A stretch of DNA of 64,000 bases from positions 20,793,846 to 20,857,845 of the forward strand of contig NC_090414.1 of assembly GCF_036365525.1 (NCBI RefSeq), written 5' to 3'. This document shows positions 1 to 64,000 of this stretch, piece by piece. The notes beneath the pieces were generated by a model, which did not search any database, had not been told where the DNA came from, and worked only from the letters and a program-made list of their open reading frames with translations. A program made the translations under genes and the position numbers. Origin of the DNA: Heterodontus francisci. Lineage: Eukaryota. The first letter of the stretch is position 1. Every line of letters begins with the position of its first letter.

Positions 1-935
1 GTATCTAACCCCCCTGTACTGTACCTGTCCTGGGAGTGTTTGATGAGGACAGTGTAGAGGGAGCTTTACTCTGTATCTAACCCCCGTGCTGTACCTGTCC
101 TGGGAGTGTTTGATGGGGACAGTGTAGAGGGAGCTTTACTCTGTATCTAACCCCCGTACTGTACCTGTCCTGGGAGTGTTTGATGAGGACAGTGTAGAGG
201 GAGCTTTACTCTGTATCTAACCCCGTGCTGTACCTGTCCTGGGGAGTGTTTGATGGGGACAGTGTAGAGGGAGCTTTACTCTGTATCTAACCCCCGTGCT
301 GTCCCTGTCCTGGGGAGTGTTTGATGGGGACAGTGTAGAGGGAGCTTTACTCTGTATCTAACCCCCGTACTGTACCTGTCCTGGGGAGTGTTTGATGGGG
401 ACAGTGTAGAGGGAGCTTTACTCTGTATCTAACCCCCGTACTGTACCTGTCCTGGGGAGTGTTTGATGGGGACAGTGTAGAGGGAGCTTTACTCTGTATC
501 TAACCCCCGTGCTGTCCCTGTCCTGGGAGTGTTTGATGGGGACAGTGTAGAGGGAGCTTTACTCTGTATCTAACCCCCGTACTGTACCTGTCCTGGGAGT
601 GTTTGATGAGGACAGTGTAGAGGGAGCTTTACTCTGTATCTAACCCCCGTACTGTACCTGTCCTGGGAGTATTTGATGGGGACAGTGTAGAGGGAGCTTT
701 ACTCTGTCTCTAACCCCCGTACTGTACCTGTCCTGGGAGTGTTTGATGGGGACAGTGTAGAGGGAGCTTTACTCTGTATCTAACCCCCGTGCTGTCCCTG
801 TCCTGGGGAGTGTTTGATGGGGACAGTGTAGAGGGAGCTTTACTCTGTATCTAACCCCCGTGCTGTCCCTGTCCTGGGAGTGTTTGATGGGGACAGTGTA
901 GAGGGAGCTTTACTCTGTATCTAACCCCCGTGCTG
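1..935 (+). repeat. ~70-bp satellite array (~13 units) in FOSL1 last intron
   Basis: Tandem unit GTATCTAACCCCCGTRCTGTACCTGTCCTGGGAGTGTTTGATGGGGACAGTGTAGAGGGAGCTTTACTCT. Confidence 0.97.
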
Positions 936-984
936 TTTGTTATCTGTCACCGTGTGGAAGAAATAATTGATTTGGTCTCCCCAG

Positions 985-1506
985 GAAACGGATGAACTCG
1001 AGGATGTGAAGTCAGGCCTACAGAAGGAAATTGCGGACCTACAGAAGCAGAAAGAGAGGCTGGAATTTATCTTGGAGGCCCATCAGCCCATTTGCAAAAT
1101 GTCGGACGACTCCAGAGGTCCCTCGACATCAGGAATATCCAAGTGCCACGCAGGGAAGCAGAAAGAGCCAGGGCCCGTGTCAGCCTCCTCCTTCAGGCCC
1201 AAGCCACCCAAAGTCTCCATTAAGCCTGTCCCTGACCTTGGCGTGAGTGGTGACGGCCTGGATCCTGAGGCCTTGCACACGCCCACCCTCATGCGGACCC
1301 CCTCCATCACCCCCTTCACCGCCAGCCTGGCCTTCACCTACCCCAGCATGCCAGCCTACGATCCGGAGCCTTCCGCCGGCACCTCGGGCTCCGGCCTGGC
1401 CGTTTTCTCCCTGCCCGAGGCCTGCGCCGCGGCCCATCGCCGTGGCAGCAGCAGCGGGGACCAATCATCGGACTCGCTGAGCTCGCCGACCCTGGTGACC
1501 CTGTAA
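985..1506 (+). CDS. FOSL1: Fos-related antigen 1, last coding exon
   Basis: Acceptor cccag|GAA; leucine zipper [53 protein letters not shown], Fos C-terminus [19 protein letters not shown]; paralog assigned by synteny with CCDC85B/FIBP. Confidence 0.9.
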
Positions 1507-1882
1507 GGCCGAGGACTGGGGAACGGCCTGTCGGCCTCCGAGCTTCGGTTGCGGGGGGTGGGGGTGGGCGAGGAGGGGCAAAGGTGGAGGGCGCGTGGGG
1601 TTAGGGGTCACGACCTCAGGCGTGGTGGCCAACGGAGGAGGGAGATCATGTCGCAAACCTCCAGGAACAGGCCTAACCAGAGTTGGAAACGCTGGTGCCA
1701 AGGCTGGGACGCGGTCCAGGATCGTGACCAAATACCCTGTCCCTTATTACATTTCTCCGGCCCTCTTTCCACCCCCTCCCCCGACTCCCCCTGCACCCTC
1801 TAAAGGATTTGGAAGGTGTTGTTGGATAAGCAAGAGATCGATCGTAAGCTGTATCTCACTGGTGTGTGACCTCCTGGCCCAC

Positions 1883-2050
1883 GGCTCTTGGTACTGCCCG
1901 CTGACCATCACTGGGCTCCTGGCAGTGCCCGCTGACCATCCACTGGGCTCCTGGCAGTGCCCGCTGACCATCCACTGGGCTCCTGGCAGTGCCCGCTGAC
2001 CATCACTGGGCTCCTGGCACTGCCCGCTGACCATCACTGGGCTCCTGGCA
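1883..2050 (+). repeat. 31-32-bp tandem repeat (~5 copies) in FOSL1 3' UTR
   Basis: Unit GGGCTCCTGGCAGTGCCCGCTGACCATC(C)ACT. Confidence 0.9.
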
Positions 2051-2139
2051 CCACCACCATTCCCACTGATACCAAGTGGGAATATCCAGTGCCAGTCCGG
2101 GTGACAGCATGGAGCCCCCGAGCGAGTATTTCCTTAATT

Positions 2140-2290
2140 CACTATTTATTTTGAGATAGTTTCAGAGGTATTTTTGTATAATTTATTTTTTACACTGGAG
2201 TGAGTCAAAGCCTGAGACCGTCTACCTGTAAACCGGATATTAAAGACATTGCTGCTTTCTCAGCCATGGCTTTGTTGTGTTTCTTTCAGT
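2140..2290 (+). promoter_or_regulatory. FOSL1 3' end: AU-rich elements, ATTAAA poly(A) signal, GU-rich downstream element
   Basis: ATTTA at 2144 and 2181; ATTAAA 2239-2244; TTTGTTGTGTTTCTTT ~2271-2286. Confidence 0.65.
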
Positions 2291-2409
2291 TTCTGTTTCC
2301 TCGCTCTCACTGGGAGTTTCCTCTGGAACGGTGAATCGTTTCGTACTGAGTGAACAGCAGAACTGAGGCAACGTCTGAGGCCTCTGTACCTATCGAGGAC
2401 GCCCCCCTC

Positions 2410-4032
2410 CCCCTGACCAGGCCTCTCCCTGTACAAACCCTCTCCCTGACCTCCCTGTCCAGGCCTCTCACTGTCCAGGCCTCTCACTGTCCAGGCCTCT
2501 CACTGACCTCCCTGTCCAGACCTCTCCTTGTACAAACCCTCTCCCTGACCTCCCTGTCCAGACCTCTCCCTGACCTCCCTGTCCAGGCCTCTCCCTGTCC
2601 AGGCCTCTCCCTGACTGCCCTGTCCAGGCCTCTCCCTGTCCAGGCCTCTCCCTGACTGCCCTGTCCAGGCCTCTCCCTGACTGCCCTGTCCAGGCCTCTC
2701 CCTGTCCAGGCCTCTCCCTGACCTCCCTGTACAAACCCTCGTCCTGGCCTCTCCCTGTCCTGGCCTCTCCCTGGCCTGGCCTCTCCCTGAGCTCCCTGTC
2801 CAGGCCTCTCCTGACCTCCCTGTCCAGGCCTCTCCCTGTCCAGGCCTCTCCCTGTCCAGGCCTCTCCCTGACCTCCCTCTCCCTGACCTCCCTGTCCAGG
2901 CCTCTCCCTGTCCAGGTCTCTCCCTGACCTCCCTGTCCAGGCCTCTCCCTGTCCAGGCCTCTCCCTGATCTCCCTGTCCAGGCCTCTCCCTGACCTCCCT
3001 CTCCCTGATCTCCCTATCCAGGCCTCTCCCTGTCCGGGCCTCTCCCTGATCTCCCTGTTCAGGCCTCTCCCTGATCTCAGTCTCCCTGATCTCCCTCTCC
3101 CTGATCTCCCTGTCCAGGCCTCTCCCTGATCTCCCTCTCCCTGATCTCCCTGTCCAGGCCTCTCCCTGATCTCCCTGTCCAGGCCTCTCCCTGTCCAGGC
3201 CTCTCCCTGACCTCCCTGTCCAGGCCTCTCCCTGTCCAGGCCTCTCCCTGATCTCCCTCTCCCTGACCTCCCTGTCCAGGCCTCTCCCTGGCCTCTCCCT
3301 CTCCCTGGCCTCTCCCTCTCCCTGGCCTCTCCCTCTCCCTCTCCCTGGCCTCTCCCTCTCCCTCTCCCTGGCCTCTCCCTCTCCCTCTCCCTGGCCTCTC
3401 CCTCTCCCTCTCCCTGGCCTCTCCCTCTCTCTCTCCCTGGCCTCTCCCTCTCCCTCTCCCTGGCCTCTCCCTCTCCCTCTCCCTGGCCTCTCCCTCTCCC
3501 TCTCCCTGGCCTCTCCCTCTCCCTCTCCCTGGCCTCCCTGTCCAGGCCTCTCCCTGGCCTCTCCCTCTCCCTCTCCCTGGCCTCTCCCTCTCCCTGGCCT
3601 CTCCTCTCCTTCTCCCTGNNNNNNNNNNNNNNNNNNNNNNNNNNNNNNNNNNNNNNNNNNNNNNNNNNNNNNNNNNNNNNNNNNNNNNNNNNNNNNNNNN
3701 NNNNNNNNNNNNNNNNNNNNNNNNNNNNNNNNNNNNNNNNNNNNNNNNNNNNNNNNNNNNNNNNNNNNNNNNNNNNNNNNNNNNNNNNCTGGCCTCTCCC
3801 TCTCCCTGGCCTCTCCCTCTCCCTCTCCCTGGCCTCTCCCTCTCCCTGGCCTCTCCCTCTCCCTCTCCCTGGCCTCTNNNNNNNNNNNNNNNNNNNNNNN
3901 NNNNNNNNNNNNNNNNNNNNNNNNNNNNNNNNNNNNNNNNNNNNNNNNNNNNNNNNNNNNNNNNNNNNNNNNNNNNNNNNNNNNNNNNNNNNNNNNNNNN
4001 NNNNNNNCCTGGCCTCTCCCTCTCCCTGGCCA
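2410..4032. repeat. Pyrimidine-rich minisatellite (CCAGGCCTCTCCCTG variants) containing N runs
   Basis: Degenerate tandem CT-rich units. Confidence 0.92.
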
Positions 4033-4305
4033 GGACTCTGCGAGCTCTGGGCAGCATCATGGTAAGCAGAATTCAGAACTCACTGGAGGGAAGGAATTGT
4101 CAGTAAAGGCAGGTTGACTGAGAATACTGGACCCCACTGAGCCTGGACACTGACCCTAACCAGGGCCCTTGAACACATTCACTACAGCCCTTGACATGTC
4201 CTGCCACAATCCACCTGTTCTGAAAATAAATAAGGACAAAAGCGACATTGCTGGACTGAGAGAGTTCCATTTAACAGCATAAACTGGAACAGTGTAGAGG
4301 GAGCT

Positions 4306-6789
4306 TTACTTGGTGGCAAATACAGGGGGCGGGGCCAAAGTGACCAACCGGTACCACAACATGGAGGCCACCAGTTGGTTTATGACCAACGCTCGGCCCC
4401 TGTAGGAAAGCACTCGGAGCAGTCCTGTCCAGCGCCCCAGCCGAGCGGTGACTTTCGCCTCCAACTCCTGCCAGTTTGCCGGCCAGGCTTCCTCAGCGGG
4501 GCTAAGGTGGACTCCCAGATAGAGGAGGTGCGTGGTGCTCCACGCAAAAGGTGTCATCTCCTCCGGCAGGGAGTCCACCCGCCACTGACCAACCAGGAGT
4601 CCGGAACATTTCTCCCAATTGATCCTCGCGGAGGACGCGGCAGAAAAGGTCTGCTGGCAGTCGCGCATCCTCCGCAAGTCAACGGGATCTGTGATTGCGA
4701 GGAGCACGTCGTCGGCGTAAGCCGAGAGGACGACCCGCATGGCCGGCTCGCGCAGAGCCAATCCCGTCAACCTCCTGCGAAGCAGGCACAGGAAGGGCTC
4801 CACGCAGATGGTATACAATTGGCCGGACATGGGGCACCCCTGACGCACTCCTCTCCCAAATCGAAGGGGCGCCGTCAAGGACCCGTTAACTTTGACTAGA
4901 CACTCTGCGGCGGCGTATAAAAGTCGGACCCGGGCCACGAAATGCGGCCCGAGTCCGAAAGCGCGCAGAGTCCCGAAAAGGTAATCGTGATCCACCCTGT
5001 CGAACGCCTTCTCCTGATCGAGGGAGAGAAAGGCGACCGACTGACCAGTCCTCTGGGAAAGATGGATCAGGTCCTGGACCAGGTGGATGTTGTCCTGGAT
5101 GGACCGGCCTGGGACCGTGTAGGACTGGTCGGGGTGGATCATGTGGGCCAGCACGGAGCCCAGGCGGGTAGACATAGCCCGGGCAAAGATCTTATAATCC
5201 GTGCTGAGGAGGGAGACCGGACGCCAGTTTTTAAGCAGGCGGAGATCGCCCCTCTTCGGCAGCAGGACGATGACCGCCCTGCGCCACGAGAGGGGCATCT
5301 CCCCGGTCGCCAGGCTTTCCCCCAGGACCCGCGCGTAATCGTCCCCCAGGACGTCCCAGAACGCCCTGAGGAACTCCACGGTCAACCCATCCAGCCCTGG
5401 GGATTTGCCCCTCGAGAGCTGGTGGAGGGCGCCAGTCAGCTCCGCCAACGTGAGCGGAGCCTCCAATCCTTCGGCGCCCTCCGGGCTGACCTGCAGCAGG
5501 TCCTCCCACAAAACTCTGCGCGCATCCTCGCTGGACGGATCCGGAGAGAACAACGCACTGTAATACGTCCGGACCAGGAGGCCCATTCCCTCCGGATCCG
5601 TGATGGAGGATCCGTCGTCGGCCAGCAGCTCGACGAGCTGCTTACGGACCGCCCGCCATTTTTCCAGCGAGTAGAAGAAGGGTGAGGCGCGGTCCAAATC
5701 TTCCAGGATCTGGATCCGCGACCTCACGTACGCGCCTCGGGACGCTATGAGCTGCAGGTCCCTCAGCGCGCCCTTCTTCTCTTTGTACGCCTGCCACAGG
5801 GCCGGGTCCGCGACGGCATGACCGAGGCGGGATTCCAAGTCGAGCACCTCCCTCTCAAGGCGCCCGACCTCGGCTTCCCGCCTCTTGGTCGACCCCTTCG
5901 CGTACTCCTGACAGAAGACGCGGATGTGAGTCTTGCCCACATCCCACCATAGCCTCAAGGAGGGGAAGCCCCCCTGCTTCCTTCTCCAGTCGGCCCAGAA
6001 TCGACAGAACGAGTCCCGAAATCGCTCGTCCTCCAGCAGCCGGTTGTTAAAGTGCCAGTACGCGGACCCCGCCCGCGTACGGAGCGGAGTAAACTCCGCC
6101 CACACCAGGCGGTGGTCCGAGCACGGCACCAGCCGCATGTAGGCCGCCGAAACGCGGGAGACGTACGCCTGCGAAATGTAGAGGCGGTCGATTCGCGACC
6201 CTCCTCCTCCAGACCTCCACGTGAAGTCGCTGGAGTCGGGATGGAGATTCCGCCAGACGTCCACCAAGTTAAGGGAGCTGATCAGTCCCCTCAACTTCTC
6301 CACCGACGCTTGGCCGCGCTGGGGACCGGAGCGATCCCCCACCTCGAGGGTGCAGTTAAAATCCTCCCCGAGGATGATGCACTCGCCGCTATCGATGGAG
6401 CTCAAGAGAGCGGACACTTCTTCAAAGAAGCGCGCTTGCAAAGCGCCGGGCCTGGGCGCGTACACGTTCACAAAGTGGAGCGGCACGCTACCCAGGCGAA
6501 CGGCGAGGTGGAGCAAGCGGCCCGGCACTAGCTCCTTGACCCCCAAGATCTCCGGCTGAAAAGTCGGGGCCAACAAGATAGCCACCCCACTAGAAATAGG
6601 GGTGAGGTGACTCATGTAGACCCCACCCTGCCACTCCAGGAGCCAGGTGGCTTCGTCTCCCGGAACGGTGTGGGTTTCCTGCAGAAAGCTCACCGCGTAT
6701 CTCCCTTCCCTGAGGACTGAGAGATTATGAAATCTGCGGTGAGCCCCTCTGCTGCCGTTGATGTTGAGGCTGGCTATGGTTATCTTCAT
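4306..6789 (-). CDS. Tx1 ORF2 endonuclease/reverse transcriptase, 827 aa, C-terminally truncated
   Basis: APE motifs SLNING, LQETH, SGVAILL, EDFN, SRIDR, SDH; RT motifs PGLDG, KNWRPVSLL, LDQEKAFDRV, GVRQGCPMS, YADD; stop codon supplied by satellite junction. Confidence 0.93.
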   Translation of the reverse strand: MKITIASLNINGSRGAHRRFHNLSVLREGRYAVSFLQETHTVPGDEATWLLEWQGGVYMSHLTPISSGVAILLAPTFQPEILGVKELVPGRLLHLAVRLGSVPLHFVNVYAPRPGALQARFFEEVSALLSSIDSGECIILGEDFNCTLEVGDRSGPQRGQASVEKLRGLISSLNLVDVWRNLHPDSSDFTWRSGGGGSRIDRLYISQAYVSRVSAAYMRLVPCSDHRLVWAEFTPLRTRAGSAYWHFNNRLLEDERFRDSFCRFWADWRRKQGGFPSLRLWWDVGKTHIRVFCQEYAKGSTKRREAEVGRLEREVLDLESRLGHAVADPALWQAYKEKKGALRDLQLIASRGAYVRSRIQILEDLDRASPFFYSLEKWRAVRKQLVELLADDGSSITDPEGMGLLVRTYYSALFSPDPSSEDARRVLWEDLLQVSPEGAEGLEAPLTLAELTGALHQLSRGKSPGLDGLTVEFLRAFWDVLGDDYARVLGESLATGEMPLSWRRAVIVLLPKRGDLRLLKNWRPVSLLSTDYKIFARAMSTRLGSVLAHMIHPDQSYTVPGRSIQDNIHLVQDLIHLSQRTGQSVAFLSLDQEKAFDRVDHDYLFGTLRAFGLGPHFVARVRLLYAAAECLVKVNGSLTAPLRFGRGVRQGCPMSGQLYTICVEPFLCLLRRRLTGLALREPAMRVVLSAYADDVLLAITDPVDLRRMRDCQQTFSAASSARINWEKCSGLLVGQWRVDSLPEEMTPFAWSTTHLLYLGVHLSPAEEAWPANWQELEAKVTARLGRWTGLLRVLSYRGRALVINQLVASMLWYRLVTLAPPPVFATK

Positions 6790-9524
6790 GTCAAAGGTAA
6801 TTAAAACCCGTCACAAACACCTCACTGTGAGGAGGGAGTGGAAGTGCACCTGGCCCTCCACTCCCCCAGCAACCCATTGAGGAACACATTAAAACGGCGC
6901 CTCTCAACCAGTTTCACGTCCGCGCGCTTGCCCGTTATCTTAAGGGCGGCACGGACGGACTGTATGATCAGCGCCAGATTCGACCAACGGTCGAGGGCCA
7001 GCTGAACTTTATTGCGGCAACCTCTGCAAGCCGCGAGGAAATCCCGGAGTTCCGCCGTGGGGATGAGAGGAGATTCGGTGGGAGGCACGAGGGACTCCAC
7101 CACCTCACTGGCGATGGAATCAAGATCATCCTCCGTGCCCCGCACCGAATCCCCATCCTCCTCCGGGTCGTCACCGCCAGCGGCCGACACATCCACCACA
7201 CACTGTGGGGCGGACGTCCCGGCCACGCCAGCTGGTCCCGCCTCCGTCACGATCCCACCCCCAGGATCAATGGCGGAGGAGTCCTCTCTGGGTTCTATTG
7301 TGAAACTGGAGCCTGTAGGCACCAGCGGCTCAGGAACCCCCTCCACCTCCGTCCCCAGGCCAATGAGTGGTCCAGGGGAGACAGAAGTTCCGGACTCCGG
7401 GAAACCAGCCGGAGCCGAGACTTGAGGCGGCGAGAGGAGGCCATCTCCTGCTCCGCCAGCGCCCACAGGCCCAGCAGATGGGGCAGCATTCTCAGTGATA
7501 ACTGGGTCGGGGGTCTCCATGTTGGTGGTGGACTCCGGCTGGGAGGCCCGACCCTCTGGGGCCTCGCCCTCCCCTTCATTCAGGACACCCGACCCAGTAG
7601 CAGTGGCAGAATGGGCAGCTTCCCCAGGCTCCCCCACCACAAGCAGGGCCCCACTTACTCCTTCAGGAGGGGCCTCATGTACCGGGGCCATCCCCTCCCC
7701 TCCATCCTGAGGAATAGGGAGCACCTGCCCGGACTTTGCAGCCTTGGTGGTGGCGGTAGGGGAAACCTGGGGACCCGAAACAGGAGACAGCTCCCCTCCA
7801 ACAGATGGGCCCTGCGCCTCAGGGCCCCTTGTTACCTCTGTGGAGGGGTGCCTTCTCCTCTTTTTCCCAGTTGTGTGCGGAGGCTCAGAGACCTCCATAT
7901 CATCAGAGGCCTCCACCTCCACACTCTCCTTTTTTTTATTCACCCTGGGCATGAGCCCAGCCCTGGGGCAAGTTGACTTCCCGAGATCGGGCCTTGGGCT
8001 GAGCTCAGGCTCGGGTAGTGTCACGATATCCAGGGGACGCGCCTCTCGATGTTTATTCCTCCTCCGCGCCTTCCTTCCACTTGGACGGTCACCCCCCTCC
8101 CTGCCGGAGGCTGTGGTTTTCACAGTGTAGTGGGGGTGGGAGGAGGTGCAGCGTCGCCACCCTGGGCCGCTGAGTTGGAGTTGGCAGCCGGGAGGTTGGG
8201 GCAGTTCTTACGAACATGCCCCATCCCCTTACAGACATGGCACCGCACCCCGTCCAAGGTCCAGAAGACGCGGTAGGCCGTCCCCTGGAATTCTACATTA
8301 AAGTGGCCCTCTGTCACCTCCTCCCGCGCCAGCTGCATGAATAACTGGCAGCGGAAGGAGTACACATGTCGGAGGCTGTTCTCCCGAAGACCGAGCGGGA
8401 CTGGGGTGAGCCCCGTCTTTACCTCCCCCAGATGGTGCAGGTGGGGAAGGAGGAGCTCACCAGGAATGAAGGGCGGGACATTGGATAAAATGAGCCTTTG
8501 CGCAGTGGCCTCCAGGGGGTCCACTGGCAGAAAGGTCCCGCCCACGGTGAGCCCCTTGCTCAGAGCCAGGGACACCGCCCGCTCGGTCTTCAAAAAGAAC
8601 ACAGCCTTCCCATACATCTTTGAGGCCACAACAATGGCCGAGGGGCCGACAACCACGGCCATTGCCTTAACGCAGGCCTCAATAGACATTTTGGGGTGGG
8701 GATAGCTCTTCACCCCATGGCTGCATGTCAACAATTTAAAGGGTGACGGGGCCACGTGGGCAGCCACAGAAGCTGCAGCTGCGTAGGTAGTAGAGGGCCC
8801 GGCCACCGGTGATGAAGGGCTTGCCATGGGTCCAAGAGCTAAACCCACCCCAAATTGTGGACTTGCACACCAAATATCAGCGATTTAACTGAAAATATTG
8901 AATATATATTAAAGACAAACAAACAAACAACAAATTAGTGGAGAGGCTGAGGTAATAGAGGAGAGGCAAAGGCAGGCTGGAAGGGATGACTTGCTTTCTG
9001 GAGGTGGTGCTCACAGTACACTTAAAACAGTCTTTGAAGTTGGTCTTCCGGTCTTCTGGTTGGGGGAGTCGTCTTCACCTGGGTCAGCTGAAGCTGCCCA
9101 GGCACTATCTATCCCCTTCCGTCTGTTTAGCTGGGCAGCTTCAGCTGACCCAGGCTTGGCAATTGGGGTGGGGAGGGAGCTTCCCTGTGTGCTTGTGCAG
9201 CAGCACAGATTCCTGTTGAATTGGCAGCCCCACCCCTTGTTGTTCCAGCCACTTGTTCTTCCCCCAACAGTCCAAAGTAAATTACTGGTGTTCAGCACCC
9301 ACCTCCAGACAAAGCCTTGTATCCAACAAAAAAAGAATGTCGCTTTCTTCTCTTTTAAAGGTGATTGTTGTTGGAGTTTTCCTCTGCTTGTTGGTAGCTG
9401 CTCTCCCTTGCTCAGTGCAGCTCCTCTCTCCACCTCTGCAACCTCCAACTGTCACCAGCACTCTCAGCTACACCTCGTTGAGGCTCTCAACACTCAGGCT
9501 TCCCAAATCAGAGAGCAGCCAATC
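4311..9524 (-). mobile_element. Tx1-clade (L1 group) non-LTR retrotransposon; 5' end present, 3' part lost; both ends join the 70-bp satellite
   Basis: ~680-bp 5' UTR, ORF1 with CCHC knuckle, ORF2 APE+RT; satellite at 4289-4310 and from 9528. Confidence 0.92.
6822..8848 (-). pseudogene. Tx1 ORF1 (gag-like), split by a frameshift near 8123-8130
   Basis: 242-aa ORF with CHVCKGMGHVRKNC zinc knuckle overlaps a 433-aa ORF in another frame that ends 32 bp before the ORF2 ATG. Confidence 0.8.
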
Positions 9525-9527
9525 GCA

Positions 9528-9598
9528 GTGCTGTACCTGTCCTGGGAGTGTTTGATGGGGACAGTGTCGAGGGAGCTTTACTCTGTATCTAACCCCCG
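9528..9598 (+). repeat. Single 70-bp satellite unit between insertions
   Basis: GTGCTGTACCTGTCC...TCTAACCCCCG. Confidence 0.95.
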
Positions 9599-9687
9599 TT
9601 TTTTTTTTTTTTCTGACTGCAGCACTGTCAGCTGCACCTCGTTGAGGCACTCAGCACTCAGTATTCCCAATCAGAGAGGAGCCAATC
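9599..9687 (-). mobile_element. Short retroposed copy of a Tx1 5' leader with A14 tail
   Basis: T14 at 9599-9612, then 75 bp resembling 9455-9524 (CACCTCGTTGAGG..CACTCAG..TCCCAA..TCAGAGAG..GCCAATC). Confidence 0.75.
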
Positions 9688-9731
9688 CCCGTTTTTTTTT
9701 TAGAGGGAGCTTTACTCTGTATCTAACCCCG

Positions 9732-10610
9732 TTTTTTTTTTATATAAGGTGACCTTTCTACCCCAGGCCCCTTTTATATTTTTCACGTCGAGGGGGCCTT
9801 TATTCCTCAGGCCCCCTTTATGTACATATTTACAGTTTTAAAATAACTTTATTAAAACCAGATAAATAAACAAAAAGCTCAAATTAAAATGCCATTCTCG
9901 GCGTCGACAATGCACTCCAGTCCCTGCGGTGCCCACCGGTCGCGGAAGGCCTCAAGCGTACCGGCGGACACCGCATGCTCCTTTTCCAGGGACACCCGGG
10001 CGCGAACGTAACCGCGGAAGAGGGGCAGGCAATCGGGGAGGACGGACCCCACGACGGCCCGCAACCTGGACCTGTGAATTGCCACCTTGGCCAGGCCCAG
10101 GAGCAGACCGACGAGGAGATCCTCCTCCCGGCCCAAGCCCCTCCGCACCGGGTGCCCAAAGATCAGGAGCGTGGGACTGAAGTGCAGCCAGAATTTGAGG
10201 AGCAGCCCCTTCAGATACTCAAATAGGGGCTGCAACCTCGCACACTCCGTATAAATGTGGAACACGGACTCGTCCAGGACGCAGAAAGGCCCCGAAACCC
10301 TCCTCGGGAGCCGGTCCCGCACAACCCGAGCCGCCTCTCGGAAATGCCCTCCGTGCCATTCCAATCGGCGCGGAGGGGTTTCCTGTACGGGCTGCTCCTG
10401 CACACTCTCCACTTCCTCGCCCTCGTCAGCCGGCCGGACACGCCCTGGCGGTCCATGTTGCCATCTGGCGGCGAGGGGAAACCCCGATGGAGGTCTCTCT
10501 CCGCGGGAGTCTTCCCCCTTTACATAGGGGACCTGGGGTGGAGGGTGCTGCACAGAGCAGTCCCGTGCAATAGGCTTTTAAGTAGGTTCACGGACTCCCA
10601 GGCCACCTGT
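9732..10610 (-). mobile_element. 5'-truncated, 5'-inverted Tx1 copy (ORF2 C-terminus, 3' UTR, poly(A))
   Basis: T10 at 9732-9741; minus strand PFCVLDESVFHIYTEC..NGILI* from 10289; plus strand 10290-10610 ..GDLGWRVLHRAVPCNRLL..SQATC; flanking CTGTATCTAACCCC(C)G duplication. Confidence 0.88.
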
Positions 10611-11100
10611 ATCTAACCCCCGTGCTGTACCTGTCCTGGGGAGTGTTTGATGGGGACAGTGTAGAGGGAGCTTTACTCTGTATCTAACCCCCGTGCTGTA
10701 CCTGTCCTGGGAGTGTTTGATGGGGACAGTGTAGAGGGAGCTTTACTCTGTATCTAACCCCCGTACTGTACCTGTCCTGGGGAGTGTTTGATGGGGACAG
10801 TGTAGAGGGAGCTTTACTCTGTATCTAACCCCCGTACTGTACCTGTCCTGGGGAGTGTTTGATGGGGACAGTGTAGAGGGAGCTTTACTCTGTATCTAAC
10901 CCCGTACTGTACCTGTCCTGGGAGTGTTTGATGGGGACAGTGTAGAGGGAGCTTTACTCTGTATCTAACCCCCGTGCTGTACCTGTCCTGGGAGTGTTTG
11001 ATGGGGACAGTGTAGAGGGAGCTTTACTCTGTATCTAACCCCGTACTGTACCTGTCCTGGGAGTGTTTGATGGGGACAGTGTAGAGGGAGCTTTACTCTG
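10607..11100 (+). repeat. 70-bp satellite array (~7 units)
   Basis: Same unit as 1-935. Confidence 0.97.
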
Positions 11101-12129
11101 AATTGAAGCTGTTGATATGTGAAGCTGCTCAATGGAGGAACTGAACTGAGACTTGGAGAAGGGAAGGATTTGGTAAAGATTTTTGACTGTGCTGGACTCC
11201 GGTCAGGGCAGGGTGATGAATAAGAGGCTTATCAGGAAAAGTCTGAATAAACAATTCTTCCTTTTAGCCAGCAGCGCAGGATGTAGCTGCACATTGTAAT
11301 ATATTGAGTCATATTGGACTGATCCGAGTCATACTCCTGGACTGCACGTGTCACAAAGCACAGAGAGAAATGATTGAAACTTAAGGCAGTGTTGGGGCTA
11401 AGGGGGCGCATTGAAACTCTGACCATTGAGATTTGTGGGCGGTCAAGGGTCAAAGGGCATAGTGGAAGGGAGCAAAGTTGAAAAAAGACTGGGACAGAGG
11501 TTGGGGGCGAATAATTGGAGGAGACCAAGCTTGGTTACTGCAAGCCTGGAGAGTGGGTGGGGGGGAAGAGATAAATGACGGACAGGAAGTGACCCTTGAT
11601 CCAGCCGACTGCCCAGTGCCTTCCAATATCCCAGTACATCAGAGGCTCCTCGTTCCCCGTTTCCCTACAATTCCTCAGTTTCTCCAGTCAATCTGCCATG
11701 CCTGGAATCATTCTGGTAAATCCATCCCGCACCCTCTCCGAAGCCTTCACAACCTTCCTAAGGCGTGGTGTCCGGAATATTCCAGCTGGGCGTAACCAGT
11801 GTTGTAGATGTGTTTATAGGGACTCTCCACTCCACCTGATCCCATGTGTTCCCCCAGGGTCCGCTATCCTCTGGGAAAACTCACCATCCGACACCCCACC
11901 CCCGATCGGGCCTGATACAATAACTGGAGGTTGTGAGTCCCACAGATCCTTGTGTGGGGGCTAGTAGGGAGCAGCTGGACTGAATGGCCTCTGTGTATGG
12001 TGGAACAGCGCCACGCAGTGGCAGGCAGGCAGTACTACAGTGTCTGGGAAAGGTTGCTCTTGTGCCACCCGGTGGCAGTTGTGAGGGGGTACAAGTCTGC
12101 GACCACTCCCACCCCACCCCCCAGTGTAA

Positions 12130-13040
12130 AACAATAGTGGAAAAATCAGGGGGGCAAAAGAGAGAGAGGAGCTTAAAACAATCACAATCACTGGAGGTAA
12201 ACTAATGGGACTGAAGGCTGACAAGTCCCTGCAACTGATGGCCTGCATCCGAAGGTCTTAAAAGAAATGGATGCAGAGATAGTGGATGCATTGGTTGTAA
12301 ATCTTCCAAAATTCCCCAGATTCTGGATAAGTCCCAGCGAATTGGTAAATGGTAAATGTGACAACTCTATTCAAGAAAGGAGGGAGACAGAAAGCAGGAA
12401 ACTATAGGCCAGTTTAGCCTAACATCTGGCAGTGGGGAAATGCTGGAATCTGTTATTAAGGCAGTTGTAACAGGACATTTAGAAAATTATAATGTAATTA
12501 GGCAGAGTCAACATGGTTTTATGAAAGGGAAGTCGTATTTGATAAATTTATTAGAGTTCTTTGAGGAAGTAACAAGCAGCGTGGGTAAAGGGGGAACAAG
12601 TAGATGTAGTGTATTGGGATGTCCAGAAGGCGTTGCTAAGGTGCCACATAGAAGGTTACTACAGAAGGTTCACTCGGCTGATTCCTGGGATGAAGGGGTT
12701 GTCTTATGAGGAAAGTTTGGGCCTATACTCATTGGAGTTTAGTAGAACAGGAGGTGATCTTATTGAAACATGTAAGATTCTGAGGGATCTTGACAGGGGT
12801 AGATGCTGAGAGGATGTTTCCCCTCGTGGGGGAATCGAGAACTAGGGGGTACAGTTTCAGAATGAGGGGGGTCTCCCATTGAAGACGGAGATGAGGAGGA
12901 ATTTCTTCTCTCTGAGGGTTGTTAATCTTTGGAATTCTCTTACCCAGAGAGCAGTGGAGGCTGGGTCATTGAATATATTCAAGGCTGAGTTAGACAGATT
13001 TTTGAATGGCCTACTCCTGCTCCCGTTCCTTAGATTCTAA
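12130..13040 (+). mobile_element. Degenerate CR1-type LINE fragment (RT and 3' end)
   Basis: Translation IRQSQHGFMKGKSYLINLLEFFEEVT; near-identical 3' part recurs on minus strand at ~56370-56900. Confidence 0.8.
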
Positions 13041-13380
13041 GGTTCTTATGTTTCCTTAAATCTGCGTTTCTGACTTCTGTGACTTCTGGCTCAATTAAAA
13101 ATCCCTACTCCAGTTAGCATGGAGGCTTTGCCACGCAACACGTTGGAGAGTGTGAAGACAGGACTTTGTCTCCACAAGGACTGTCACTCCTACCAACACT
13201 GTCATGGACAGATGCATCTGCGACAGGCAAATTGGTGAGGACGAGGTCAAGTATGTTTTTTTTCCCTCTTGTTGGTTCCCTCACCACCTGCCGCAGACCC
13301 AGTCTAGCAGCGATGTCCTTTAGGACTCGACCAGCTCAGTCAGTAGTGGTGCTACCGAGCCACTCTTGGTGATGGACATT

Positions 13381-13800
13381 TCTGTAACCTCCTCCAGCCC
13401 CTACAACCCTCCCTATCTCTGTAACCTCCTCCATCCCCTACAACACTCCCTATCTCTGTAACCTCCTCCAGCCCCTACAACCCTCCCTATCTCTGTAACC
13501 TCCTCCATCCCCTACAACACTCCCTATCTCTGTAACCTCCTCCATCCCCTACAACCCTCCCTATCTCTATAACCTCCTCCATCCCCTACAACCCTCCCTA
13601 TCTCTATAACCTCCTCCAGCCCCAACAACCCTCCCTATCTCTGTAACCTCCTCCAGCCCCAACAACCCTCCCTATCTCTGTAACCTCCTCCAGCCCCTAC
13701 AACCCTCCCTATCTCTCTAACCTCCTCCAGCCCCAACAACCCTCCCTATCTCTGTAACCTACTCCAGCCCCTACAACCCTCCCTATCTCTGTAACCTCCT
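13381..13800 (+). repeat. 37-bp minisatellite derived from L2 ORF2
   Basis: Unit CTCTGTAACCTCCTCCAGCCCCTACAACCCTCCCTAT, continuous with the L2 3' end that follows. Confidence 0.93.
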
Positions 13801-14130
13801 CCAGCCCCCACAACCCTCCGAGATCTCTGCGCTCCTCCAATTCCGTCCTCTTGTCCATCCCCCGATTCCCATCTCTCCACCATTGCCGGCCGTGCCTTCA
13901 GCTGCCTGGGGCCCTAAGCTCTGGAATTCCCTCCCTAAACCTCTCCGTCTCTCTCTCTCCTCCTTTAAGACGCTCCTTAAAAACCGACCTCTTTGACCGA
14001 GCTTTTGGTCGCCTGTCCCTAATATCTCCTGATGTGGCTCGGGGTCAAATTCTGTCTGATTTACGCTCCTGGGAAGCACCTTGAGATGTAATACCAGGTT
14101 AAAGGTGCGAGATAAATGCAAGTGGTTTGC
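13800..14130 (+). mobile_element. L2-like LINE 3' end
   Basis: Encodes remnant GRAFSCLGP.LWNSLPKPLRL..SFKTLLK typical of L2 ORF2 C-terminus. Confidence 0.75.
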
Positions 14131-14329
14131 CTTCAGAGACTTGGGGAATGTCTCTGTATGCAATTGCTGGTGCCTGGTAATTCCTCCATAGAGGCATCCT
14201 CTGTGCATGAGCTGACTATTCGGCCACGGGGTGCAGCACAATCACTAAATTTCGGTGAAGGATCAGCCGGGGAGGACGGAGATTGACCAGAAAGACAGCT
14301 TTGCTGTTTGACCACATTGAACTGCAGGA

Positions 14330-16650
14330 AACTGTGAGAAAGGCTTTGCATTACTTTAGCCCCTTTCACATTCTCCGGACGTCCCAAAGTGCTGCACAGC
14401 CAGTCAAGTACTTTTCTGAGGCGCGTTGTCACTGCTGTGATGTAGGAAACGCAGCAGCCGAGTTGCGCACAGCAAGATCCCACAAACATCGATGAGGTAA
14501 TGACCCAGATCGTCCGCTTTTTCACCAGTGATGTTGGTTGAGGGATAAATATTGGCCCCAGGACACCGGGGAGAACCCCCCCCCCCCCCACTTCCCCCGC
14601 CCCCTCTCTTCAAAATAACGGGGATGGGATCTTTAATGTCCACCTGAGAGGGCTGGAGGGGTTTCGGTTTAACGTTGCATGTGAAAGATGGCACCTCCAA
14701 CAGTGCGGCACTCCCTCAGTACTGACCCTCCGACAGTGCGGCACTCCCTCAGTACTGACCCTCCGACAGTGCGGCACTCCCTCAGTACTGACCCTCCGAC
14801 AGTGCGGCACTCCCTCAGTACTGACCCTCCGACAGTGCGGCACTCCCTCAGTACTGACCCTCCGACAGTGCGGCACTCTCTCAGTACTGACCCTCCGACA
14901 GTGCGGCACTCCCTCAGTACTGACCCTCCGACAGTGCGGCACTCCCTCAGTACTGACCCTCCGACAGTGCGGCACTCCCTCAGTACTGACCCTCCGACAG
15001 TGCGGCACTCCCTCAGTACTGACCCTCCGACAGTGCGGCGCTCCCTCAGTACTGACCCTCCGACAGTGCGGCACTCCCTCAGTACTGACCCTCCAACAGT
15101 GCAGCGCTCCCTCAGTACTGACCCTCCGACAGTGCGGCACTCCCTCAGTACTGACCCTCCGACAGTGCGGCACTCCCTCAGTACTGACCCTCTGACAGTG
15201 CGGCACTCCCTCAGTACTGAACCTCCGACAGTGCGGCGCTCCCTCAGTACTGACCCTCCGACAGTGCGGCACCCCCTCAGTACTGACCCTCCGACAGTGC
15301 GGTGCTCCCTCAGTACTGACCCTCCGACAGTGCAGCACTCCCTCAGTACTGACCCTCCGACAGTGCGGCACTCCCTCAGTACTGACCCTCCAACAGTGCA
15401 GCGCTCCCTCAGTACTGACCCTCCGACAGTGCGGCACTCCCTCAGTACTGACCCTCCAACAGTGCGGCACTCCCTCAGTACTGACCCTCCGACAGTGCGG
15501 CGCTCCCTCAGTACTGACCCTCCGACAGTGCGGCACTCCCTCAGTACTGACCCTCCGATAGTGCGGCACTCCCTCAGTACTGACCCTCCGACAGTGCGGC
15601 AATCCCTCAGTACTGACCCTCCGACAGTGCGGCACTCCCTCAGTACTGACCCTCCAACAGTGCAGCGCTCCCTCAGTACTGACCCTCCGACAGTGCGGCA
15701 CTCCCTCAGTACTGACCCTCCGACAGTGCGGCACTCCCTCAGTACTGACCCTCCGACAGTGCGGCACTCCCTCAGTACTGACTCTCCGACAGTGCAGCAC
15801 TCTCTAAGTACTGACCCTCCGACAGTACGGCACTCCCTCAGTACTGAACCTCCGACAGTGCAGCACTCTCTAAGTACTGACCCTCCGACAGTGCGGCACT
15901 CCCTCAGTACTGACCCTCCGACAGTGCGGCACTCCCTCAGTACTGACTCTCCGACAGTGCGGCACTCCCTCAGTACTGACCCTCTGACAGTGCGGCACTC
16001 CCTCAGTACTGACCCTCTGACAGTGCGGCACTCCCTCAGTACTGACCCTCCGACAGTGCGGCACTCCCTCAGTACTGACCCTCCGACAGTGCGGCACTCC
16101 CTCAGTACTGACTCTCCGACAGTGCAGCACTCTCTAAGTACTGACCCTCCGACAGTACGGCACTCCCTCAGTACTGAACCTCCGACAGTGCAGCACTCTC
16201 TAAGTACTGACCCTCCGACAGTGCGGCACTCCCTCAGTACTGACCCTCCGACAGTGCGGCACTCCCTCAGTACTGACTCTCCGACAGTGCGGCACTCCCT
16301 CAGTACTGACCCTCCGACAGTGCGGCACTCCCTCAGTACTGACTCTCCGACAGTGCGGCACTCCCTCAGTACTGACCCTCCGACAGTGCGGCACTCCCTC
16401 AGTACTGACCCTCCGACAGTGCGGCACTCCCTCAGTACTGACTCTCCGACAGTGCAGCACTCTCTAAGTACTGACCCTCCGACAGTGCGGCACTCCCTCA
16501 GTACTGACTCTCCGACAGTGCGGCACTCCCTCAGTACTGACCCTCTGACAGTGCGGCACTCCCTCAATACTGCACTGGGAGTGTCGGCCTGGACTTTGTC
16601 CTCAAGTCTCTGGACTGGGGCTCAAACCCAGAACCTTCTGACTGTAAGAG
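14330..16650 (-). mobile_element. tRNA-derived Deu-domain SINE with internal 33-bp expansion
   Basis: B-box-like GGTTTGAGCCC head near 16625; body matches other copies at ~29400-29750, 42060-42400, 50295-50690 and 53300-53770. Confidence 0.72.
14697..16570. repeat. 33-bp minisatellite (~57 copies)
   Basis: Unit CCGACAGTGCGGCACTCCCTCAGTACTGACCCT. Confidence 0.97.
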
Positions 16651-17309
16651 AGCTACCGGCGAAGCTGCTGTTGCCGCTGGATGGTCCAGTACTTGCAGAA
16701 CATGGAGGCCCCAGGCATCCTGGAGCGAGCCTCGCAGGTCCTGGAATAGTGTGTGTGAGGAGGTGTCGTGATGCTTTTAGGATGGATACGAATGGGATCA
16801 AGTAGGATCACTTGGACGAGGATGGGTCTGGATGAGAGGGCAGTGAGCAGACGTGACAGTGCTGACAACAACAGAGGATGAGGGAACACATTTTGGTCAA
16901 TTACTTAGCATCGCATTGAATTTCCAGCACAGAAACAGGCTGTTCAGCCCATCTGCTCCGTGCTGGTGTTTCTGCCCCACACGAGCCTCCTCCCCCACCC
17001 CCTCTCCATCTCTCCCCCATCACCATCTCCTATTCCTTTCTCCCTCGTGTGTTTATCCAGCTTCCCCTTAAATGCATCGACACTATTCATGTGTTCATGA
17101 AGGGAGCAGAAAGATTGTTTCATACTTAAAACATTTGGGGCTTCTGCAAACAGGAAGGGGATTGGCCGGGAATATTTAAGCCTCAGGATGCGGCTCTTTC
17201 TCCCAGTTCTGGTCTGACAGGAAAAGCCATCGGAATTCTAAAATAGGCACAGCGAGAAACAGGGGAAGTGTCTCCTCGGTCGCCGGAGATTACAGACGGC
17301 ACTGCAACA

Positions 17310-17590
17310 ACAACTCGCCTTCACATAGCGTGGTTAACTCAGTAAAACATCCCGCAAGCCACATAAGGAGATATTAGGGACAGGCGACCAAAAGCTCGGT
17401 CAAAGAGGTCGGTTTTTAAGGAGCGTCTTAAAGGAGGGGAGAGAGAGGCGGAGAGGTTTAGGGAGGGAATTCCAGAGCTTAGGACCCCAGGCAGCTGAAG
17501 GCACGGCCGCCAATGGTGGAGCGATGGGAATCGGGGGATGGACAAGAGGGCGGAATTGGAGGAGCGCAGAGATCTCGGAGGGTTGTGGGG
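17310..17590 (-). mobile_element. L2-like LINE 3' end, inverted relative to the 13.8-kb copy
   Basis: Reverse complement of 13800-14040. Confidence 0.75.
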
Positions 17591-18692
17591 GCTGGAGGAG
17601 GTTACAGAGATAGGGAGGGTTGTAGGGGCTGGAGGAGGTTTCGGAGATAGGGAGGGTTGTAGGTGCTGGAGGAGGTTTCGGAGATAGGGAGGGTTTTAGG
17701 TGCTGGAGGAGGTTACAGAGATAGGGAGGGTTGTAGGTGCTGGAGGAGGTTAGAGAGATAGGGAGGGTTGTTGGTGCTGGAGGAGGTTAGAGAGATAGGG
17801 AGGGTTGTAGGTGCTGGAGGAGGTTAGAGAGATAGGGAGGGTTGTAGGTGCTGGAGGAGGTTAGAGAGATAGGGAGGGTTGTTGGTGCTGGAGGAGGTTA
17901 CACAGATAGGGAGGGTTGTAGGTGCTGGAGGAGGTTACAGAGATAGGGAGGGTTGTAGGTGCTGGAGGAGGTTAGAGAGATAGGGAGGGTTGTTGGTGCT
18001 GGAGAAGGTTACAGAGATAGGGAGGGTTGTTGGTGCTGGAGGAGGTTAGAGAGATAGGGAGGGTTGTTGGTGCTGGAGGAGGTTAGAGAGATAGGGAGGG
18101 TTGTAGGTGCTGGAGGAGGTTACAGAGATAGGGAGGGTTGTTGGTGCTGGAGGAGGTTACAGAGATAGGGAGGGTTGTTGGTGCTGGAGGAGGTTAGAGA
18201 GATAGGGAGGGTTGTTGGTGCTGGAGGAGGTTAGAGAGATAGGGAGGGTTGTAGGTGCTGGAGAAGGTTACAGAGATAGGGAGGGTTGTAGGTGCTGGAG
18301 AAGGTTACAGAGATAGGGAGGGTTGTTGGTGCTGGAGGAGGTTAGAGAGATAGGGAGGGTTGTAGGTGCTGGAGGAGGTTACAGAGATAGGGAGGGTTGT
18401 TGGTGCTGGAGGAGGTTAGAGAGATAGGGAGGGTTGTAGGTGCTGGAGGAGGTTAGAGAGATAGGGAGGGTTGTAGGTGCTGGAGAAGGTTACAGAGATA
18501 GGGAGGGTTGTAGGGGCTGGAGGAGGTTAGAGAGATAGGGAGGGTTGTGGGGGCTGGAGGAGGTTAGAGAGATAGGGAGTGTTGTAGGTGCTGGCGGAGG
18601 TTAGAGAGATAGGGAGGGTTGTAGGGGCTGGAGGAGGTTACAGAGATAGGAAGGGTTGTAGGGGCTGGAGGAGGTTACAGAGATAGGAAGGG
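17590..18692 (-). repeat. 37-bp L2-derived minisatellite (~30 copies)
   Basis: Unit GGAGGAGGTTACAGAGATAGGGAGGGTTGTAGGTGCT. Confidence 0.95.
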
Positions 18693-19304
18693 GTTTGAAC
18701 TCAAGGGTGAGAATTGAAAAAGGATACAGAGTGTTGCTCTTTATACTATATCGCAGTGTGCTCTGTCAGGGATAGGCCTCTCAGTGTGAAACAGGCCCAC
18801 TTCTCAAACAAAAGGCAGTGAGTTACACAGTACAAATCTCTAATCACTCTTTAACAATCACAATCTGCCCAGCAACGACACTAAAAACCACCAATAAACT
18901 GAGGGAAAGTCCAGGAACAACTCGTCTCCGCCATCGGTCTGAATCTGTTTATTCATCTCTGCATTCCTTGACAAGTCCTCGATAAGCACAGCAAGATCCC
19001 ACATTAAAAAAAAAGAAAGAGAGAAAAGGGCAACACGATGATGACCAGATCGTCTGTTTGTGTTTTTTTTTTGTAAGTGACGTTGCTCGTGGGATAAATA
19101 TTGGGGCCCCCGGGGGACCCCGGTTTAACGTCTCGTCCGAAAGGCGGCACCCCCCCCCGGCAGTGTGGCACTCCCTCAGCGCGGGCGTTGGGAGTGTCAG
19201 CCTGCGAATAAAGCAACTTGACGCCTGATAACCAGCTTGGGCCAATACTTAACACCCTTCAGAAAATGTCCAAAAAAAAAGAAACGAGGAATTATCCGGC
19301 GCCA

Positions 19305-19943
19305 TTACGCCTGGGAATTGTCAAGACATTCCGGAGTCTCATCCTCAGGGGAGCAGACCAGGTGCAGCTGATCCGGGCTGCCAATGCTACCCGCACTGGA
19401 GCTGCCGTCACCCAGGTCCCTGGGTCCGCAGGGAATGTTGAGGTCGGAGGAGCCGGTTGGACTGGCGTCCGTCCGCCCCGCGCAGTCGTCGTCCCGGATC
19501 ATGCAGAGCTCCTTGAGAGTCAGGTTCTCCTTCACCAGCGCCTCCTGGAGCTGCTCCAGGTTGGCCAGCTTGCGGAGGTAACCCCCCACGTCCTCCCTCA
19601 TCACTCGGGCCGCGTACCGCCCGAAGGCCTGCCACTCCCCGGCCAGGCCCTTGGCCTTCAGCCGGTCGTCGTCCAGGAAGCAGCAGAGCTCCCGCAGCTC
19701 CCGGTTCTCCCCCCGCAGCCGGCTGTTGACGGCCTTCAGCTGGCGGATCTCCAGCAGGTGCTCCTGGAGCTGCCGGTTCACCTCCTGGATGAGGCGTCCC
19801 CTCTGCACCAGGGCGCAAAGCTTCTCCGCCTCGGCCCTGCGGAGCCTCTGGACGAGGTCCTCCTTATCCCAAGCCAGCAGCTCCTCCTCCGGCAGTCTGC
19901 ACAGCTCCACGGGGGGTAAAGCACTGTCCTCCACTCTGCTCAT
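19305..19943 (-). CDS. CCDC85B: Coiled-coil domain-containing protein 85B, single coding exon, 212 aa
   Basis: LIQEVNRQLQEHLLEIRQLK..ENRELRELCCFLDDDR..EWQAFGRYAA; GDGSSSAGSIGSPDQL; head-to-head with FIBP as in mammals. Confidence 0.93.
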   Translation of the reverse strand: MSRVEDSALPPVELCRLPEEELLAWDKEDLVQRLRRAEAEKLCALVQRGRLIQEVNRQLQEHLLEIRQLKAVNSRLRGENRELRELCCFLDDDRLKAKGLAGEWQAFGRYAARVMREDVGGYLRKLANLEQLQEALVKENLTLKELCMIRDDDCAGRTDASPTGSSDLNIPCGPRDLGDGSSSAGSIGSPDQLHLVCSPEDETPECLDNSQA

Positions 19944-21359
19944 CCTCCAGCCCTCTCTCTCTCCCAGGCTCAGACATGCAGATGAAAGCCCCCCTTGCTT
20001 TCAGAACACAATCTCCTCTGTGAATAATGAACAACGCGCCCCTTTTTTTTCTTCCTTTCCTCCCCCAAAGAGAAAGGGAATCCAATTTGCTCCAATCCGC
20101 AGGGGGTTCAGAAATGAGAAGACAGCAAGAAGCGATACTGAAAAGAATTTCACCCGAGTGCAAATGCAGTCAGAGGCTCCAGTGCAAGACTACATCCTGC
20201 AGCTCGGCCAGCCTCCATACATCATTCAAAGCACGTCAGAGGCTGAGCTCTCTTCTAACAACACGGGACATCCTTCCTCAGTAACAAAGCCCCTTCCCTT
20301 CTGAGCATTGTTAACCAAGGAGACAGCAGGGCGGGGGGAGGGGGGGAATCAGCCAACCCGACCCTCATGTGTTTCCACCCACGCAGAAAGGGGCAGATCG
20401 ACAGTCAGGATTCACCTGCCAGAAACGCCCCCAGCTCCCAACCGCCCCTAAACACAAAAAACAATTGCAGTGGGGTTTGTCCTTTTTTTTTTAGCCTGTG
20501 GCAGTACACATGACCCACTTGGTGCGCCAGTGCCGCGGGAGCACCACTCACTCCGAGGTGCTGTCCGCCGGGCGCGGAGTTATGCAGCTGTCAGGTTGCT
20601 GGCTGTGGGATCGCGCTGTGCGTTTCCGACATCGCGCCCCCCCCCCCCCCACCCCTTCATAAGCACTTCGTCAGCTGTGAAGCCCTGGGAGGGAGGGAGG
20701 GGGATGGTGGTGGGTGAGAGGCGCTACATAAAGGCAGGCTCGTTACTGTACAGGGGAGGTACCTGCAATCGAACCGCGCTGGGCGCCTTGGCGAGGTTTC
20801 TACAGAGCAAGAGTTCACCAACTCGGGGAGCAGTTGTGACATGGCCGGGCGGCTGCTCAAGTTGTAATTCAACATTTGAGATCAATAGGGGACACTCCCA
20901 ACGAGATAAGACTCCCCGGGTGAGGCCAGACAGGAACAGGAGGAGGCCATTCAGCCCCTCGATGCTGTCCCACCATTCAATGAGATCATGTACTTTCTCA
21001 CTTCACTCCTGAAAGGTTGAGCATTACTTTTTAGACTCTGCCCCCTACTCCTAGACTCCGCAACCAGTGGAAATAGTTTCTCTCTATCTACCCTCTCAAT
21101 TGCCCTCAATATCTGAAAAAATTGCACCATTGGGGAATTACTTTGTGTCCGGCCTACAGATGTGTTCCCAGAGTTGCACAACAGCCAGAACAGCCAGCAA
21201 CAACTGTGCAGAGAGGCCGATGAGGGGCCGTTGCACTAACATTACTGATTCAATATGAGCACAGAAGAAACAGGAGCAGGATTAGGTCATTCGGCCCCTT
21301 GAACCGACTCCTCCACTCATTACCATCACGGCTCCTCTGCTACTCAACTCAAGGATGTG

Positions 21360-22630
21360 AGTGAGGAGATGGAGTGGGTTTCGGAGGGGGGGTGAGTGAG
21401 GGAAGGGGAGGAGTGTGTTTGGAGGGATGGGAGTGAGTGAGGGATGGAGTGTGTTTGGAGCGTTAGGAGTGAGTAACGATGCAGTGTGTTTGGAGGGATG
21501 GGAGTGAGTGAGGGATGGAGTGTGTTTGGAGGGATGGGAGTGAGTGAGGATGGAGTGTGTTTGGAGGGACTGGAGTGAGGATGGAGTAAGTTTGGAGGGA
21601 TGGGAGTGAGTGAGGGATGGAATGTGTTTGGAGCGTTAGGCGTGAGTAACGATGCAGTGTGTTTGGAGGGATGGGAGTGAGTGAGGGATGGAGTGTGTTT
21701 GGAGGGATGGGAGTGAGTGAGGATGGAGTGTGTTTGGAGGGACTGGAGTGAGGATGGAGTAAGTTTGGAGGGATGGGAGTGAGTGAAGATGGAGTGTATT
21801 TTGAGGGATGGCAGTGAGTGAGGATGGAGGGTGTTTGGAGGGATGGAGTGTATTTGGAGGGATGGGAGTGCGTGAGGATGGTGGGTGCTTGGAGGGATAG
21901 GAGTGAGTGAGGATGAAGTGTGTTTAGAGGGATGGGAGGGTGTGAGGATGGATTGTGTTTGGAGGGATGGGAGTGAGTGAGGTTAGAGTGTGTTTGGAAG
22001 GATGGGAGGGAGTGAGGGATGGAGTTTGTTTGGAGGGATGGGAGTGAGTGAAAATGGAGTGTGTTTGGAGGGATGGGAGTGAGTGAGGATGGAGTGTGTT
22101 TGGAGGGATGGGAGTGAGTGAGGATGGAGTGTGTTATGAGGGATGGGAATGAGTGAAGATGGAGAGTGTATGGAGGGATGGGAGTGAGTGAGGAATGGAG
22201 TGTGTTTGGAGGGATGGGAGTGAGTGAGGATGGAGTGTGTTTGGAGGGATGAGAGTGAGGATGTAGTGTGTTTGGAGGGATGGGAGTGAGTGAGGATGGA
22301 GTTTGTTTGGAGGGATGGGAGTGAGTGAGGATGGAGTGTGTTTGGAGGGATTGAGGGTGAGGATGGAGGGTGTTTGGAGGGATGGTAGTGAGTGAGGATG
22401 GAGGGTGTTTGGAGGGATGGTAGTGAGTGAGGATGGAGGGTGTTTGGAGGGATGGTAGTGAGTGAGGATGGAGGGTGTTTGGAGGGATGGTAGTGAGTGA
22501 GGATGGAGGGTGTTTGGAGGGATGGTAGTGAGTGAGGATGGAGGGTGTTTGGAGGGATGGTAGTGAGTGAGGATGGAGGGTGTTTGGAGGGATGGTAGTG
22601 AGTGAGGATGGAGGGTGTTTGGAGGGATGG
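21360..22630. repeat. G/A-rich ~34-bp minisatellite
   Basis: Unit ~GAGTGTGTTTGGAGGGATGGGAGTGAGTGAGGATG. Confidence 0.93.
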
Positions 22631-22639
22631 CTGCTGCTC

Positions 22640-22830
22640 AGGAGCTGCCCGCGAGGCCCCGCCCCTTTCTCCCCATTGCCACAGCGAGCATGCGCGGGTC
22701 CTGTTTGTGACGAGCCCGGGGAGCCCTGTGCCTATTGGTCACCGCTCACCGGACGTTCCCAGTTGCTGTCCGTCGCCTCTGATTGGACAGCGTCTTTGAC
22801 CCGGAAGTGGCTCCTCTGGCTGTAATTGAT
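22640..22830. promoter_or_regulatory. Likely bidirectional FIBP/CCDC85B promoter
   Basis: CpG-rich; GC box 22655-22665, NRF1-like GCATGCGC 22688-22695, inverted CCAAT at 22734 and 22782, ETS/GABPA CCGGAAGTG 22801-22809. Confidence 0.72.
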
Positions 22831-22975
22831 GGCTGTCTTGTGGGGTTTTATTGTGTTTTGGAGTCGCTGAGGTTCTCAAAGTCTGGGGGAAAACTTCAAA
22901 CCTATCGCAGGGATAAAGTGACTGAGAAACAAACCCACCTTCAGGGGAAGGGAGGACCACCTCTATTAGGGGCTT

Positions 22976-23146
22976 GTTGCCACAGTAACCTGTTTTTTTT
23001 TGGGGGGGGGGCTAATTACCATAGTAACAGGTGCGGGGGGGAGTGTTACCATGGTAACAGCTCATTGGGGTTAGTTGCTATAGTAACAGGTACTTGGGAT
23101 GATAGTTACCATAGTAACAGGAGCAAGGGGTAATTACCATAGTAAC
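22976..23146. promoter_or_regulatory. Cluster of six RFX X-box-like palindromes
   Basis: 14-mers at 22976, 23015, 23045 (perfect GTTACCATGGTAAC), 23074, 23105, 23133. Confidence 0.6.
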
Positions 23147-23324
23147 AGTTGCTGGGGGATATTGAGCAGAGTAACTGGGACTGGGCTGATGAATGATAGT
23201 CAGTGGGGTGGGGTGGGGGGTGGGGTGCAGTGACTGTTGTTATCGGAGTCACTGGGCACAGTTAGTGTCATGGTGGAGGGGCTGATTGGATTTCCACTGT
23301 GACTCCTGGAGATTACATCGTGTC

Positions 23325-23409
23325 ATGGCGGCGGAGTTGGATGTGTTTGTGGGAAACACAACGCTGATTGACAAGGATGTTTATCGGCTCTGGCTGGATG
23401 GATATTCAG
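23325..23409 (+). CDS. FIBP: FIBP coding exon 1
   Basis: [28 protein letters not shown]; GT donor; ten exons sum to 1074 nt = 357 aa + stop with consistent phases. Confidence 0.95.
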
Positions 23410-23795
23410 GTACCGGACTGAGGTGGCACGCAGCCCCTAACGGTGATCCGGACCCCCCCCGTCGCGGTCGCCGGCGGTGAAACCTGTCGTATAAATCCAT
23501 CGCTTAATCTTGTTCATCTTCCATTCAGTGCCGTCGCGCCCACAGCAACAGGGACAGGCCATTCAGCCCATCGGGTCTCGTCTGGTGTTAACGTTGCACG
23601 CTTTGCCTCCTCCCTCCCCTCTACATCTCACCCCCCCCCCCCCCCCCATCAGCATATCCTTCCAAATAGGCGGAGCTGCCCGATCTTTCTGAGGCTCAGT
23701 TGAATAGCCGTAGGGCTTATTATCACCTGTTCCATATCTGGTGCTGCTTTTCGTATTTCAGTCCTATCTCACCATTTGCTATGCCTTCGTTCCAG

Positions 23796-23994
23796 TCAGC
23801 GACGCAGTTACAATTCGAATCCAAAGTGGGATATTGGAACAGACTGGTGCCACCCCAGATGTTTTGGAGAGTGACACAATGGATCATTACCGCACCTTCC
23901 AGATGTTGGAGCGTCTGCTGCACAGCCCCCCAAAGCTGATCAACCAACTCCTCTTCCAGATCCCCCCACCGATGCAGTGTATGTTAATTGAAAA
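23796..23994 (+). CDS. FIBP: FIBP coding exon 2
   Basis: [31 protein letters not shown]; AG/GT. Confidence 0.95.
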
Positions 23995-24097
23995 GTAAGC
24001 AGTTACAATCTGAATGGGGCTGAAATTCAGTTGTCCGGTTTGAAATAACGGGAGCGCTGGAACTGGTGTTGTGAACTGGCTGGGAAGGAGTCCTGCC

Positions 24098-24432
24098 TTG
24101 ATGGGGACAGTGTAGAGGGAGCTTTACTCTGTATCTAACCCAGTGCTGTACCTGTCCTGGGAGTGTTTGATGGGGGACAGTGTAGAGGGAGCTTTACTCT
24201 GTATCTAACCCCGTACTGTACCTGTCCTGGGAGTGTTTGATGGGGGACAGTGTAGAGGGAGCTTTACTCTGTATCTAACCCCGTACTGTACCTGTCCTGC
24301 GAGTGTTTGATGGGGGACAGTGTAGAGGGAGCTTTACTCTGTATCTAACCCCTGTGCTGTACCTGTCCTGGGAGTGTTTGATGGGGACAGTGTAGAGGGA
24401 GCTTTACTCTGTATCTAACCCAGTGCTGTACC
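24098..24432 (+). repeat. 70-bp satellite array (~4.5 units) in FIBP intron
   Basis: Same unit; no insert seen. Confidence 0.95.
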
Positions 24433-24498
24433 AGTGGAAGTGTTTTGTGAAAAATGATTCAGGTGGAGTGATGATTTGAACTGTTTTCCCTTCGGCAG

Positions 24499-24625
24499 AT
24501 ATTATACATTCGATGAGCTGTTTGTGCGAGAGGTTCTGGGGAAGAAACTGTCCAAGGGGACCAAGAAGGATCTGGACGATGTCAGCACTAAAACGAGCAT
24601 CACACTGAAGAGCTGCCGGAGACAG
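24499..24625 (+). CDS. FIBP: FIBP coding exon 3
   Basis: [32 protein letters not shown]. Confidence 0.95.
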
Positions 24626-24919
24626 GTAGAGGCCAGACAAGGTCCCAGTGTCAGACCGACTTTACATCTGAACCATTGACAAATTGCGTTCATTCTTCAG
24701 ACATATTGAAAAGCAAACTCGGTTGCTTTCAAGGTCTTAGAGTTATACAATACAGAAAGAGGCCCTTCGGCCCATCGTGTCTATGCTGAGCTGATGAGTT
24801 TTTTCCAGCCTGCTCACATTAAATTTCATCCCCCTGCTCGGCTCAGTTTAGTGGCTTTCTACCCTGAAGACTCTGGTCATGTTAAAGGTCCTGTAGCTCT
24901 GTCTGAAGAAGAGGAATGA

Positions 24920-25470
24920 TTTTCTGTGCTGAACCTTGGTTGGACCACACTTGGAGCACATGGCTCGGTTCTGGTCTCCATATTAGACAAAGGATACAGA
25001 GGCACTGGAGACGATTTGCAGGATGATACCAGAACTGAGAGGTTATTCCCATCAGGAAAGATTGACCAGGCTGGGGCTCTTTGCTCTAGAAGGGAGAAGG
25101 CTGAGGGGTGACCTGATAGAGGTCTATAAGATTATGAAAGGGGTTCGATAGGGTCGTCGTAGAAAAGATGTTTCAACTTGCGGGCGAGACCAGAACTCAA
25201 GGTCATCAATATAAGACAGTCGCTAATAAATCCAATTGGGAATTCAAGAGAAACCTCTATCCCCAGAGAGAGGGGAGAATGTGGAACTCGCTACCACAGG
25301 GAGTGGTTGAGGTGAATAGTATCGATGTATTTAAGGGGAAGCTGGATAAACACATGAGGGAGAAAGGAATAGAAGAATTGGGTGAGATGGAGAGGGGGTG
25401 GGAGGAGGCTCGTGTGGAGCAGAAACACTGGTCTAGCCCAGGTGGGCCAAATGGCCTGTTTCTGTGCTCC
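24920..25470 (+). mobile_element. CR1-type LINE 3' fragment
   Basis: [26 protein letters not shown] remnant; related pieces at 16930-17090, 35540-35760 and 57060-57270. Confidence 0.7.
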
Positions 25471-25686
25471 TAAGGAGCATTCCCAAGAGATCATTCGAAG
25501 CTTGAACTGGATAAATCAGTCTATAACCAGCCTTATGCTGCTAAATGCCGGTGGGAGAAGTGTCGCAATGCATGAGAGGTTGGGCGAGGGAGCTGTGGGT
25601 GTGGAGGAAACAGAGTGACAGCCTGTTTAGGTGTACCTTTTAACCCTGGCCTTTTAACAGCGAGTCCTCTTTCTGTCTCTCTGCAG

Positions 25687-25787
25687 TTTGATAACTTCAA
25701 ACGAGTGTTTAAGGTGGTCGAAGAGATGAAGGGACCGCTGGTGGAGAACATTCAGCAATACTTCCTCCTTTCCGACAGGCTGGCTGG
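25687..25787 (+). CDS. FIBP: FIBP coding exon 4
   Basis: [33 protein letters not shown]. Confidence 0.95.
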
Positions 25788-28381
25788 GTAAATACCCCTT
25801 CCTATCACTCTGCTTAAAAGGGGGCTGGGGAATGAATGCTGTGCAATTATTTAACTCACAGAACTCATCCACCACTGTGAGATAGGAGAGCTCGTCCTTT
25901 TAGACAAATGTTCAGCAGAAAAATAATTTTTCCAGGCATCACTTTGACCCTCACGCCGAGCGTTCATTGACAGATTAAATGCCCATGGCAGCAGTCCTCT
26001 GGGCCTTTTACGCTTTCGGCCCTTTTTATCTATCCGCAAATATTCCTGACTCCGGTCAGCGGAAAGAAGGAATTTCAATCCTGATGGTCCATGCTGGATT
26101 CGAACCCCAGTCCCTGAAGTGAAAGATCAGGAGTGTTACATATCACCTGCCAAATGTTACACCCCTGTTCAAAAAGTGCGGGAGGCGCACTCCAAGCTCG
26201 TACGGCGTGCCCGCTTCCTGCAGTTAGAAACAGGCCAACAGTTCCGACATGAAGGTAGTGGCAGCTCGGGCACGGTGGGCGGAGATTCGCCCACGCTTGG
26301 GAGGTCGAGGCAGATTATTTGGAGACTGGGACTTGACGCCCGTGGTGGAATATCTTACTGGAATGTGCAGGGCGACTGCCAGGAGTCAGCATGACTTCGT
26401 GCAAAGGCAGATGTTTCTCCCAGAGCTTGGTCCCAAACTGTAGGAGAGTTTTATCATCCCCACACCATTGCCCATCTCGTGCCCCTTTACCCCGACCCCC
26501 ATTGCTCTTTTCTCTAAAAGTCAGGTCATTAAGTTTGCTGAGCGATTTTTTTTTTTTGTATTCATCTGCTGTCTGGCCTCCTCCCCACCTGCGCTCCCTC
26601 AAGTCCAAAGGGATCACATCTGGCACACAGCTGCTCCAGCCATCTGTCGCCAGATGTGGCTGGATCGTTCCCAGAGCTGTGTGCGAACTCCTGGAACATT
26701 CCGGAGAACAAAGCCGGCTGCTCCCCCCATCTTGCTTCTGTGCTGAACTATCAGCTGTCTCCTTTTAAACCCCTCTCTCCCCTTCCCACCCCCCCCCCCT
26801 CCACCCTGACCTCCAACAACAAGTGTGAAGGTGGGGGGGAGAGGTCACTGAAATTGTGACCATCCGTTCAAGGTTCCTTCCAACTCTCCCCCTGAGGTCT
26901 TGGAATCTGATCCAGCTTCATTCTCTCCCATCTCCCTTCATCCACCTCTCCGAGCTCATCTTATCCACTAGACCTCCCTCCCACCCCTCTCTGAACCCCA
27001 TTCTCACTAAACAGCATACCACCCTATCCATCCGGTCATCGTAAATTTACACGCCTCTATTAAATCTCCCCTCAGTCTCTCCTGTTCCGAAGAAAATGGC
27101 CCCATCACCATTCCTGCCGAAGACCGGACCATCCAGCACCCAAGAGGATACAGAGATTTACCAGGGTGTTGGCAGGAATTGAGAATTCTAGCCATGAGGA
27201 AAGATTGGAGAGGTTGGCATTGATTTCGTTGGAACAGAGGAGGCTGAGGGGAGATTGAATATAAAATGATGAGGGTCCGGCATAGAGTGGATAGGAAGAA
27301 CCAGTTTCCATTAGAGAGGTCACTAACCATGGGGCATAGATTGAAAGTAATTGGTGGAAGGACTAGAAAGGAAATGGGTAATAATTTCACCCAGAGGGCA
27401 CTGGGGGTCTGGAACTCCCTGCCTGAAAAGGGGAGGTAGAGGCAGAAACCCCCATCACATTTAGAAAAAAAACCACTTGAATATGCAGTTGAAGTGCTGT
27501 ACCCAAGGTGTGATTAGGCTGGATGTCTCCTTTTGGGCCAGTACAGACACAGTGGGCCAAATGTCGTCCTCCTGTACTGTTAAGTTTTCTATGTTTCCCT
27601 TCCTTGCACCCCACCCCACACTAGCTGACATTGTTAACATATCCCCTGTCCTAGATTACTGTTCCTCACCCGCCCCGGCCTTTCAAAACTGCTGTCACTA
27701 AACTCCCCACCTCCCCGCACTCCCCCCACAAAAAAGCCCATTGGGCTCTCCATAGTTCCACAGGGAGGGATGCACTCATCTCTTTAGAAGAAGGTTGCAA
27801 CATGAAAATGTCTGGCTGTGTTCCGAATCATAGGATCTCATAGCTCGGAGTGGGTGGGTGGGGGCCATTCGGCCCTTCGAGCCTGTGCTGGCTCTTTCAA
27901 AGATCCATCCAATTAGTCCCACTCCTCCCCCCCCACAGCCCTGCAAATGTCTCCCTTTCTAGTATTTATCCGATTTTCCCCTTTTTTGAAAGTCACAAAT
28001 CGTCTTCCACCGCCCTTTCAGGGCAGCGCGGTTCCAGATCACAACAACTCAGCGCGTTAAAGATCCCGCGTGGAAAGGCACAACCCAGTTGGGCCGAATG
28101 GCCTGTTTCTGGGCAGTATTTTTTTTTTGCTCTGTGTCTCGGTCATCCGGGTCGGCTGCCGGTGGCTCCCCCTTCCCTTGAAACAGCGGCACGGAGTGGG
28201 ATTGGCAGGGAGGGAGTGAGGGGGTGCAGGAGAGCGAGTATGCGTGACCTGCCTACCAGGTTGAGGCATCGGGTTGGGGGTGGTCTCGGGCGTTATACTC
28301 ATTGTCTCTTTTCTCTTGACGGTGCCCCCTGCCAACCCAACCCCACCCCACCCCCACCTTTCGCCCACTCCCCCCTCCCAG

Positions 28382-28515
28382 TGATTATGCGGCTGTCGTC
28401 TTTTTCGCCAACAATCGATTCGAGACGGGCAAGAAGAAACTCCAGTACCTGACCTTCGAGGATTTTGCCTGCTGTGCTGAGCAGCTGATTCAGAACTGGA
28501 CGCTTGGAGCTGTGG
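28382..28515 (+). CDS. FIBP: FIBP coding exon 5
   Basis: [37 protein letters not shown]. Confidence 0.95.
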
Positions 28516-30150
28516 GTGAGTGGGGCGGGGGGGGGGGTGGGGGTGGTGCCTGGGATAGGCAGTGTAAGTACAGTGGGGTCCCCAGCCCTATCAAAATATG
28601 GGTGTTGGGAGCTATCTGTAGATTAGAGAGTGGGTTTTTAACCCATTTTTATTTTCAATTTAAAACTTGGTTGTCTGCGAATTGACAGACTCGGTGGGCC
28701 GAAGGGCCGGTTTCAGTGCTGTATCTCTCTACGACTGGGGCACGTGGGAGAATGGGCTGCAGGACGAAAGGGGTTAATGTGCTGGGGCCGTTTACCGATG
28801 GAAGGGTCTCACGGTGAAGTGAATGTCGGCCCGGTTGGGTTGATGCCCAGTGGATTTGATGAGTGATGGTGGTTCCCGCTCTGTTTTAAGCATTGGACCG
28901 TCTTAACAAAGATGAGGCAAGACAGAGGTGACATAACGGGGTCGCCACGGAAACCGGGTAGGTCGTCATGTGTCAGTAAAAGCGCATTGTCCCCTGGAAG
29001 ATCAGCAAACCGCAATCCGCCCCATATAAGGAGCCGCTCCCGATTTTCCCCCCGTCTCCTTCCGGTTGGATTTTTCTCGTCAGTTTGGACGGTCCCGAGG
29101 GAAACTGTCTTTATTATTCTGACGGCAAATGCCTTTAAAACAGGCAAATTGATGTGTGGAGTGTGACTTTGCACTCTCTGTGTCGAATGCCGAACCCCTG
29201 CAGCCAGCACAGGTATTGAAAAGGCCGCCCCATTAGCTTCGCAGCTAGACCGCGGCCGGTGTCTGAGAGCCAGTGCAAAGTGGCCGAGTGGTGGCCTGTG
29301 CTCTCAGTCGCCACCTTGCTCAGGAGGTCCTGCTTGTGAGTTCACTTACTGTCTCCGCTGTGTTTTCACTTGTTGGGTGCAGTGGGCTATAAAATATCCC
29401 CATTGTGTGTGGAGGGGCGGGGCAGGTTTAAGATGTCACTGCGAGGGGCAGCATCACTTTCAGTCCCCACTTCTCCCCCCCCCCACCACCTGCTCTTCGT
29501 CCAGTAGCGACCGTGCGATCTTTTACGTCCACCTGAGAGGGGCAGGCGGGGGCCTCTTTTTAACGTCACATCTGACAGACGGCACCTGCGACAGTGCGGC
29601 ACTCCCTCAGCACTGGCACTGGGAGTGTCGGCCTGGGTTATGGGCTCAAGTCTCTGGACTGGGACTCGATCCCTCAACCTTCTACTTCCAAGGTGAGAGA
29701 GAGAGCGAGAGAGCGAGAGCGATACCCACAGAGAGCCAGGGCTGACAACTTGGAGGTGGCTTGTGTCTGACACAGCAAGAGCCTCAAATAAACGTGGACA
29801 CTTGGTTTCTGATTCTCGACTCCACACATGCTTCCCACACACGTTAATACAATGCCCTTTACGCAGTAACAGAGCTTGGTAACTGTGCAGCACTTTGGAA
29901 TAAGACTGACTGACTGACTGACCGACTGCAGTGGGTTTAAATGTTAATTTTAAAAGTCAAATCGATTAGGAGTAGGGATTTGTAATGAGGTTGGAATGAG
30001 CTGACCCGAGGATTTTGCCTCTCGCAGGTTCACCCCTTCCATTGTCTGTGGTCTGATTTGGTTTTTTATTTCACCCCCCCCGCTCCACGACTATGTGGAG
30101 TGGTCTCCGAGGGAGCAGATAGTCACTGATGTGAATCTCATCTTTTACAG

Positions 30151-30259
30151 ATTGCATGGTGGATGACATGGATGTTGACTTGGACAGAGAGTTTCTGCAG
30201 GATCTGAAAGACCTCAAAGTGCTGATCACTGATAAGGACCTACTGGACCAACACAAAAG
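30151..30259 (+). CDS. FIBP: FIBP coding exon 6
   Basis: [30 protein letters not shown]. Confidence 0.95.
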
Positions 30260-30290
30260 GTAGAGGGCCTGTCAGGATCCACTTGTACAT

Positions 30291-31716
30291 AGCTCCCTCT
30301 ATACTGTCCCCATCAAACACTCCCAGGACAGGTACAGTACGGGGGTTAGATACAGAGTAAAGCTCCCTCTATACTGTCCCCATCAAACACTCCCAGGACA
30401 GGTACAGCACAGGGTTAGATACAGAGTAAAGCTCCCTCTATACTGTCCCCATCAAACACTCCCCAGGACAGGTACAGTACGGGGGTTAGATACAGAGTAA
30501 AGCTCCCTCTACACTGTCCCCATCAAACACTCCCAGGACAGATACAGTACGGGGGTTAGATACAGAGTAAAGCTCCCTCTACACTGTCCCCATCAAACAC
30601 TCCCAGGACAGATACAGCACGGGGGTTAGATACAGAGTAAAGCTCCCTCTACACTGACCCCATCAAATACTCCCAGGACAGGTACAGTACGGGGTTAGAT
30701 ACAGAGTAAAGCTCCCTCTATACTGTCCCCATAAAACACTCCCCAGGACAGGTACAACACGGGGGTTAGATACAGAGTAAAGCTCCCTCTATACTGTCCC
30801 CATCAAACACTCCCCAGGACAGGTACAACACGGGGGTTAGATACAGAGTAAAGCTCCCTCTACACTGTCCCCATCAAACACTCCCAGGACAGGTACAGTA
30901 CGGGGGTTAGATACAGAGTAAAGCTCCCTCTATACTGTCCCCATCAAACACTCCCAGGACAGGTACAGCACAGGGTTAGATACAGAGTAAAGCTCCCTCT
31001 ATACTGTCCCCATCAAACACTCCCCAGGACAGGTACAGCACAGGGTTAGATACAGAGTAAAGCTCCCTCTATACTGTCCCCATCAAACACTCCCAGGACA
31101 GGTACAGTACGGGGGTTAGATACAGAGTAAAGCTCCCTCTATACTGTCCCCATCAAACACTCCCAGGACAGGTACAGCACAGGGTTAGATACAGAGTAAA
31201 GCTCCCTCTATACTGTCCCCATCAAACACTCCCCAGGACAGGTACAGCACGGGGGTTAGATACAGAGTAAAGCTCCCTCTACACTGTCCCCATCAAACAC
31301 TCCCCAGGACAGGTACAGTACGGGGGTTAGATACAGAGTAAAGCTCCCTCTATACTGTCCCCATCAAACACTCCCCAGGACAGGTACAGCACGGGGTTAG
31401 ATACAGAGTAAAGCTCCCTCTACACTGTCCCCATCAAACACTCCCCAGGACAGGTACAGCACGGGGTTAGATACAGAGTGAAGCTCCCTCTATACTGTCC
31501 CCATCAAACTCTCCCCAGGACAGGTACAGCACGGGGTTAGATACAGAGTAAAGCTCCCTCTACACTGTCCCCATCAAACACTCCCCAGGACAGGTACAAC
31601 ACGGGGGTTAGATACAGAGTAAAGCTCCCTCTATACTGTCCCCATCAAACACTCCCAGGATAGGTACAGCACTGGGAGTTGGAAAGAAAAGAAAAAAAAA
31701 AAGAAACGGGGTTAGA
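30291..31716 (-). repeat. 70-bp satellite array (~19 units, reverse orientation) with terminal A-tailed insert
   Basis: Reverse complement of unit; insert ~31673-31706. Confidence 0.96.
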
Positions 31717-31861
31717 GGAAAGTCTTTCCGTCTGGGCTCGACTTGCAGACAGGTGATAGTCTGGGTGTCTGACACCCTCCTGTTTTAGATTTTGGAGCAT
31801 GTTTTTAAATGAGTGGGAATGTGTTCTGATTTTTGCTGCTGTGTCTCTGATCTTCACACAG

Positions 31862-31925
31862 TCTGGTCTGCACCGCGCTGAGGGGAAAAGTCAGCATCTT
31901 CACTGAGATGGAAGGAAACTTTAAG
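31862..31925 (+). CDS. FIBP: FIBP coding exon 7
   Basis: [21 protein letters not shown]. Confidence 0.93.
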
Positions 31926-32069
31926 GTAAAAGCAAAGTTTTATTTACCTGCTCTTAGCCAAGTGTGGGCAGTTTGTCTCGTTCATTCCTCCAGTGTAACT
32001 GGAAGTAAGTTATCACAGTTGCCTCGTTGGAAATCTTCGCTGTGCTCTGATTTGCAGTTTCCATTGCAG

Positions 32070-32156
32070 AATCTTTCTCGGGGCCTAATTAACATTGCAG
32101 CAAAACTTATCCACACCAAGGATGTTCGAGATCTCTTCATTGACCTGGTGGAAAAG
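32070..32156 (+). CDS. FIBP: FIBP coding exon 8
   Basis: [29 protein letters not shown]. Confidence 0.95.
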
Positions 32157-32753
32157 GTGCGTTCTCTGATTGCTTAGTTCAATCCCGGAGAGTGGGGATT
32201 ATTCTAGCCGGGTTGAGGAATTCTCTCCTGGCGCCCGTACCGTTTGTTAACGAGAGTACTCGCAGTCAGGGGAAAGGACGGAAAAGGGGAATGTATGTTG
32301 GGAGGGAGGCACAGACCAACCCAAACCTCCTGCATTTCTCCAGCACCTTTCACCCCTCCTCCCTCAGGGCACCTCAAAGTAATGTAGGAGAAGTGGTAGA
32401 TTTCCTTTGCGAGCTCCACTTTAATTTTCATCACAGTTTTTCAATTGGATTTGGTGCAAACGTTTAAACCCCGCCCCCCCCCCCCCTCGTCCGTCCATGT
32501 TTCATCTCAGTCGCTTTAAGCTGGGCGTTCGCACGGTTAGGCATGCAGCATGACAGTCGCACTTCTCACCAGGCCAAGTGGGGCGAGATTTTAACTCGCT
32601 CAAAACCCATTGGCGGACGCGGGGTTAAAGGAGTTCCCGGCTTCGGGAACGCCCCACATCCGACTCTCGATGCTGATGCGCCCGATTCCAGGAATGTCGC
32701 TCACTTCTGCTCACTCCTCCTCCTCTTCTTCTTCCCCCTCTTGTCTCGAACAG

Positions 32754-32851
32754 TTTATTGAGCCGTGTAAATCCGATCGATGGAACAACAATGACGTGTG
32801 CCTGTTCCTTACGCAGTACACAAACACAGCGCGTGCCCTCAGCGCCTTCAA
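32754..32851 (+). CDS. FIBP: FIBP coding exon 9
   Basis: FIEPCKSDRWNNNDVCLFLTQYT.. Confidence 0.93.
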
Positions 32852-33636
32852 GTAAGTACGGTGAGAGTTGCAGAGCGCAGGGAGAATCACATGGGACTGT
32901 CTGATAACTTTGCTAGTGTACAAATCCCGCCCTCTGCTGTACCCTCCAATGCCAATCTCCATCCTGGGCTCTGGATGTGACTATGTCAATCAGCCCCCCC
33001 GCCCCCCCCACTTTAAAAATAAACTTGTACCCGATGAGCAGGGCAGGGGTCAGGCTCAGAATTCTTTAGCTACCCCGTGTGGCCGGCAATTTTAATTTAA
33101 CTGAAAGATTGCCGAGGGTTTGGAGGAGCAGGAGGTGGCCTCCAGATTCCTCAGTCCTGGCGGTCTGCCATGCTCCCTGGGTTTTGAGACCAGCGGAGGC
33201 ATTCAAGCAGGAAGAAAGAACTTGAATTTATATAGCGCCTTTCACGACCTGGGGGGGTGGGGGGGGTGCCTTTATAGCCAATGTGGTACCTTTTTGAAGT
33301 GTCGTAATGTAGGCAGCAAATCAATTGATCAATTTTGTAATGTTTTGTAAAATATGTATTTTAAAAAATATATATTTTGGACATTAGAAATTTCAGTTAC
33401 TGAGGAAAAATAATGGCGGATCAGTGTATTCCACAGTGCCGGCCGGTGGCCAGAGTTTGGAACTGCAGGAAAACTTGAACAGCCTGTGACTAAAAACGTG
33501 ACAGGATAAAACCTATTGAAGGAACAAGTGGAGTTGTTACAGGGAGTTAAAAGGGCAACTAGGGGTGCAGACACAAGGGATGTTGCAATACATTTCCATT
33601 TAAATCTCGGTTATTTATTGTATTTTGTTTATCTAG

Positions 33637-33706
33637 ACACCAGTGCCTGTGGGAACGATACATGGGCACCATCAAAAGTTGCATCATGACGATGTATCAC
33701 GACTGA
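33637..33706 (+). CDS. FIBP: FIBP last coding exon
   Basis: HQCLWERYMGTIKSCIMTMYHD*; AATAAA at 34063-34068. Confidence 0.93.
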
Positions 33707-34159
33707 AGGCTCGGGGTGCCTCCTGACTGGCACAGGGAGAGCTGCGAGCCTCAGCCTGCAGTTGGCAAAGAGAAAGCCCTCCGGACAGCAGATTGACTGC
33801 ATTCCTCTCCCTTTCCGACCTGTCTCGATTTCCTGGGCGAGACCTTTTTTGAACGTGCTTGTGATTTTTCCTTTTCAAGCCTCGTAAACCGTTCGAAGGT
33901 TATAAGGGTTTAAGTGGCGGACTTTCCGAGATCATTCTGTCGTCCTTTCTGTTTGCGGTGTGGGATAGAGAGAGTCCTCCTTTCACAGCATCTTCTCTCC
34001 TTGTTCAAGGGGTTACATTATTGCCACCCAACTGAAAGGGAGGCTGCACTGTTGGAATGTTCAATAAATATTTCAGTGTTTTTAACCCACCTGAATGTCA
34101 TTACTTCACTGGCTGTGAAGCCCCCCTGGGCTGCTGTATAATACACAGTCCTTGGTTTG

Positions 34160-34600
34160 TTTCTTTCTCTCTCTCTCTCTCTCTCTCACTTTCCCTTTCT
34201 TTACCCCTCTCTGTTTGTCTCCCTGTCTGGCTGTCTCTCTCTCTCTCTTTGTATCTGTCTCTCTTATGTGTGTGTCTCTGTCTCTCCATCCCTCTCTCTG
34301 TATGTGTTTGTCTCTCTGTCCCTCTCCCTCACTCTGTCCACCTCTGTCTCTCTGTCTATCTCTCTATGTCCACTTCAGTCTGTGTGTGTCTCTCTGTCTT
34401 TATGTGTGTGTGTCTGTCTGTCTCTCTGTGTCTGTGTCTCTTTCTCTCTTTGTCTGTCTCTCTATCTGACTGTGTGTCTCTGTTTGTCTGTCTGTGTCTG
34501 TGTGTGTCTATCTCTCTCTCTCTGTCTCTCCCTATGTGTCTGTTTCTCTCTGTCTGTTTCTGTCTCTCTATGTATCTGCCTCTTTTTGTGTCCCACTATN
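34160..34600. repeat. (TC)n/(TG)n low-complexity tract
   Basis: Direct inspection. Confidence 0.9.
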
Positions 34601-36571
34601 NNNNNNNNNNNNNNNNNNNNNNNNNNNNNNNNNNNNNNNNNNNNNNNNNNNNNNNNNNNNNNNNNNNNNNNNNNNNNNNNNNNNNNNNNNNNNNNNNNNN
34701 NNNNNNNNNNNNNNNNNNNNNNNNNNNNNNNNNNNNNNNNNGACTCTCCAGCTTTTCTCTTCATCATCACTTCTCTCTGGTCCTCTCGCCAATGGCAGAC
34801 CCCACATGAGAGGATCAGTTAAGAATGGAGGCATGTCACATCAAACGCCCTGTGCTCTCAGGAAATCCTCTCCCCCCGGTCACCGCTCAGAGGACCCGCT
34901 GCCTGCTGACACTGGGCAAAGTGATGGACGCCCGGCCAAAGCTGCAGGGAGCAGAACACGTGACCAATCTCTGCTGGGAGGAGCTGTACTCCGAGCTGCA
35001 AAGGGCAAGAGAGCACTGATAATCTTCATTCAAACCGGGACACCCCAGCCTAATCTCCTTCTCCCTGAACCTACCAAATAACAAGAGATGCCTTCAACCA
35101 CACCATGCAACAACACAACCCACCCTCATTGCCCCTCTGAGTTCTCGATCCTGCCAGATGGTGACCTCTGTAAATAATAAACATTCAGTTCACGTTGTAC
35201 TTCAACGCGACAGTGCAGACCCACCCACTCTTCCCTAGCTCCAGGCCTTGCTCCTGTTCCAGTCTTCCTCGTGATACTGGAGAACCAGGATTGGGGAAGG
35301 CGGGTGATCGGTCGGGGATTTGCTCTGGCAAAGGAAGATGGCAGATTTCCTTCCCTAAAGGACATTAGTGAGCCGGATGGTTTTTTACCGAGAGTTCGGT
35401 AGTTTCACCATTACTGAGACTTAGCTTTTTAATTAGGATTTATTAATGAACTGAGTTTAAACTCCCCCGCTGTCATGACGGGCTCTGAGCTCGTCTCTCG
35501 GGATTACGCGTCCAGTAACATAACCACTGTGCTACCAGACAGCACAGAAACAGGCCATTTGGCCCATCCGCTCCGTGCTGGTGTTTCTGCCCCACACGAG
35601 CCTCCTCCCACCCCCGTCTCCATCTCCTTCTATTCCTTTCTCCCTCATGTGTTTATCCAGCTTCCCCTTCAATGTATCGATACTATTCACCTCGACCACT
35701 CCCCGTGGTAGCGAGTTCCACATTCTCCCCACTCTCCGGGGAAAGGAGTTTCTCCTGAATTCAGCTGCCCTCCTCTTTCTAGTCTCTGCCGGCTGATTAC
35801 ATGCACAGAACCTGGCACGGAGGCTGCTGACTAAAGCAGCCCACGACGATCACGGGTGCTGCACAGTTCGGGGGGGGGGGGGTGAGCTCCTGATTCAGTT
35901 CCCTGGAGGAAGGCCAACTGCAACTCCCTGTGTTCAGAAAACCCACAGAGGATCACAGGCCTCACCCCACCCCACCTCACCGCCAACTAAACCCCAAATC
36001 AGAGCAGGAAACGCAAAGGGGGCCCCGGCGGTTTGACCGCCTCTTTCGCGGGTGTGGGGAAACCAGCGCTGCAGGGCTGGACAGCGCCAACGGGAATGCG
36101 CGCGCTCTCGGGCCGCCCTGGGTGTCCGCCGCCCGCCATGACGATTTAGGCCGCCGTACGTTGGCAAGCCGCAAATCCGCAAAGCCATGTCCCCAGAGCA
36201 ATACCCTGGGTCTCTGGGTTACTAGTCCAGTGACAATAGCACTCTGTCACCCCCATGGCAACCCAGCTCCTGCCCAAGTTCCCATCAACATCTTTCCTTT
36301 CACGGTGAAATAATGAAGCTGAGGATTCTTGTAGGGGTTAAAGATGCAGTAAATACAGGGCCTGCAAACCCCAACAGTCAGGGTTTAGTGGTTCATACTC
36401 GGCGCCAGCTAATTATAGGCCTCCTGCTCTCAGCCTGCTCTTTACAGCAGTGACTGAAACTGTCGAAGAGCAGGCTGAGGGCGGGGGGGTGGAGAAAGTG
36501 TCGAAACTCCACTGGAATCAGTGAATCCACATGAACAGGACAGTATAAATCACAGTCTGCTCTGAGACCAC

Positions 36572-38972
36572 GCTGACCGGGGGGATCACACTGACCGGGG
36601 GGATCACACTGACCGGGGGGGGAATCACACTGACCGGGGGGGGGGGATCACACTGACCGGGGGGATCACACTGACCGGGGGGCATCACACTGACCGGGGG
36701 GATCACACTGACCGGGGGGATCACACTGACCGGGGGGATCACACTGACCAGGGGGGATATTACTGACCGGGGGGAATCACACTGACCGGGGGATCACACT
36801 GACCGGGGGATCACACTGACCGGGGGGGATATTACTGACCAGGGGGATCACACTGACCGGGGGGATCACACTGACCAGGGGGGATCACACTGACCAGGGG
36901 GGATATTACTGACCGGGGGGAATCACACTGACCAGGGGGATCACACTGACCAGGGGGGATATTACTGACCGGGGGGAATCACACTGACCAGGGGGATCAC
37001 ACAGACCCGGGGATCACACTGACCGGGGGGGGGGTCACACTGACCGGGGGGGGATCACACTGACCAGGGGGGATCACACTGACCGGGGGATCACACTGAC
37101 CGGGGGGGGGATCACACTGACCGGGGGGGGATCACACTGACCAGGGGGGATCACACTGACCGGGGGATCACACTGACCGGGGGGGGGATCACACTGACCG
37201 GGGGGATCACACTGACCAGGGGGATCACACTGACCAGGGGGGATCACACTGACCGGGGGAATCACACTGACCGGGGGGGGGATCACACTGACCGGGGGGA
37301 TCACACTGACCAGGGGGGATATTACTGACCGGGGGGAATCACACTGACCAGGGGGATCACACTGACCGGGGGGATCACACTGACCGGGGGGGTGGGGATC
37401 ACACTGACCGGGGGGGTCACACAGACCCGGGGATCACACTGACCGGGGGGGGGGGGTCACACTGACCGGGAGGGGGATCACACTGACCGGGGGGGGATCA
37501 CACTGACCAGGGGGGATCACACTGACCGGGGGATCACACTGACCGGGGGGGGATCACACTGACCAGGGGGGATCACACTGACCGGGGGGGGATCACACTG
37601 ACCGGGGGGGATCACACTGACCGGGGGGGGGGGATCACACTGACCGGGGGGATCACACTGACCGGGGGATCACACTGACCGGGGGGATCACACTGACCGG
37701 GGGGGATCACACTGACCGGGGGGTGGGGATCACACTGACCGGGGGGGTCACACTGACCCGGGGATCACACTGACCGGGGGGATCACACTGACCCGGGGAT
37801 CACACTGACCGGGGGGATCACACTGACCGGGGGGGATCACACTGACCGGGGGGGATCACACTGACCGGGGGGATCACACAGACCCGGGGATCACACTGAC
37901 CGGGGGGGATCAAACAGACCCGGGGATCACACTGACCGGGGGGATCAAACAGACCCGGGGATCACACTGACCGGGGGGATCACACTGACCGGGTGGGATC
38001 ACACAGACCCGGGGATCACACTGACCGGGGATCACACTGACCCGGGGATCACACTGACCGGGGGGATCACACTGACCCGGGGATCACACTGACCAGGGGA
38101 TCACACTGACCAGGGGATCACACTGACCGGGGGATCACACTGACCAGGGGGGTGGGGATCACACTGACCGGCGGGGTCACACAGACCCGGGGATCACACT
38201 GACCGGGGGGATCAAACAGACCCGGGGATCACACTGACCGGGGGGGATCACACTGACCGGGTGGGATCACACAGACCCGGGGATCACACTGACCGGGGGG
38301 AATCACACTGACCGGGGGGGGGGATCACACTGACCGGGGGGATCACACAGACCCGGGGATCACACTGACCGGGGATCACACTGACCGGGGGGATCACACT
38401 GACCCGGGGATCACACTGACCAGGGGATCACACTGACCAGGGGATCACACTGACCGGGGGGGATCACACTGACCGGGGGGGTGGGGATCACACTGACCGG
38501 GGGGGTCACACAGACCCGGGGATCACACTGACCAGGGGGATCAAACAGACCCGGGGATCACACTGACCGGGGGGATCACACAGACCGGGGATCACACTGA
38601 CCGGGGGGGATCACACTGACCGGGTGGGATCACACAGACCCGGGGATCACACTGACCGGGGGGAATCACACTGACCGGGGGGGGGGATCACACTGACCGG
38701 GGGGATCACACAGACCGGGGATCACACTGACCGGGGGGGATCACACTGACCGGGGGGATCACACAGACCCGGGGATCACACTGACCGGGGGGGATCACAC
38801 TGACTGGGGGATCACACTGACCGGGGGGGATCACACTGACCGGGGGGGGGGATCACACTGACCGGGGGGGATCACACTGACCGGGGGGGGGGATCACACT
38901 GACCGGGGGGAATCACACAGACCCGGGGATCACACTGACCGGGGGGGATCACACTGACCGGGGGGGGGGGGT
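36572..38972. repeat. ~19-bp minisatellite with variable G run
   Basis: Unit GATCACACTGACC(G)4-10. Confidence 0.96.
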
Positions 38973-41745
38973 GGTGACAGATTCAACACTAACTCTGTCT
39001 CTGTTACCTCACAACTGAAACTCTAGAATTCACTCCACTCGGTCCACTAGCCCAACCTCAAATCCTGTCTGATTGTTGTCGGATAGTGAAGGGGGAAGCA
39101 GCCCTCAATAATCTCCCTCCCTCACCCCATCCCCTTCTCCCTCCCCTACCTCCCCCTCCTCCCTCTCCTCTCCCTCCCCCCCTCCTCCCTCTCCTCTCCT
39201 CTCCCTCCCCCCGTCCTCCCTCTCCTCTCCCTTCCCCCCTCCTCTCCCTCCCCCCCTCCTCCCTCTCCTCTACCTCCTCCCTCTCCTCTCCCCTCTCCCC
39301 CCTCCCCCATCTCCTCTCCCCTCTCCTCCTCCTCTCCTCGCCATCTCCTCTCCTCCCCCTCTCTCCCTCCCTCCGTTGTTGGTCTGTTTAGAATCTGACA
39401 CAACTGAATGAACACTGAGCACGGCCCCGCAACCAGACACCAAAGTGTTAACACTGCTTGTTTGACATCTGTTATTAGCTGAGAGTTAAAGGAAACCAGG
39501 TGGGAGTAGGCAGGGTCTGAACTGTTTGGCAAACACACAGGAATTCCGAACTGCAGCGAGGGAGAGGACGGAACAGGAGAGACAGAAAGAGGANNNNNNN
39601 NNNNNNNNNNNNNNNNNNNNNNNNNNNNNNNNNNNNNNNNNNNNNNNNNNNNNNNNNNNNNNNNNNNNNNNNNNNNNNNNNNNNNNNNNNNNNNNNNNNN
39701 NNNNNNNNNNNNNNNNNNNNNNNNNNNNNNNNNNNNNNNNNNNNNNNNNNNNNNNNNNNNNNNNNNNNNNNNNNNNNNNNNNNNNNNNNNNNNNNNNNNN
39801 NNNNNNNNNNNNNNNNNNNNNNNNNNNNNNNNNNNNNNNNNNNNNNNAGAGACAGAGACACAGGAGAGACAGAGACACAGAGCAGAGAGAGACAGACAGA
39901 CATAGGAGAGAGACAGAGANNNNNNNNNNNNNNNNNNNNNNNNNNNNNNNNNNNNNNNNNNNNNNNNNNNNNNNNNNNNNNNNNNNNNNNNNNNNNNNNN
40001 NNNNNNNNNNNNNNNNNNNNNNNNNNNNNNNNNNNNNNNNNNNNNNNNNNNNNNNNNNNNNNNNNNNNNNNNNNNNNNNNNNNNNNNNNNNNNNNNNNNN
40101 NNNNNNNNNNNNNNNNNNNNNNNNNNNNNNNNNNNNNNNNNNNNNNNNNNNNNNNNNNNNNNNNNNNNNNNNNNNNNNNNNNNNNNNNNNNNNNNNNNNC
40201 CTCGACCACACATCTACATGAATTAGTTCATGAATCAGGACCTCCCACTCAACTGACTATTTTCTCACTGTAGTAATCTGGAGCTGACCTGTTTTATCTT
40301 CACACTGTGCAAACCTTCCACTGGTGAGTACTTTTTAAAATTAGCTCTCTTTCCGAACGGGGGGGAAACGGGTCACTCGAGGTTGCTGGTGAGAACTACA
40401 GGGGGTTTCTCATTTGGGGAAGTCTTGGTGGGAGAGGCGGACCGAAATGCTCCCAGTTTCAGGCCAGGAAGGTTCCAGAGGACGACTCTTTGGAGAGACT
40501 CCCTCTACACTGAGAGTTCTAAGCAATATGACAGCCTCCAGCATCAGACTAAGGACAGTTATTAGATTGTACGGACTGATAGGCAGATTCCTTCACTTAG
40601 TGCTTAGTTTCCAGATGTTTAAATACCATCGCTGGATTGTCCCTTTTAAATAACGCTGTTATTAATAATAGCAAGTTATATCATGAGAGGGAGCTCTCTC
40701 TCTCTGACTCTCAGTAAAGGTAACACTTCTCTTAGTCATGATAACATGTCTATTCGGAAAGATAAGATGTCTCTCTCAGTAAAGATAACCGGTTTCCCTC
40801 TGTCAAGATAATAAGATACTGGATGCTCTAGGGGCAGGAGTGAGCGGGGGGTTATATTATAGAGTATAGAGGGATCTTTACTCTGTATCTACTCTGGGCT
40901 GGATGGGAGGGAGCTGGTTACTGGTGTGAGTTATATGCTCCTGAGTTTAGGCGAGGCACTGGTCCGTACTTGCATGAGGACTGTGGCAGGGAGTGGATTC
41001 CTGCCCATTGAACCCTCCCTGTGTCTGCCTGCTTGTGGCCTGTAGCATTGCGGTGTCACCGGCAGTGGTTAGGGAACCTGCTGCCACTTGCCCAGGAGCC
41101 GTGCACCGAGCTGCGAGTGCAGGGAGTTGAGGAGCGGCTTGGAAAGAGGAAGTGCTGCGGTCAGGAAGAAACGACATTTTTATATAGAGAGGCAAAGAAA
41201 GCCCCTTTCGCCACCTCGGGACATCCCAAAGCCCTTCCCAGCCTCCTTGCTAAAGCCACTGTCGTAATGTGGGTCAAGGTGGCAGCAGCTGGTTTGCGCA
41301 CAGCAAGATCCCAATTGGCCCGCCCTCGTTGGCCGCTTAGGCGCCCTGCTTTATGCCTGTGGGGCCTGTCATGGCGTCAATTTTTCTCAAGGCCCGAGGC
41401 TTTTCTTCGTACCACTGTGGTCTGGATTTGCTTGGTGGTCTGAAGGTGAAAGGTCACATCCATAAGGTATGTTGGGGTGGGTGTTGAGAGGGTGGGGGGG
41501 GGGGGGGGGGGGGGGGGCGGGGGAGGGGGGGTAATTATACCATCACTGATCGACCAGGCAGGAAACTGGCAGCTTCCAAGCTTCCGATCTTACCAGGGCT
41601 TTCAGCCCAGAGGAGAAGAGCGCACTGGTCTGACCTGTCGCGAGTCATGTGTCGCGCAGCCTGTTTACGAGCCCTTCACTCACGCCGTTGCCCTCTGGTT
41701 TCAGGGTCAGAATCTGCAGCCTAGCCCCCCCCCCCCCGAGGTACG

Positions 41746-41826
41746 ATGCTGGTTCTGGGCCTGCTGCTTGCCCTGGGCCTACGTGCAGCTATTTCACAGC
41801 AGGTTGAGGAAGCTGTCACCTATACG
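41746..41826 (+). CDS. EFEMP2: Fibulin-4 first coding exon (signal peptide)
   Basis: MLVLGLLLALGLRAAISQQVEEAVTYT|gtaag; ten exons sum to 1335 nt = 444 aa + stop. Confidence 0.85.
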
Positions 41827-42956
41827 GTAAGACTCCACCGGGGCCTCTCCTGCTCACTCTGCCCGTCACGCGGATCCCCTGGGAACACACTGGCACACTG
41901 CTCCTTTCACGAGCAGCCCCGGGCCTGGGTCTCGGCTGCGGCCTTGAGCCTCCAAGCAAACATTCCCCAAACCAAGCAAACACGCGGTAAGGCCTCTGCC
42001 TGCAGCCTCTGAAAGGCTGTTCGCCCCGGTTCGAAGGTTGTGGGTTTTCGTGCCCCACCCCAGAAACCTGAGCTCCATCCTACACTGCCGGTGCCGGTAC
42101 TGAGGGAGTGCTGCACTGTCGGGGGTGCCGTCTTTCAGACGAGACGTTAAACCGAGGCCGCCGTCTGGCCTCTCGGGTGGATGTAAAAGATCCCACAACC
42201 AATGCAGCACCTGTTTTATTTTGAAGTGCAGTCACTGTCGTAAAAGTAGGAAATGGCGACAGCCAGTTTGCGCACAGCAAGATCCCAGAAGCAGCAAGGT
42301 GATAACGACCCGGATCATCTGCTTTTTAACAATGTGGGTTGAGGGACAAATATTGGCCCCAGGGCACCGGGGAGAACTCCCCCCACCCCCCCACACCACC
42401 CCGGGGATCCCTGCCCAAGCAGCTCTCTGGGCAAATTACTGCCACAAACTGTAATCCTCCCCTTGCCCGAGTCAGGGCTCAACCACGTCACCTCACTGTT
42501 AATTTACAGTTTCCTTTGAACAGCTTGTTGACTGTTCTGTTCTCAAAACCCTGTGCAAACAAATTGGCCCATGTTTCCTGTCTCAAGTATGTGCACCACT
42601 CAGGGTTGCCAACTCCACTTGGATGCGTTCCTGGAGGTTTCGTCACATGCCTCCAACGTGCTCCGCCCCCCAGCCTCCTGCCATTGGTCGCCTGACCTGC
42701 CCGTCCTCACGGTGCCCTGTCTGCCCGACCAATCGGAAAGCTCTTGCGCGCCCGATTGGAGGGTCTTGTGTTTGTTTTTTTTTTGCCCAGGTCCGATTTT
42801 TTTTTAAAATGTTTTTTTTTGCAATTGCTAAATGGAAGTGCCCAAAAGGAATAAAAATAGAGTTGCTGATTCCCTGCCATGCTCTACCCACCCTGCACAA
42901 CCGCTGCTGTTTGCCCGGCTTCCAGGGAGCGGACAATAACTTGTTTCTTTCTGCAG

Positions 42957-43005
42957 GAATGCACTGATGGTTATGAATGGGATCACGAGAGGCAGCACTG
43001 TCGAG
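42957..43005 (+). CDS. EFEMP2: EFEMP2 coding exon 2
   Basis: ECTDGYEWDHERQHCR. Confidence 0.93.
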
Positions 43006-43099
43006 GTGAGTGAGGCCGATTCACGTCGAGAGTGCAGGAATCATCTCGGTACAAACCAACACAACAAATCACCTCCCCCCCCACCGGTGACTACGTCAC

Positions 43100-44190
43100 A
43101 GAAGGAGTCCATTCGGCCCATCATCTCTGTGTTGGCTCTTTGAAAGATCTGTCCAATCAGTCCCACTCCCTCTCCCCGCTCTTTCCCCCATATCCCTGCA
43201 AATTTCTCATGTATTTCTCCAATTCCCCTTTTGAAAGTTACTATTGAATCTGCTTCCACCGCCCTTTCAGGCAGCGCGTTCCAGATCACAACAACTGGCT
43301 GCGTTAAAACAAAAACAAATTCTCCTCCCCCCCCCCCCCCTCTCTGGTTCTTTCACCAATTATCTTCAATCTGTGTCCCTCTGGTTACCGACCCTCCTGC
43401 CACCGGAAACAGTTTCTCCTCTTTTACTCCATCAAAACCCTTCCCGATTGTGAACGCCTCGATTAAATTTCCCCTTAACCTGCTCTGCTCGAAGGAGAAC
43501 AATCCCAGCTTCTCCCGGTCTCTCCACGTTAACTGAAGTCCCTCATCCCTGGGACCACTCCAGTAAATCTCCCTCCGTACCCTCGCACAGGAGTAAAGAT
43601 GTCTCGCTGCAGTTGTATAGAGCCTTGGTGAGACCACACCTGGAGTATTGTGTACAGTTTTGGTCTCCCTACCTGAGGAAGGATATACTTGCCATAGAGG
43701 GAGTGCAACAGAGGTTCACCCAGACTAATTCCCGGGGGATGGCGGGATTGAGGAGAGACTGGGGAGACTGGGCCTGTATTCTGTAGAGTTTCAATGAATG
43801 AGAGGTGACCTCATTGAAGCATACACGATTCTTACAGGACTCAACAAGGTTGTTGCAGGAAGGATGTTTCCCCTGGTTGAGGTGGTCGAAAACCAGGGGA
43901 GACAGTCTCAGAATGAGGGGTCATTCAGGACTGAGATGAGGAGGAATTTCTTCACTCAGTTGGGGGGGTGAATCTGTGGAATTCTCTACCCCTGAGGGCT
44001 ATGGAGGCTCAGTCATTGATTATATTCAAGACAGAGATCCATAGATTTCTCGATATTAAAGACATCGAGGGATAGGGGGGAAAGTGCGGGAAAACGGCGT
44101 TGAGGTGGATCAGCCATGCTCCGATTGAATGGCGGAGCAGGCTCGAGGGGCTGAATGGCCTACTCCTGCTCCTATTTCCTACGTTCCTCC
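43100..44190. mobile_element. Two oppositely oriented CR1-type LINE 3' fragments
   Basis: Minus: IWNALPERAVEADSIVTFK; plus 43610-44190: [13 protein letters not shown]-type remnant. Confidence 0.65.
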
Positions 44191-44428
44191 AAGTGTCCTC
44201 AATGCCCGGGAAACCCAGTGTGCGGGAATTCAGTTTTAAAACTGTGGTAACTTTTAATGGAAACTGTGTTATGTATTTCTAAACTGTCCCACCTCCAGAG
44301 AGAAGGTAAGTTTAAGTAAACGCCCCCCCCCCCTCCCCCACCCCCTCCCACAACCCGCCTGCGTTAAATCCCAACGCGTTTGAGAAGAAGCCCACCCGGG
44401 CGTCTGAACCATTATTGTTAATGTGCAG

Positions 44429-44668
44429 ATATAAACGAGTGCGAGACCATCCCGGGCGCCTGCAAAGGGGCAATGAAGTGCTTCAATCACTACGGAGGGT
44501 ACCTGTGTCTGCCTCGCTCTGCCTCCATCATCACCCACAACGACGTGCCAAGTGACCCGGCCGCGCCCCCGCTCATCGCCCTGGAGACGAGTCAGCAGCC
44601 GCCCCTGGCTAGCGGGGCCACAGCCTGTCCGCAAGGGTACAGCCCCGACCGGGAGGAGCAGTGCGTGG
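44429..44668 (+). CDS. EFEMP2: EFEMP2 coding exon 3 (modified cbEGF)
   Basis: [39 protein letters not shown]. Confidence 0.95.
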
Positions 44669-46224
44669 GTAAGCAGCCCCTGGCTGAGGACTGAGAGAGG
44701 GGAGGCGGATGAGGGGTGCGGTCGGCGAGGTTGAGAAAGGGGAGGACAGAAATAAACTTGGATTAAGACATTAATGACAGGAGCAGGGCTGAACCGTGGT
44801 TTCGGGAGGTTGACGTAAATCCTCTCAGCTGACCACGTGCTTTGCCCTCCCTTTCATTTGTGTTCACGGAACCTGCAATTTTCTCATTCAGCTCCCCCGC
44901 CCACCCCCTCGAGCCCCATTTAAAAATATCCAAACAGATTCACCTACCCCCGCCTCCTCTTCCCCCAACGTCTCCACACTGCCGAGTCAAAGCGAGGTTC
45001 TTTCAGCTGCCTCCAGCTCCCAGAAATACCACATCCTGTGGGATGTGCCAAACATAAAAATGATTTCCCTTTGGCTGGCAGCTCGGTAAACACTCCGAGC
45101 TTGCTGCGGACCTCAGCCGCATAAACATTAACCGTGCAAGAGCCGCACGGGGGCGGCGGTAAGAGGCCTTTCGGCCCCTCCAGCCCGTTCTGTCATTCGA
45201 TTAGATCGCGGCTGATCTGCATCTTAACTCCCATCTCCCCGCCTTTGGTTCCCTAACCCTTAATCCCCTCAGCCCCGACAAAAATCTATCTCACTTTTAA
45301 TATTTTCAATTGACCCCCCTGCAGACTCAACAGCTTTCTGGGGGGAGAGAGTTCCCGATTCCCACTCCCCTTTGTAAGAAGAAGTGTTTCCTGACATCAC
45401 CCCTGAACGGTCCTGCCCCCTTGTTCTGGACTCCCCCCCCCCCCCCCCCACCGACCAGAGGAAACAGTTTCTCTCTCCCGACCTGATCAAATCCTTTAAT
45501 CATCTTAAACCCCTCGATTAGAGCAACCCCCTTAATCTTCTATCCTCGGGGTATAAGCCCAAGTCTACGCTAATCCAGCACATCGGCCAGTGCGATTAAC
45601 TGGCCCTTTATCGTGTCTGTGTTTAGTGCGTCCGCTGTGAGTTCGAGCCCAGAGAGACACAAGCCCCATAATGTAGGCCGGTGCTCCCAGTGTTGGGCTG
45701 AGGGAGTGCTGCATTGTCAGACGTGCCGTCTCTTGGATGAGGCGTTAAACATGGGCCCCCGTCTGCCCCTCTCAGCTGGGTGTAAAAGCTGGCACACAGG
45801 AGGTGGGGGGTGTGGGGGGAGTTCTCCCGGTGCCCTGGGGCCAATATTTATCCCTCCACCAACATGACTATATAAAAAAAAAACCAGGCGATCTGGGTCG
45901 TTATCGAATTGCTGTTTGCGGGATCTTACTGTGCGCAAATCGGCTGCCGCGTTTCCCGTTGATTCAACTGTCTCAGGGCGCGTCAGAGCCAGTGAAGGAC
46001 TCTGTCTGACTTGCGGTCGCTGTCGTAGTGCAGGAAACATCTCATCTGAAAGGCGGCACCTCCGACAGTGCAGCACTCCCTCAGTGCTGCCACTGGGCCT
46101 GTCGGCTTGAACCATGAACTTGTGCCTCAGAGGTGAGAGAACGATGGCCACGGAGACAGTAGGGAGAGCTGGTGCTCCCACAGAAATAGGTTGTCTGACT
46201 GACCGACTGGATTCATTCACACAG

Positions 46225-46347
46225 ATGTCGACGAGTGTGAGCTGGACATCCACAGCTGCCAACCAAGTCAACAGTGCATCAACACCCTGGGAGGATATAA
46301 CTGCAAGTGTCCAGACGGGTATCAGCTGGTGGGCACGGAATGCATTG
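46225..46347 (+). CDS. EFEMP2: EFEMP2 coding exon 4 (cbEGF)
   Basis: VDECELDIHSCQPSQQCINTLGGYNCKCPDGY. Confidence 0.95.
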
Positions 46348-46369
46348 GTAAGCTACAAGCTTTTGTTTC

Positions 46370-47330
46370 TCATTCATTCTTGGGATGTGGGTGTCGCTGG
46401 CCAGGCCCAGCATTTATTGCCCATCCCTAATTGCCCTTGAGATGGTGGTGGTGAGCTGCCTTCTTGGACCGCTGCAGTCCGTGTGGGGTAGGTACACCCA
46501 CAGTGCTGTTAGGGAGGGAGTTCCAGGATTTTGACCCAGCGACAGTGAAAGAACGGCCGATATAGTTCCAAGTCAGGATGGTGTGTGACTTGGAGGGGAA
46601 CTTGCAGGTGGTGGTGTTCCCATGCATCTGCTGCCCTTGTCCTAGGTGGTAGAGGTCGCGGGTTTGGAAGGTGCTGTCTAAGGAGCCTTGGTGTGTTGCT
46701 GCAGTGCATCTTGTAGATGGTACACACTGCTGCCACTGTGTGTCGGTGGTGGAGGGAGTGAATGTTTGTAGATGGGGTGCCAATCAAGCTGGCTGCTTTG
46801 TCCTGGATGGTGTCGAGCTTCTTGAGTGTTGTTGGAGCTGCACCCATCCAGGCAAGTGGACAGTATTCCATCACACTCCTGACTTGTGCCTTGTAGATGG
46901 TGGACAGGCTTTGGGGAGTCAGGAGGTGAGTTACTCACCACAGAATTCCCAGCCTCTGACCTGCTCTTGTAGCCATGGTATTTATATGGCTACTCCAGTT
47001 CAGTTTCTGGTCAATGGTAACCCTAGGATGTTGATAGTGGGGGATTCGGAAATGGTAATGTTGTTGAATGTCAAGGGGATAATAAAAGCAAAATACTGCA
47101 GATGCTGGAAATCTGAAATAAAAACAAGAAATGCTGGAAATGCTCAGCAGGTCTGGGAGCATCTGTGGAGAAAGAAACAGAATTAACATTTCAGGTCAGT
47201 GACCTTTCATCAGAACTAGAAATGTAATAGGTTTTAAGCAAATAAAGCGGGGGTGGGGCAAGAGCTAACGGAAGGCAAAGTGAATGTCTTGGGGAGATGT
47301 TTAGATTCTCTCTTGTTGGAGATGGTCATT
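46370..47330 (-). mobile_element. CR1/L2-group LINE 3' fragment with a nested ~200-bp insertion
   Basis: MEYCPLAWMGAAPTTLKKLDTIQDKAA; second copy at ~63240-63870. Confidence 0.72.
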
Positions 47331-47627
47331 CGTACTGTTGCTAAGCAACAAGTTATTTTTGTCTGTAGAAGTTGCCAACAAGCTTTGAGCCCCTGCCTCC
47401 ACCTTTCGTGTCTGGGCTGGATTTGACCTGATGGCTCGGAGGTGAAAGGTCAATTTATGCGACACACAGGCCTAGTTCTGCTGGGTCGCTCCGCTGGGAG
47501 GGGTCAGAAGGGGGAGGTCGGAGCGATCCCAGAGATTGAATCTCCTCAAGGAGCCATCACTCGGATATTGCCCCACCTCCAAACACTCACTCACTCGCTC
47601 ACTCGCTCCTCCCGCCTTGTCTTTCAG

Positions 47628-47744
47628 ACATAAACGAGTGTCGCTTCAGGTACTGCCAGCACCGTTGTGTGAACTCACCAGGGTCATTCACGTGCCAGTG
47701 TGAACCAGGCTTCACGCTGGGGAGGGACAACCGCTCGTGTGTGG
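47628..47744 (+). CDS. EFEMP2: EFEMP2 coding exon 5 (cbEGF)
   Basis: [28 protein letters not shown]. Confidence 0.95.
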
Positions 47745-48377
47745 GTAAGTCCGCTGCTGTGCATCCCTCCTTCGCCCTCTGCCGTTCCGGCTTTCAAACA
47801 GAAACCCTTCTCTTCTCCGCCCAAAGCGAGACTGCAGACTCCGGCAGAAGGGCTACACTGAGCCTGGCCCATTCTCACCAGCCATCCCCGTCCAACTTCA
47901 ACCCACTCCCGGTCTGCTCCTGCTCTTTTGGTTGAAGAACCCCTTCTGGTCTGTTTGACGTGCTTCCTGACATCACCCCCCTAAATGGCCTGGCTCTAAG
48001 TTTAGGCTCTGCCCCCCACCCCTTCTTGTTCTGGACTCGCCCTCCCCCAACCAGTTTCTCTCTATCGACTCCTTTAATCATCTTAAACCCTCGATTAGAT
48101 CACCCCCTTAATCTTCTACCCTCGAGGAATAGAAGCCGATGGCAACCAGTCCTCGGAATTTAACCCCTTTTCGTCCCAGCATCATTCTGGTGAATCTGCA
48201 CTGCGGCCCCCCCTCCAGATTTAAAGGGACAGGCCAGCTTTTTTTGGAGACGCCGGCACCACTATTCACAGCTGGCCGCGTCAGTGGTCCTTTGAACGGT
48301 GGATACAAAAACCGCGCGCCACCAAAGCGCAGCAGGCCCCGGAACGCTCTGATATTGCAACGCTTCCCGTTTTACAG

Positions 48378-48497
48378 ATGTGAACGAGTGCGAGATGGGA
48401 GCCCGCTGTGACCAGCGCTGCATCAACACCTACGGAACGTTCCTCTGCCGCTGTGAGCAGGGCTACGAGCTGAGCAGCGACGGGCTGACCTGCCAAG
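48378..48497 (+). CDS. EFEMP2: EFEMP2 coding exon 6 (cbEGF), GC donor
   Basis: [39 protein letters not shown]; CAAG|GCAAGG. Confidence 0.88.
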
Positions 48498-49211
48498 GCA
48501 AGGACGAGTGCAGGAGAGGCAGCTACCCAACCGATAGGGTTGGAGGCCAAATGCGTTCCTGGCTGTGGGGGGAGGGGGGAGGCTGGACGGTTGGGCTGTC
48601 GGACATCCAGGGTGGGGGTGGGGTGGGTGAGGGGGCGGGAGGGGGTAATTACTGTTCCATGGGCCCCCAGGGCAGCTGAAGGCACGGCCGCCAATGGTGG
48701 AGCGACGGGAATCGGGGGGTGGACAAGAGGCCGGAATTGGAGGAGCGCAGAGATCTCGGAGGGTTGTGGGGGCTGGAGGAGGTGACAGAGATAGGGAGGG
48801 GGGGTGAGGAGGCCATGAAGGGATTTGAAAACAATTTTAAAATGGAGGCGTTGCAGGACCGGAGCCAAGGCCAGTCAGTGATCACAGGAGCGGGGTGATG
48901 GTGGGGGGGGGGGTTAGGATGGTGTTGAGTATGGCGGCCAAACATTTAGCCAACACTGCCCCTCTTGGCTTTGACATGTAGCTGGCAGTGGGGTGAGATA
49001 CTGGGAGGCGGGGAGAGGGGGTTCAGTGTTCTGTGTTCCAGCAAGGGTGTGTGTAGGGAGTGGTAAATTGTGCATGTCGGGAGTTGGAGGAGGGGAGGGG
49101 TGAGAGAAACAGGTTAAGTGCCAACCGTTGTGAAAAAGGCTATTTCTGCTGTACTTTTAACTTGCTGATCTCCCATCTCAACCCTCTCTCGCTGTCCTTT
49201 CTGTCAAGCAG

Positions 49212-49331
49212 ATATTGATGAGTGCAGCTACTCCAACTACTTGTGTCACTATCAGTGCGTGAATGAACCTGGCCGCTTCTCCTGTGTCTGTCCCGATGGG
49301 TACCAGCTTCTGGGTACCAGGATCTGCCAAG
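49212..49331 (+). CDS. EFEMP2: EFEMP2 coding exon 7 (cbEGF)
   Basis: [30 protein letters not shown]. Confidence 0.95.
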
Positions 49332-49462
49332 GTACAGTCAGTCCTCCTCCATTACTCAGCCCCTGATTTCAACCTAGATTTCTAAATGAGTTCTGAAAGG
49401 ATGTCGGTAAAATGGTCATGTTGAACTGTACCTCATTGGACCTCGCCAAGACTGTCCATCCG

Positions 49463-49685
49463 CATCAAACACTCCCAGGACAGGTACAGCACGGGGGTTA
49501 GATACAGAGTAAAGCTCCTCTACACTGTCCCATCAAACACTCCCAGGACAGGTACAGCACGGGGGTTAGATACAGAGTAAAGCTCCCTCTACACTGTCCC
49601 ATCAAACACGCCCAGGACAGGTACAGCACAAGTGTAGTATCTGTTCTTAAAAAAAAAACAGGGGTTAGATACAGAGTAAAGCTCC
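49463..49685 (-). repeat. 70-bp satellite mini-array (reverse) carrying a U2-derived insert
   Basis: ~2.7 units in EFEMP2 intron. Confidence 0.92.
49629..49658 (+). pseudogene. Retroposed U2 snRNA fragment (about nt 28-48) with A10 tail
   Basis: CAAGTGTAGTATCTGTTCTTA matches the conserved vertebrate U2 sequence as recalled (..AAGAUCAAGUGUAGUAUCUGUUCUUAUC..). Confidence 0.8.
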
Positions 49686-49978
49686 AAAGTTGATGGTGAG
49701 TGTCAGGTGGTTAATGAGGGGAGACGTTCATTGCTGCATTCTGACTCAAGTCCCCGACAGTAACTGGGGTTCCAATGGGGTTTGGGAGATGCACGACAGG
49801 TTGCGGGGAGAAGAGGAGGAGTTAGGAAAGGATTTATCGGGTAACTTTGTGACTGGGCGGTTCATTATTACAGCTGGGAGGGGAGGATCATGTTAATGGC
49901 CACCCCCCCCCCTCCTCCTCTCCACCCCCTGCTTGCTTCCATCCATTCAATGCTACTTTGTGTGTTTTGATGATACAG

Positions 49979-50105
49979 ATGTGAATGAGTGTGAGACAGG
50001 GCAGCACCAGTGCAGCGAAAGCCAGAGGTGTACCAACGTGTATGGTGGATTCCGGTGTGTGGAGAGGAACCAGTGCCAGGAGCCCTACGTGCAAGTGTCA
50101 GACAA
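49979..50105 (+). CDS. EFEMP2: EFEMP2 coding exon 8
   Basis: [36 protein letters not shown]. Confidence 0.95.
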
Positions 50106-50751
50106 GTAAGGCCATCACTGCAGTCCGTTTCTGGTGGGGGGTTGTGGACAGGGTCAGTTCATCTGCCTTCTTCCTGGTAAACATACTGCCTGCTGGGGTG
50201 GAAACCCACAGCCAGGGTAGGCCCCAGATTTTACTCCTGCCCTTGCCGAGTTGCCAGACCCGAACTGGCGTGAGAGTGAGTTTTCGAAGTGAGGTCACTG
50301 TTGTAATGCAGGAAACGCGGCAGCCAATTTGTGCACAGCAAAATCCACAAACAGCAATGTGATAATGACCCAGATCATCTGTTTGTCGGTGATGTTGGGT
50401 TGAGGGATAAATATTGGGCCCAGGACATTGGGAGAACTCCCCCCCACCCCTGCTCTTCTTCCAATAGTGGCCGCGGGTTCTTTTACACCCACCCGAGAGG
50501 GGCAGACGGGTGGGGGGGGGGGGCCTCAGTTTAACATCTCATCCTGAAAGATGGCACCTCCGACAGTGCGGCACTCCCTCAGTACTGGCGCTGGGAGCGT
50601 CGGCCTGGATTTGTGCACTTAGGTCTTTCGCGCCTACAACCTTCTGACTCAGAGGTGGGAGAGAAACCCACTGAGCCACAGCCGACGCAGCCTATTAAGC
50701 CCTCTCTCTTCAACTAGGCATGTTGACTCTCTCTCTCTCTCGTCCTTGCAG

Positions 50752-50947
50752 CCGCTGTCTGTGTCATTCCACTACCCCAGGGTGTCAGGACAAGCCCGCC
50801 TCAATTGTCTATCGATACATGAGCATCACATCAAACAGGAGCGTCCCCTCGGACATCTTCCAGATCCAGGCCACAAGCATCTACCCCGGGGCCTACAACA
50901 CCTTCCGCATCAAGGCAGGGGGCGAGCAGGGGGACTTCTACATCCGG
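50752..50947 (+). CDS. EFEMP2: EFEMP2 coding exon 9 (fibulin C-terminal domain)
   Basis: [35 protein letters not shown]. Confidence 0.95.
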
Positions 50948-51087
50948 GTGAGTATATCGTAGCGAGCAAGAGAAGGATCGGCCATGTTTTTGTTGAACGG
51001 GCAGAACAGGCTTGAGGGGCTGAATGGCCTCCTCCTCTCCCTATGTCGGAACTAATTCTCCCCTTTTTTCTTTTTAAATCTCGACAG

Positions 51088-51249
51088 CAAATCAACAATA
51101 TCAGTGCGATGTTGGTGTTGGCCAAACAAGTGACAGGACCACAGGACTTTGTACTCGATCTGGAGATGGTTACAGTGAACCCGGTCATGTCTTATCAGTC
51201 GAGCTCAGTGCTGAGGCTGACAATATATGTTGGCTCTTATTCCTTCTAA
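51088..51249 (+). CDS. EFEMP2: EFEMP2 last coding exon
   Basis: [40 protein letters not shown]. Confidence 0.95.
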
Positions 51250-53168
51250 AGGTGGGAGGGGTTTGGGGGGTAAACACTGCCGCTCATGTTACTGTAAAAG
51301 GAGTTCTTTTAACTTTTTGTCTTTAAGTGGTTAGTAACTAACACACCTTATGTTTAAACACCCATCTGTTATTGTCCTTTCATGTGTGGAACACGCAAAG
51401 TCCAACTTACTTTCATATTGCAACTTTGAGGCAACAAGCTTGGCCAAAGAGGTAGGTTTTAAGAGAGCAGCTGAGAAGGTGGAGAGGTTCAGGCTGGGGA
51501 TTCCAGTGCTCAGGGGCCCCAGGCAGCTGAAGGCACGGCCACCAATAAATTTGGGGCCGTGTGTTCAATCCTTCATTGCGTTTGACCGCTGCTCGGCTGC
51601 CCGGAGATTTTTATTTAAAAAAAAAAACAGATGATTCCTCATTCCAAAAAGAAAATGAGACTGTCCTGTAAATTATTCTGGGAGCTTTCCTCCTTCCAAG
51701 CTGTACATCACATCTCCCATGTGGGCCCCCCCACACAGATCAGTCAGCTTCACAGGACATCGAGCACAGAGGCGACACCTTAAACATCACTGAGTCTTCT
51801 GCAGGTTGCGAGGCTGCTGGCCCAAAGTGTTTGACGTCCCCAGCTCGAAGTAAAGCACTGTTCTTCACCGCAATCGTTTCCACTTTTTGACTTTTATTTC
51901 AATGTTTTTTTAAAACACCATTCTGATAGCACCTGGCCCTACGTCACTGGGTTTTGGCAGTGTTGGGGCTGTTAACATAGTGTTCACACTTTAAGGCTAA
52001 CAGGAGTTATACAAGTCTTCAAAACAACACACCAACGCTTCACCCCAAGGGCGAATAGCGGGCACCTCAATCAGAGTACATGGTTACTGCTAATTAGCGC
52101 TACACACGCACACAGACACACGAGCTCAAACTTTTGACAAAACATCAGACATTGAACAACATGTAGCACAGACAGTCACGGCACACAGTGGACACCAGCG
52201 CGTCTCAGACATTGGTGCGCTACTGAACAGCTGACTGGCTGGTCAGAGTGCACCACTGCGAGCACACACAGACTCTTCCCCACCCCACAAGGTACGAGAC
52301 TGAGAAATAACACAGCACATTAAAACATGTGACACAAGCAACGACAGGGAAGGTTAACGCATCCCGCAGGCAGGGGACACGAAGCCAGCTCCTGAACTGG
52401 CACAGTGGAGTATGGCGACTGGGTAAACTGGCACAAGTTCGAGAGAAGCCCAACAGCGTCCCTTCTCGCTCAGCACCCCCCCCCCCACCCCACCCCATCA
52501 GCATAGACTGGGCTGAGGGTTGTCAACTCCTTCCAGGACTGCCCTGGAGTTGCCAGCATTTGAAGATTTCATGCAGATAAATAATAATAATAAAAAAAGT
52601 TAATCCTACGTATATTTTAAAAGTACTTTTGGACAATTTGCCATCAGTTCACATTTGACAAGGTGCGGAGAGTTAAGATATCAATCAGCCATGGTTTAGC
52701 TGAATGATAGAACAGGATCGAGGGGCTGAATGGCCTCCTGTTCCTGTAACTTGCACCAGCATTGACTGCAGCGGGAAGAGGCACGGGTGTAAGAAATAAT
52801 ATTTGGCGTTTGTAGCCGCCAAAGTCAGGATGAAGGAGTTTATTGATGGCTTTACAGGGTCAATCATTTTCTAGAAATCAAAAAAGAAAAAGTATTTATT
52901 TGGTTTAAAATCTGGTCTGCGTCCAAAAGGTGATGAAGACCTTTCATTTTACTCATGATATTTTTTAAAAAACCCTTTCCTAGCAGTGAACTGATGGGCC
53001 GGCTTGAAAACAGGGCAGAAACATGGGAGCTCGGCTCCTGCTTTCTTTGTTTTTTTAAAAAAAAGGATTGCGAATGACAGCGGAATTCCAGGGCCGTGTC
53101 CTCCAATGGTTCAGGGTGTCCGCACTCGGGTCCAATTTGGTTGAGATTGATGGCAACGTTGACAAGAT

Positions 53169-53235
53169 TCAGCAGAGAGGTCCTTCCGTGCAGTACAGCT
53201 GAGACACAGTTTTGCTCAGCGCCGGTCCCAAATTG
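53169..53235 (-). CDS. MUS81: MUS81 last coding exon
   Basis: RNLGPALSKTVSQLYCTEGPLC*. Confidence 0.92.
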
Positions 53236-53918
53236 CTTGGGAAAATTTAAAAAACAAAAATTATTTACGCAATTGATTTAACGCACGGCGGAGAGACTTG
53301 CATTTGTATAGCGCCTTTCCCAATCTCAGGACAGCCCGAAGCACTTCAGGGCCAATGAAGGGACTTCCTTTCGAAGTGCGGTCACCCTTGTGATGTAGGG
53401 GAGGCCACTATGCGCACAGCACGATCCCTCAAACAGCAATGTGATAATGACCCAGATCATGTGTCTTTTTTTTTTAGTGATGTGAGTTGAGGGATAAGTA
53501 TTGGCCCCAGGATATCAGGGAGAACTCCCCGCCACCACCCCGTACTTCTTCCAATAGCGGCCGTGGGATCTTTTACAACCACCTGAAAGGGCAGACGGGG
53601 GCCTTCGTTTAATGGCTCATCTGAAAGACAGCACTTCAGACAGTGTGGCACTCCCTCAGTACCGATACAGGGAGTGTCAGTCTGGATTTCTGTGCTCAGG
53701 TCTTTAGAGTGGGACTCGATCCCACAACCTTCTGACTCAGCGCCAAGAGAGAGAGACACCCCCTGAGCCAGAGCGAGGAAGGGGACTTCACTCTTAATCC
53801 TGCACCCCTTCTACTGGGCTCATCTGATGGGGATCTACTTTTATCCCTTTACCTCCTCCGTTCCTCCTCCCCAGATCCCTTCAGACAGAGACAGTATTAA
53901 CACGGAGAGAGTGCTTAC

Positions 53919-54002
53919 CGCTGTGTGTTGCCACATTTGATGTTGGACAGCAGCTTCTCCCTCCCTCCTGCAGTCGGGCACTCCTCATAGGCTTTCATCA
54001 GG
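53919..54002 (-). CDS. MUS81: MUS81 exon
   Basis: SLMKAYEECPTAGGREKLLSNIKCGNTQ. Confidence 0.92.
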
Positions 54003-54810
54003 CTGCCAATGAGAAACAGACAGTCAGTCTGCCAACCAATCAGAAACACACAACGGTTACAAGCACACTTAATCTGCCAATCAGAAGCATGCAGTCAGTC
54101 TGCCAATCAGAAGCACGCAGTCAGTCTGCCAATCAGAAACACGCAGTCAGTCTGCCAATCAGAAACGCAGTCAGTCTGCCAATCAGAAGCGCAGTCAGTC
54201 TGCCAATCAGAAGCGCAGTCAGTCTGCCAATCAGAAACGCAATCAGTCTGCCAATCAGAAACGCAGTCAGTCTGCCAATCAGAAACGCAGTCAGTCTGCC
54301 AATCAGAAGCGCAGTCAGTCTGCCAATCAGAAGCGCAATCAGTCTGCCAATCAGAAACGCAGTCAGTCTGCCAATCAGAAACGCAGTCAGTCTGCCAATC
54401 AGAAACACGCAGTCTGCCAATCAGAAGCGCAGTCAGTCTGCCAATCAGAAACGCAGTCATTCTACCAATCAGAAACACAGTCAGTCTGCCAATCAGAAAC
54501 ACACAGTCAGTCTGCCAATCAGAAACACACAGTCAGTCTGCCAATCAGAAACACACAGTCAGTCTGCCAATCAGAAACGCAGTCATTCTACCAATCAGAA
54601 ACGCAGTCATTCTACCAATCAGAAACGCAGTCATTCTACCAATCAGAAACACAGTCATTCTACCAATCAGAAACGCAGTCATTCTACCAATCAGAAACGC
54701 AGTCATTCTACCAATCAGAAACACACAGTCAGTCTACCAATCAGAAGTGCACAGTCAGTCTACCAATCAGAAGTGCACAGTCAGTCTACCAATCAGAAGT
54801 GCACAGTCTA
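54003..54810. repeat. 24-26-bp CCAAT-containing minisatellite (~30 copies) abutting a MUS81 acceptor
   Basis: Unit GTCAGTCTGCCAATCAGAAACGCA. Confidence 0.94.
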
Positions 54811-55217
54811 TCAGTGTTTTTCCTTGCCTGCCTCAGGGATACTCACATTGTGACGATTATTGCATCAAGGCCAGTATTGGAGGAAAGCACAGAGATCACA
54901 GAGGGTTGTAGGGTCTGGAGGAGTTAAGAGATGGGGGGGGAGGGGGTGACGAGGGGGCCACGGAGAGATTTGAACAGGAGGATGAGAATTTAAAACCGGA
55001 GGGGTACGAGTACTGGCAGCCATCGTGGGATCGGAGAGCACAGGGGGGTGAGGGGGACGTGGGTGTGATTCCTGGGAGACTGGCCGGGAGAGCGCTGGAA
55101 TCGTCGAGCCTGGAGATAACAGCCGATGGGCTGAGGCAGCGGCGGAGACTGGGTGGATGTTACGGAGGTGGAGGGAGGCAGTTTGGGCTGTGCTCAAGTA
55201 GCAGGTCTGAATCGTAC

Positions 55218-55321
55218 CTGGCCACAGTATCGTAATGACGGAGGATGGCCACTGTTTTCTCCCCACTGATGCCATTGATTTGCATCAACTGCTTTGCAAA
55301 CACCTCCTTCACAGTCTGTGC
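55218..55321 (-). CDS. MUS81: MUS81 exon (HhH)
   Basis: [27 protein letters not shown]. Confidence 0.94.
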
Positions 55322-55659
55322 CTGTAAAACAAAGAGCAGCATTCCATCACGACCACCTGCATTTACATAGCACCTTTAGTCTAGTAAAAAAAAAAGGTCC
55401 CAAGCTGCTTCACAGGAGCGCTATCAAACAAAACTCGACACGGAGCCACATAACCAATGTACGTGGAAACACATTATCCGGTCATTTATCACACTGCTGT
55501 TTGTGGGATCTTGCTGTGCGCAATCCGGCCGCCGCGTTTCCTACAACCGCGACCACACTTCGAAAGTACTTCGTTGGCTGTGAAGTTCTTCAGGGTGTCC
55601 TGAGCCCACGGAAGGCGCGGCAGGAATGCAAGTCGTTCTTCGCATGGAGATAGGAGGAC

Positions 55660-55900
55660 CGGAAACCAAAAAGCTCGGTCAAAGAGGTCAGTTTTTAAGG
55701 AGCGTCTTAAAGGAGGAGGGAGAGAGGCGGAGAGGTTTAGGGAGGGAATTCCAGAGCTTAGGGCCCCCCAGGCAGCTGAAGGCACGGCCGCCAATGGTGG
55801 AGCGATGGGAATCGGGGGATGGACAAGAGGCCGGAATTGGAGGGAGCGCAGAGATCTCGGAGGGTTGTGGGGGCTGGAGGAGGTTAGAGAGATGGGGAGG
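55660..55900 (-). mobile_element. L2-like LINE 3' fragment
   Basis: [24 protein letters not shown]; further copies ~48660-48890 and 62680-62892. Confidence 0.72.
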
Positions 55901-56140
55901 GGGGGGGGGGTGTTGGGTGGAGGCCACGCCAGGATTTGTAAACATTTGGCAGTGGGACTGGGAGAAGTCAGTGAAGCAGAGGACAGAAGGCCCAGTGAGT
56001 TACTACAGTCTGCTGTCCAGCCAGTTGGGAATTGATGGCACTCCCAGCCCGAGCTCCCAACAGCGCAGCACGGCGGTGAGAATGGGGGGGGGGGGGGGGG
56101 GGGGGGTGCCCCAGGCGAGAATGGGAGAGGCCTCGCTCAC

Positions 56141-56263
56141 CCTGTTCTTCATGGCTCCTTCATTGAAGTCGCTGAAGGTGAGCAGAACGCAGGTGTCGGA
56201 GTCTGTATCCTTCCTGATGCACGCTGCCTGCTCTTCTTTCCGACAGCTCAGCAGCGTCTTTTG
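56141..56263 (-). CDS. MUS81: MUS81 exon
   Basis: QKTLLSCR..LLTFSDFNEGAMKNR. Confidence 0.92.
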
Positions 56264-57293
56264 CTGGGAAGCCAAGCAGAGAAAATCCTTTTAAACGGCC
56301 GTTCATCTCTTCACCGCAGACCTCGGCTCTTTTGGTTTTTGGGACCCGACTCCTAACCCAGAGAACTTAAGAGACAGGAGCAGGAGGGGACCATTCAGCC
56401 CCCTCGAGCCTGCTCCGCCATTCAATAAGATCCTGGCCTCAACTCCACTTTCCTGCCTGTCCCCCATAACTCTTATAGATCAAAAATCTGTCTAACTCAG
56501 CCTTGAATATATTCAATGACCCAGTCTCCACTGCTCTCTGGAGTAGAGAATTCCAAAGATTAACTACCCTCTGAGAGAAGAAATTCCTCCTCATCTCCGT
56601 CTTAAATGGGAGACCTCCTCATTCTGAAACTGTACCCCCTAGTTCGAGATTCCCCCACGAGGGGAAACATCCTCTCAGTATCCACCCCGTCAAAGCCCCC
56701 TCAGAATCTTACATGTTTCAATAAGATCACCTCTCATTCTTCTAAACTCCAATGAGTATAGGCCCAAACTTTCCTCAGAAGACAACCCCTTCATCCCAGG
56801 AATCAGCCGAGTGAACCTTCTCTGAACTGCCTCCAATGCTTGTATATCCCCCCTTAAATAAGGAGACCAAAACTGGACACACTAGGTGCAGTCTCAGCAA
56901 TGCTGCACGAGAGTGAGAACATTGAGCCTGCACAGGTTGAATCCATGCTCATTGAGGTTTCATTCCTCTCCTACATGGTGAGGCCCACTAGGGCAGTAGA
57001 AGCACTGCTGGATGTCAGCTCCTGACTCTTCTGCTTGTATTCTGTAACCTAACGCCCGGAGAGTGGGGAGAATGTGGAACTCGCTCCCACAGGGAGTGGT
57101 CGAGGTGAATAGTATCGATGTATTTAAGGGGAAGCTGGATAAACACATGAGGGAGAGAGGAATAGAAGGATATGTTGATGGGGGGGGATAGGAAGAGGAG
57201 GCTCGTGTGGGAGCAGAAACACCAGCAGGGAGCGGATGGGCCGAACGGCCTGTTTCTGTGCTGGAAATACTGTGCAACGATCTTTGCACCTAC

Positions 57294-57389
57294 CAGGTAG
57301 AGGTTCTGCAGGAATCTGGTCATGATGGTGAGGTAAGCTGCCGATTCTTTCACGTCTTTCGTTCGCTTCACAAAAAATCCATCCACAAC
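57294..57389 (-). CDS. MUS81: MUS81 exon
   Basis: [32 protein letters not shown]. Confidence 0.94.
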
Positions 57390-57929
57390 CTTCAGAGGCA
57401 ATGCACAAAGCACAGGATTGGTCAGAAGGAGCAGTGATACGGCAGGTCAGCAGGGGTTATTTCCAGTGGGTGAGGGATTGGTCAGAAGGGGCAGTGATAC
57501 GGCAGGTCAGCAGGGGTTATTTCCAGTGGGTGAGGAACTGTGGGGCCCCCGTGAAAAGATCATCAGTGAAGAACAAAGAGAGAGGTTAGCAGCAGCTCCT
57601 CAATTTCATTATTCCACACTGTGGCATTAGGACATGGAATTCCCAACAGGGAAGGGCGGGAAAGATGGGAAAGGGCGGAAGAGACGGGAAAGGGCGGGGG
57701 AGGGGGAAAACAGGTGGAAAGGTGGGAAGGCTGGGAGAGGCGGGAAGTCTGGGAGACCTGGAAATGGTGGGAGAGGCGGAAATGGTGGGAGAGGGGGAAG
57801 TAATTACAGCTTTTTAAAGATATTTGAAAAAGAAAAGTTCAAAAAAAGTATGAAGCTCAAGGCAGGAACTGGGAATAAGAGGAGAGGTTTTTCAGAGAGA
57901 AAGGGCACAGACAATTGGTACAACTGGAG

Positions 57930-60900
57930 AGGAGGGGGAGCGAGGAGGAGAGGGAAGCCGGGTGGAGGAGGAGGAGGGGGGGGGGGGGAGGAGGAGGGGG
58001 GGGCAAGCCAGGAGGAGGAGGAGGAGGAGGGGGAAGCCGGGAGGAGGAGGAGGAAGCCGGAAGGAGGAGGAGGAGGGGGGGGGGGGCAAGCCAGGAGGAG
58101 GAGGAGGAGGAGGGGGAAGCCGGGAGGAGGAGGAGGAAGCCGGAAGGAGGAGGAGGAGGGGGGGGGGGGGAAGCCGGAAGGAGGAGGAGGAGGGGGGGGG
58201 AAGCCGGGAGCAGGAGGAGGAGNNNNNNNNNNNNNNNNNNNNNNNNNNNNNNNNNNNNNNNNNNNNNNNNNNNNNNNNNNNNNNNNNNNNNNNNNNNNNN
58301 NNNNNNNNNNNNNNNNNNNNNNNNNNNNNNNNNNNNNNNNNNNNNNNNNNNNNNNNNNNNNNNNNNNNNNNNNNNNNNNAGGAGGAGGAGGGGGGGGGAT
58401 AGCCGGGAGGTGGAGGAAGCCGGGAGGAGGAGGGGAGGAGGAGGGGGGTAGCCGGGGGGAGGAGGGGGGTAGCCGGGAGGAGGAGGGGGAGGAGGAAGCC
58501 GGGAGGAGGAGGGGGAAGCCGGGAGGAGGAGGGGGAGGAGGGGGAGGGGGAGGAGGGGGAGGAGGAAGCCGTGAGGAGGAGGGGGAGGAGGAAGCCGTGA
58601 GGAGGAGGGGGGGGGGGGAAGCCGGGAGCAGGAGGAGGAGGGGGGGGAAAGCCGGGAGGAGGAGGAGGAGGGGGGGGAAAGCCGGGAGGAGGAGGAGGAG
58701 GGGCGGGAAAGCCGGGAGGAGGAGGAGGAGGGGCGGGAAAGCCGGGAGGAGGAGGAGGAGGGGGGGGAAAGCCGGGAGGAGGAGGAGGAGGGGGGGGGGG
58801 ATAGCCAGGAGGAGGAGGAGGAGGGGGGGGGGATAGCCGGGTGGAGGAGGAGGAGGGGGGGGGATAGCCGGGAGGAGGAGGAGGAGGGGGGGGGGATAGC
58901 CGGGAGGAGGAGGAGGAGGGGGGGGGATAGCCGGGNNNNNNNNNNNNNNNNNNNNNNNNNNNNNNNNNNNNNNNNNNNNNNNNNNNNNNNNNNNNNNNNN
59001 NNNNNNNNNNNNNNNNNNNNNNNNNNNNNNNNNNNNNNNNNNNNNNNNNNNNNNNNNNNNNNNNNNNNNNNNNNNNNNNNNNNNNNNNNNNNNNNNGGGA
59101 GGAGGGGGAAGCCGTGAGGAGGAGGGGGAGGAGGGGGAAGCCGTGAGGAGGAGGGGGAGGAGGGGGAAGCCGTGAGGAGGAGGGGGAGGAGGGGGAAGCC
59201 GTGAGGAGGAGGGGGAGGAGGGGGAAGCCGTGAGGAGGAGGGGGAGGAGGGGGAAGCCGGGAGGAGGAGGGGGAGGTAGCCGGAAGGAGGAGGAGGAGGT
59301 AGCCGGAAGGAGGAGGAGGAGGTAGCCGGAAGGAGGAGGAGGAGGTAGCCGGAAGGAGGAGGAGGAGGTAGCCGGAAGGAGGAGGAGGGGGTAGCCGGAA
59401 GGAGGAGGGGGAGGAGGGGGAAGCCGGGAGCAGGAGGAGGAGGGGGGGGGAAAGCCGGGAGGAGGAGGAGGAGGAGGGGGGGGAAAGCCGGGAGGAGGAG
59501 GAGGAGGAGGGGGGGGAAAGCCGGGAGGAGGAGGAGGAGGAGGAGGAGGGGGGGAAAGCTGGGAGGAGGAGGAGGAGGGGGGGGGATAGCCGGGAGGAGG
59601 AGGAGGAGGGGGGGGGATAGCCGGGAGGAGGAGGAGGAGGGGGGGGGATAGCCGGGAGGTGGAGGAAGCCGGGAGGAGGAGGGGAGGAGGAGGGGGGTAG
59701 CCGGGAGGAGGAGGGGGAGGAGGAAGCCGTGGGGAGGAGGGGGAAGCCGGGAGGAGGAGGGGGAAGCCGGGAGGAGGAGGGGGAGGAGGGGGAGGGGGAG
59801 GAGGAAGCCGTGAGGAGGAGGGGGAGGAGGAAGCCGTGAGGAGGGGGGGGGGGGGAAGCCGGAAGGAGGAGGAGGAGGGGGGGGGAAGCCGGAAGGAGGA
59901 GGAGGAGGGGGGGGGGAAGCCGGGAGCAGGAGGAGGAGGGGGGGGAAAGCCGGGAGGAGGAGGAGGAGGGGGGGGAAAGCCGGGAGGAGGAGGAGGAGGG
60001 GGGGGGATAGCCGGGAGGAGGAGGAGGAGGGGGGGGGATAGCCGGGAGGTGGAGGAAGCCGGGAGGAGGAGGGGAGGAGGAGGGGAGGAGGAGGGGGGTA
60101 GCCGGGAGGAGGAGGGGGAGGAGGGGGGTAGCCGGGAGGAGGAGGGGGAGGAGGGGGAAGCCGTGAGGAGGAGGGGGAGGAGGGGGAAGCCGTGAGGAGG
60201 AGGGGGAGGAGGGGGAAGCCGTGAGGAGGAGGGGGAGGAGGGGGAAGCCGTGAGGAGGAGGGGGAGGAGGGGGAAGCCGTGAGGAGGAGGGGGAGGAGGG
60301 GGAAGCCGTGAGGAGGAGGGGGAGGAGGGGGAAGCCGGGAGGAGGAGGGGGAGGAGGGGGAAGCCGGGAGGAGGAGGGGGAGGAGGGGGAAGCCGGGAGG
60401 AGGAGGGGGAGGAGGGGGAAGCCGGGAGGAGGAGGGGGAGGTAGCCGGAAGGAGGAGGAGGAGGTAGCCGGAAGGAGGAGGAGGAGGTAGCCGGAAGGAG
60501 GAGGAGGAGGTAGCCGGAAGGAGGAGGAGGAGGTAGCCGGAAGGAGGAGGAGGAGGTAGCCGGAAGGAGGAGGAGGTGGTAGCCGGAAGGAGGAGGTGGT
60601 GGTAGCCGGAAGGAGGAGGAGGGGGTAGCCGGAAGGAGGAGGAGGGGGTAGCCGGAAGGAGGAGGAGGGGGTAGCCGGAAGGAGGAGGAGGACGGGGGGG
60701 AAGCCGGGAGCAGGAGGAGGAAGGGGGGGAAGCCGGGAGGAGGAGGGGGAGGAGGAGGAGGAAGCCGGGAGGAGGAGGGGGGTAGCCGGGAGGAGGAGGG
60801 GGGTGAGGAAGCCGTGAGGAGGAGGAGGAGGAGGTAGCCGGAAGGAGGAGGAGGAGGAGGTAGCCGGAAGGAGGAGGAGGAGGAGGTAGCCGGAAGGAGG

Positions 60901-61420
60901 AGGAGGAGGAGGTAGCCGGAAGGAGGAGGAGGAGGAGGTAGCCGGAAGGAGGAGGAGGAGGAGGTAGCCGGAAGGAGGAGGAGGAGGAGGTAGCCGGAAG
61001 GAGGAGGAGGAGGTAGCCGGAAGGAGGAGGAGGAGGTAGCCGGAAGGAGGAGGAGGGGGTAGCCGGAAGGAGGAGGAGGGGGCGGGGGTAGCCGGAAGGA
61101 GGAGGAGGGGGCGGGGATAGCCGGGAGGAGGAGGAGGAGGGGAGTGTGGTGAGAGGAGGAGGAGGGGAGTGTGGTGAGAGGAGGAGGAGGGGAGTGTGGT
61201 GAGAGGAGGAGGAGGGGAGTGTGGTGAGAGGAGGAGGAGGGGAGTGTGGTGAGAGGAGGAGGAGGGGAGTGTGGTGAGAGGAGGAGGAGGGGAGTGTGGT
61301 GAGAGGAGGAGGAGGGGAGTGTGGTGAGAGGAGGAGGAGGGGAGTGTGGTGAGAGGAGGAGGAGGGGAGTGTGGTGAGAGGAGGAGGAGGGGAGTGTGGT
61401 GAGAGGAGGAGGAGGGGAGT
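57930..61420. repeat. GGA/AGCCGG purine-rich compound repeat in MUS81 intron, ending in a 26-bp array
   Basis: Direct inspection; includes N runs. Confidence 0.94.
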
Positions 61421-61919
61421 GCTTCCCAGGAACGGCGGCTGAATGGGGAAAGGTGGTGGGAATGGGACGTGGCAGAGCTCTGTCGTTAGGGAACGAGCAC
61501 AGGAGTGAAGACTCAACAACCTTCTTCAGAGCTGTACAATTCCACAGTTGTATAACGGGAAGCTAGGGGATTGAATCAGAATGGCTGCCAGGGGTGTAGC
61601 AGGTTACCAGGCCACTGTCCACTAACAGCAGAGGGCTGAAAGGATAAGAAAAGCTGCACTAACACTCAGACAGAGAGGCCAATGCACCTCACACAGACAG
61701 TGCCTGATTCCTGCACTGCTCAATGGGGTGTGGGGCGGACTGAGACACACATCTCTCGTGGAGTAGGAGAGCTAACCTGTGGCTGCAGGTCACACACCAT
61801 TCACCTTCTTACTCAGACCAGCAAAGGAACAGAGAACCCCCCCACAAAACCCCAGCCAAGAGCAGCAACACCAACAGCCATCGCTAGGTGTGTGCCGAAC
61901 GGTGTTTGATGTCCTTTAC

Positions 61920-62036
61920 CTGGGTGTTGACGATAGCTTGCTGCAGCGTGCTTTCCGGGAGGCTGAGATGTTTGACAAAGCTGCAGTCCTCGACCAGGTA
62001 GATTCGATTCTGCAGCCCACAGCGTTTCATCCGGAA
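61920..62036 (-). CDS. MUS81: MUS81 exon (ERCC4 domain)
   Basis: [33 protein letters not shown]. Confidence 0.95.
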
Positions 62037-62368
62037 CTGTGGAGACAGACGGTAGAAGCAGCGGTTTCTATGGTGCTGGTGAAAGAGTCCGCCTTCTGGG
62101 TGTTGGCACACAGGGTAACTAACCTACACAGTGCACTGAGGCAGCCTATATTACAGGCCCAGGACAATGGGAAATCACCGGCAGCAATGTACTTGTGTCG
62201 GGTAACAATCTCCCCCATGGAACACACTAGTGTTGGGTAACATTCACCTTAAGGAACACACAAAAAGCCGGTTATAGAGATGCTAATTTGAACCAGACCG
62301 TTCTCGAAGACTGACAGGAGCCCGGCCCTCACTTCCTGAGGTCATGACGATTGGACATTGCTCCTTAC

Positions 62369-62481
62369 TTTTTGCTCCCGGAAACGCCCATCCACGATGC
62401 TGCCGCACAGATCGTCCATCCTCTTTCTTTCCACCACGTAATCCAGCACTAGTTCCCGGGGACGGTGGGGGTGCAGCTGCC
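62369..62481 (-). CDS. MUS81: MUS81 exon with ERCC4 catalytic ERK motif
   Basis: [29 protein letters not shown]; upstream exons lie beyond the window. Confidence 0.95.
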
Positions 62482-64000
62482 CTGCAAAAGGAAGGAGGAG
62501 TCTGCTTCAGGGAAAAGAGAAAGGAGACCGAGACATCAGCTCAACGGCCTTTGGAGCTCCTCTAACTCCGTGTCCCCCTCTGGTTCATTCCAACAACAAC
62601 AATGACCTGCTTTGATAAAGCACCTTTAACATAGTAAATCATCTAAAGCCATTTCACAAGAATCAGGTAAACTTTGCAATGAACCACATAAGGACATATT
62701 AAGGACAGGCGACCAATAGCTCGGTCAAAGGGGTGGGTTTTAAGTAATGTCTTAAAGGAGGAGAGAGAGAGAGGGGCGGAGAGGTTTAGGGAGGGAATTC
62801 CAGAGCTCGGGGCCCCCGGGCAGCTGAAGGCACGGCCGCCAATGGTGGAGCGATGGGAATCGGGGGATGGACAAGAGGACGGAATTGGAGGAATACTTGA
62901 GCGTTTACAATCCACGTCGAGCCAGCAGGAGCTCCCTAAACCCCACCCATCTCTTCACTTTAAGACCCCCACCTTTGATCAGCCCAATTATCTCCTATAG
63001 GTCGGGGGTCTGTGTTTTTTTTTTTGATTCTGTCTCTGCGAAGTGCCTCGAGATGCTTTTCTACGTTAACAGGGGCAAGATAATTGCCAGAGGCGATGAA
63101 TGGTGTTGTTGTGAGTGAACACTGATATGACTAAGACCAGGATACATCTCACCTGTTTGGTGCTGAAAAAAAAAGGTAATTTCCAATCTCCCCGACAAAC
63201 ACAGACAAATTCAAACTCAGACCTTTTTCACAAAAAATTCGTCCATGGGATGTGGGTATCGCTGGCCAGGCCCAGCATTTATTGCCCATCCCTAATTGCC
63301 CTTGAGAAGGTGGTGGTGAGCTGCCTTCTTGAACCGCTGCAGTCCGTGTGGTGCAGGTACACCCACAGTGCTGTTAGGAAGGGAGTTCCAGGATTTTGAC
63401 CCAGTGACAGTGAAGGAACGGCCGATATAGTTCCAAGTCAGGATGGTGTGTGACTTGGAGGGGAACTTGCAGGTGGTGGTGTCCCCATACGTCTGCTACC
63501 CTTGTCCTTCTAGTTGGTAGAGGTCGCGGGTTTGGAAGGTGCTGTCGAAGGAGCCTTGGTGAGTTGCTGCAGTGCATCTTGTAGATGGTACACACTGCTG
63601 CCACTGTGCGTCGGTGGTGGAGGGAGTGAATGTTTGTAGATGGGGTGCCGATTATGCGGGCTGCTTTGTCCTGGATGGCGTTGAGCTTCTTGAGTGTTGT
63701 TGGAGCTGCACCCATCCAGGCAAGTGGAGAGTATTCCATCACAGTCCTGACTTCTGCCTTGTAGATGGTGGACAAGCACTGGGGAGACAGGAGGAGAGTT
63801 ACTCACTGCTGATTACTCTGACCTGCTCTTGTAGCCACGATATTTATGTGGCTGTTCCAGTTCAGTTTCTGATGCAGAAAAACCTGCTAGGGATGATCAG
63901 AGGATCTTTCTTCCCTGCGAGAACTCGAAATGCAAGTAAACGGGAATCGCCACCTGTATGGGGTGCAAGACCCTCGCTTTAGATCAACTTTTCCCAACCA

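Follow-up and report, generated by a model that had tools for sequence, protein, structure and literature searches.

R2, a site-specific LINE used in gene writing, needs its own 3′ UTR. L1 accepts any RNA with a poly(A) tail but inserts broadly. Site preference and mobilisation in trans are combined in R2 and in Dictyostelium TRE5-A, both of which require their own 3′ UTR, and because of this requirement D. discoideum has no processed pseudogenes (PMC3159450). Mammalian L1, whose ability to mobilise any poly(A) RNA is described as exceptional (PMC7245038), inserts genome-wide at a loose TTTT/AA consensus (PMC1950540). Within the Tx1 group, Xenopus Tx1L targets a repeat, Tx1D, at one position (PMC4494074 and PMC1950540). 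The crocodilian Tx1-Mar (Kojima 2015), a target-preferring Tx1 that groups with Keno and has a Mariner as its target, moves poly(A)-tailed non-autonomous RNA including U1- and U2-derived pieces into that target; these SINEU are propagating SINE families, argued not to be independent retrocopies (PMC4494074). Tx1 families with satellite targets may already be listed in the supplements of PMC4494074 and bioRxiv 10.64898/2026.06.26.734816; a Fig. 3 legend contains a 'Sat' class. Moreover, on correlational grounds, Tx1 has been claimed to keep retrocopies forming in lineages other than mammals, using a pipeline that discards repeat-rich alignments and may miss shark retrocopies in satellite (bioRxiv 10.64898/2026.06.26.734816).

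The LINE of the shark Heterodontus francisci described here belongs to the Tx1L lineage, with an ORF2 50% identical to that of Xenopus Tx1L over 1,301 aligned positions, and likewise targets a repeat at one position. In contrast to Tx1D, its target appears to be a free-ended 70-bp minisatellite: in a sample biased to interrupted arrays, 78 array ends without a tail fell throughout the unit and yielded no common flank cluster such as a Tx1D-like DNA transposon hosting the repeat would leave. Furthermore, the sequence following the predicted nick is TG(C/T)TG instead of AGTT (PMC1950540), about half of its copies are off-site, unlike those of Tx1L, and it carries mRNA cargo, none being described for Tx1L in the accessible parts of PMC4494074 and PMC1950540. 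Tandem inserts around a duplication in the Tx1-Mar target (PMC4494074) resemble the shark stacks, but the shark cargo, unlike SINEU, consists of one-off spliced mRNAs, with a U2 piece from a single event. Likenesses to mammalian L1 include an apparent poly(A)-only template choice, a bias to ribosomal-protein mRNAs, 5′ truncation and double tails, whereas the convergence of a large share of young retrocopies on one base is unlike it. Site preference and mobilisation in trans are shared with TRE5-A and R2, the need for an own 3′ UTR apparently is not. The shark element thus appears to join a preferred landing site with acceptance of any poly(A) RNA and would be a rare natural enzyme; Tx1 goes without mention in a 2026 review of gene-writing platforms (PMC13708176). 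Since the nick site is defined and long-ORF copies are present, both the specificity of the APE endonuclease and the element's template choice are directly testable.

The minisatellite and its inserts in the window

The window is the whole 64,000-nt stretch analysed; coordinates are positions within it. Empty targets, that is, arrays without insertion, were found at 1..936 (+ strand, 13.3 units) and at 24098..24432 (+, 4.8 units), the latter in an intron of FIBP. Out of 15 A/T runs of at least 10 nt, five adjoined the target site …CTAACCC(C/T)G, and these are the five tails named in the original prediction: T14 at 9599-9612, T10 at 9692-9701, T10 at 9732-9741, an A-rich tail ending at 31706 and A10 at 49649-49658.

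One insert is a long Tx1L-lineage copy (4311..9527, −) with an intact 5′ end, cut off in ORF2 and with ORF1 split by a frameshift, which is 92-97% identical to a 6.6-kb copy at another locus, L173. Its ORF2 (4312..6789, −) keeps 826 aa with an APE-type endonuclease and a reverse transcriptase; aligned over the full query, it shares 56% identity with the ORF2 of Xenopus Tx1L. The broken 3′ end joins a 22-nt satellite remnant (4289..4310, +) without a tail, likely owing to a later deletion, and the 5′ end joins satellite at 9527/9528, as had been noted. A single satellite unit follows (9528..9598, +), with the target site at 9598/9599. Next to it are an A14 tail with 74 nt of Tx1 5′ leader and a 5-nt target remnant (9599..9691, −), an A10 tail with 30 nt of satellite (9692..9731, −) and an A10 tail with an 865-nt, 5′-truncated Tx1 3′ end (9732..10606, −) bearing a 16-nt duplication at its 5′ junction, before a further array of 7 units (10607..11100, +). 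The leader (9613-9686), 88% identical to the long copy, is likely read-through into the next Tx1 downstream, and the insert at 9692, previously taken for a bare tail, more plausibly consists of satellite RNA (30 nt) from read-through, likely a 3′ transduction, with a second tail; the whole of 9599-10606 may be one read-through insertion.

A second array in a FIBP intron (30291..31671, −, 19.8 units) is followed by an 11-nt piece and an A-rich tail (31672..31706, +). The piece had been considered of unknown origin, but with its match to the Tx1 5′ terminus, one extra base apart, 31672-31682 is likely that terminus. Given this assignment and the read-through at 9599-10606, the five tails may represent three events.

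The last array (49463..49629, −, 2.4 units) is intronic and follows a calcium-binding EGF exon of a gene that, from synteny, is presumably fibulin/EFEMP2-like. At its target base, nt 29-47 of U2 snRNA and A10 are inserted (49630..49658, +) with a 1-nt duplication, after which a remnant of satellite reaches 49685 and gives way to unique intronic sequence (together 49659..49789, +). The U2 assignment proved correct, as the 19-nt insert (49630-49648) is an exact match to positions 29-47 of the U2 gene in this genome. An Rfam scan of the window gave 0 matches at E 0.1; the U2 piece is too short for it. The diversity of captured RNAs foreseen for the window was borne out only for this fragment, which is its sole cellular RNA. 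The U2 piece and its flank recur on contig C1387, where they form a 3′ transduction that trails a Tx1 and ends in poly(A); this contig is a tandem Tx1 array with the transduced piece and was ruled out as the other haplotype of the locus. Only these two copies of the U2 piece were found genome-wide, the second being a transduction of the first, so that recurrent capture was ruled out and no multi-copy SINEU-like family with a U2 head was found.

Tail junctions and host RNA cargo across the genome

Junctions were searched genome-wide as a poly(A)/T tail adjoining the unit at …CTAACCC(C/T)G on the unit strand, with pattern anchors that together span about 60 of the 70 unit positions. A total of 4,432 tail junctions (2,986 + 1,446) were found in the 6.0-Gb genome at a single minisatellite base, or about 2,900 once one amplified array is allowed for, besides 13,998 empty exact target sites; the counts include transduction, segmental duplication and one tandem amplification, and therefore overstate independent events. 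Among controls, the reversed pattern had 0 matches genome-wide, T10 lying up to 30 nt beyond an anchor from the unit's other half had 2, one of which is the usual site reached via a deletion, and the opposite orientation (A10 before two anchors) had 17 rows (12 + 5). With an anchor covering the site, all 100 matches listed ended at the target base or a few bases away. The junction counts gave the single sharp peak on one strand that had been anticipated (4,432 vs. 2 and 17). A short-insert pattern requiring exactly 7 T in the tail proved too restrictive (17 matches), and the junction pattern had 0 matches in metagenome contigs.

That the peak reflects an assembly artefact, or a few ancestral junctions amplified, is barely credible: a tandem array on contig C19 repeats a single junction many times, some loci are duplicated and none of the short-read contigs spans the U2 insert, but dozens of distinct cargos with distinct 5′ truncations lie on many chromosomes, and the tail-plus-satellite junction type is covered by short-read contigs from three DNA runs, one of them with another organism label.

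Most cargo at the target base is the Tx1L-lineage LINE, and about 9% is host RNA in the same orientation, so that the writing of cellular RNAs into the satellite in trans, proposed from the window, holds genome-wide. Named via Pfam/PDB, the host cargo comprises RPS26, RPS14, RPS12, RPS27, RPS3A, RPL21, RPL35A, RPL38, SAP18, ferritin, 3′UTRs, a SINE and one U2 fragment, and is biased to abundant mRNAs; the lengths of inserts overall, Tx1 included, range from 9 to more than 865 nt. In particular, the RPS26 copy at the target lacks introns, whereas its parent, to which it is 100% identical, has two within the region matched, and the RPS14 and RPL21 parents are each split by an intron; with introns lost, tails missing from the parents and parents elsewhere, the three are processed pseudogenes. 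Moreover, a 364-nt 3′UTR copy has one parent of 99% identity without tail or satellite. An Rfam scan of 18 cargo loci gave 3 sub-threshold matches, none accepted, and no U1, U6, 5S, 7SL or rRNA cargo was identified in these loci, although short pieces would escape Rfam. Tx1 targeting and Tx1-driven SINE mobilisation were known already, whereas mRNA retrocopies focused on one site were not found in the literature outside Repbase and appear to be new; they provide junction-level support for the claim on Tx1 and retrocopies (bioRxiv 10.64898/2026.06.26.734816). They are also a warning for shark gene annotation and a source of presence/absence markers.

Stacked inserts, such as SAP18 and RPL38 in one locus with a target remnant between them, resemble CRISPR spacer acquisition in their repeat-insert-repeat order and in the repeated use of one junction. 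The analogy, drawn in the original prediction, extends to architecture only: integrase and cas genes are absent, inserts are not uniform in length, there is no sign of processing or function, and nothing suggests memory or defence. The stacks are a by-product of retrotransposition.

Off-site copies and the proposed mechanism

Finding copies of a Tx1L-lineage LINE and of host RNAs at one base and in one orientation makes it very probable, as judged from the DNA, that the LINE endonuclease nicks there and that its reverse transcriptase accepts any poly(A) RNA. From the junction anatomy and what is known of Tx1L and L1, the nick would fall at …CCCG^TG(C/T)TG on the unit strand, and target-primed reverse transcription would then start at the poly(A) tail; both a tail and a target-site alteration are present in shark Tx1 insertions. 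In a quick tree of 24 reverse transcriptase rows, named Keno, Kibi, Koshi and Mutsu rows not among them, shark, stingray, sturgeon, Xenopus Tx1L and turtles formed a clade (SH-aLRT 99). The 6.6-kb copies have long ORFs (ORF1 680 aa, ORF2 1,245 aa), PF03372 and PF00078 match the ORF2 of L173 (1,245 aa) as well as that of the window, and ORF1 of L173 shows CX2CX4HX4C at aa 196-211, with a Pfam zf-CCHC match (E 0.039) below the curated cut-off.

To be considered is a second machinery, with Tx1 opening the site and leaving T-tracts to which an ordinary L1-type element adds host mRNAs. Dispersed retrocopies without satellite do exist, making another source possible, many inserts sit in stacks beside older tails, and duplications differ in length on-site (mostly 1-5 bp) and off-site (8-16 bp, mostly 13-15). 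However, many host inserts (RPS12, RPL21, RPS14, RPS27, RPL35A, SAP18 and U2) adjoin intact satellite without any tail at their 5′ end, the duplication measuring 0-7 bp, so no earlier T-tract was there, and the cut falls after G, not in TTTT/AA, which leaves this explanation improbable. Host and Tx1 inserts agree in their site and polarity and in having nearly blunt junctions; the offset lies between −9 and +7 in 31 of 45 long inserts. The target base holds 7 of 11 RPS14 retrocopies, 2 of about 9 for RPS26 and 1 of 6 for RPL21; that most RPS26 and RPL21 retrocopies are off-site is a point against a single machinery. Among 15 off-site ribosomal-protein retrocopies, 4 had short, doubtful duplication matches and 11 no clear duplication or motif.

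In the three largest contigs, which contain little satellite in their interiors, 53 Tx1 3′ ends were classed by eye, and 26 lay at the satellite site, including 7 array-edge cases, above the 20% of flanks with which Kojima's rule recognises a target. The other 27 were off-site, and strict specificity as in R2 or Tx1L, with nearly all copies at the target, was not found; the preference for one satellite base stands, the 'fixed' site does not. The cut was preceded by CA in 13 of the 14 off-site Tx1 copies with a duplication, as at the satellite site (C alone, P = 1.6e−7); off-site copies thus lie at a shortened form of the satellite motif (CA before the cut, element strand). The difference in duplication length is unexplained and could mean two machineries.

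A break- or structure-prone minisatellite base might alternatively be patched with RNA copies by any reverse transcriptase, without sequence-specific nicking. The 5′ junctions are variable with small target deletions, and the short off-site motif falls far short of explaining the enrichment, which makes a contribution of DNA shape or chromatin probable. Break repair would not, however, yield one orientation (17 opposite-strand rows vs. thousands), off-site Tx1 copies have the CA motif in common, and the Xenopus Tx1L endonuclease nicks almost exclusively at its target (PMC1950540); patching of this kind is accordingly a very unlikely account.

Under nicking by the LINE, the upstream half of the target survives insertion, and the site could therefore be used again and inserts stack, presumably in succession. 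Weak 3′ ends would let transcripts continue for 10-300 nt, into satellite, the leader of an adjacent Tx1 or unique flank, and only then receive a second tail, and such read-through is seen directly as double-tailed copies. It probably accounts for most 'bare tails', and short 'bare' inserts resumed 25-50 nt back in 34 of 47 cases, compared with 8 of 45 long inserts (Fisher P = 1.2e−7). More speculatively, and with somewhat less than even confidence, Tx1 ORF2 could be the writer, for any poly(A) RNA at one preferred site, behind a large share of young shark retrocopies, the LINE and the minisatellite spreading each other through 3′ transduction and satellite RNA retro-insertion, and the stacks logging the germline transcriptome in arrival order. 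Satellite carried along by off-site copies would make new targets, offering a route for minisatellite dispersal: 12 of the 27 off-site Tx1 ends carried transduced satellite, and satellite with a second tail was also found at off-site Tx1 loci.

Insertions at one position of the 70-bp unit

Five poly(A) tails had been proposed to abut the same base of a 70-bp satellite unit, and their positions were confirmed: the tails at 9599, 9692, 9732, ~31706 and 49658 were each antisense to the unit and directly after ...CTAACCC(C/T)G (the site), representing 5 of the 15 A/T runs of at least 10 nt in the window. In the whole genome, a total of 2,986 + 1,446 matches to the junction pattern were found, against 0 for the reversed control, while 13,998 exact sites had no insert. 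The forward-strand excess is probably explained by tandem amplification of one junction on contig C19, so ~2,900 is the safer count, which still includes transduced and duplicated copies. At this locus (L172, G000:C19, ~88.26 Mb), the junction itself (~24 nt of satellite plus a T-run) has been multiplied into a new many-copy tandem satellite.

In searches with anchors from the unit, T10 followed an anchor spanning the site in 872 forward matches, compared to 2 matches in the genome for an anchor from the other unit half. Among the 100 matches listed for the site-spanning anchor, all ended at the site or a few bases away, and the opposite-orientation searches with two anchors returned 12 and 5 rows. 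A peak at a single site and in a single orientation, as originally predicted, was seen genome-wide, and the junction feature at the satellite site is real.

The window, which belongs to a 6.0-Gb genome, contained CCDC85 exons, FIBP exons and one calcium-binding EGF exon. The 70-bp unit formed short arrays, both intronic and intergenic, amounting to 8.2 kb of the 264 kb around the window. Five other homogeneous minisatellites were present, with units of 37 bp (13381-13819), 33 bp (14694-16572), 37 bp (17577-18692), 18 bp (36569-38965) and 24 bp (54073-54798); after checking all A/T runs of at least 8 nt in the window, none was found within them.

Host RNAs among the inserts

A total of 142 junction rows, taken from the top of the matches listed on contigs C1-C4, the 264-kb stretch and locus L112, were sorted into 65 Tx1 3′ ends, 59 ‘bare’ tails, 1 leader (Tx1 5′ end) and 17 others, the last including 2 non-satellite junctions, 1 further leader and 2 rows of the same U2 piece. 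Distinct host-derived inserts numbered 13 of 140 in this classified sample (9%), which, extrapolated to 2,900 junctions, would give roughly 260 genome-wide. These included a full RPS26 ORF, ferritin, 3′UTRs with poly(A) signals, and complete and partial copies of a tRNA-type SINE, putatively HE1. Furthermore, a poly(A) signal close to the tail was found in 420 + 144 matches, although Tx1 copies and the C19 array accounted for many of these. Among 28 loci hand-picked as non-Tx1-looking from 100 matches listed, Pfam identified RPS14 (twice), RPS27, and SAP18 stacked with RPL38, and PDB sequence matches identified RPL21, RPS12, RPS3A and RPL35A.

Copies of cellular RNAs are present in the satellite, and the RPS26 insert was 100% identical to three exons that are separated by two introns in the parent. 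This retrocopy (L020:1580-1927, minus strand) kept a complete stop-free ORF, its matched exons being identical to the parent. Moreover, a 364-nt 3′UTR insert had one 99% parent, near which both tail and satellite were absent. Retrocopies were at the site in 7 of 11 cases for RPS14, 1 of 6 for RPL21 (a seventh, split match was left out) and 2 of ~9 events for RPS26 (six C17 copies being one event), shares that are inflated because each gene was picked for having one on-site copy. The least diverged RPS26 copies were the two on-site ones. At L248 and L255, RPS14 retrocopies with different 5′ truncations lay between satellite and a Tx1 5′ end, and a segmental tandem duplication at L178-L183 (G000:C17, 68.9-69.2 Mb) contained six copies of a single old RPS26 retrocopy, spaced ~45-50 kb.

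The U2 piece (49630-49648) was identical to nt 29-47 of the genome's own U2 gene, and its capture was a single event in the genome search. The U2 genes (L113-L124, G000:C41) formed tandem arrays with spacings in multiples of ~577 bp, plus a wider-spaced cluster. An on-site 16-nt insert at G000:C2295:43556-43606 had a Tx1-leader-like start and shared its final eight bases with the U2 piece, being either a chimera or chance.

The Tx1 element, its target preference and transduction

By every sequence test run, the resident LINE belongs to the Tx1L lineage. The window ORF2 contained APE and RT domains, and the closest named relatives of the ORF2 protein were from shark (91%), stingray (74%) and skate (73%), which points to a shark as host. 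A 6.6-kb copy on contig C1387 had stop-free ORF1 (680 aa) and ORF2 (1,245 aa), the latter sharing 50% identity with Xenopus Tx1L ORF2 over 1,301 positions. In a quick tree built from 24 RT regions, the element fell into one group with those of stingray, sturgeon and turtles and with Xenopus Tx1L (SH-aLRT 99). At L173-L174 (G000:C1387:258000-275000), near full-length Tx1 copies stood head-to-tail. Their ORFs were long, their tails reached 35 A, and some tails were fused directly to the next 5′ end; this array looks very young. In the window, the long copy (4311..9527, minus strand) stopped within ORF2 and met the satellite at another unit position without a tail (4289-4311), probably by post-insertion deletion.

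One tailed Tx1 3′-end variant had 597 forward matches. Of 61 distinct places among the matches listed on C1-C3, 53 were inspected and classed by eye: 26 were at the satellite site (7 of them array-edge and less sure), 12 were off-site but bore a second tail along with 5 to ~120 nt of satellite, and 15 were off-site without satellite. Thus, the satellite as a fixed target stood as a preference (26/53), while strict site specificity did not (27/53 off-site). Exact duplications of 8-16 bp were found at 14 of 29 loci tested, one of them (L209) within degenerate satellite, compared to mostly 1-5 bp on-site. CA preceded the cut in 13 of the 14, and the full CANCA, as at the satellite site, in 5. The simplest reading would be that a single endonuclease recognises a short core motif and, in addition, strongly prefers the satellite.

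As satellite and a second tail also followed off-site Tx1 copies, they arrived with the RNA. The unit resumed 25-50 nt back in 34 of 47 short ‘bare’ inserts, which include tandem-amplified copies, compared to 8 of 45 long inserts (p = 1.2e-7). Moreover, leader-plus-tail pieces of 10 to 129 nt lay immediately behind Tx1 tails in tandem arrays, and Tx1 5′ ends often started with CTGGG(A/G)TTGG; from both, 9599-10606 can be read as one serially transduced RNA and 31672-31682 as a Tx1 5′ terminus. Alternatively, the window leader pieces may be short abortive transcripts. In a direct case of such read-through, a Tx1 tail on C1387 was followed by four units, the U2 piece, ~100 nt of unique intron flank of the window to 49789, and a new tail; a short-read contig end coincided with position 49789. 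Since the U2-bearing array in the window lacks Tx1, the source copy would have been lost or be kept in another allele.

Precedents and occurrence in other genomes

Target preference is widespread in the Tx1 group, with Tx1L inserting into Tx1D, a ‘Sat’ target class named in a figure legend, and Tx1-Mar mobilising SINEU, which also formed tandem insertions (Kojima 2015, PMC4494074). HE1 is tabulated as a shark SINE (PMC3747384). The Tx1L endonuclease nicks its own target almost exclusively (PMC1950540), and processed pseudogenes are absent for site-specific TRE5-A (PMC3159450). Mammalian L1 has been called an exception for its mobilisation of any poly(A) RNA (PMC7245038). The LINE described here appears to resemble L1 in template choice and resembles Tx1L in targeting, but without strict site specificity. 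A 2026 preprint (10.64898/2026.06.26.734816) tied the number of retrocopies, 14,081 in cartilaginous fishes, to Tx1/CR1 content, and its available portions mention neither ‘satellite’ nor ‘shark’; the portions consulted of PMC3747384, PMC4476161, PMC10620051 and PMC13708176 had nothing on this shark satellite target. The open literature searched contained no report of the shark target or of one-base-focused mRNA retrocopies. The separate ingredients all have precedents; no description was found of their combination, in which stacks of host mRNAs form at a single base and the target is transported to new loci. The LINE endonuclease would nick the unit at the site, its machinery would mobilise host RNAs in trans, and transduced satellite could supply new targets in a self-seeding manner.

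Finally, a catshark predicted protein included the translated 70-bp unit (1 match among 8,000 scored candidates), and the array end with its flank (49663-49857) was also found on a contig under a second organism label, so the repeat occurs beyond this genome. In public shark and ray gene models (P0113, P0034, P0083 and P0039), satellite or Tx1 ORF2 pieces had been taken up as false exons.

What the first reader, a model, noticed from the sequence alone, without database searches (positions are those of the whole stretch)
4289..11100. Satellite-specific Tx1-clade retrotransposon family
Seen: both Tx1 copies lie inside one interrupted satellite array in the same orientation, and no Tx1 sequence was recognised elsewhere in the 64 kb. 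ORF2 is open for 827 codons, suggesting a young copy. Inference: a target specificity for a dispersed 70-bp satellite, cutting next to a G/C-rich motif rather than the L1 TT|AAAA site. I do not know of a description of this target. It could interest site-specific integration engineering.
Basis: partly seen in the sequence, partly recalled or inferred. Interest (0 to 1): 0.78.

Follow-up and report, generated by a model that had tools for sequence, protein, structure and literature searches.

The report
Shark jumping gene targets one minisatellite
A very active jumping gene in a shark genome inserts mostly at one exact base of a scattered 70-letter repeat, and puts copies of ordinary host messenger RNA there too: a new target for a family already known to aim at repeats.

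Summary
The target specificity is real. The element is a young Tx1L-lineage non-LTR retrotransposon (ORF2 56% and ORF1 48% identical to Xenopus Tx1L over the regions searched). Of 65 genomic copies sampled in two ways, 54 have their poly(A) at one bond of the 70-bp repeat (AACCCCG|TGCTG), 2 at the same site rebuilt by another copy's 5' end, 1 is ambiguous and 8 are off target. Genome-wide there are 1,436 exact site+poly(T) junctions and 1,139 exact full-length 5' junctions. Truncated copies end at different points, with 4-16-nt duplications, so the events are independent. Corrections: the 827-codon ORF2 is a 3'-truncated piece of a 1,245-aa protein; the second copy is one twin-primed insertion with a 3' transduction inside a perfect 16-bp duplication. 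Repeat and satellite targeting by Tx1 elements is in print, and this scan noted other shark Tx1 targets on other DNA. I found no description of this target; Repbase and Dfam could not be searched.

The parts
4286..4310 (+). 25-nt remnant of the 70-bp repeat, ending 16 nt before the nick position; supplies the stop codon of the truncated ORF2
4311..9528 (-). Copy 1: intact 5' end, 3'-truncated (about 1.39 kb of the 3' end missing); 95.2% identical to intact copy L082
4306..6789 (-). ORF2, 827 of 1,245 aa: APE endonuclease and RT; 11 aa differences from L082 including G142E; short loop FTWRSGGGGSRIDR
6822..8827 (-). ORF1 (CCHC knuckle), frameshifted by a 34-nt deletion near 8124; 680 aa in intact copies
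8828..9528 (-). 5' UTR; its end reads CAGCCAATC(G)CAG|TGCTGTACC on the + strand and rebuilds a target-like site
9529..9598 (+). One 70-bp unit between the two insertions; 9583-9598 is the left target-site duplication (CTGTATCTAACCCCCG)
9599..9741 (-). 3'-transduced segment of copy 2: T14, 79 nt of another copy's 5' end (9613-9691), T10, 30 nt of repeat (9702-9731), T10
9742..10288 (-). Copy 2: 3' UTR (9742-9878, two AATAAA signals, hairpins) and ORF2 C-terminus
10289..10606 (+). Inverted ORF2 segment of copy 2 (twin priming); 5-nt microhomology with the duplication at 10607-10611
10607..11100 (+). Seven units of the repeat; 10607-10622 is the right target-site duplication
31617..31720 (-). Poly(T) scar at the nick position at the end of the 30291-31676 array (limits approximate)
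49459..49830 (-). Short array with a poly(T)+16-nt scar and unique flank; this flank was carried by 3' transduction to two other contigs (L161, L160)

Best explanation
A recently and highly active Tx1L-lineage retrotransposon of a shark inserts by target-primed reverse transcription at one bond of a dispersed 70-bp minisatellite. Shown from sequence: the insertion point is 5'-AACCCCG|TGCTGTACC-3', always in one orientation; truncated copies carry 4-16-nt duplications; full-length copies join the downstream half-site precisely, through an element-borne CCAATCCC(A/C/T)G end that rebuilds a usable site, so copies stack head to tail; 3' transductions and non-family poly(A) RNAs enter the same site. 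Inferred: ORF2p nicks after CCCCG, primes on poly(A) without needing the family's 3' tail, cuts the second strand up to about 16 nt away, and reads mainly the core from about -6 to +9. In the window, copy 2 is one twin-primed, 3'-transducing insertion one unit away from copy 1, which lacks its 3' end.
For: 3' junctions: 33 of 40 and 21 of 25 plus 2 at rebuilt sites. 5' junctions of copies with the 5' end: 29 of 30 on the downstream half-site, the 30th on a later poly(T) insertion; the same junction in all the 5' UTR variants seen. Genome counts: 1,436 site+T7, 2,540 and 1,208 empty sites of the two variants, 1,139 exact 5' junctions, reversed controls 0. 22 truncated copies with different end points and 4-16-nt duplications (by eye). 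Host RNA with a 15-nt duplication at the site (L116). Duplications that bracket repeat fragment plus element (window; L128). About 87 of 150 scored copies lie in open frames of 1,250 aa or more (hand count). Element-to-repeat joints at the same place in contigs of organism D, and a 5' UTR variant joined there in organism E.
Against: 8 of 65 sampled copies are off target, most without a clear duplication. Five copies with an on-target 3' end have non-repeat DNA where the alignment ends on the 5' side (L049, L065, L070, L075, L080). Three truncated copies show a small target deletion or blunt join instead of a duplication (L019, L071, L087). Both samples are the best-scoring of 1,343 and 11,345 candidates, so older copies are under-sampled. 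Transduction means that some 'repeat behind the poly(A)' calls are carried sequence (L013). No biochemical test of the nick.
Confidence: 0.9

Rival explanations
1. The repeat is part of the element's RNA (carried at its ends), so element and repeat travel together without targeting.
For: 3' transductions of the repeat exist (window, L128, L161). The bases just before the 5' junction are element-borne (CAG in 34 of 48 against 9 of 234 intact units). The first unit beside a full-length 5' end differs more from the next unit than the next two differ from each other (4.25 against 1.1 mismatches, n=8; truncated control 2.4 against 2.7, n=9).
Against: 5'-truncated copies, which lack the RNA's 5' end, still have the repeat on that side, in register, with duplications. 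Host RNAs with no repeat sequence sit at the same bond with duplications. The poly(A) lies between element and repeat.
Confidence: 0.04
2. A few chance insertions were amplified with the satellite or by segmental duplication.
For: Some sampled loci are duplicates (L154/L155, L056/L057) or locally amplified (L026, L089-L095).
Against: Different truncation points, duplication lengths, poly(A) sites and 5' UTR variants on dozens of contigs.
Confidence: 0.02
3. The endonuclease has only a short motif preference (about CC(G/A)|TG), and the repeat is hit because it is open, transcribed, fragile or bound by a tethering factor.
For: Off-target sites often end in CCC or CCA; the upstream half can be swapped for the element's own 5' end; the recognition loop is short and glycine-rich; listed hits cluster near contig ends.
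Against: Within the unit one bond on one strand is used; the TG variant is preferred over TA two bases past the nick (99 of the first 100 listed 5' junctions and 51 of 57 other junctions, against 68% of empty 4-C sites). A 5-mer would have millions of sites elsewhere (inference).
Confidence: 0.2

Closest known systems
Tx1L of Xenopus laevis (ORF2 P14381; type element of the Tx1 clade)
   Same: Two ORFs, APE endonuclease and RT, CCHC knuckle; ORF2 56% identical over residues 1-800, RT 64%, EN 50%, ORF1 48%; same supported RT clade (100/100); inserts at a fixed site of a repeat (PMC4494074, PMC1950540, passages read).
   Different: Tx1L targets the DNA transposon Tx1D; here the target is a free-standing 70-bp minisatellite with no shared array ends seen. 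The sequence after the nick is TGCT here, AGTT for Tx1L (PMC1950540). EN hairpin loop 7 residues against 11.
Crocodilian Tx1-Mar/SINEU, Keno, Kibi, Koshi and the unnamed satellite-targeting Tx1 of Kojima 2015 (PMC4494074)
   Same: Tx1 families with a preferred repeat target, tandem stacking around a duplication, and mobilisation of other RNAs into the target; 'Sat, satellites' is listed among known targets in the Fig. 3 legend.
   Different: Targets are Mariner/Harbinger/LTR elements, U2 genes or microsatellites. No shark family occurs in that paper's main text (0 hits for 'shark'). I could not see the figure or supplements, so the 'Sat' family is unidentified.
Human LINE-1
   Same: Poly(A) priming, 5' truncation, twin-priming inversion, 3' transduction, retrocopies of host mRNA, duplications up to about 16 nt (L1 features partly recalled); ORF2 homologous (E 4e-79).
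   Different: L1 uses a short TTTT/AA consensus at very many sites (PMC1950540); this family uses one G/C-rich bond of one repeat.
R2 (28S rDNA) and YURE (U2-derived satellite)
   Same: Fixed multicopy target; possible use of target sequence in the RNA 5' end (R2 co-transcription, PMC4494074 passage); YURE inserts into a satellite (PMC4640811 passages).
   Different: These have restriction-like endonucleases; here the endonuclease is APE-type, and the repeat has no Rfam match.

Membership tests
Tx1 clade non-LTR retrotransposon | ORF2 with N-terminal APE endonuclease followed by RT | tested here: met
   Pfam Exo_endo_phos 1.5e-16 and RVT_1 2.9e-38 on P0001
Tx1 clade non-LTR retrotransposon | RT groups with Tx1L rather than L1 | tested here: met
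   RT 64% to Tx1L; clade of 8 rows with Tx1L, turtle, sturgeon and stingray, 100/100, midpoint root, no L1 row in the tree; L1 ORF2 far weaker
Tx1 clade non-LTR retrotransposon | ORF1 homologous to Tx1 ORF1 with a CCHC knuckle | tested here: met
   48% to Tx1L ORF1, E 1.4e-48; zf-CCHC motif present, E 0.039, below the Pfam cut-off
Tx1 clade non-LTR retrotransposon | Poly(A) 3' end, 5' truncations, target-site duplications, no LTRs | tested here: met
Target-specific Tx1 family (Kojima 2015 criterion) | More than 20% of flanks are one sequence type | tested here: met
   54 of 65 (83%) at one bond; criterion from PMC4494074 section 6 passage
Target-specific Tx1 family (Kojima 2015 criterion) | Endonuclease nicks the target in vitro | not testable with these tools
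   needs a nicking assay
Tx1L proper | Inserts into Tx1D; 11-residue EN hairpin loop | tested here: not met
   different target sequence after the nick; loop of 7 residues
Keno / Mutsu / Dewa | Target is a U2 snRNA gene, 5S rDNA or tRNA spacer (Mutsu and Dewa targets recalled) | tested here: not met
   no Rfam family of that kind in 8800-11200 at E<=1; named Keno, Mutsu and Dewa proteins were not available for the tree
Kibi / Koshi | Target is a (TC)n or (TTC)n microsatellite | tested here: not met
   target is a 70-bp unit; teleost Tx1 proteins fall in the other clade
Catalogued Repbase/Dfam family | Entry with this sequence and target | not testable with these tools
   neither library is held

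The most novel reading that the evidence does not exclude
This ORF2p reaches single-base target precision although the hairpin loop thought to set APE-endonuclease specificity is cut to WRSGGGG, so it reads its site by another surface; and because it primes on any poly(A) RNA it is a natural writer of arbitrary mRNA into one fixed site, while also rebuilding and spreading that site itself (5' end, 3' transduction) in a race with a less-used TA variant of the repeat.
Probability: 0.3. Interest if true: 0.75.

Novelty: new member of a known kind. Interest (0 to 1): 0.55.

Why it matters
It adds a vertebrate APE-type element with a defined G/C-rich target, more than a thousand full-length junctions and dozens of open ORF2 copies, so an active protein is easy to choose for study. 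Natural insertion of host mRNA at the exact site suggests that cargo needs only a poly(A) tail, which is what RNA-templated, site-specific gene insertion wants. The 7-residue glycine-rich loop is a natural test of the model that this loop governs activity and specificity: in L1 the short-loop and loop-deletion variants kept 6-10% of nicking and 0-2% of retrotransposition (PMC1950540, Table 1). About 28% of one exact site class is occupied, and one repeat variant is hit less, which makes target saturation and escape measurable.

Tried and rejected
Repeat as a small-RNA gene derivative: no relevant Rfam match, only two chance miRNA hits. Repeat as the interior of a DNA transposon like Tx1D: six array ends in the window share no terminal sequence; not tested genome-wide. 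Repeat in JGI metagenomes: 0 matches. Other Tx1 families in this genome as a control: the teleost query returned this family in all 25 loci fetched, so no internal control family was obtained. Organisms B and C hold near-identical element contigs at low, flat depth together with the repeat; this may be carried-over shark DNA, so they are not counted, and no horizontal transfer is claimed. Runs marked 'RNA?' are guesses, so expression is not shown. Position histogram of poly(T)-to-repeat joins is broad and inflated by one amplified locus; it does not show that the AGTAAA in the repeat is the poly(A) signal. No structure model of the endonuclease was obtained, so the loop claim rests on alignment only. 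Parent gene's upstream exons were not found within 20 kb. Literature searches without a description of this target. Supplements of PMC4494074 and the text of PMC85248 could not be read.
Full report
1. What is in the window. The window lies on contig C44 of a 6.0-Gb assembly. The nearest named protein, 93% identical, is from Heterodontus, so the host is very probably a bullhead shark. A 70-bp repeat forms arrays at 1-936, 10607-11100, 24098-24445, 30291-31676 and 49459-49685. Copy 1 (4311-9528, minus strand) has a 5' UTR, ORF1 and an 827-aa ORF2 with APE endonuclease and RT domains. Against an intact genomic copy (L082: ORF1 680 aa, ORF2 1,245 aa from the Met) it lacks about 1.39 kb of the 3' end, takes its stop codon from the repeat, and has G142E and a 34-nt ORF1 deletion. 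The break joins the repeat 16 nt before the nick position with a 2-nt microhomology; whether this is a later deletion or internal priming is open. Copy 2 is 5'-truncated, with 10289-10606 inverted and a 5-nt microhomology to the target end, as in twin priming. Bases 9583-9598 and 10607-10622 are an identical 16-mer, while the inner repeat piece at 9717-9731 is one C shorter. The simplest reading is that 9599-10606 is one insertion with a 3' transduction. No other Tx1 coding sequence is in the window.

2. Target specificity. Sample A was the 40 best matches to the 3' UTR, of 1,343 candidates (all 40 fetched). A script called 29 exact; by eye four more (L017, L021, L022, L085) are at the site, one is ambiguous (L028) and six are off target (L009, L011, L012, L030, L081, L086). 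Sample B was the first 25 of 150 scored matches to a teleost Tx1 C-terminal protein piece, none shared with A: 18 exact by script, three more degenerate sites by eye (L152, and L154/L155, which look like one duplicated locus), two at another copy's 5' junction (L135, L145) and two off target (L151, L158). Together 54 of 65 are at one bond, 2 at a rebuilt site, 1 ambiguous, 8 off. For 5' ends, 30 of 41 matches were fetched: 29 join TGCTG/TACTG of the repeat directly and one joins a later poly(T). Exact genome counts: upstream 22-mer plus T7, 1,436; plus TGCTGTACC, 2,540; plus TACTGTACC, 1,208; full-length 5' junction pattern, 1,139; reversed controls 0. So 28% of this one site class carries a poly(T); some of these are amplified scars, not separate events. 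Even with ten times more sites than counted, a random insertion would hit one with a chance of a few in a million (inference).

3. Independence and junctions. Read by eye truncated or inverted copies end at different element positions and rejoin the repeat with duplications of 4-16 nt; three (L019, L071, L087) show a small deletion or blunt join; five on-target copies (L049, L065, L070, L075, L080) have non-repeat DNA where the alignment ends. Full-length copies differ: all 5' UTR variants seen end in CCAA(T/C)CC(C)NG on the downstream half-site, and the last three bases are CAG in 34 of 48 against 9 of 234 intact units, so they come from the element. This end rebuilds a usable site: L019 and L128 are insertions there with duplications of the element-derived half, and contig C1387 holds five stacked copies. 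The shared core of both kinds of site is about AA(T)CCCCG|TGCTGTACC. The TG variant is favoured: 99 of the first 100 listed 5' junctions, 46 of 48 and 51 of 57 in my loci, against 68% of empty 4-C sites (the 57 include some array edges and duplicates). The unit next to full-length 5' ends is more divergent from its neighbours (n=8) than the unit next to truncated ends (n=9); this may mean that RNA carries upstream repeat, or only an edge effect.

4. Cargo. Among the first 30 of the 1,436 junctions, poly(T) is followed by the family 3' end, by short stretches of repeat, or by unrelated sequence. L116, L111 and L102 are non-family inserts of about 170, 185 and 375 nt with duplications of about 15, 12 and 7 nt. 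The L116 insert matches three other places: one has a splice acceptor and looks like the parent's last exon (L119), one is a retrocopy that crosses that junction (L120); the exon's 24-aa translation matches only MRPL33, weakly (5 of 5 hits, E 0.045-0.36). The unique DNA at window 49,686-49,789 occurs again, 99% alike, behind a full-length copy (99.3% to L082) with several repeat units and a poly(A) on C1387, and as an older orphan in a repeat site on C43. The window's array there has no element, so the donor was another allele or has been lost (inference). The element uses at least three poly(A) positions in its 3' UTR.

5. Activity and range. About 87 of 150 scored copies lie in open frames of 1,250 aa or more (counted by hand; some may be haplotype duplicates). 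Public runs under six coded organism labels hold the element. Of four laid, organism D shows truncated element joined to the repeat at the site and poly(T) scars, organism E a 5' UTR variant joined there; B and C are low-depth and not counted.

6. Protein. ORF2 residues 1-800 are 56% identical to Tx1L ORF2, 55-61% to most turtle proteins, 60% to a sturgeon and 74% to a stingray protein; ORF1 is 48% identical to Tx1L ORF1. In a 29-row RT tree the family is sister to the stingray protein (100/99) inside a clade with Tx1L (100/100), apart from teleost Tx1 proteins; the root is the midpoint and P0060 was left out for lack of an RT match. Between the anchoring T and S the EN hairpin loop is WRSGGGG in 14 of 14 copies that gave a match (two with one change nearby), against 11 or 12 residues in 9 of 9 homologues that gave a match; 2 homologues, the stingray one among them, gave none. 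Repanas et al. (PMC1950540, passages and Table 1 read) report that this loop matters for activity and specificity and that short or deleted loops cripple L1 EN. No structure model could be made.

7. Mechanism. Shown: position, orientation, duplications, inversion, stacking, transduction, foreign cargo. Inferred from the known TPRT pathway: first nick after CCCCG, poly(A) priming, second nick up to about 16 nt away, homology-aided attachment of full-length 5' ends. Because repeat-free host RNAs land on the same bond, the nick is probably set by protein, not by pairing of the cargo RNA. How much is read by the EN itself and how much by other domains or chromatin is open.

8. Known and new. Kojima 2015 (PMC4494074: passages and section 15 read; figure and supplements not seen) lists Tx1 targets including transposons, microsatellites, small RNA genes and 'Sat, satellites', and describes stacked SINEU insertions mobilised by Tx1-Mar. 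Kojima and Jurka 2015 (PMC4640811, passages) name the Tx1 clade as one of three target-specific groups. PMC8869645 and PMC3747384 (passages) add nothing on sharks' Tx1. Nine searches (listings only for papers not named) gave no description of this family or target; subscription papers, Repbase and Dfam are outside the library, and the unseen supplements may bear on the 'Sat' family. Earlier notes of this scan describe shark-like Tx1 elements aimed at a Penelope tail and at an LTR in other genomes (unchecked); none matched this sequence or genome.

9. Verdict. A real, well-supported new member of a known kind, with a target I could not find described and three features worth a specialist's time: the short loop, host mRNA written into a fixed site, and self-renewal of the target. 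Interest 0.55.

Noticed in passing
window 967-1506 (+): 179-aa open frame that reads like the last exon of a Fos-family gene (leucine zipper end; resemblance recalled; no Pfam hit).
   Followed up: no
window 49,459-49,830; L161 (C1387), L160 (C43): This array and its unique flank were the source of two 3' transductions, yet the window's copy holds no element: possible insertion polymorphism or loss.
   Followed up: partly
window 4310/4311: Copy 1's 3' break meets the repeat at the same base (-16) where copy 2's duplication begins, with a 2-nt microhomology; unexplained.
   Followed up: partly
L116, L119, L120, L121: MRPL33-like mRNA retrocopies: one in the Tx1 site, two at other sites; L120 joins the first coding stretch directly to the last exon and has its own duplication.
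   Followed up: partly
L061, L064, L069, L079, L082: At least four different 5' UTRs and ORF1 N-termini share one ORF2 (96-99%) and the same terminal motif, as with promoter swapping in L1.
   Followed up: no
L089-L095 (C1): A poly(T)+36-nt scar has itself been amplified into a new tandem unit of about 46/92 bp.
   Followed up: no
window 9078-9154: 24-bp inverted repeat in the 5' UTR (9078-9101 with 9131-9154).
   Followed up: no
listings: Repeat and element hits cluster within about 15 Mb of the ends of the largest contigs.
   Followed up: no
runs X6 and X11 (organisms B, C): Near-identical element contigs at low flat depth under other organism labels; contamination or transfer not resolved.
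   Followed up: no
window 13381-18692, 21353-22630, 36569-38965, 54073-54798: Several other minisatellite arrays (37, 33, 35, 18 and 24 bp units) with no Tx1 sequence.
   Followed up: no

Follow-up and report, generated by a model that had tools for sequence, protein, structure and literature searches.

In a 64,000-nucleotide stretch of the Heterodontus francisci genome (hereafter the window; NC_090414.1, positions 20,793,846 to 20,857,845), we found a 20-nt piece of U2 snRNA with an A10 tail inserted into a satellite, at the very position where a Tx1L-type LINE of the same window begins. The satellite nick site takes in host RNA in trans as a rare by-product, and the U2 piece probably arose when a cellular RNA was copied by accident, an event of a kind already known from mammals. 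It is most likely inert and we propose no function for it; the branch-point motif within the insert gave no sign of functional relevance.

On the plus strand, the left half of the target site, GGTACAGCA, is read from the sequence at 49620-49628. It is followed at 49629-49648 by U2 nt 28-47, a 20-mer assigned by its exact identity to U2 genes of this genome and by Rfam alignment, whose first two letters are the first two of the target as well. The A10 tail occupies 49649-49658, its first A being also U2 nt 48, and the right half of the satellite target site, where the array ends, lies at 49659-49685, recognized from its sequence and by comparison with a unit of this variant at 24355 (minus strand) that carries no insert. 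This is the layout of U2 piece and A10 that the original prediction had drawn for 49621 to 49685; its start was one base late, the correct one being 49620. The prediction had also equated a 21-mer with U2 nt ~28-48, which alignment to the species' U2 genes bore out: the longest exact match joins window 49629-49649 to nt 28-48 at 21/21 letters, with own-genome genes on contig C41 as the reference (48 full-length matches scored, 30 fetched). A 21-nt U2 match is expected in the window by chance at 5e-6, and outside the insert no U2 match in the window exceeds 12 nt. For three of the 21 letters the origin is ambiguous, CA being common to the target and the last A to the tail, so that 18 nt of U2 stand beyond ambiguity, with a chance of ~3e-4 calculated by hand with the same formula. 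Rfam scored the insert weakly (12 bits, E 6) and, at gathering score, gave no match anywhere in the window.

The A10 is untemplated, since the U2 gene reads otherwise at that point. The only possible target duplication is CA, which is also U2 nt 28-29, and it is at most 2-3 nt long. In the Rfam model, U2 nt 28-46 form an unpaired stretch between two stems. The snRNA-derived sequence, the untemplated A-rich tail and the LINE endonuclease site are three features that the insert shares with group II snRNA processed pseudogenes. We considered target mimicry by U2 nt 28-43 and rejected it, as the likeness of the U2 gene to the target from nt 28 onward is only modest (rank 2-7 of ~180 positions).

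The 70-bp satellite forms five arrays in the window, of which the interrupted one covers 49463-49628 on the plus strand (~2.4 units by TRF) and ends in the left half of the Tx1 target. A Tx1L-type LINE on the minus strand (4306-9528) starts at the same satellite site and has its ORF2 broken off at the 3' end; next to it, a stack at the same site (9530-10622, minus strand) comprises a 5'-truncated Tx1, an A-tailed satellite piece and an A-tailed Tx1 5' piece. The satellite position of the U2 insert is that of the Tx1 5' end at 9529 and of the A-tailed junctions at 9591 and 9725. The LINE carries endonuclease (PF03372) and reverse transcriptase (PF00078) domains, is 55% identical to Xenopus Tx1L ORF2 (YTX2_XENLA) over 99% of the query, and is 91% identical to a Heterodontus protein over 42% of its length. 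Its APE-type endonuclease with reverse transcriptase, its target-site preference and its poly(A) end are those of the Tx1 clade. Contig C1387 holds Tx1 copies with intact ORF2 frames of 1252 aa, and we infer that the family of the window LINE was the source of the enzyme. Short A-tailed satellite pieces or Tx1 5' pieces also occupy the same site at 31672-31705 and 9590-9730 of the window. The 5' end of Tx1 is similar to the target, and the elements stack in tandem.

The insert lies in sense orientation within a GT-AG intron (49332-49978, plus strand) of a fibulin-family, EFEMP2-like gene recognized by EGF/fibulin-type exons. An insertion in sense within an EFEMP2 intron had been claimed; the orientation and the fibulin-family intron hold, while the gene name draws on these exons, on a weak fibulin-4 match (E 0.0034) that was not top-scoring, and in part on a presumed synteny with CCDC85, a neighbor that appears as a Pfam match in the window. 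Each satellite unit (49480-49626) contains AG/GTACAG, the letters of the real intron donor at 49332 and a conceivable cryptic donor. One sequencing run, guessed to be RNA, covered the intron at a low level that carries no information.

Two retrocopies of the intron piece 49463-49829 exist, each ending in an A tail but at a different point, and the unique intron flank (49686-49829, plus strand) extends to 49789 in the copy on C1387 and to ~49829 in the copy on C43. The C1387 copy carries the same U2 insert and 104 nt of intron flank followed by a new A tail; it is embedded in a Tx1 array, no fibulin exon occurs in the sequence fetched there, and it differs from the window in homopolymers, the U2 insert being identical at both places. 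It is a later retrocopy of the window locus, in which the U2 piece was carried passively. The flank copy on C43 is older (92%) and is bordered on both sides by a duplicated satellite stretch of ~130 nt. We rejected it as an empty allele, as its site is occupied by another short A-tailed insert, not the U2 piece; an empty allele of the window locus was found neither there nor in public sequencing runs, which were swamped by satellite.

The 20-mer alone has 1,991 exact matches in the genome, but together with the A tail it has only two in 6 Gb, namely the window and C1387. A widespread satellite variant or the end of another element, which had been named as what would speak against the prediction, was rejected on this count, and the junction is effectively of single origin. 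A SINE with a U2 head was rejected as well: the other 20-mer matches are a 5.3-kb LINE (all of the first 30 loci) and U2 arrays, and two matches of which one is a passive copy do not constitute a multi-copy family in the manner of SINEU. At C2295:43559-43611, a 17-nt A-tailed insert resembling a Tx1 5' variant ends in the last 8 letters of the U2 piece, an agreement that is probably due to chance; two further candidate loci (L282 and L283) were set aside as probable chance matches.

Next, we characterized what else enters the nick site. Sorted by eye, 101 short inserts comprised 88 satellite pieces, 10 Tx1 5' pieces, one tail only and two instances of the U2 piece. The short satellite inserts were rejected as plain target duplications, as their left and right copies agree in only 20/46 (60 of the 101 loci examined, with a search pattern that fixed the right side), and they are more likely transduced pieces. 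The assembly contains 588 strict A10-satellite junctions; 86 loci among the first 100 provided 89 junctions, which were classified as 42 Tx1 3' ends, 32 satellite, 4 other Tx1 pieces and 11 unassigned. Inspected by eye, these 11 divided into 7 Tx1 or satellite junctions with complex tails and 4 foreign ones (4/89). At C6:2.11 Mb (minus strand), an RPL21 mRNA has left its 3' end, complete with stop codon, AATAAA and poly(A), at the satellite site (E 1e-24); among the three further foreign A-tailed junctions, which gave no Rfam match, one is a 33-bp satellite. Keno sequence occurred at none of the 89 sampled satellite junctions, and one exact pattern for a U1 piece at the satellite left junction gave no matches.

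A targeted left-junction search uncovered another U2 copy, of independent origin, at this satellite site on C35 (~53609866-53610063). This copy is near full length, running from U2 nt 4 to 185 with an A tail, and because its U2 sequence continues past nt 53 it comes from a U2 gene. Compared with the nearer U2 type, 18 of its 41 A are read as G, with 4 other changes (Fisher p 3e-10 for the A-to-G excess), while the adjoining Tx1 and satellite are, taken as a whole, free of this bias, a pattern that fits ADAR hyper-editing of the RNA template. A 21-nt diagnostic word of this copy is single-copy in the genome. Among the literature matches listed, no title concerned hyper-edited retrocopies.

U2 sequence is also spread through this genome by a second LINE. 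The first 30 of the 1,991 matches to the 20-mer are dispersed copies of a 5.3-kb two-ORF element headed by U2 nt 1-53, a head that is often slightly 5'-shortened; in some older copies the head is longer, reaching nt 59-63. The U2 head is followed by a U1-derived stretch, which scored above all 500 shuffles in 5/5 copies. The arrangement is that of Keno: the element inserts in U2 genes at the Keno site, its 3' end adjoins U2 nt 37-39 in 8 of 26 loci, and an entire copy lies within a U2 gene of the C41 array (C41:6.3-10.7 Mb). We call the family Keno-like on these sequence features; a Keno flank motif is given in the available text of PMC4640811. In C41 there are two U2 gene types that differ in promoters and 3' halves, one of them forming a 577-bp tandem array in both orientations. 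In 5 of 14 long Keno-like copies, flanking sequence proper to that copy is clearly duplicated over 10-22 nt. Only 118 of the 955 exact head junctions genome-wide lie behind a U2 promoter end, and therefore most Keno-like copies are off target, hundreds of them full-length. Keno read-through copies carrying U2 nt 38-56, 38-130 and 38-132 with a second A tail show that tails get added inside U2 sequence in this genome, and A-tailed U2 pieces with still other ends (nt 19-44 and 33-95) exist elsewhere in it.

Our favored explanation, which we hold with slightly better than even confidence, is a one-off event in which the Tx1 ORF2 protein reverse-transcribed, in trans, a U2-promoter transcript that ended at nt 47/48 and already bore an A tail. 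A transcript of a U2 gene or of a Keno-interrupted U2 gene, two donors that are indistinguishable here, would have been shortened and given an oligo(A) tail as a decay substrate. Tx1 ORF2 would then have nicked the satellite and primed on the tail, cDNA synthesis would have ended at nt 28-30, immediately 3' of U2 stem-loop I, and the join would have been closed via the 2-nt CA common to the target; the second retrocopy of the intron would later have carried the piece along. The original prediction had proposed exactly such an oligoadenylated decay intermediate copied in trans by Tx1. Its trans component is supported because the nick site is the same and because an independent second U2 copy and an RPL21 mRNA end have entered it; the decay intermediate is the likeliest reading only. 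Both U2 events at the satellite are without any Tx1 3' sequence (2/2) and a tail-only insert is rare (1/101), which argues for a template that was already tailed. Against this, a single event cannot reveal the origin of its tail, and the 3' end falls at the 5' foot of stem IIa, an easy spot for a template switch and one at which no exonuclease pause would be expected. The merely modest likeness of U2 to the target from nt 28 onward and the failure to find an empty allele of the locus count against it as well. Human data also weigh on this side, at least in the accessible parts of the reports: truncated U2 is described as uridylated (PMC7293007), oligoadenylated truncated U2/5S templates were sought and not found (PMC5322556), and poly(A) U2 pseudogenes amount to 0% (PMC4476161).

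For the same kind of structure an early template switch has been proposed in the accessible text of PMC4476161, and here ORF2 might have gone no further than the poly(A) of the Tx1 RNA before jumping to single-stranded nt 28-48 of U2 or of a Keno head. The end at the edge of the unpaired region with one A of microhomology would suit such a jump, as would the repeated 5' addition of U1/U2 pieces described for Tx1-clade elements (PMC4494074, available text) and the U1 piece in the local Keno-like head. We nevertheless consider it a minority possibility, given that Tx1 3' sequence is found at neither satellite-site U2 event (0/2), that tail-only inserts are so rare, and that the one exact U1 pattern had no match at left junctions. 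We are a shade more doubtful about a long Keno read-through RNA that was polyadenylated in a downstream U2, within a tandem Keno or a U2 array, and captured with extreme 5' truncation. The read-through copies tailed inside U2, the 118 heads behind the U2 promoter end and three tandem Keno junctions with an A tail directly before U2 nt 26-29 (a start selected by the search pattern) make such donors conceivable; however, they are few beside U2 itself, the 89 satellite junctions are free of Keno, and the second U2 insert stems from a U2 gene. No locus was found at which a satellite Tx1 had entered U2 at nt 28, and read-through from such a copy was rejected: all 3 loci with an element upstream of U2 nt 26-29 are Keno.

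An evolutionary link to Keno, which had been offered as an alternative, fares far worse. If the satellite Tx1 descended from Keno, or if the piece were a fixed part of a satellite variant or element end, it would be a relic, and both elements are indeed Tx1-clade-like; crocodilian Tx1-Mar clusters with Keno and has moved to new targets (PMC4494074, as far as its available text goes). Copy number largely refutes this reading. In addition, the Keno-like ORF2 is 32% identical to that of the satellite Tx1 and 29% to Tx1L, against the 55% between the satellite element and Tx1L; Keno 3' flanks begin at nt 38/39 rather than 28, and the fragment extends across the Keno cut site and does not begin at it; and no satellite Tx1 stands upstream of U2 nt 26-29 in the 3 loci found. 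We give it the least credence of all. Keno is thus not the ancestor of the satellite element's targeting, and it is a possible second source of RNA with U2 nt 28-48. Also very improbable is an origin by DNA-level repair, by chance drift of a satellite piece or by misassembly. The left junction is spanned by none of the contigs listed, and the homopolymer differences between the window and C1387 might hint at an artefact; yet the identical insert is assembled at two places, and a same-sample contig ends at 49789, where window and C1387 diverge. Chance drift is countered by its probability (5e-6 to 3e-4), and a repair patch by the untemplated A tail at the nick site, which is a signature of retrotransposition.

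These findings add evidence that a sequence-specific Tx1 element mobilizes host RNAs in trans. As all events fall at one recognizable address, it is feasible to tally their ends and set them beside RNA 3'-end data, a comparison that bears on the published and unsettled question of tailed template versus template switch. More tentatively, the nick site could be a fixed-address trap at which whatever germline RNA bears an A tail is written in by a Tx1L-type enzyme, its inserts forming a fossil archive of RNA surveillance, with shortened, tailed and ADAR-hyper-edited U2 among them, left by a natural site-specific writer with loose choice of cargo. Rampant, U2-promoter-driven Keno may supply aberrant U2-headed RNAs to the satellite Tx1. 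The hyper-edited U2 retrocopy and the Keno-like family with its U2+U1 head are of more interest than the U2 piece itself. Our search, with most subscription literature and Repbase lying outside it, found no publication on the shark satellite Tx1 element or on a shark Keno.

Both the class of insert and the decay-intermediate idea are already published: the available text of Doucet et al. 2015 (PMC4476161) describes 3'-truncated, poly(A)-tailed snRNA pseudogenes and both tail models for mammalian L1. Like those group II pseudogenes, the insert combines a 3'-truncated snRNA, an A tail and a LINE endonuclease site. Unlike them, it was probably made in a cartilaginous fish by a site-specific Tx1L-type element rather than by L1 in mammals; it is also 5'-truncated and only 20 nt long, and any target duplication is no more than 2-3 nt; and it derives from U2, for which this class amounted to 0% in human. 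It resembles the tailless retropseudogenes of PMC5322556, as far as these are described in its accessible part, in having its 3' end in a single-stranded region of U2, and differs in being tailed and in lacking a complementarity-primed 3' junction; PMC4378196, mainly on U6 in its available part, adds little. With Keno, as presented in the available text of PMC4494074 and PMC4640811, it shares the region of U2, and the Keno-like family is abundant here as a possible RNA donor; the cut site and the ORF2 lineage differ, and the insert lies in a satellite with U2 nt 28-47, whereas Keno lies in U2 with a 3' flank from ~nt 38. The closest parallel in setting is SINEU and Tx1-Mar of crocodilians (Kojima 2015, PMC4494074), where, in the text available, U2/U1-derived A-tailed RNA, a Tx1-clade element and a preferred repeat target likewise come together, and where Tx1-driven mobilization of U1/U2-derived SINEs was deduced from shared targets only. 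The succession of a U2 head and a U1 stretch in the Keno-like family is also as in SINEU and Tx1-Mar, and Fig. 1B and the supplements of that study may bear on such heads. The SINEU families number 137-7,700 copies, in contrast to the single event and its one passive copy here.
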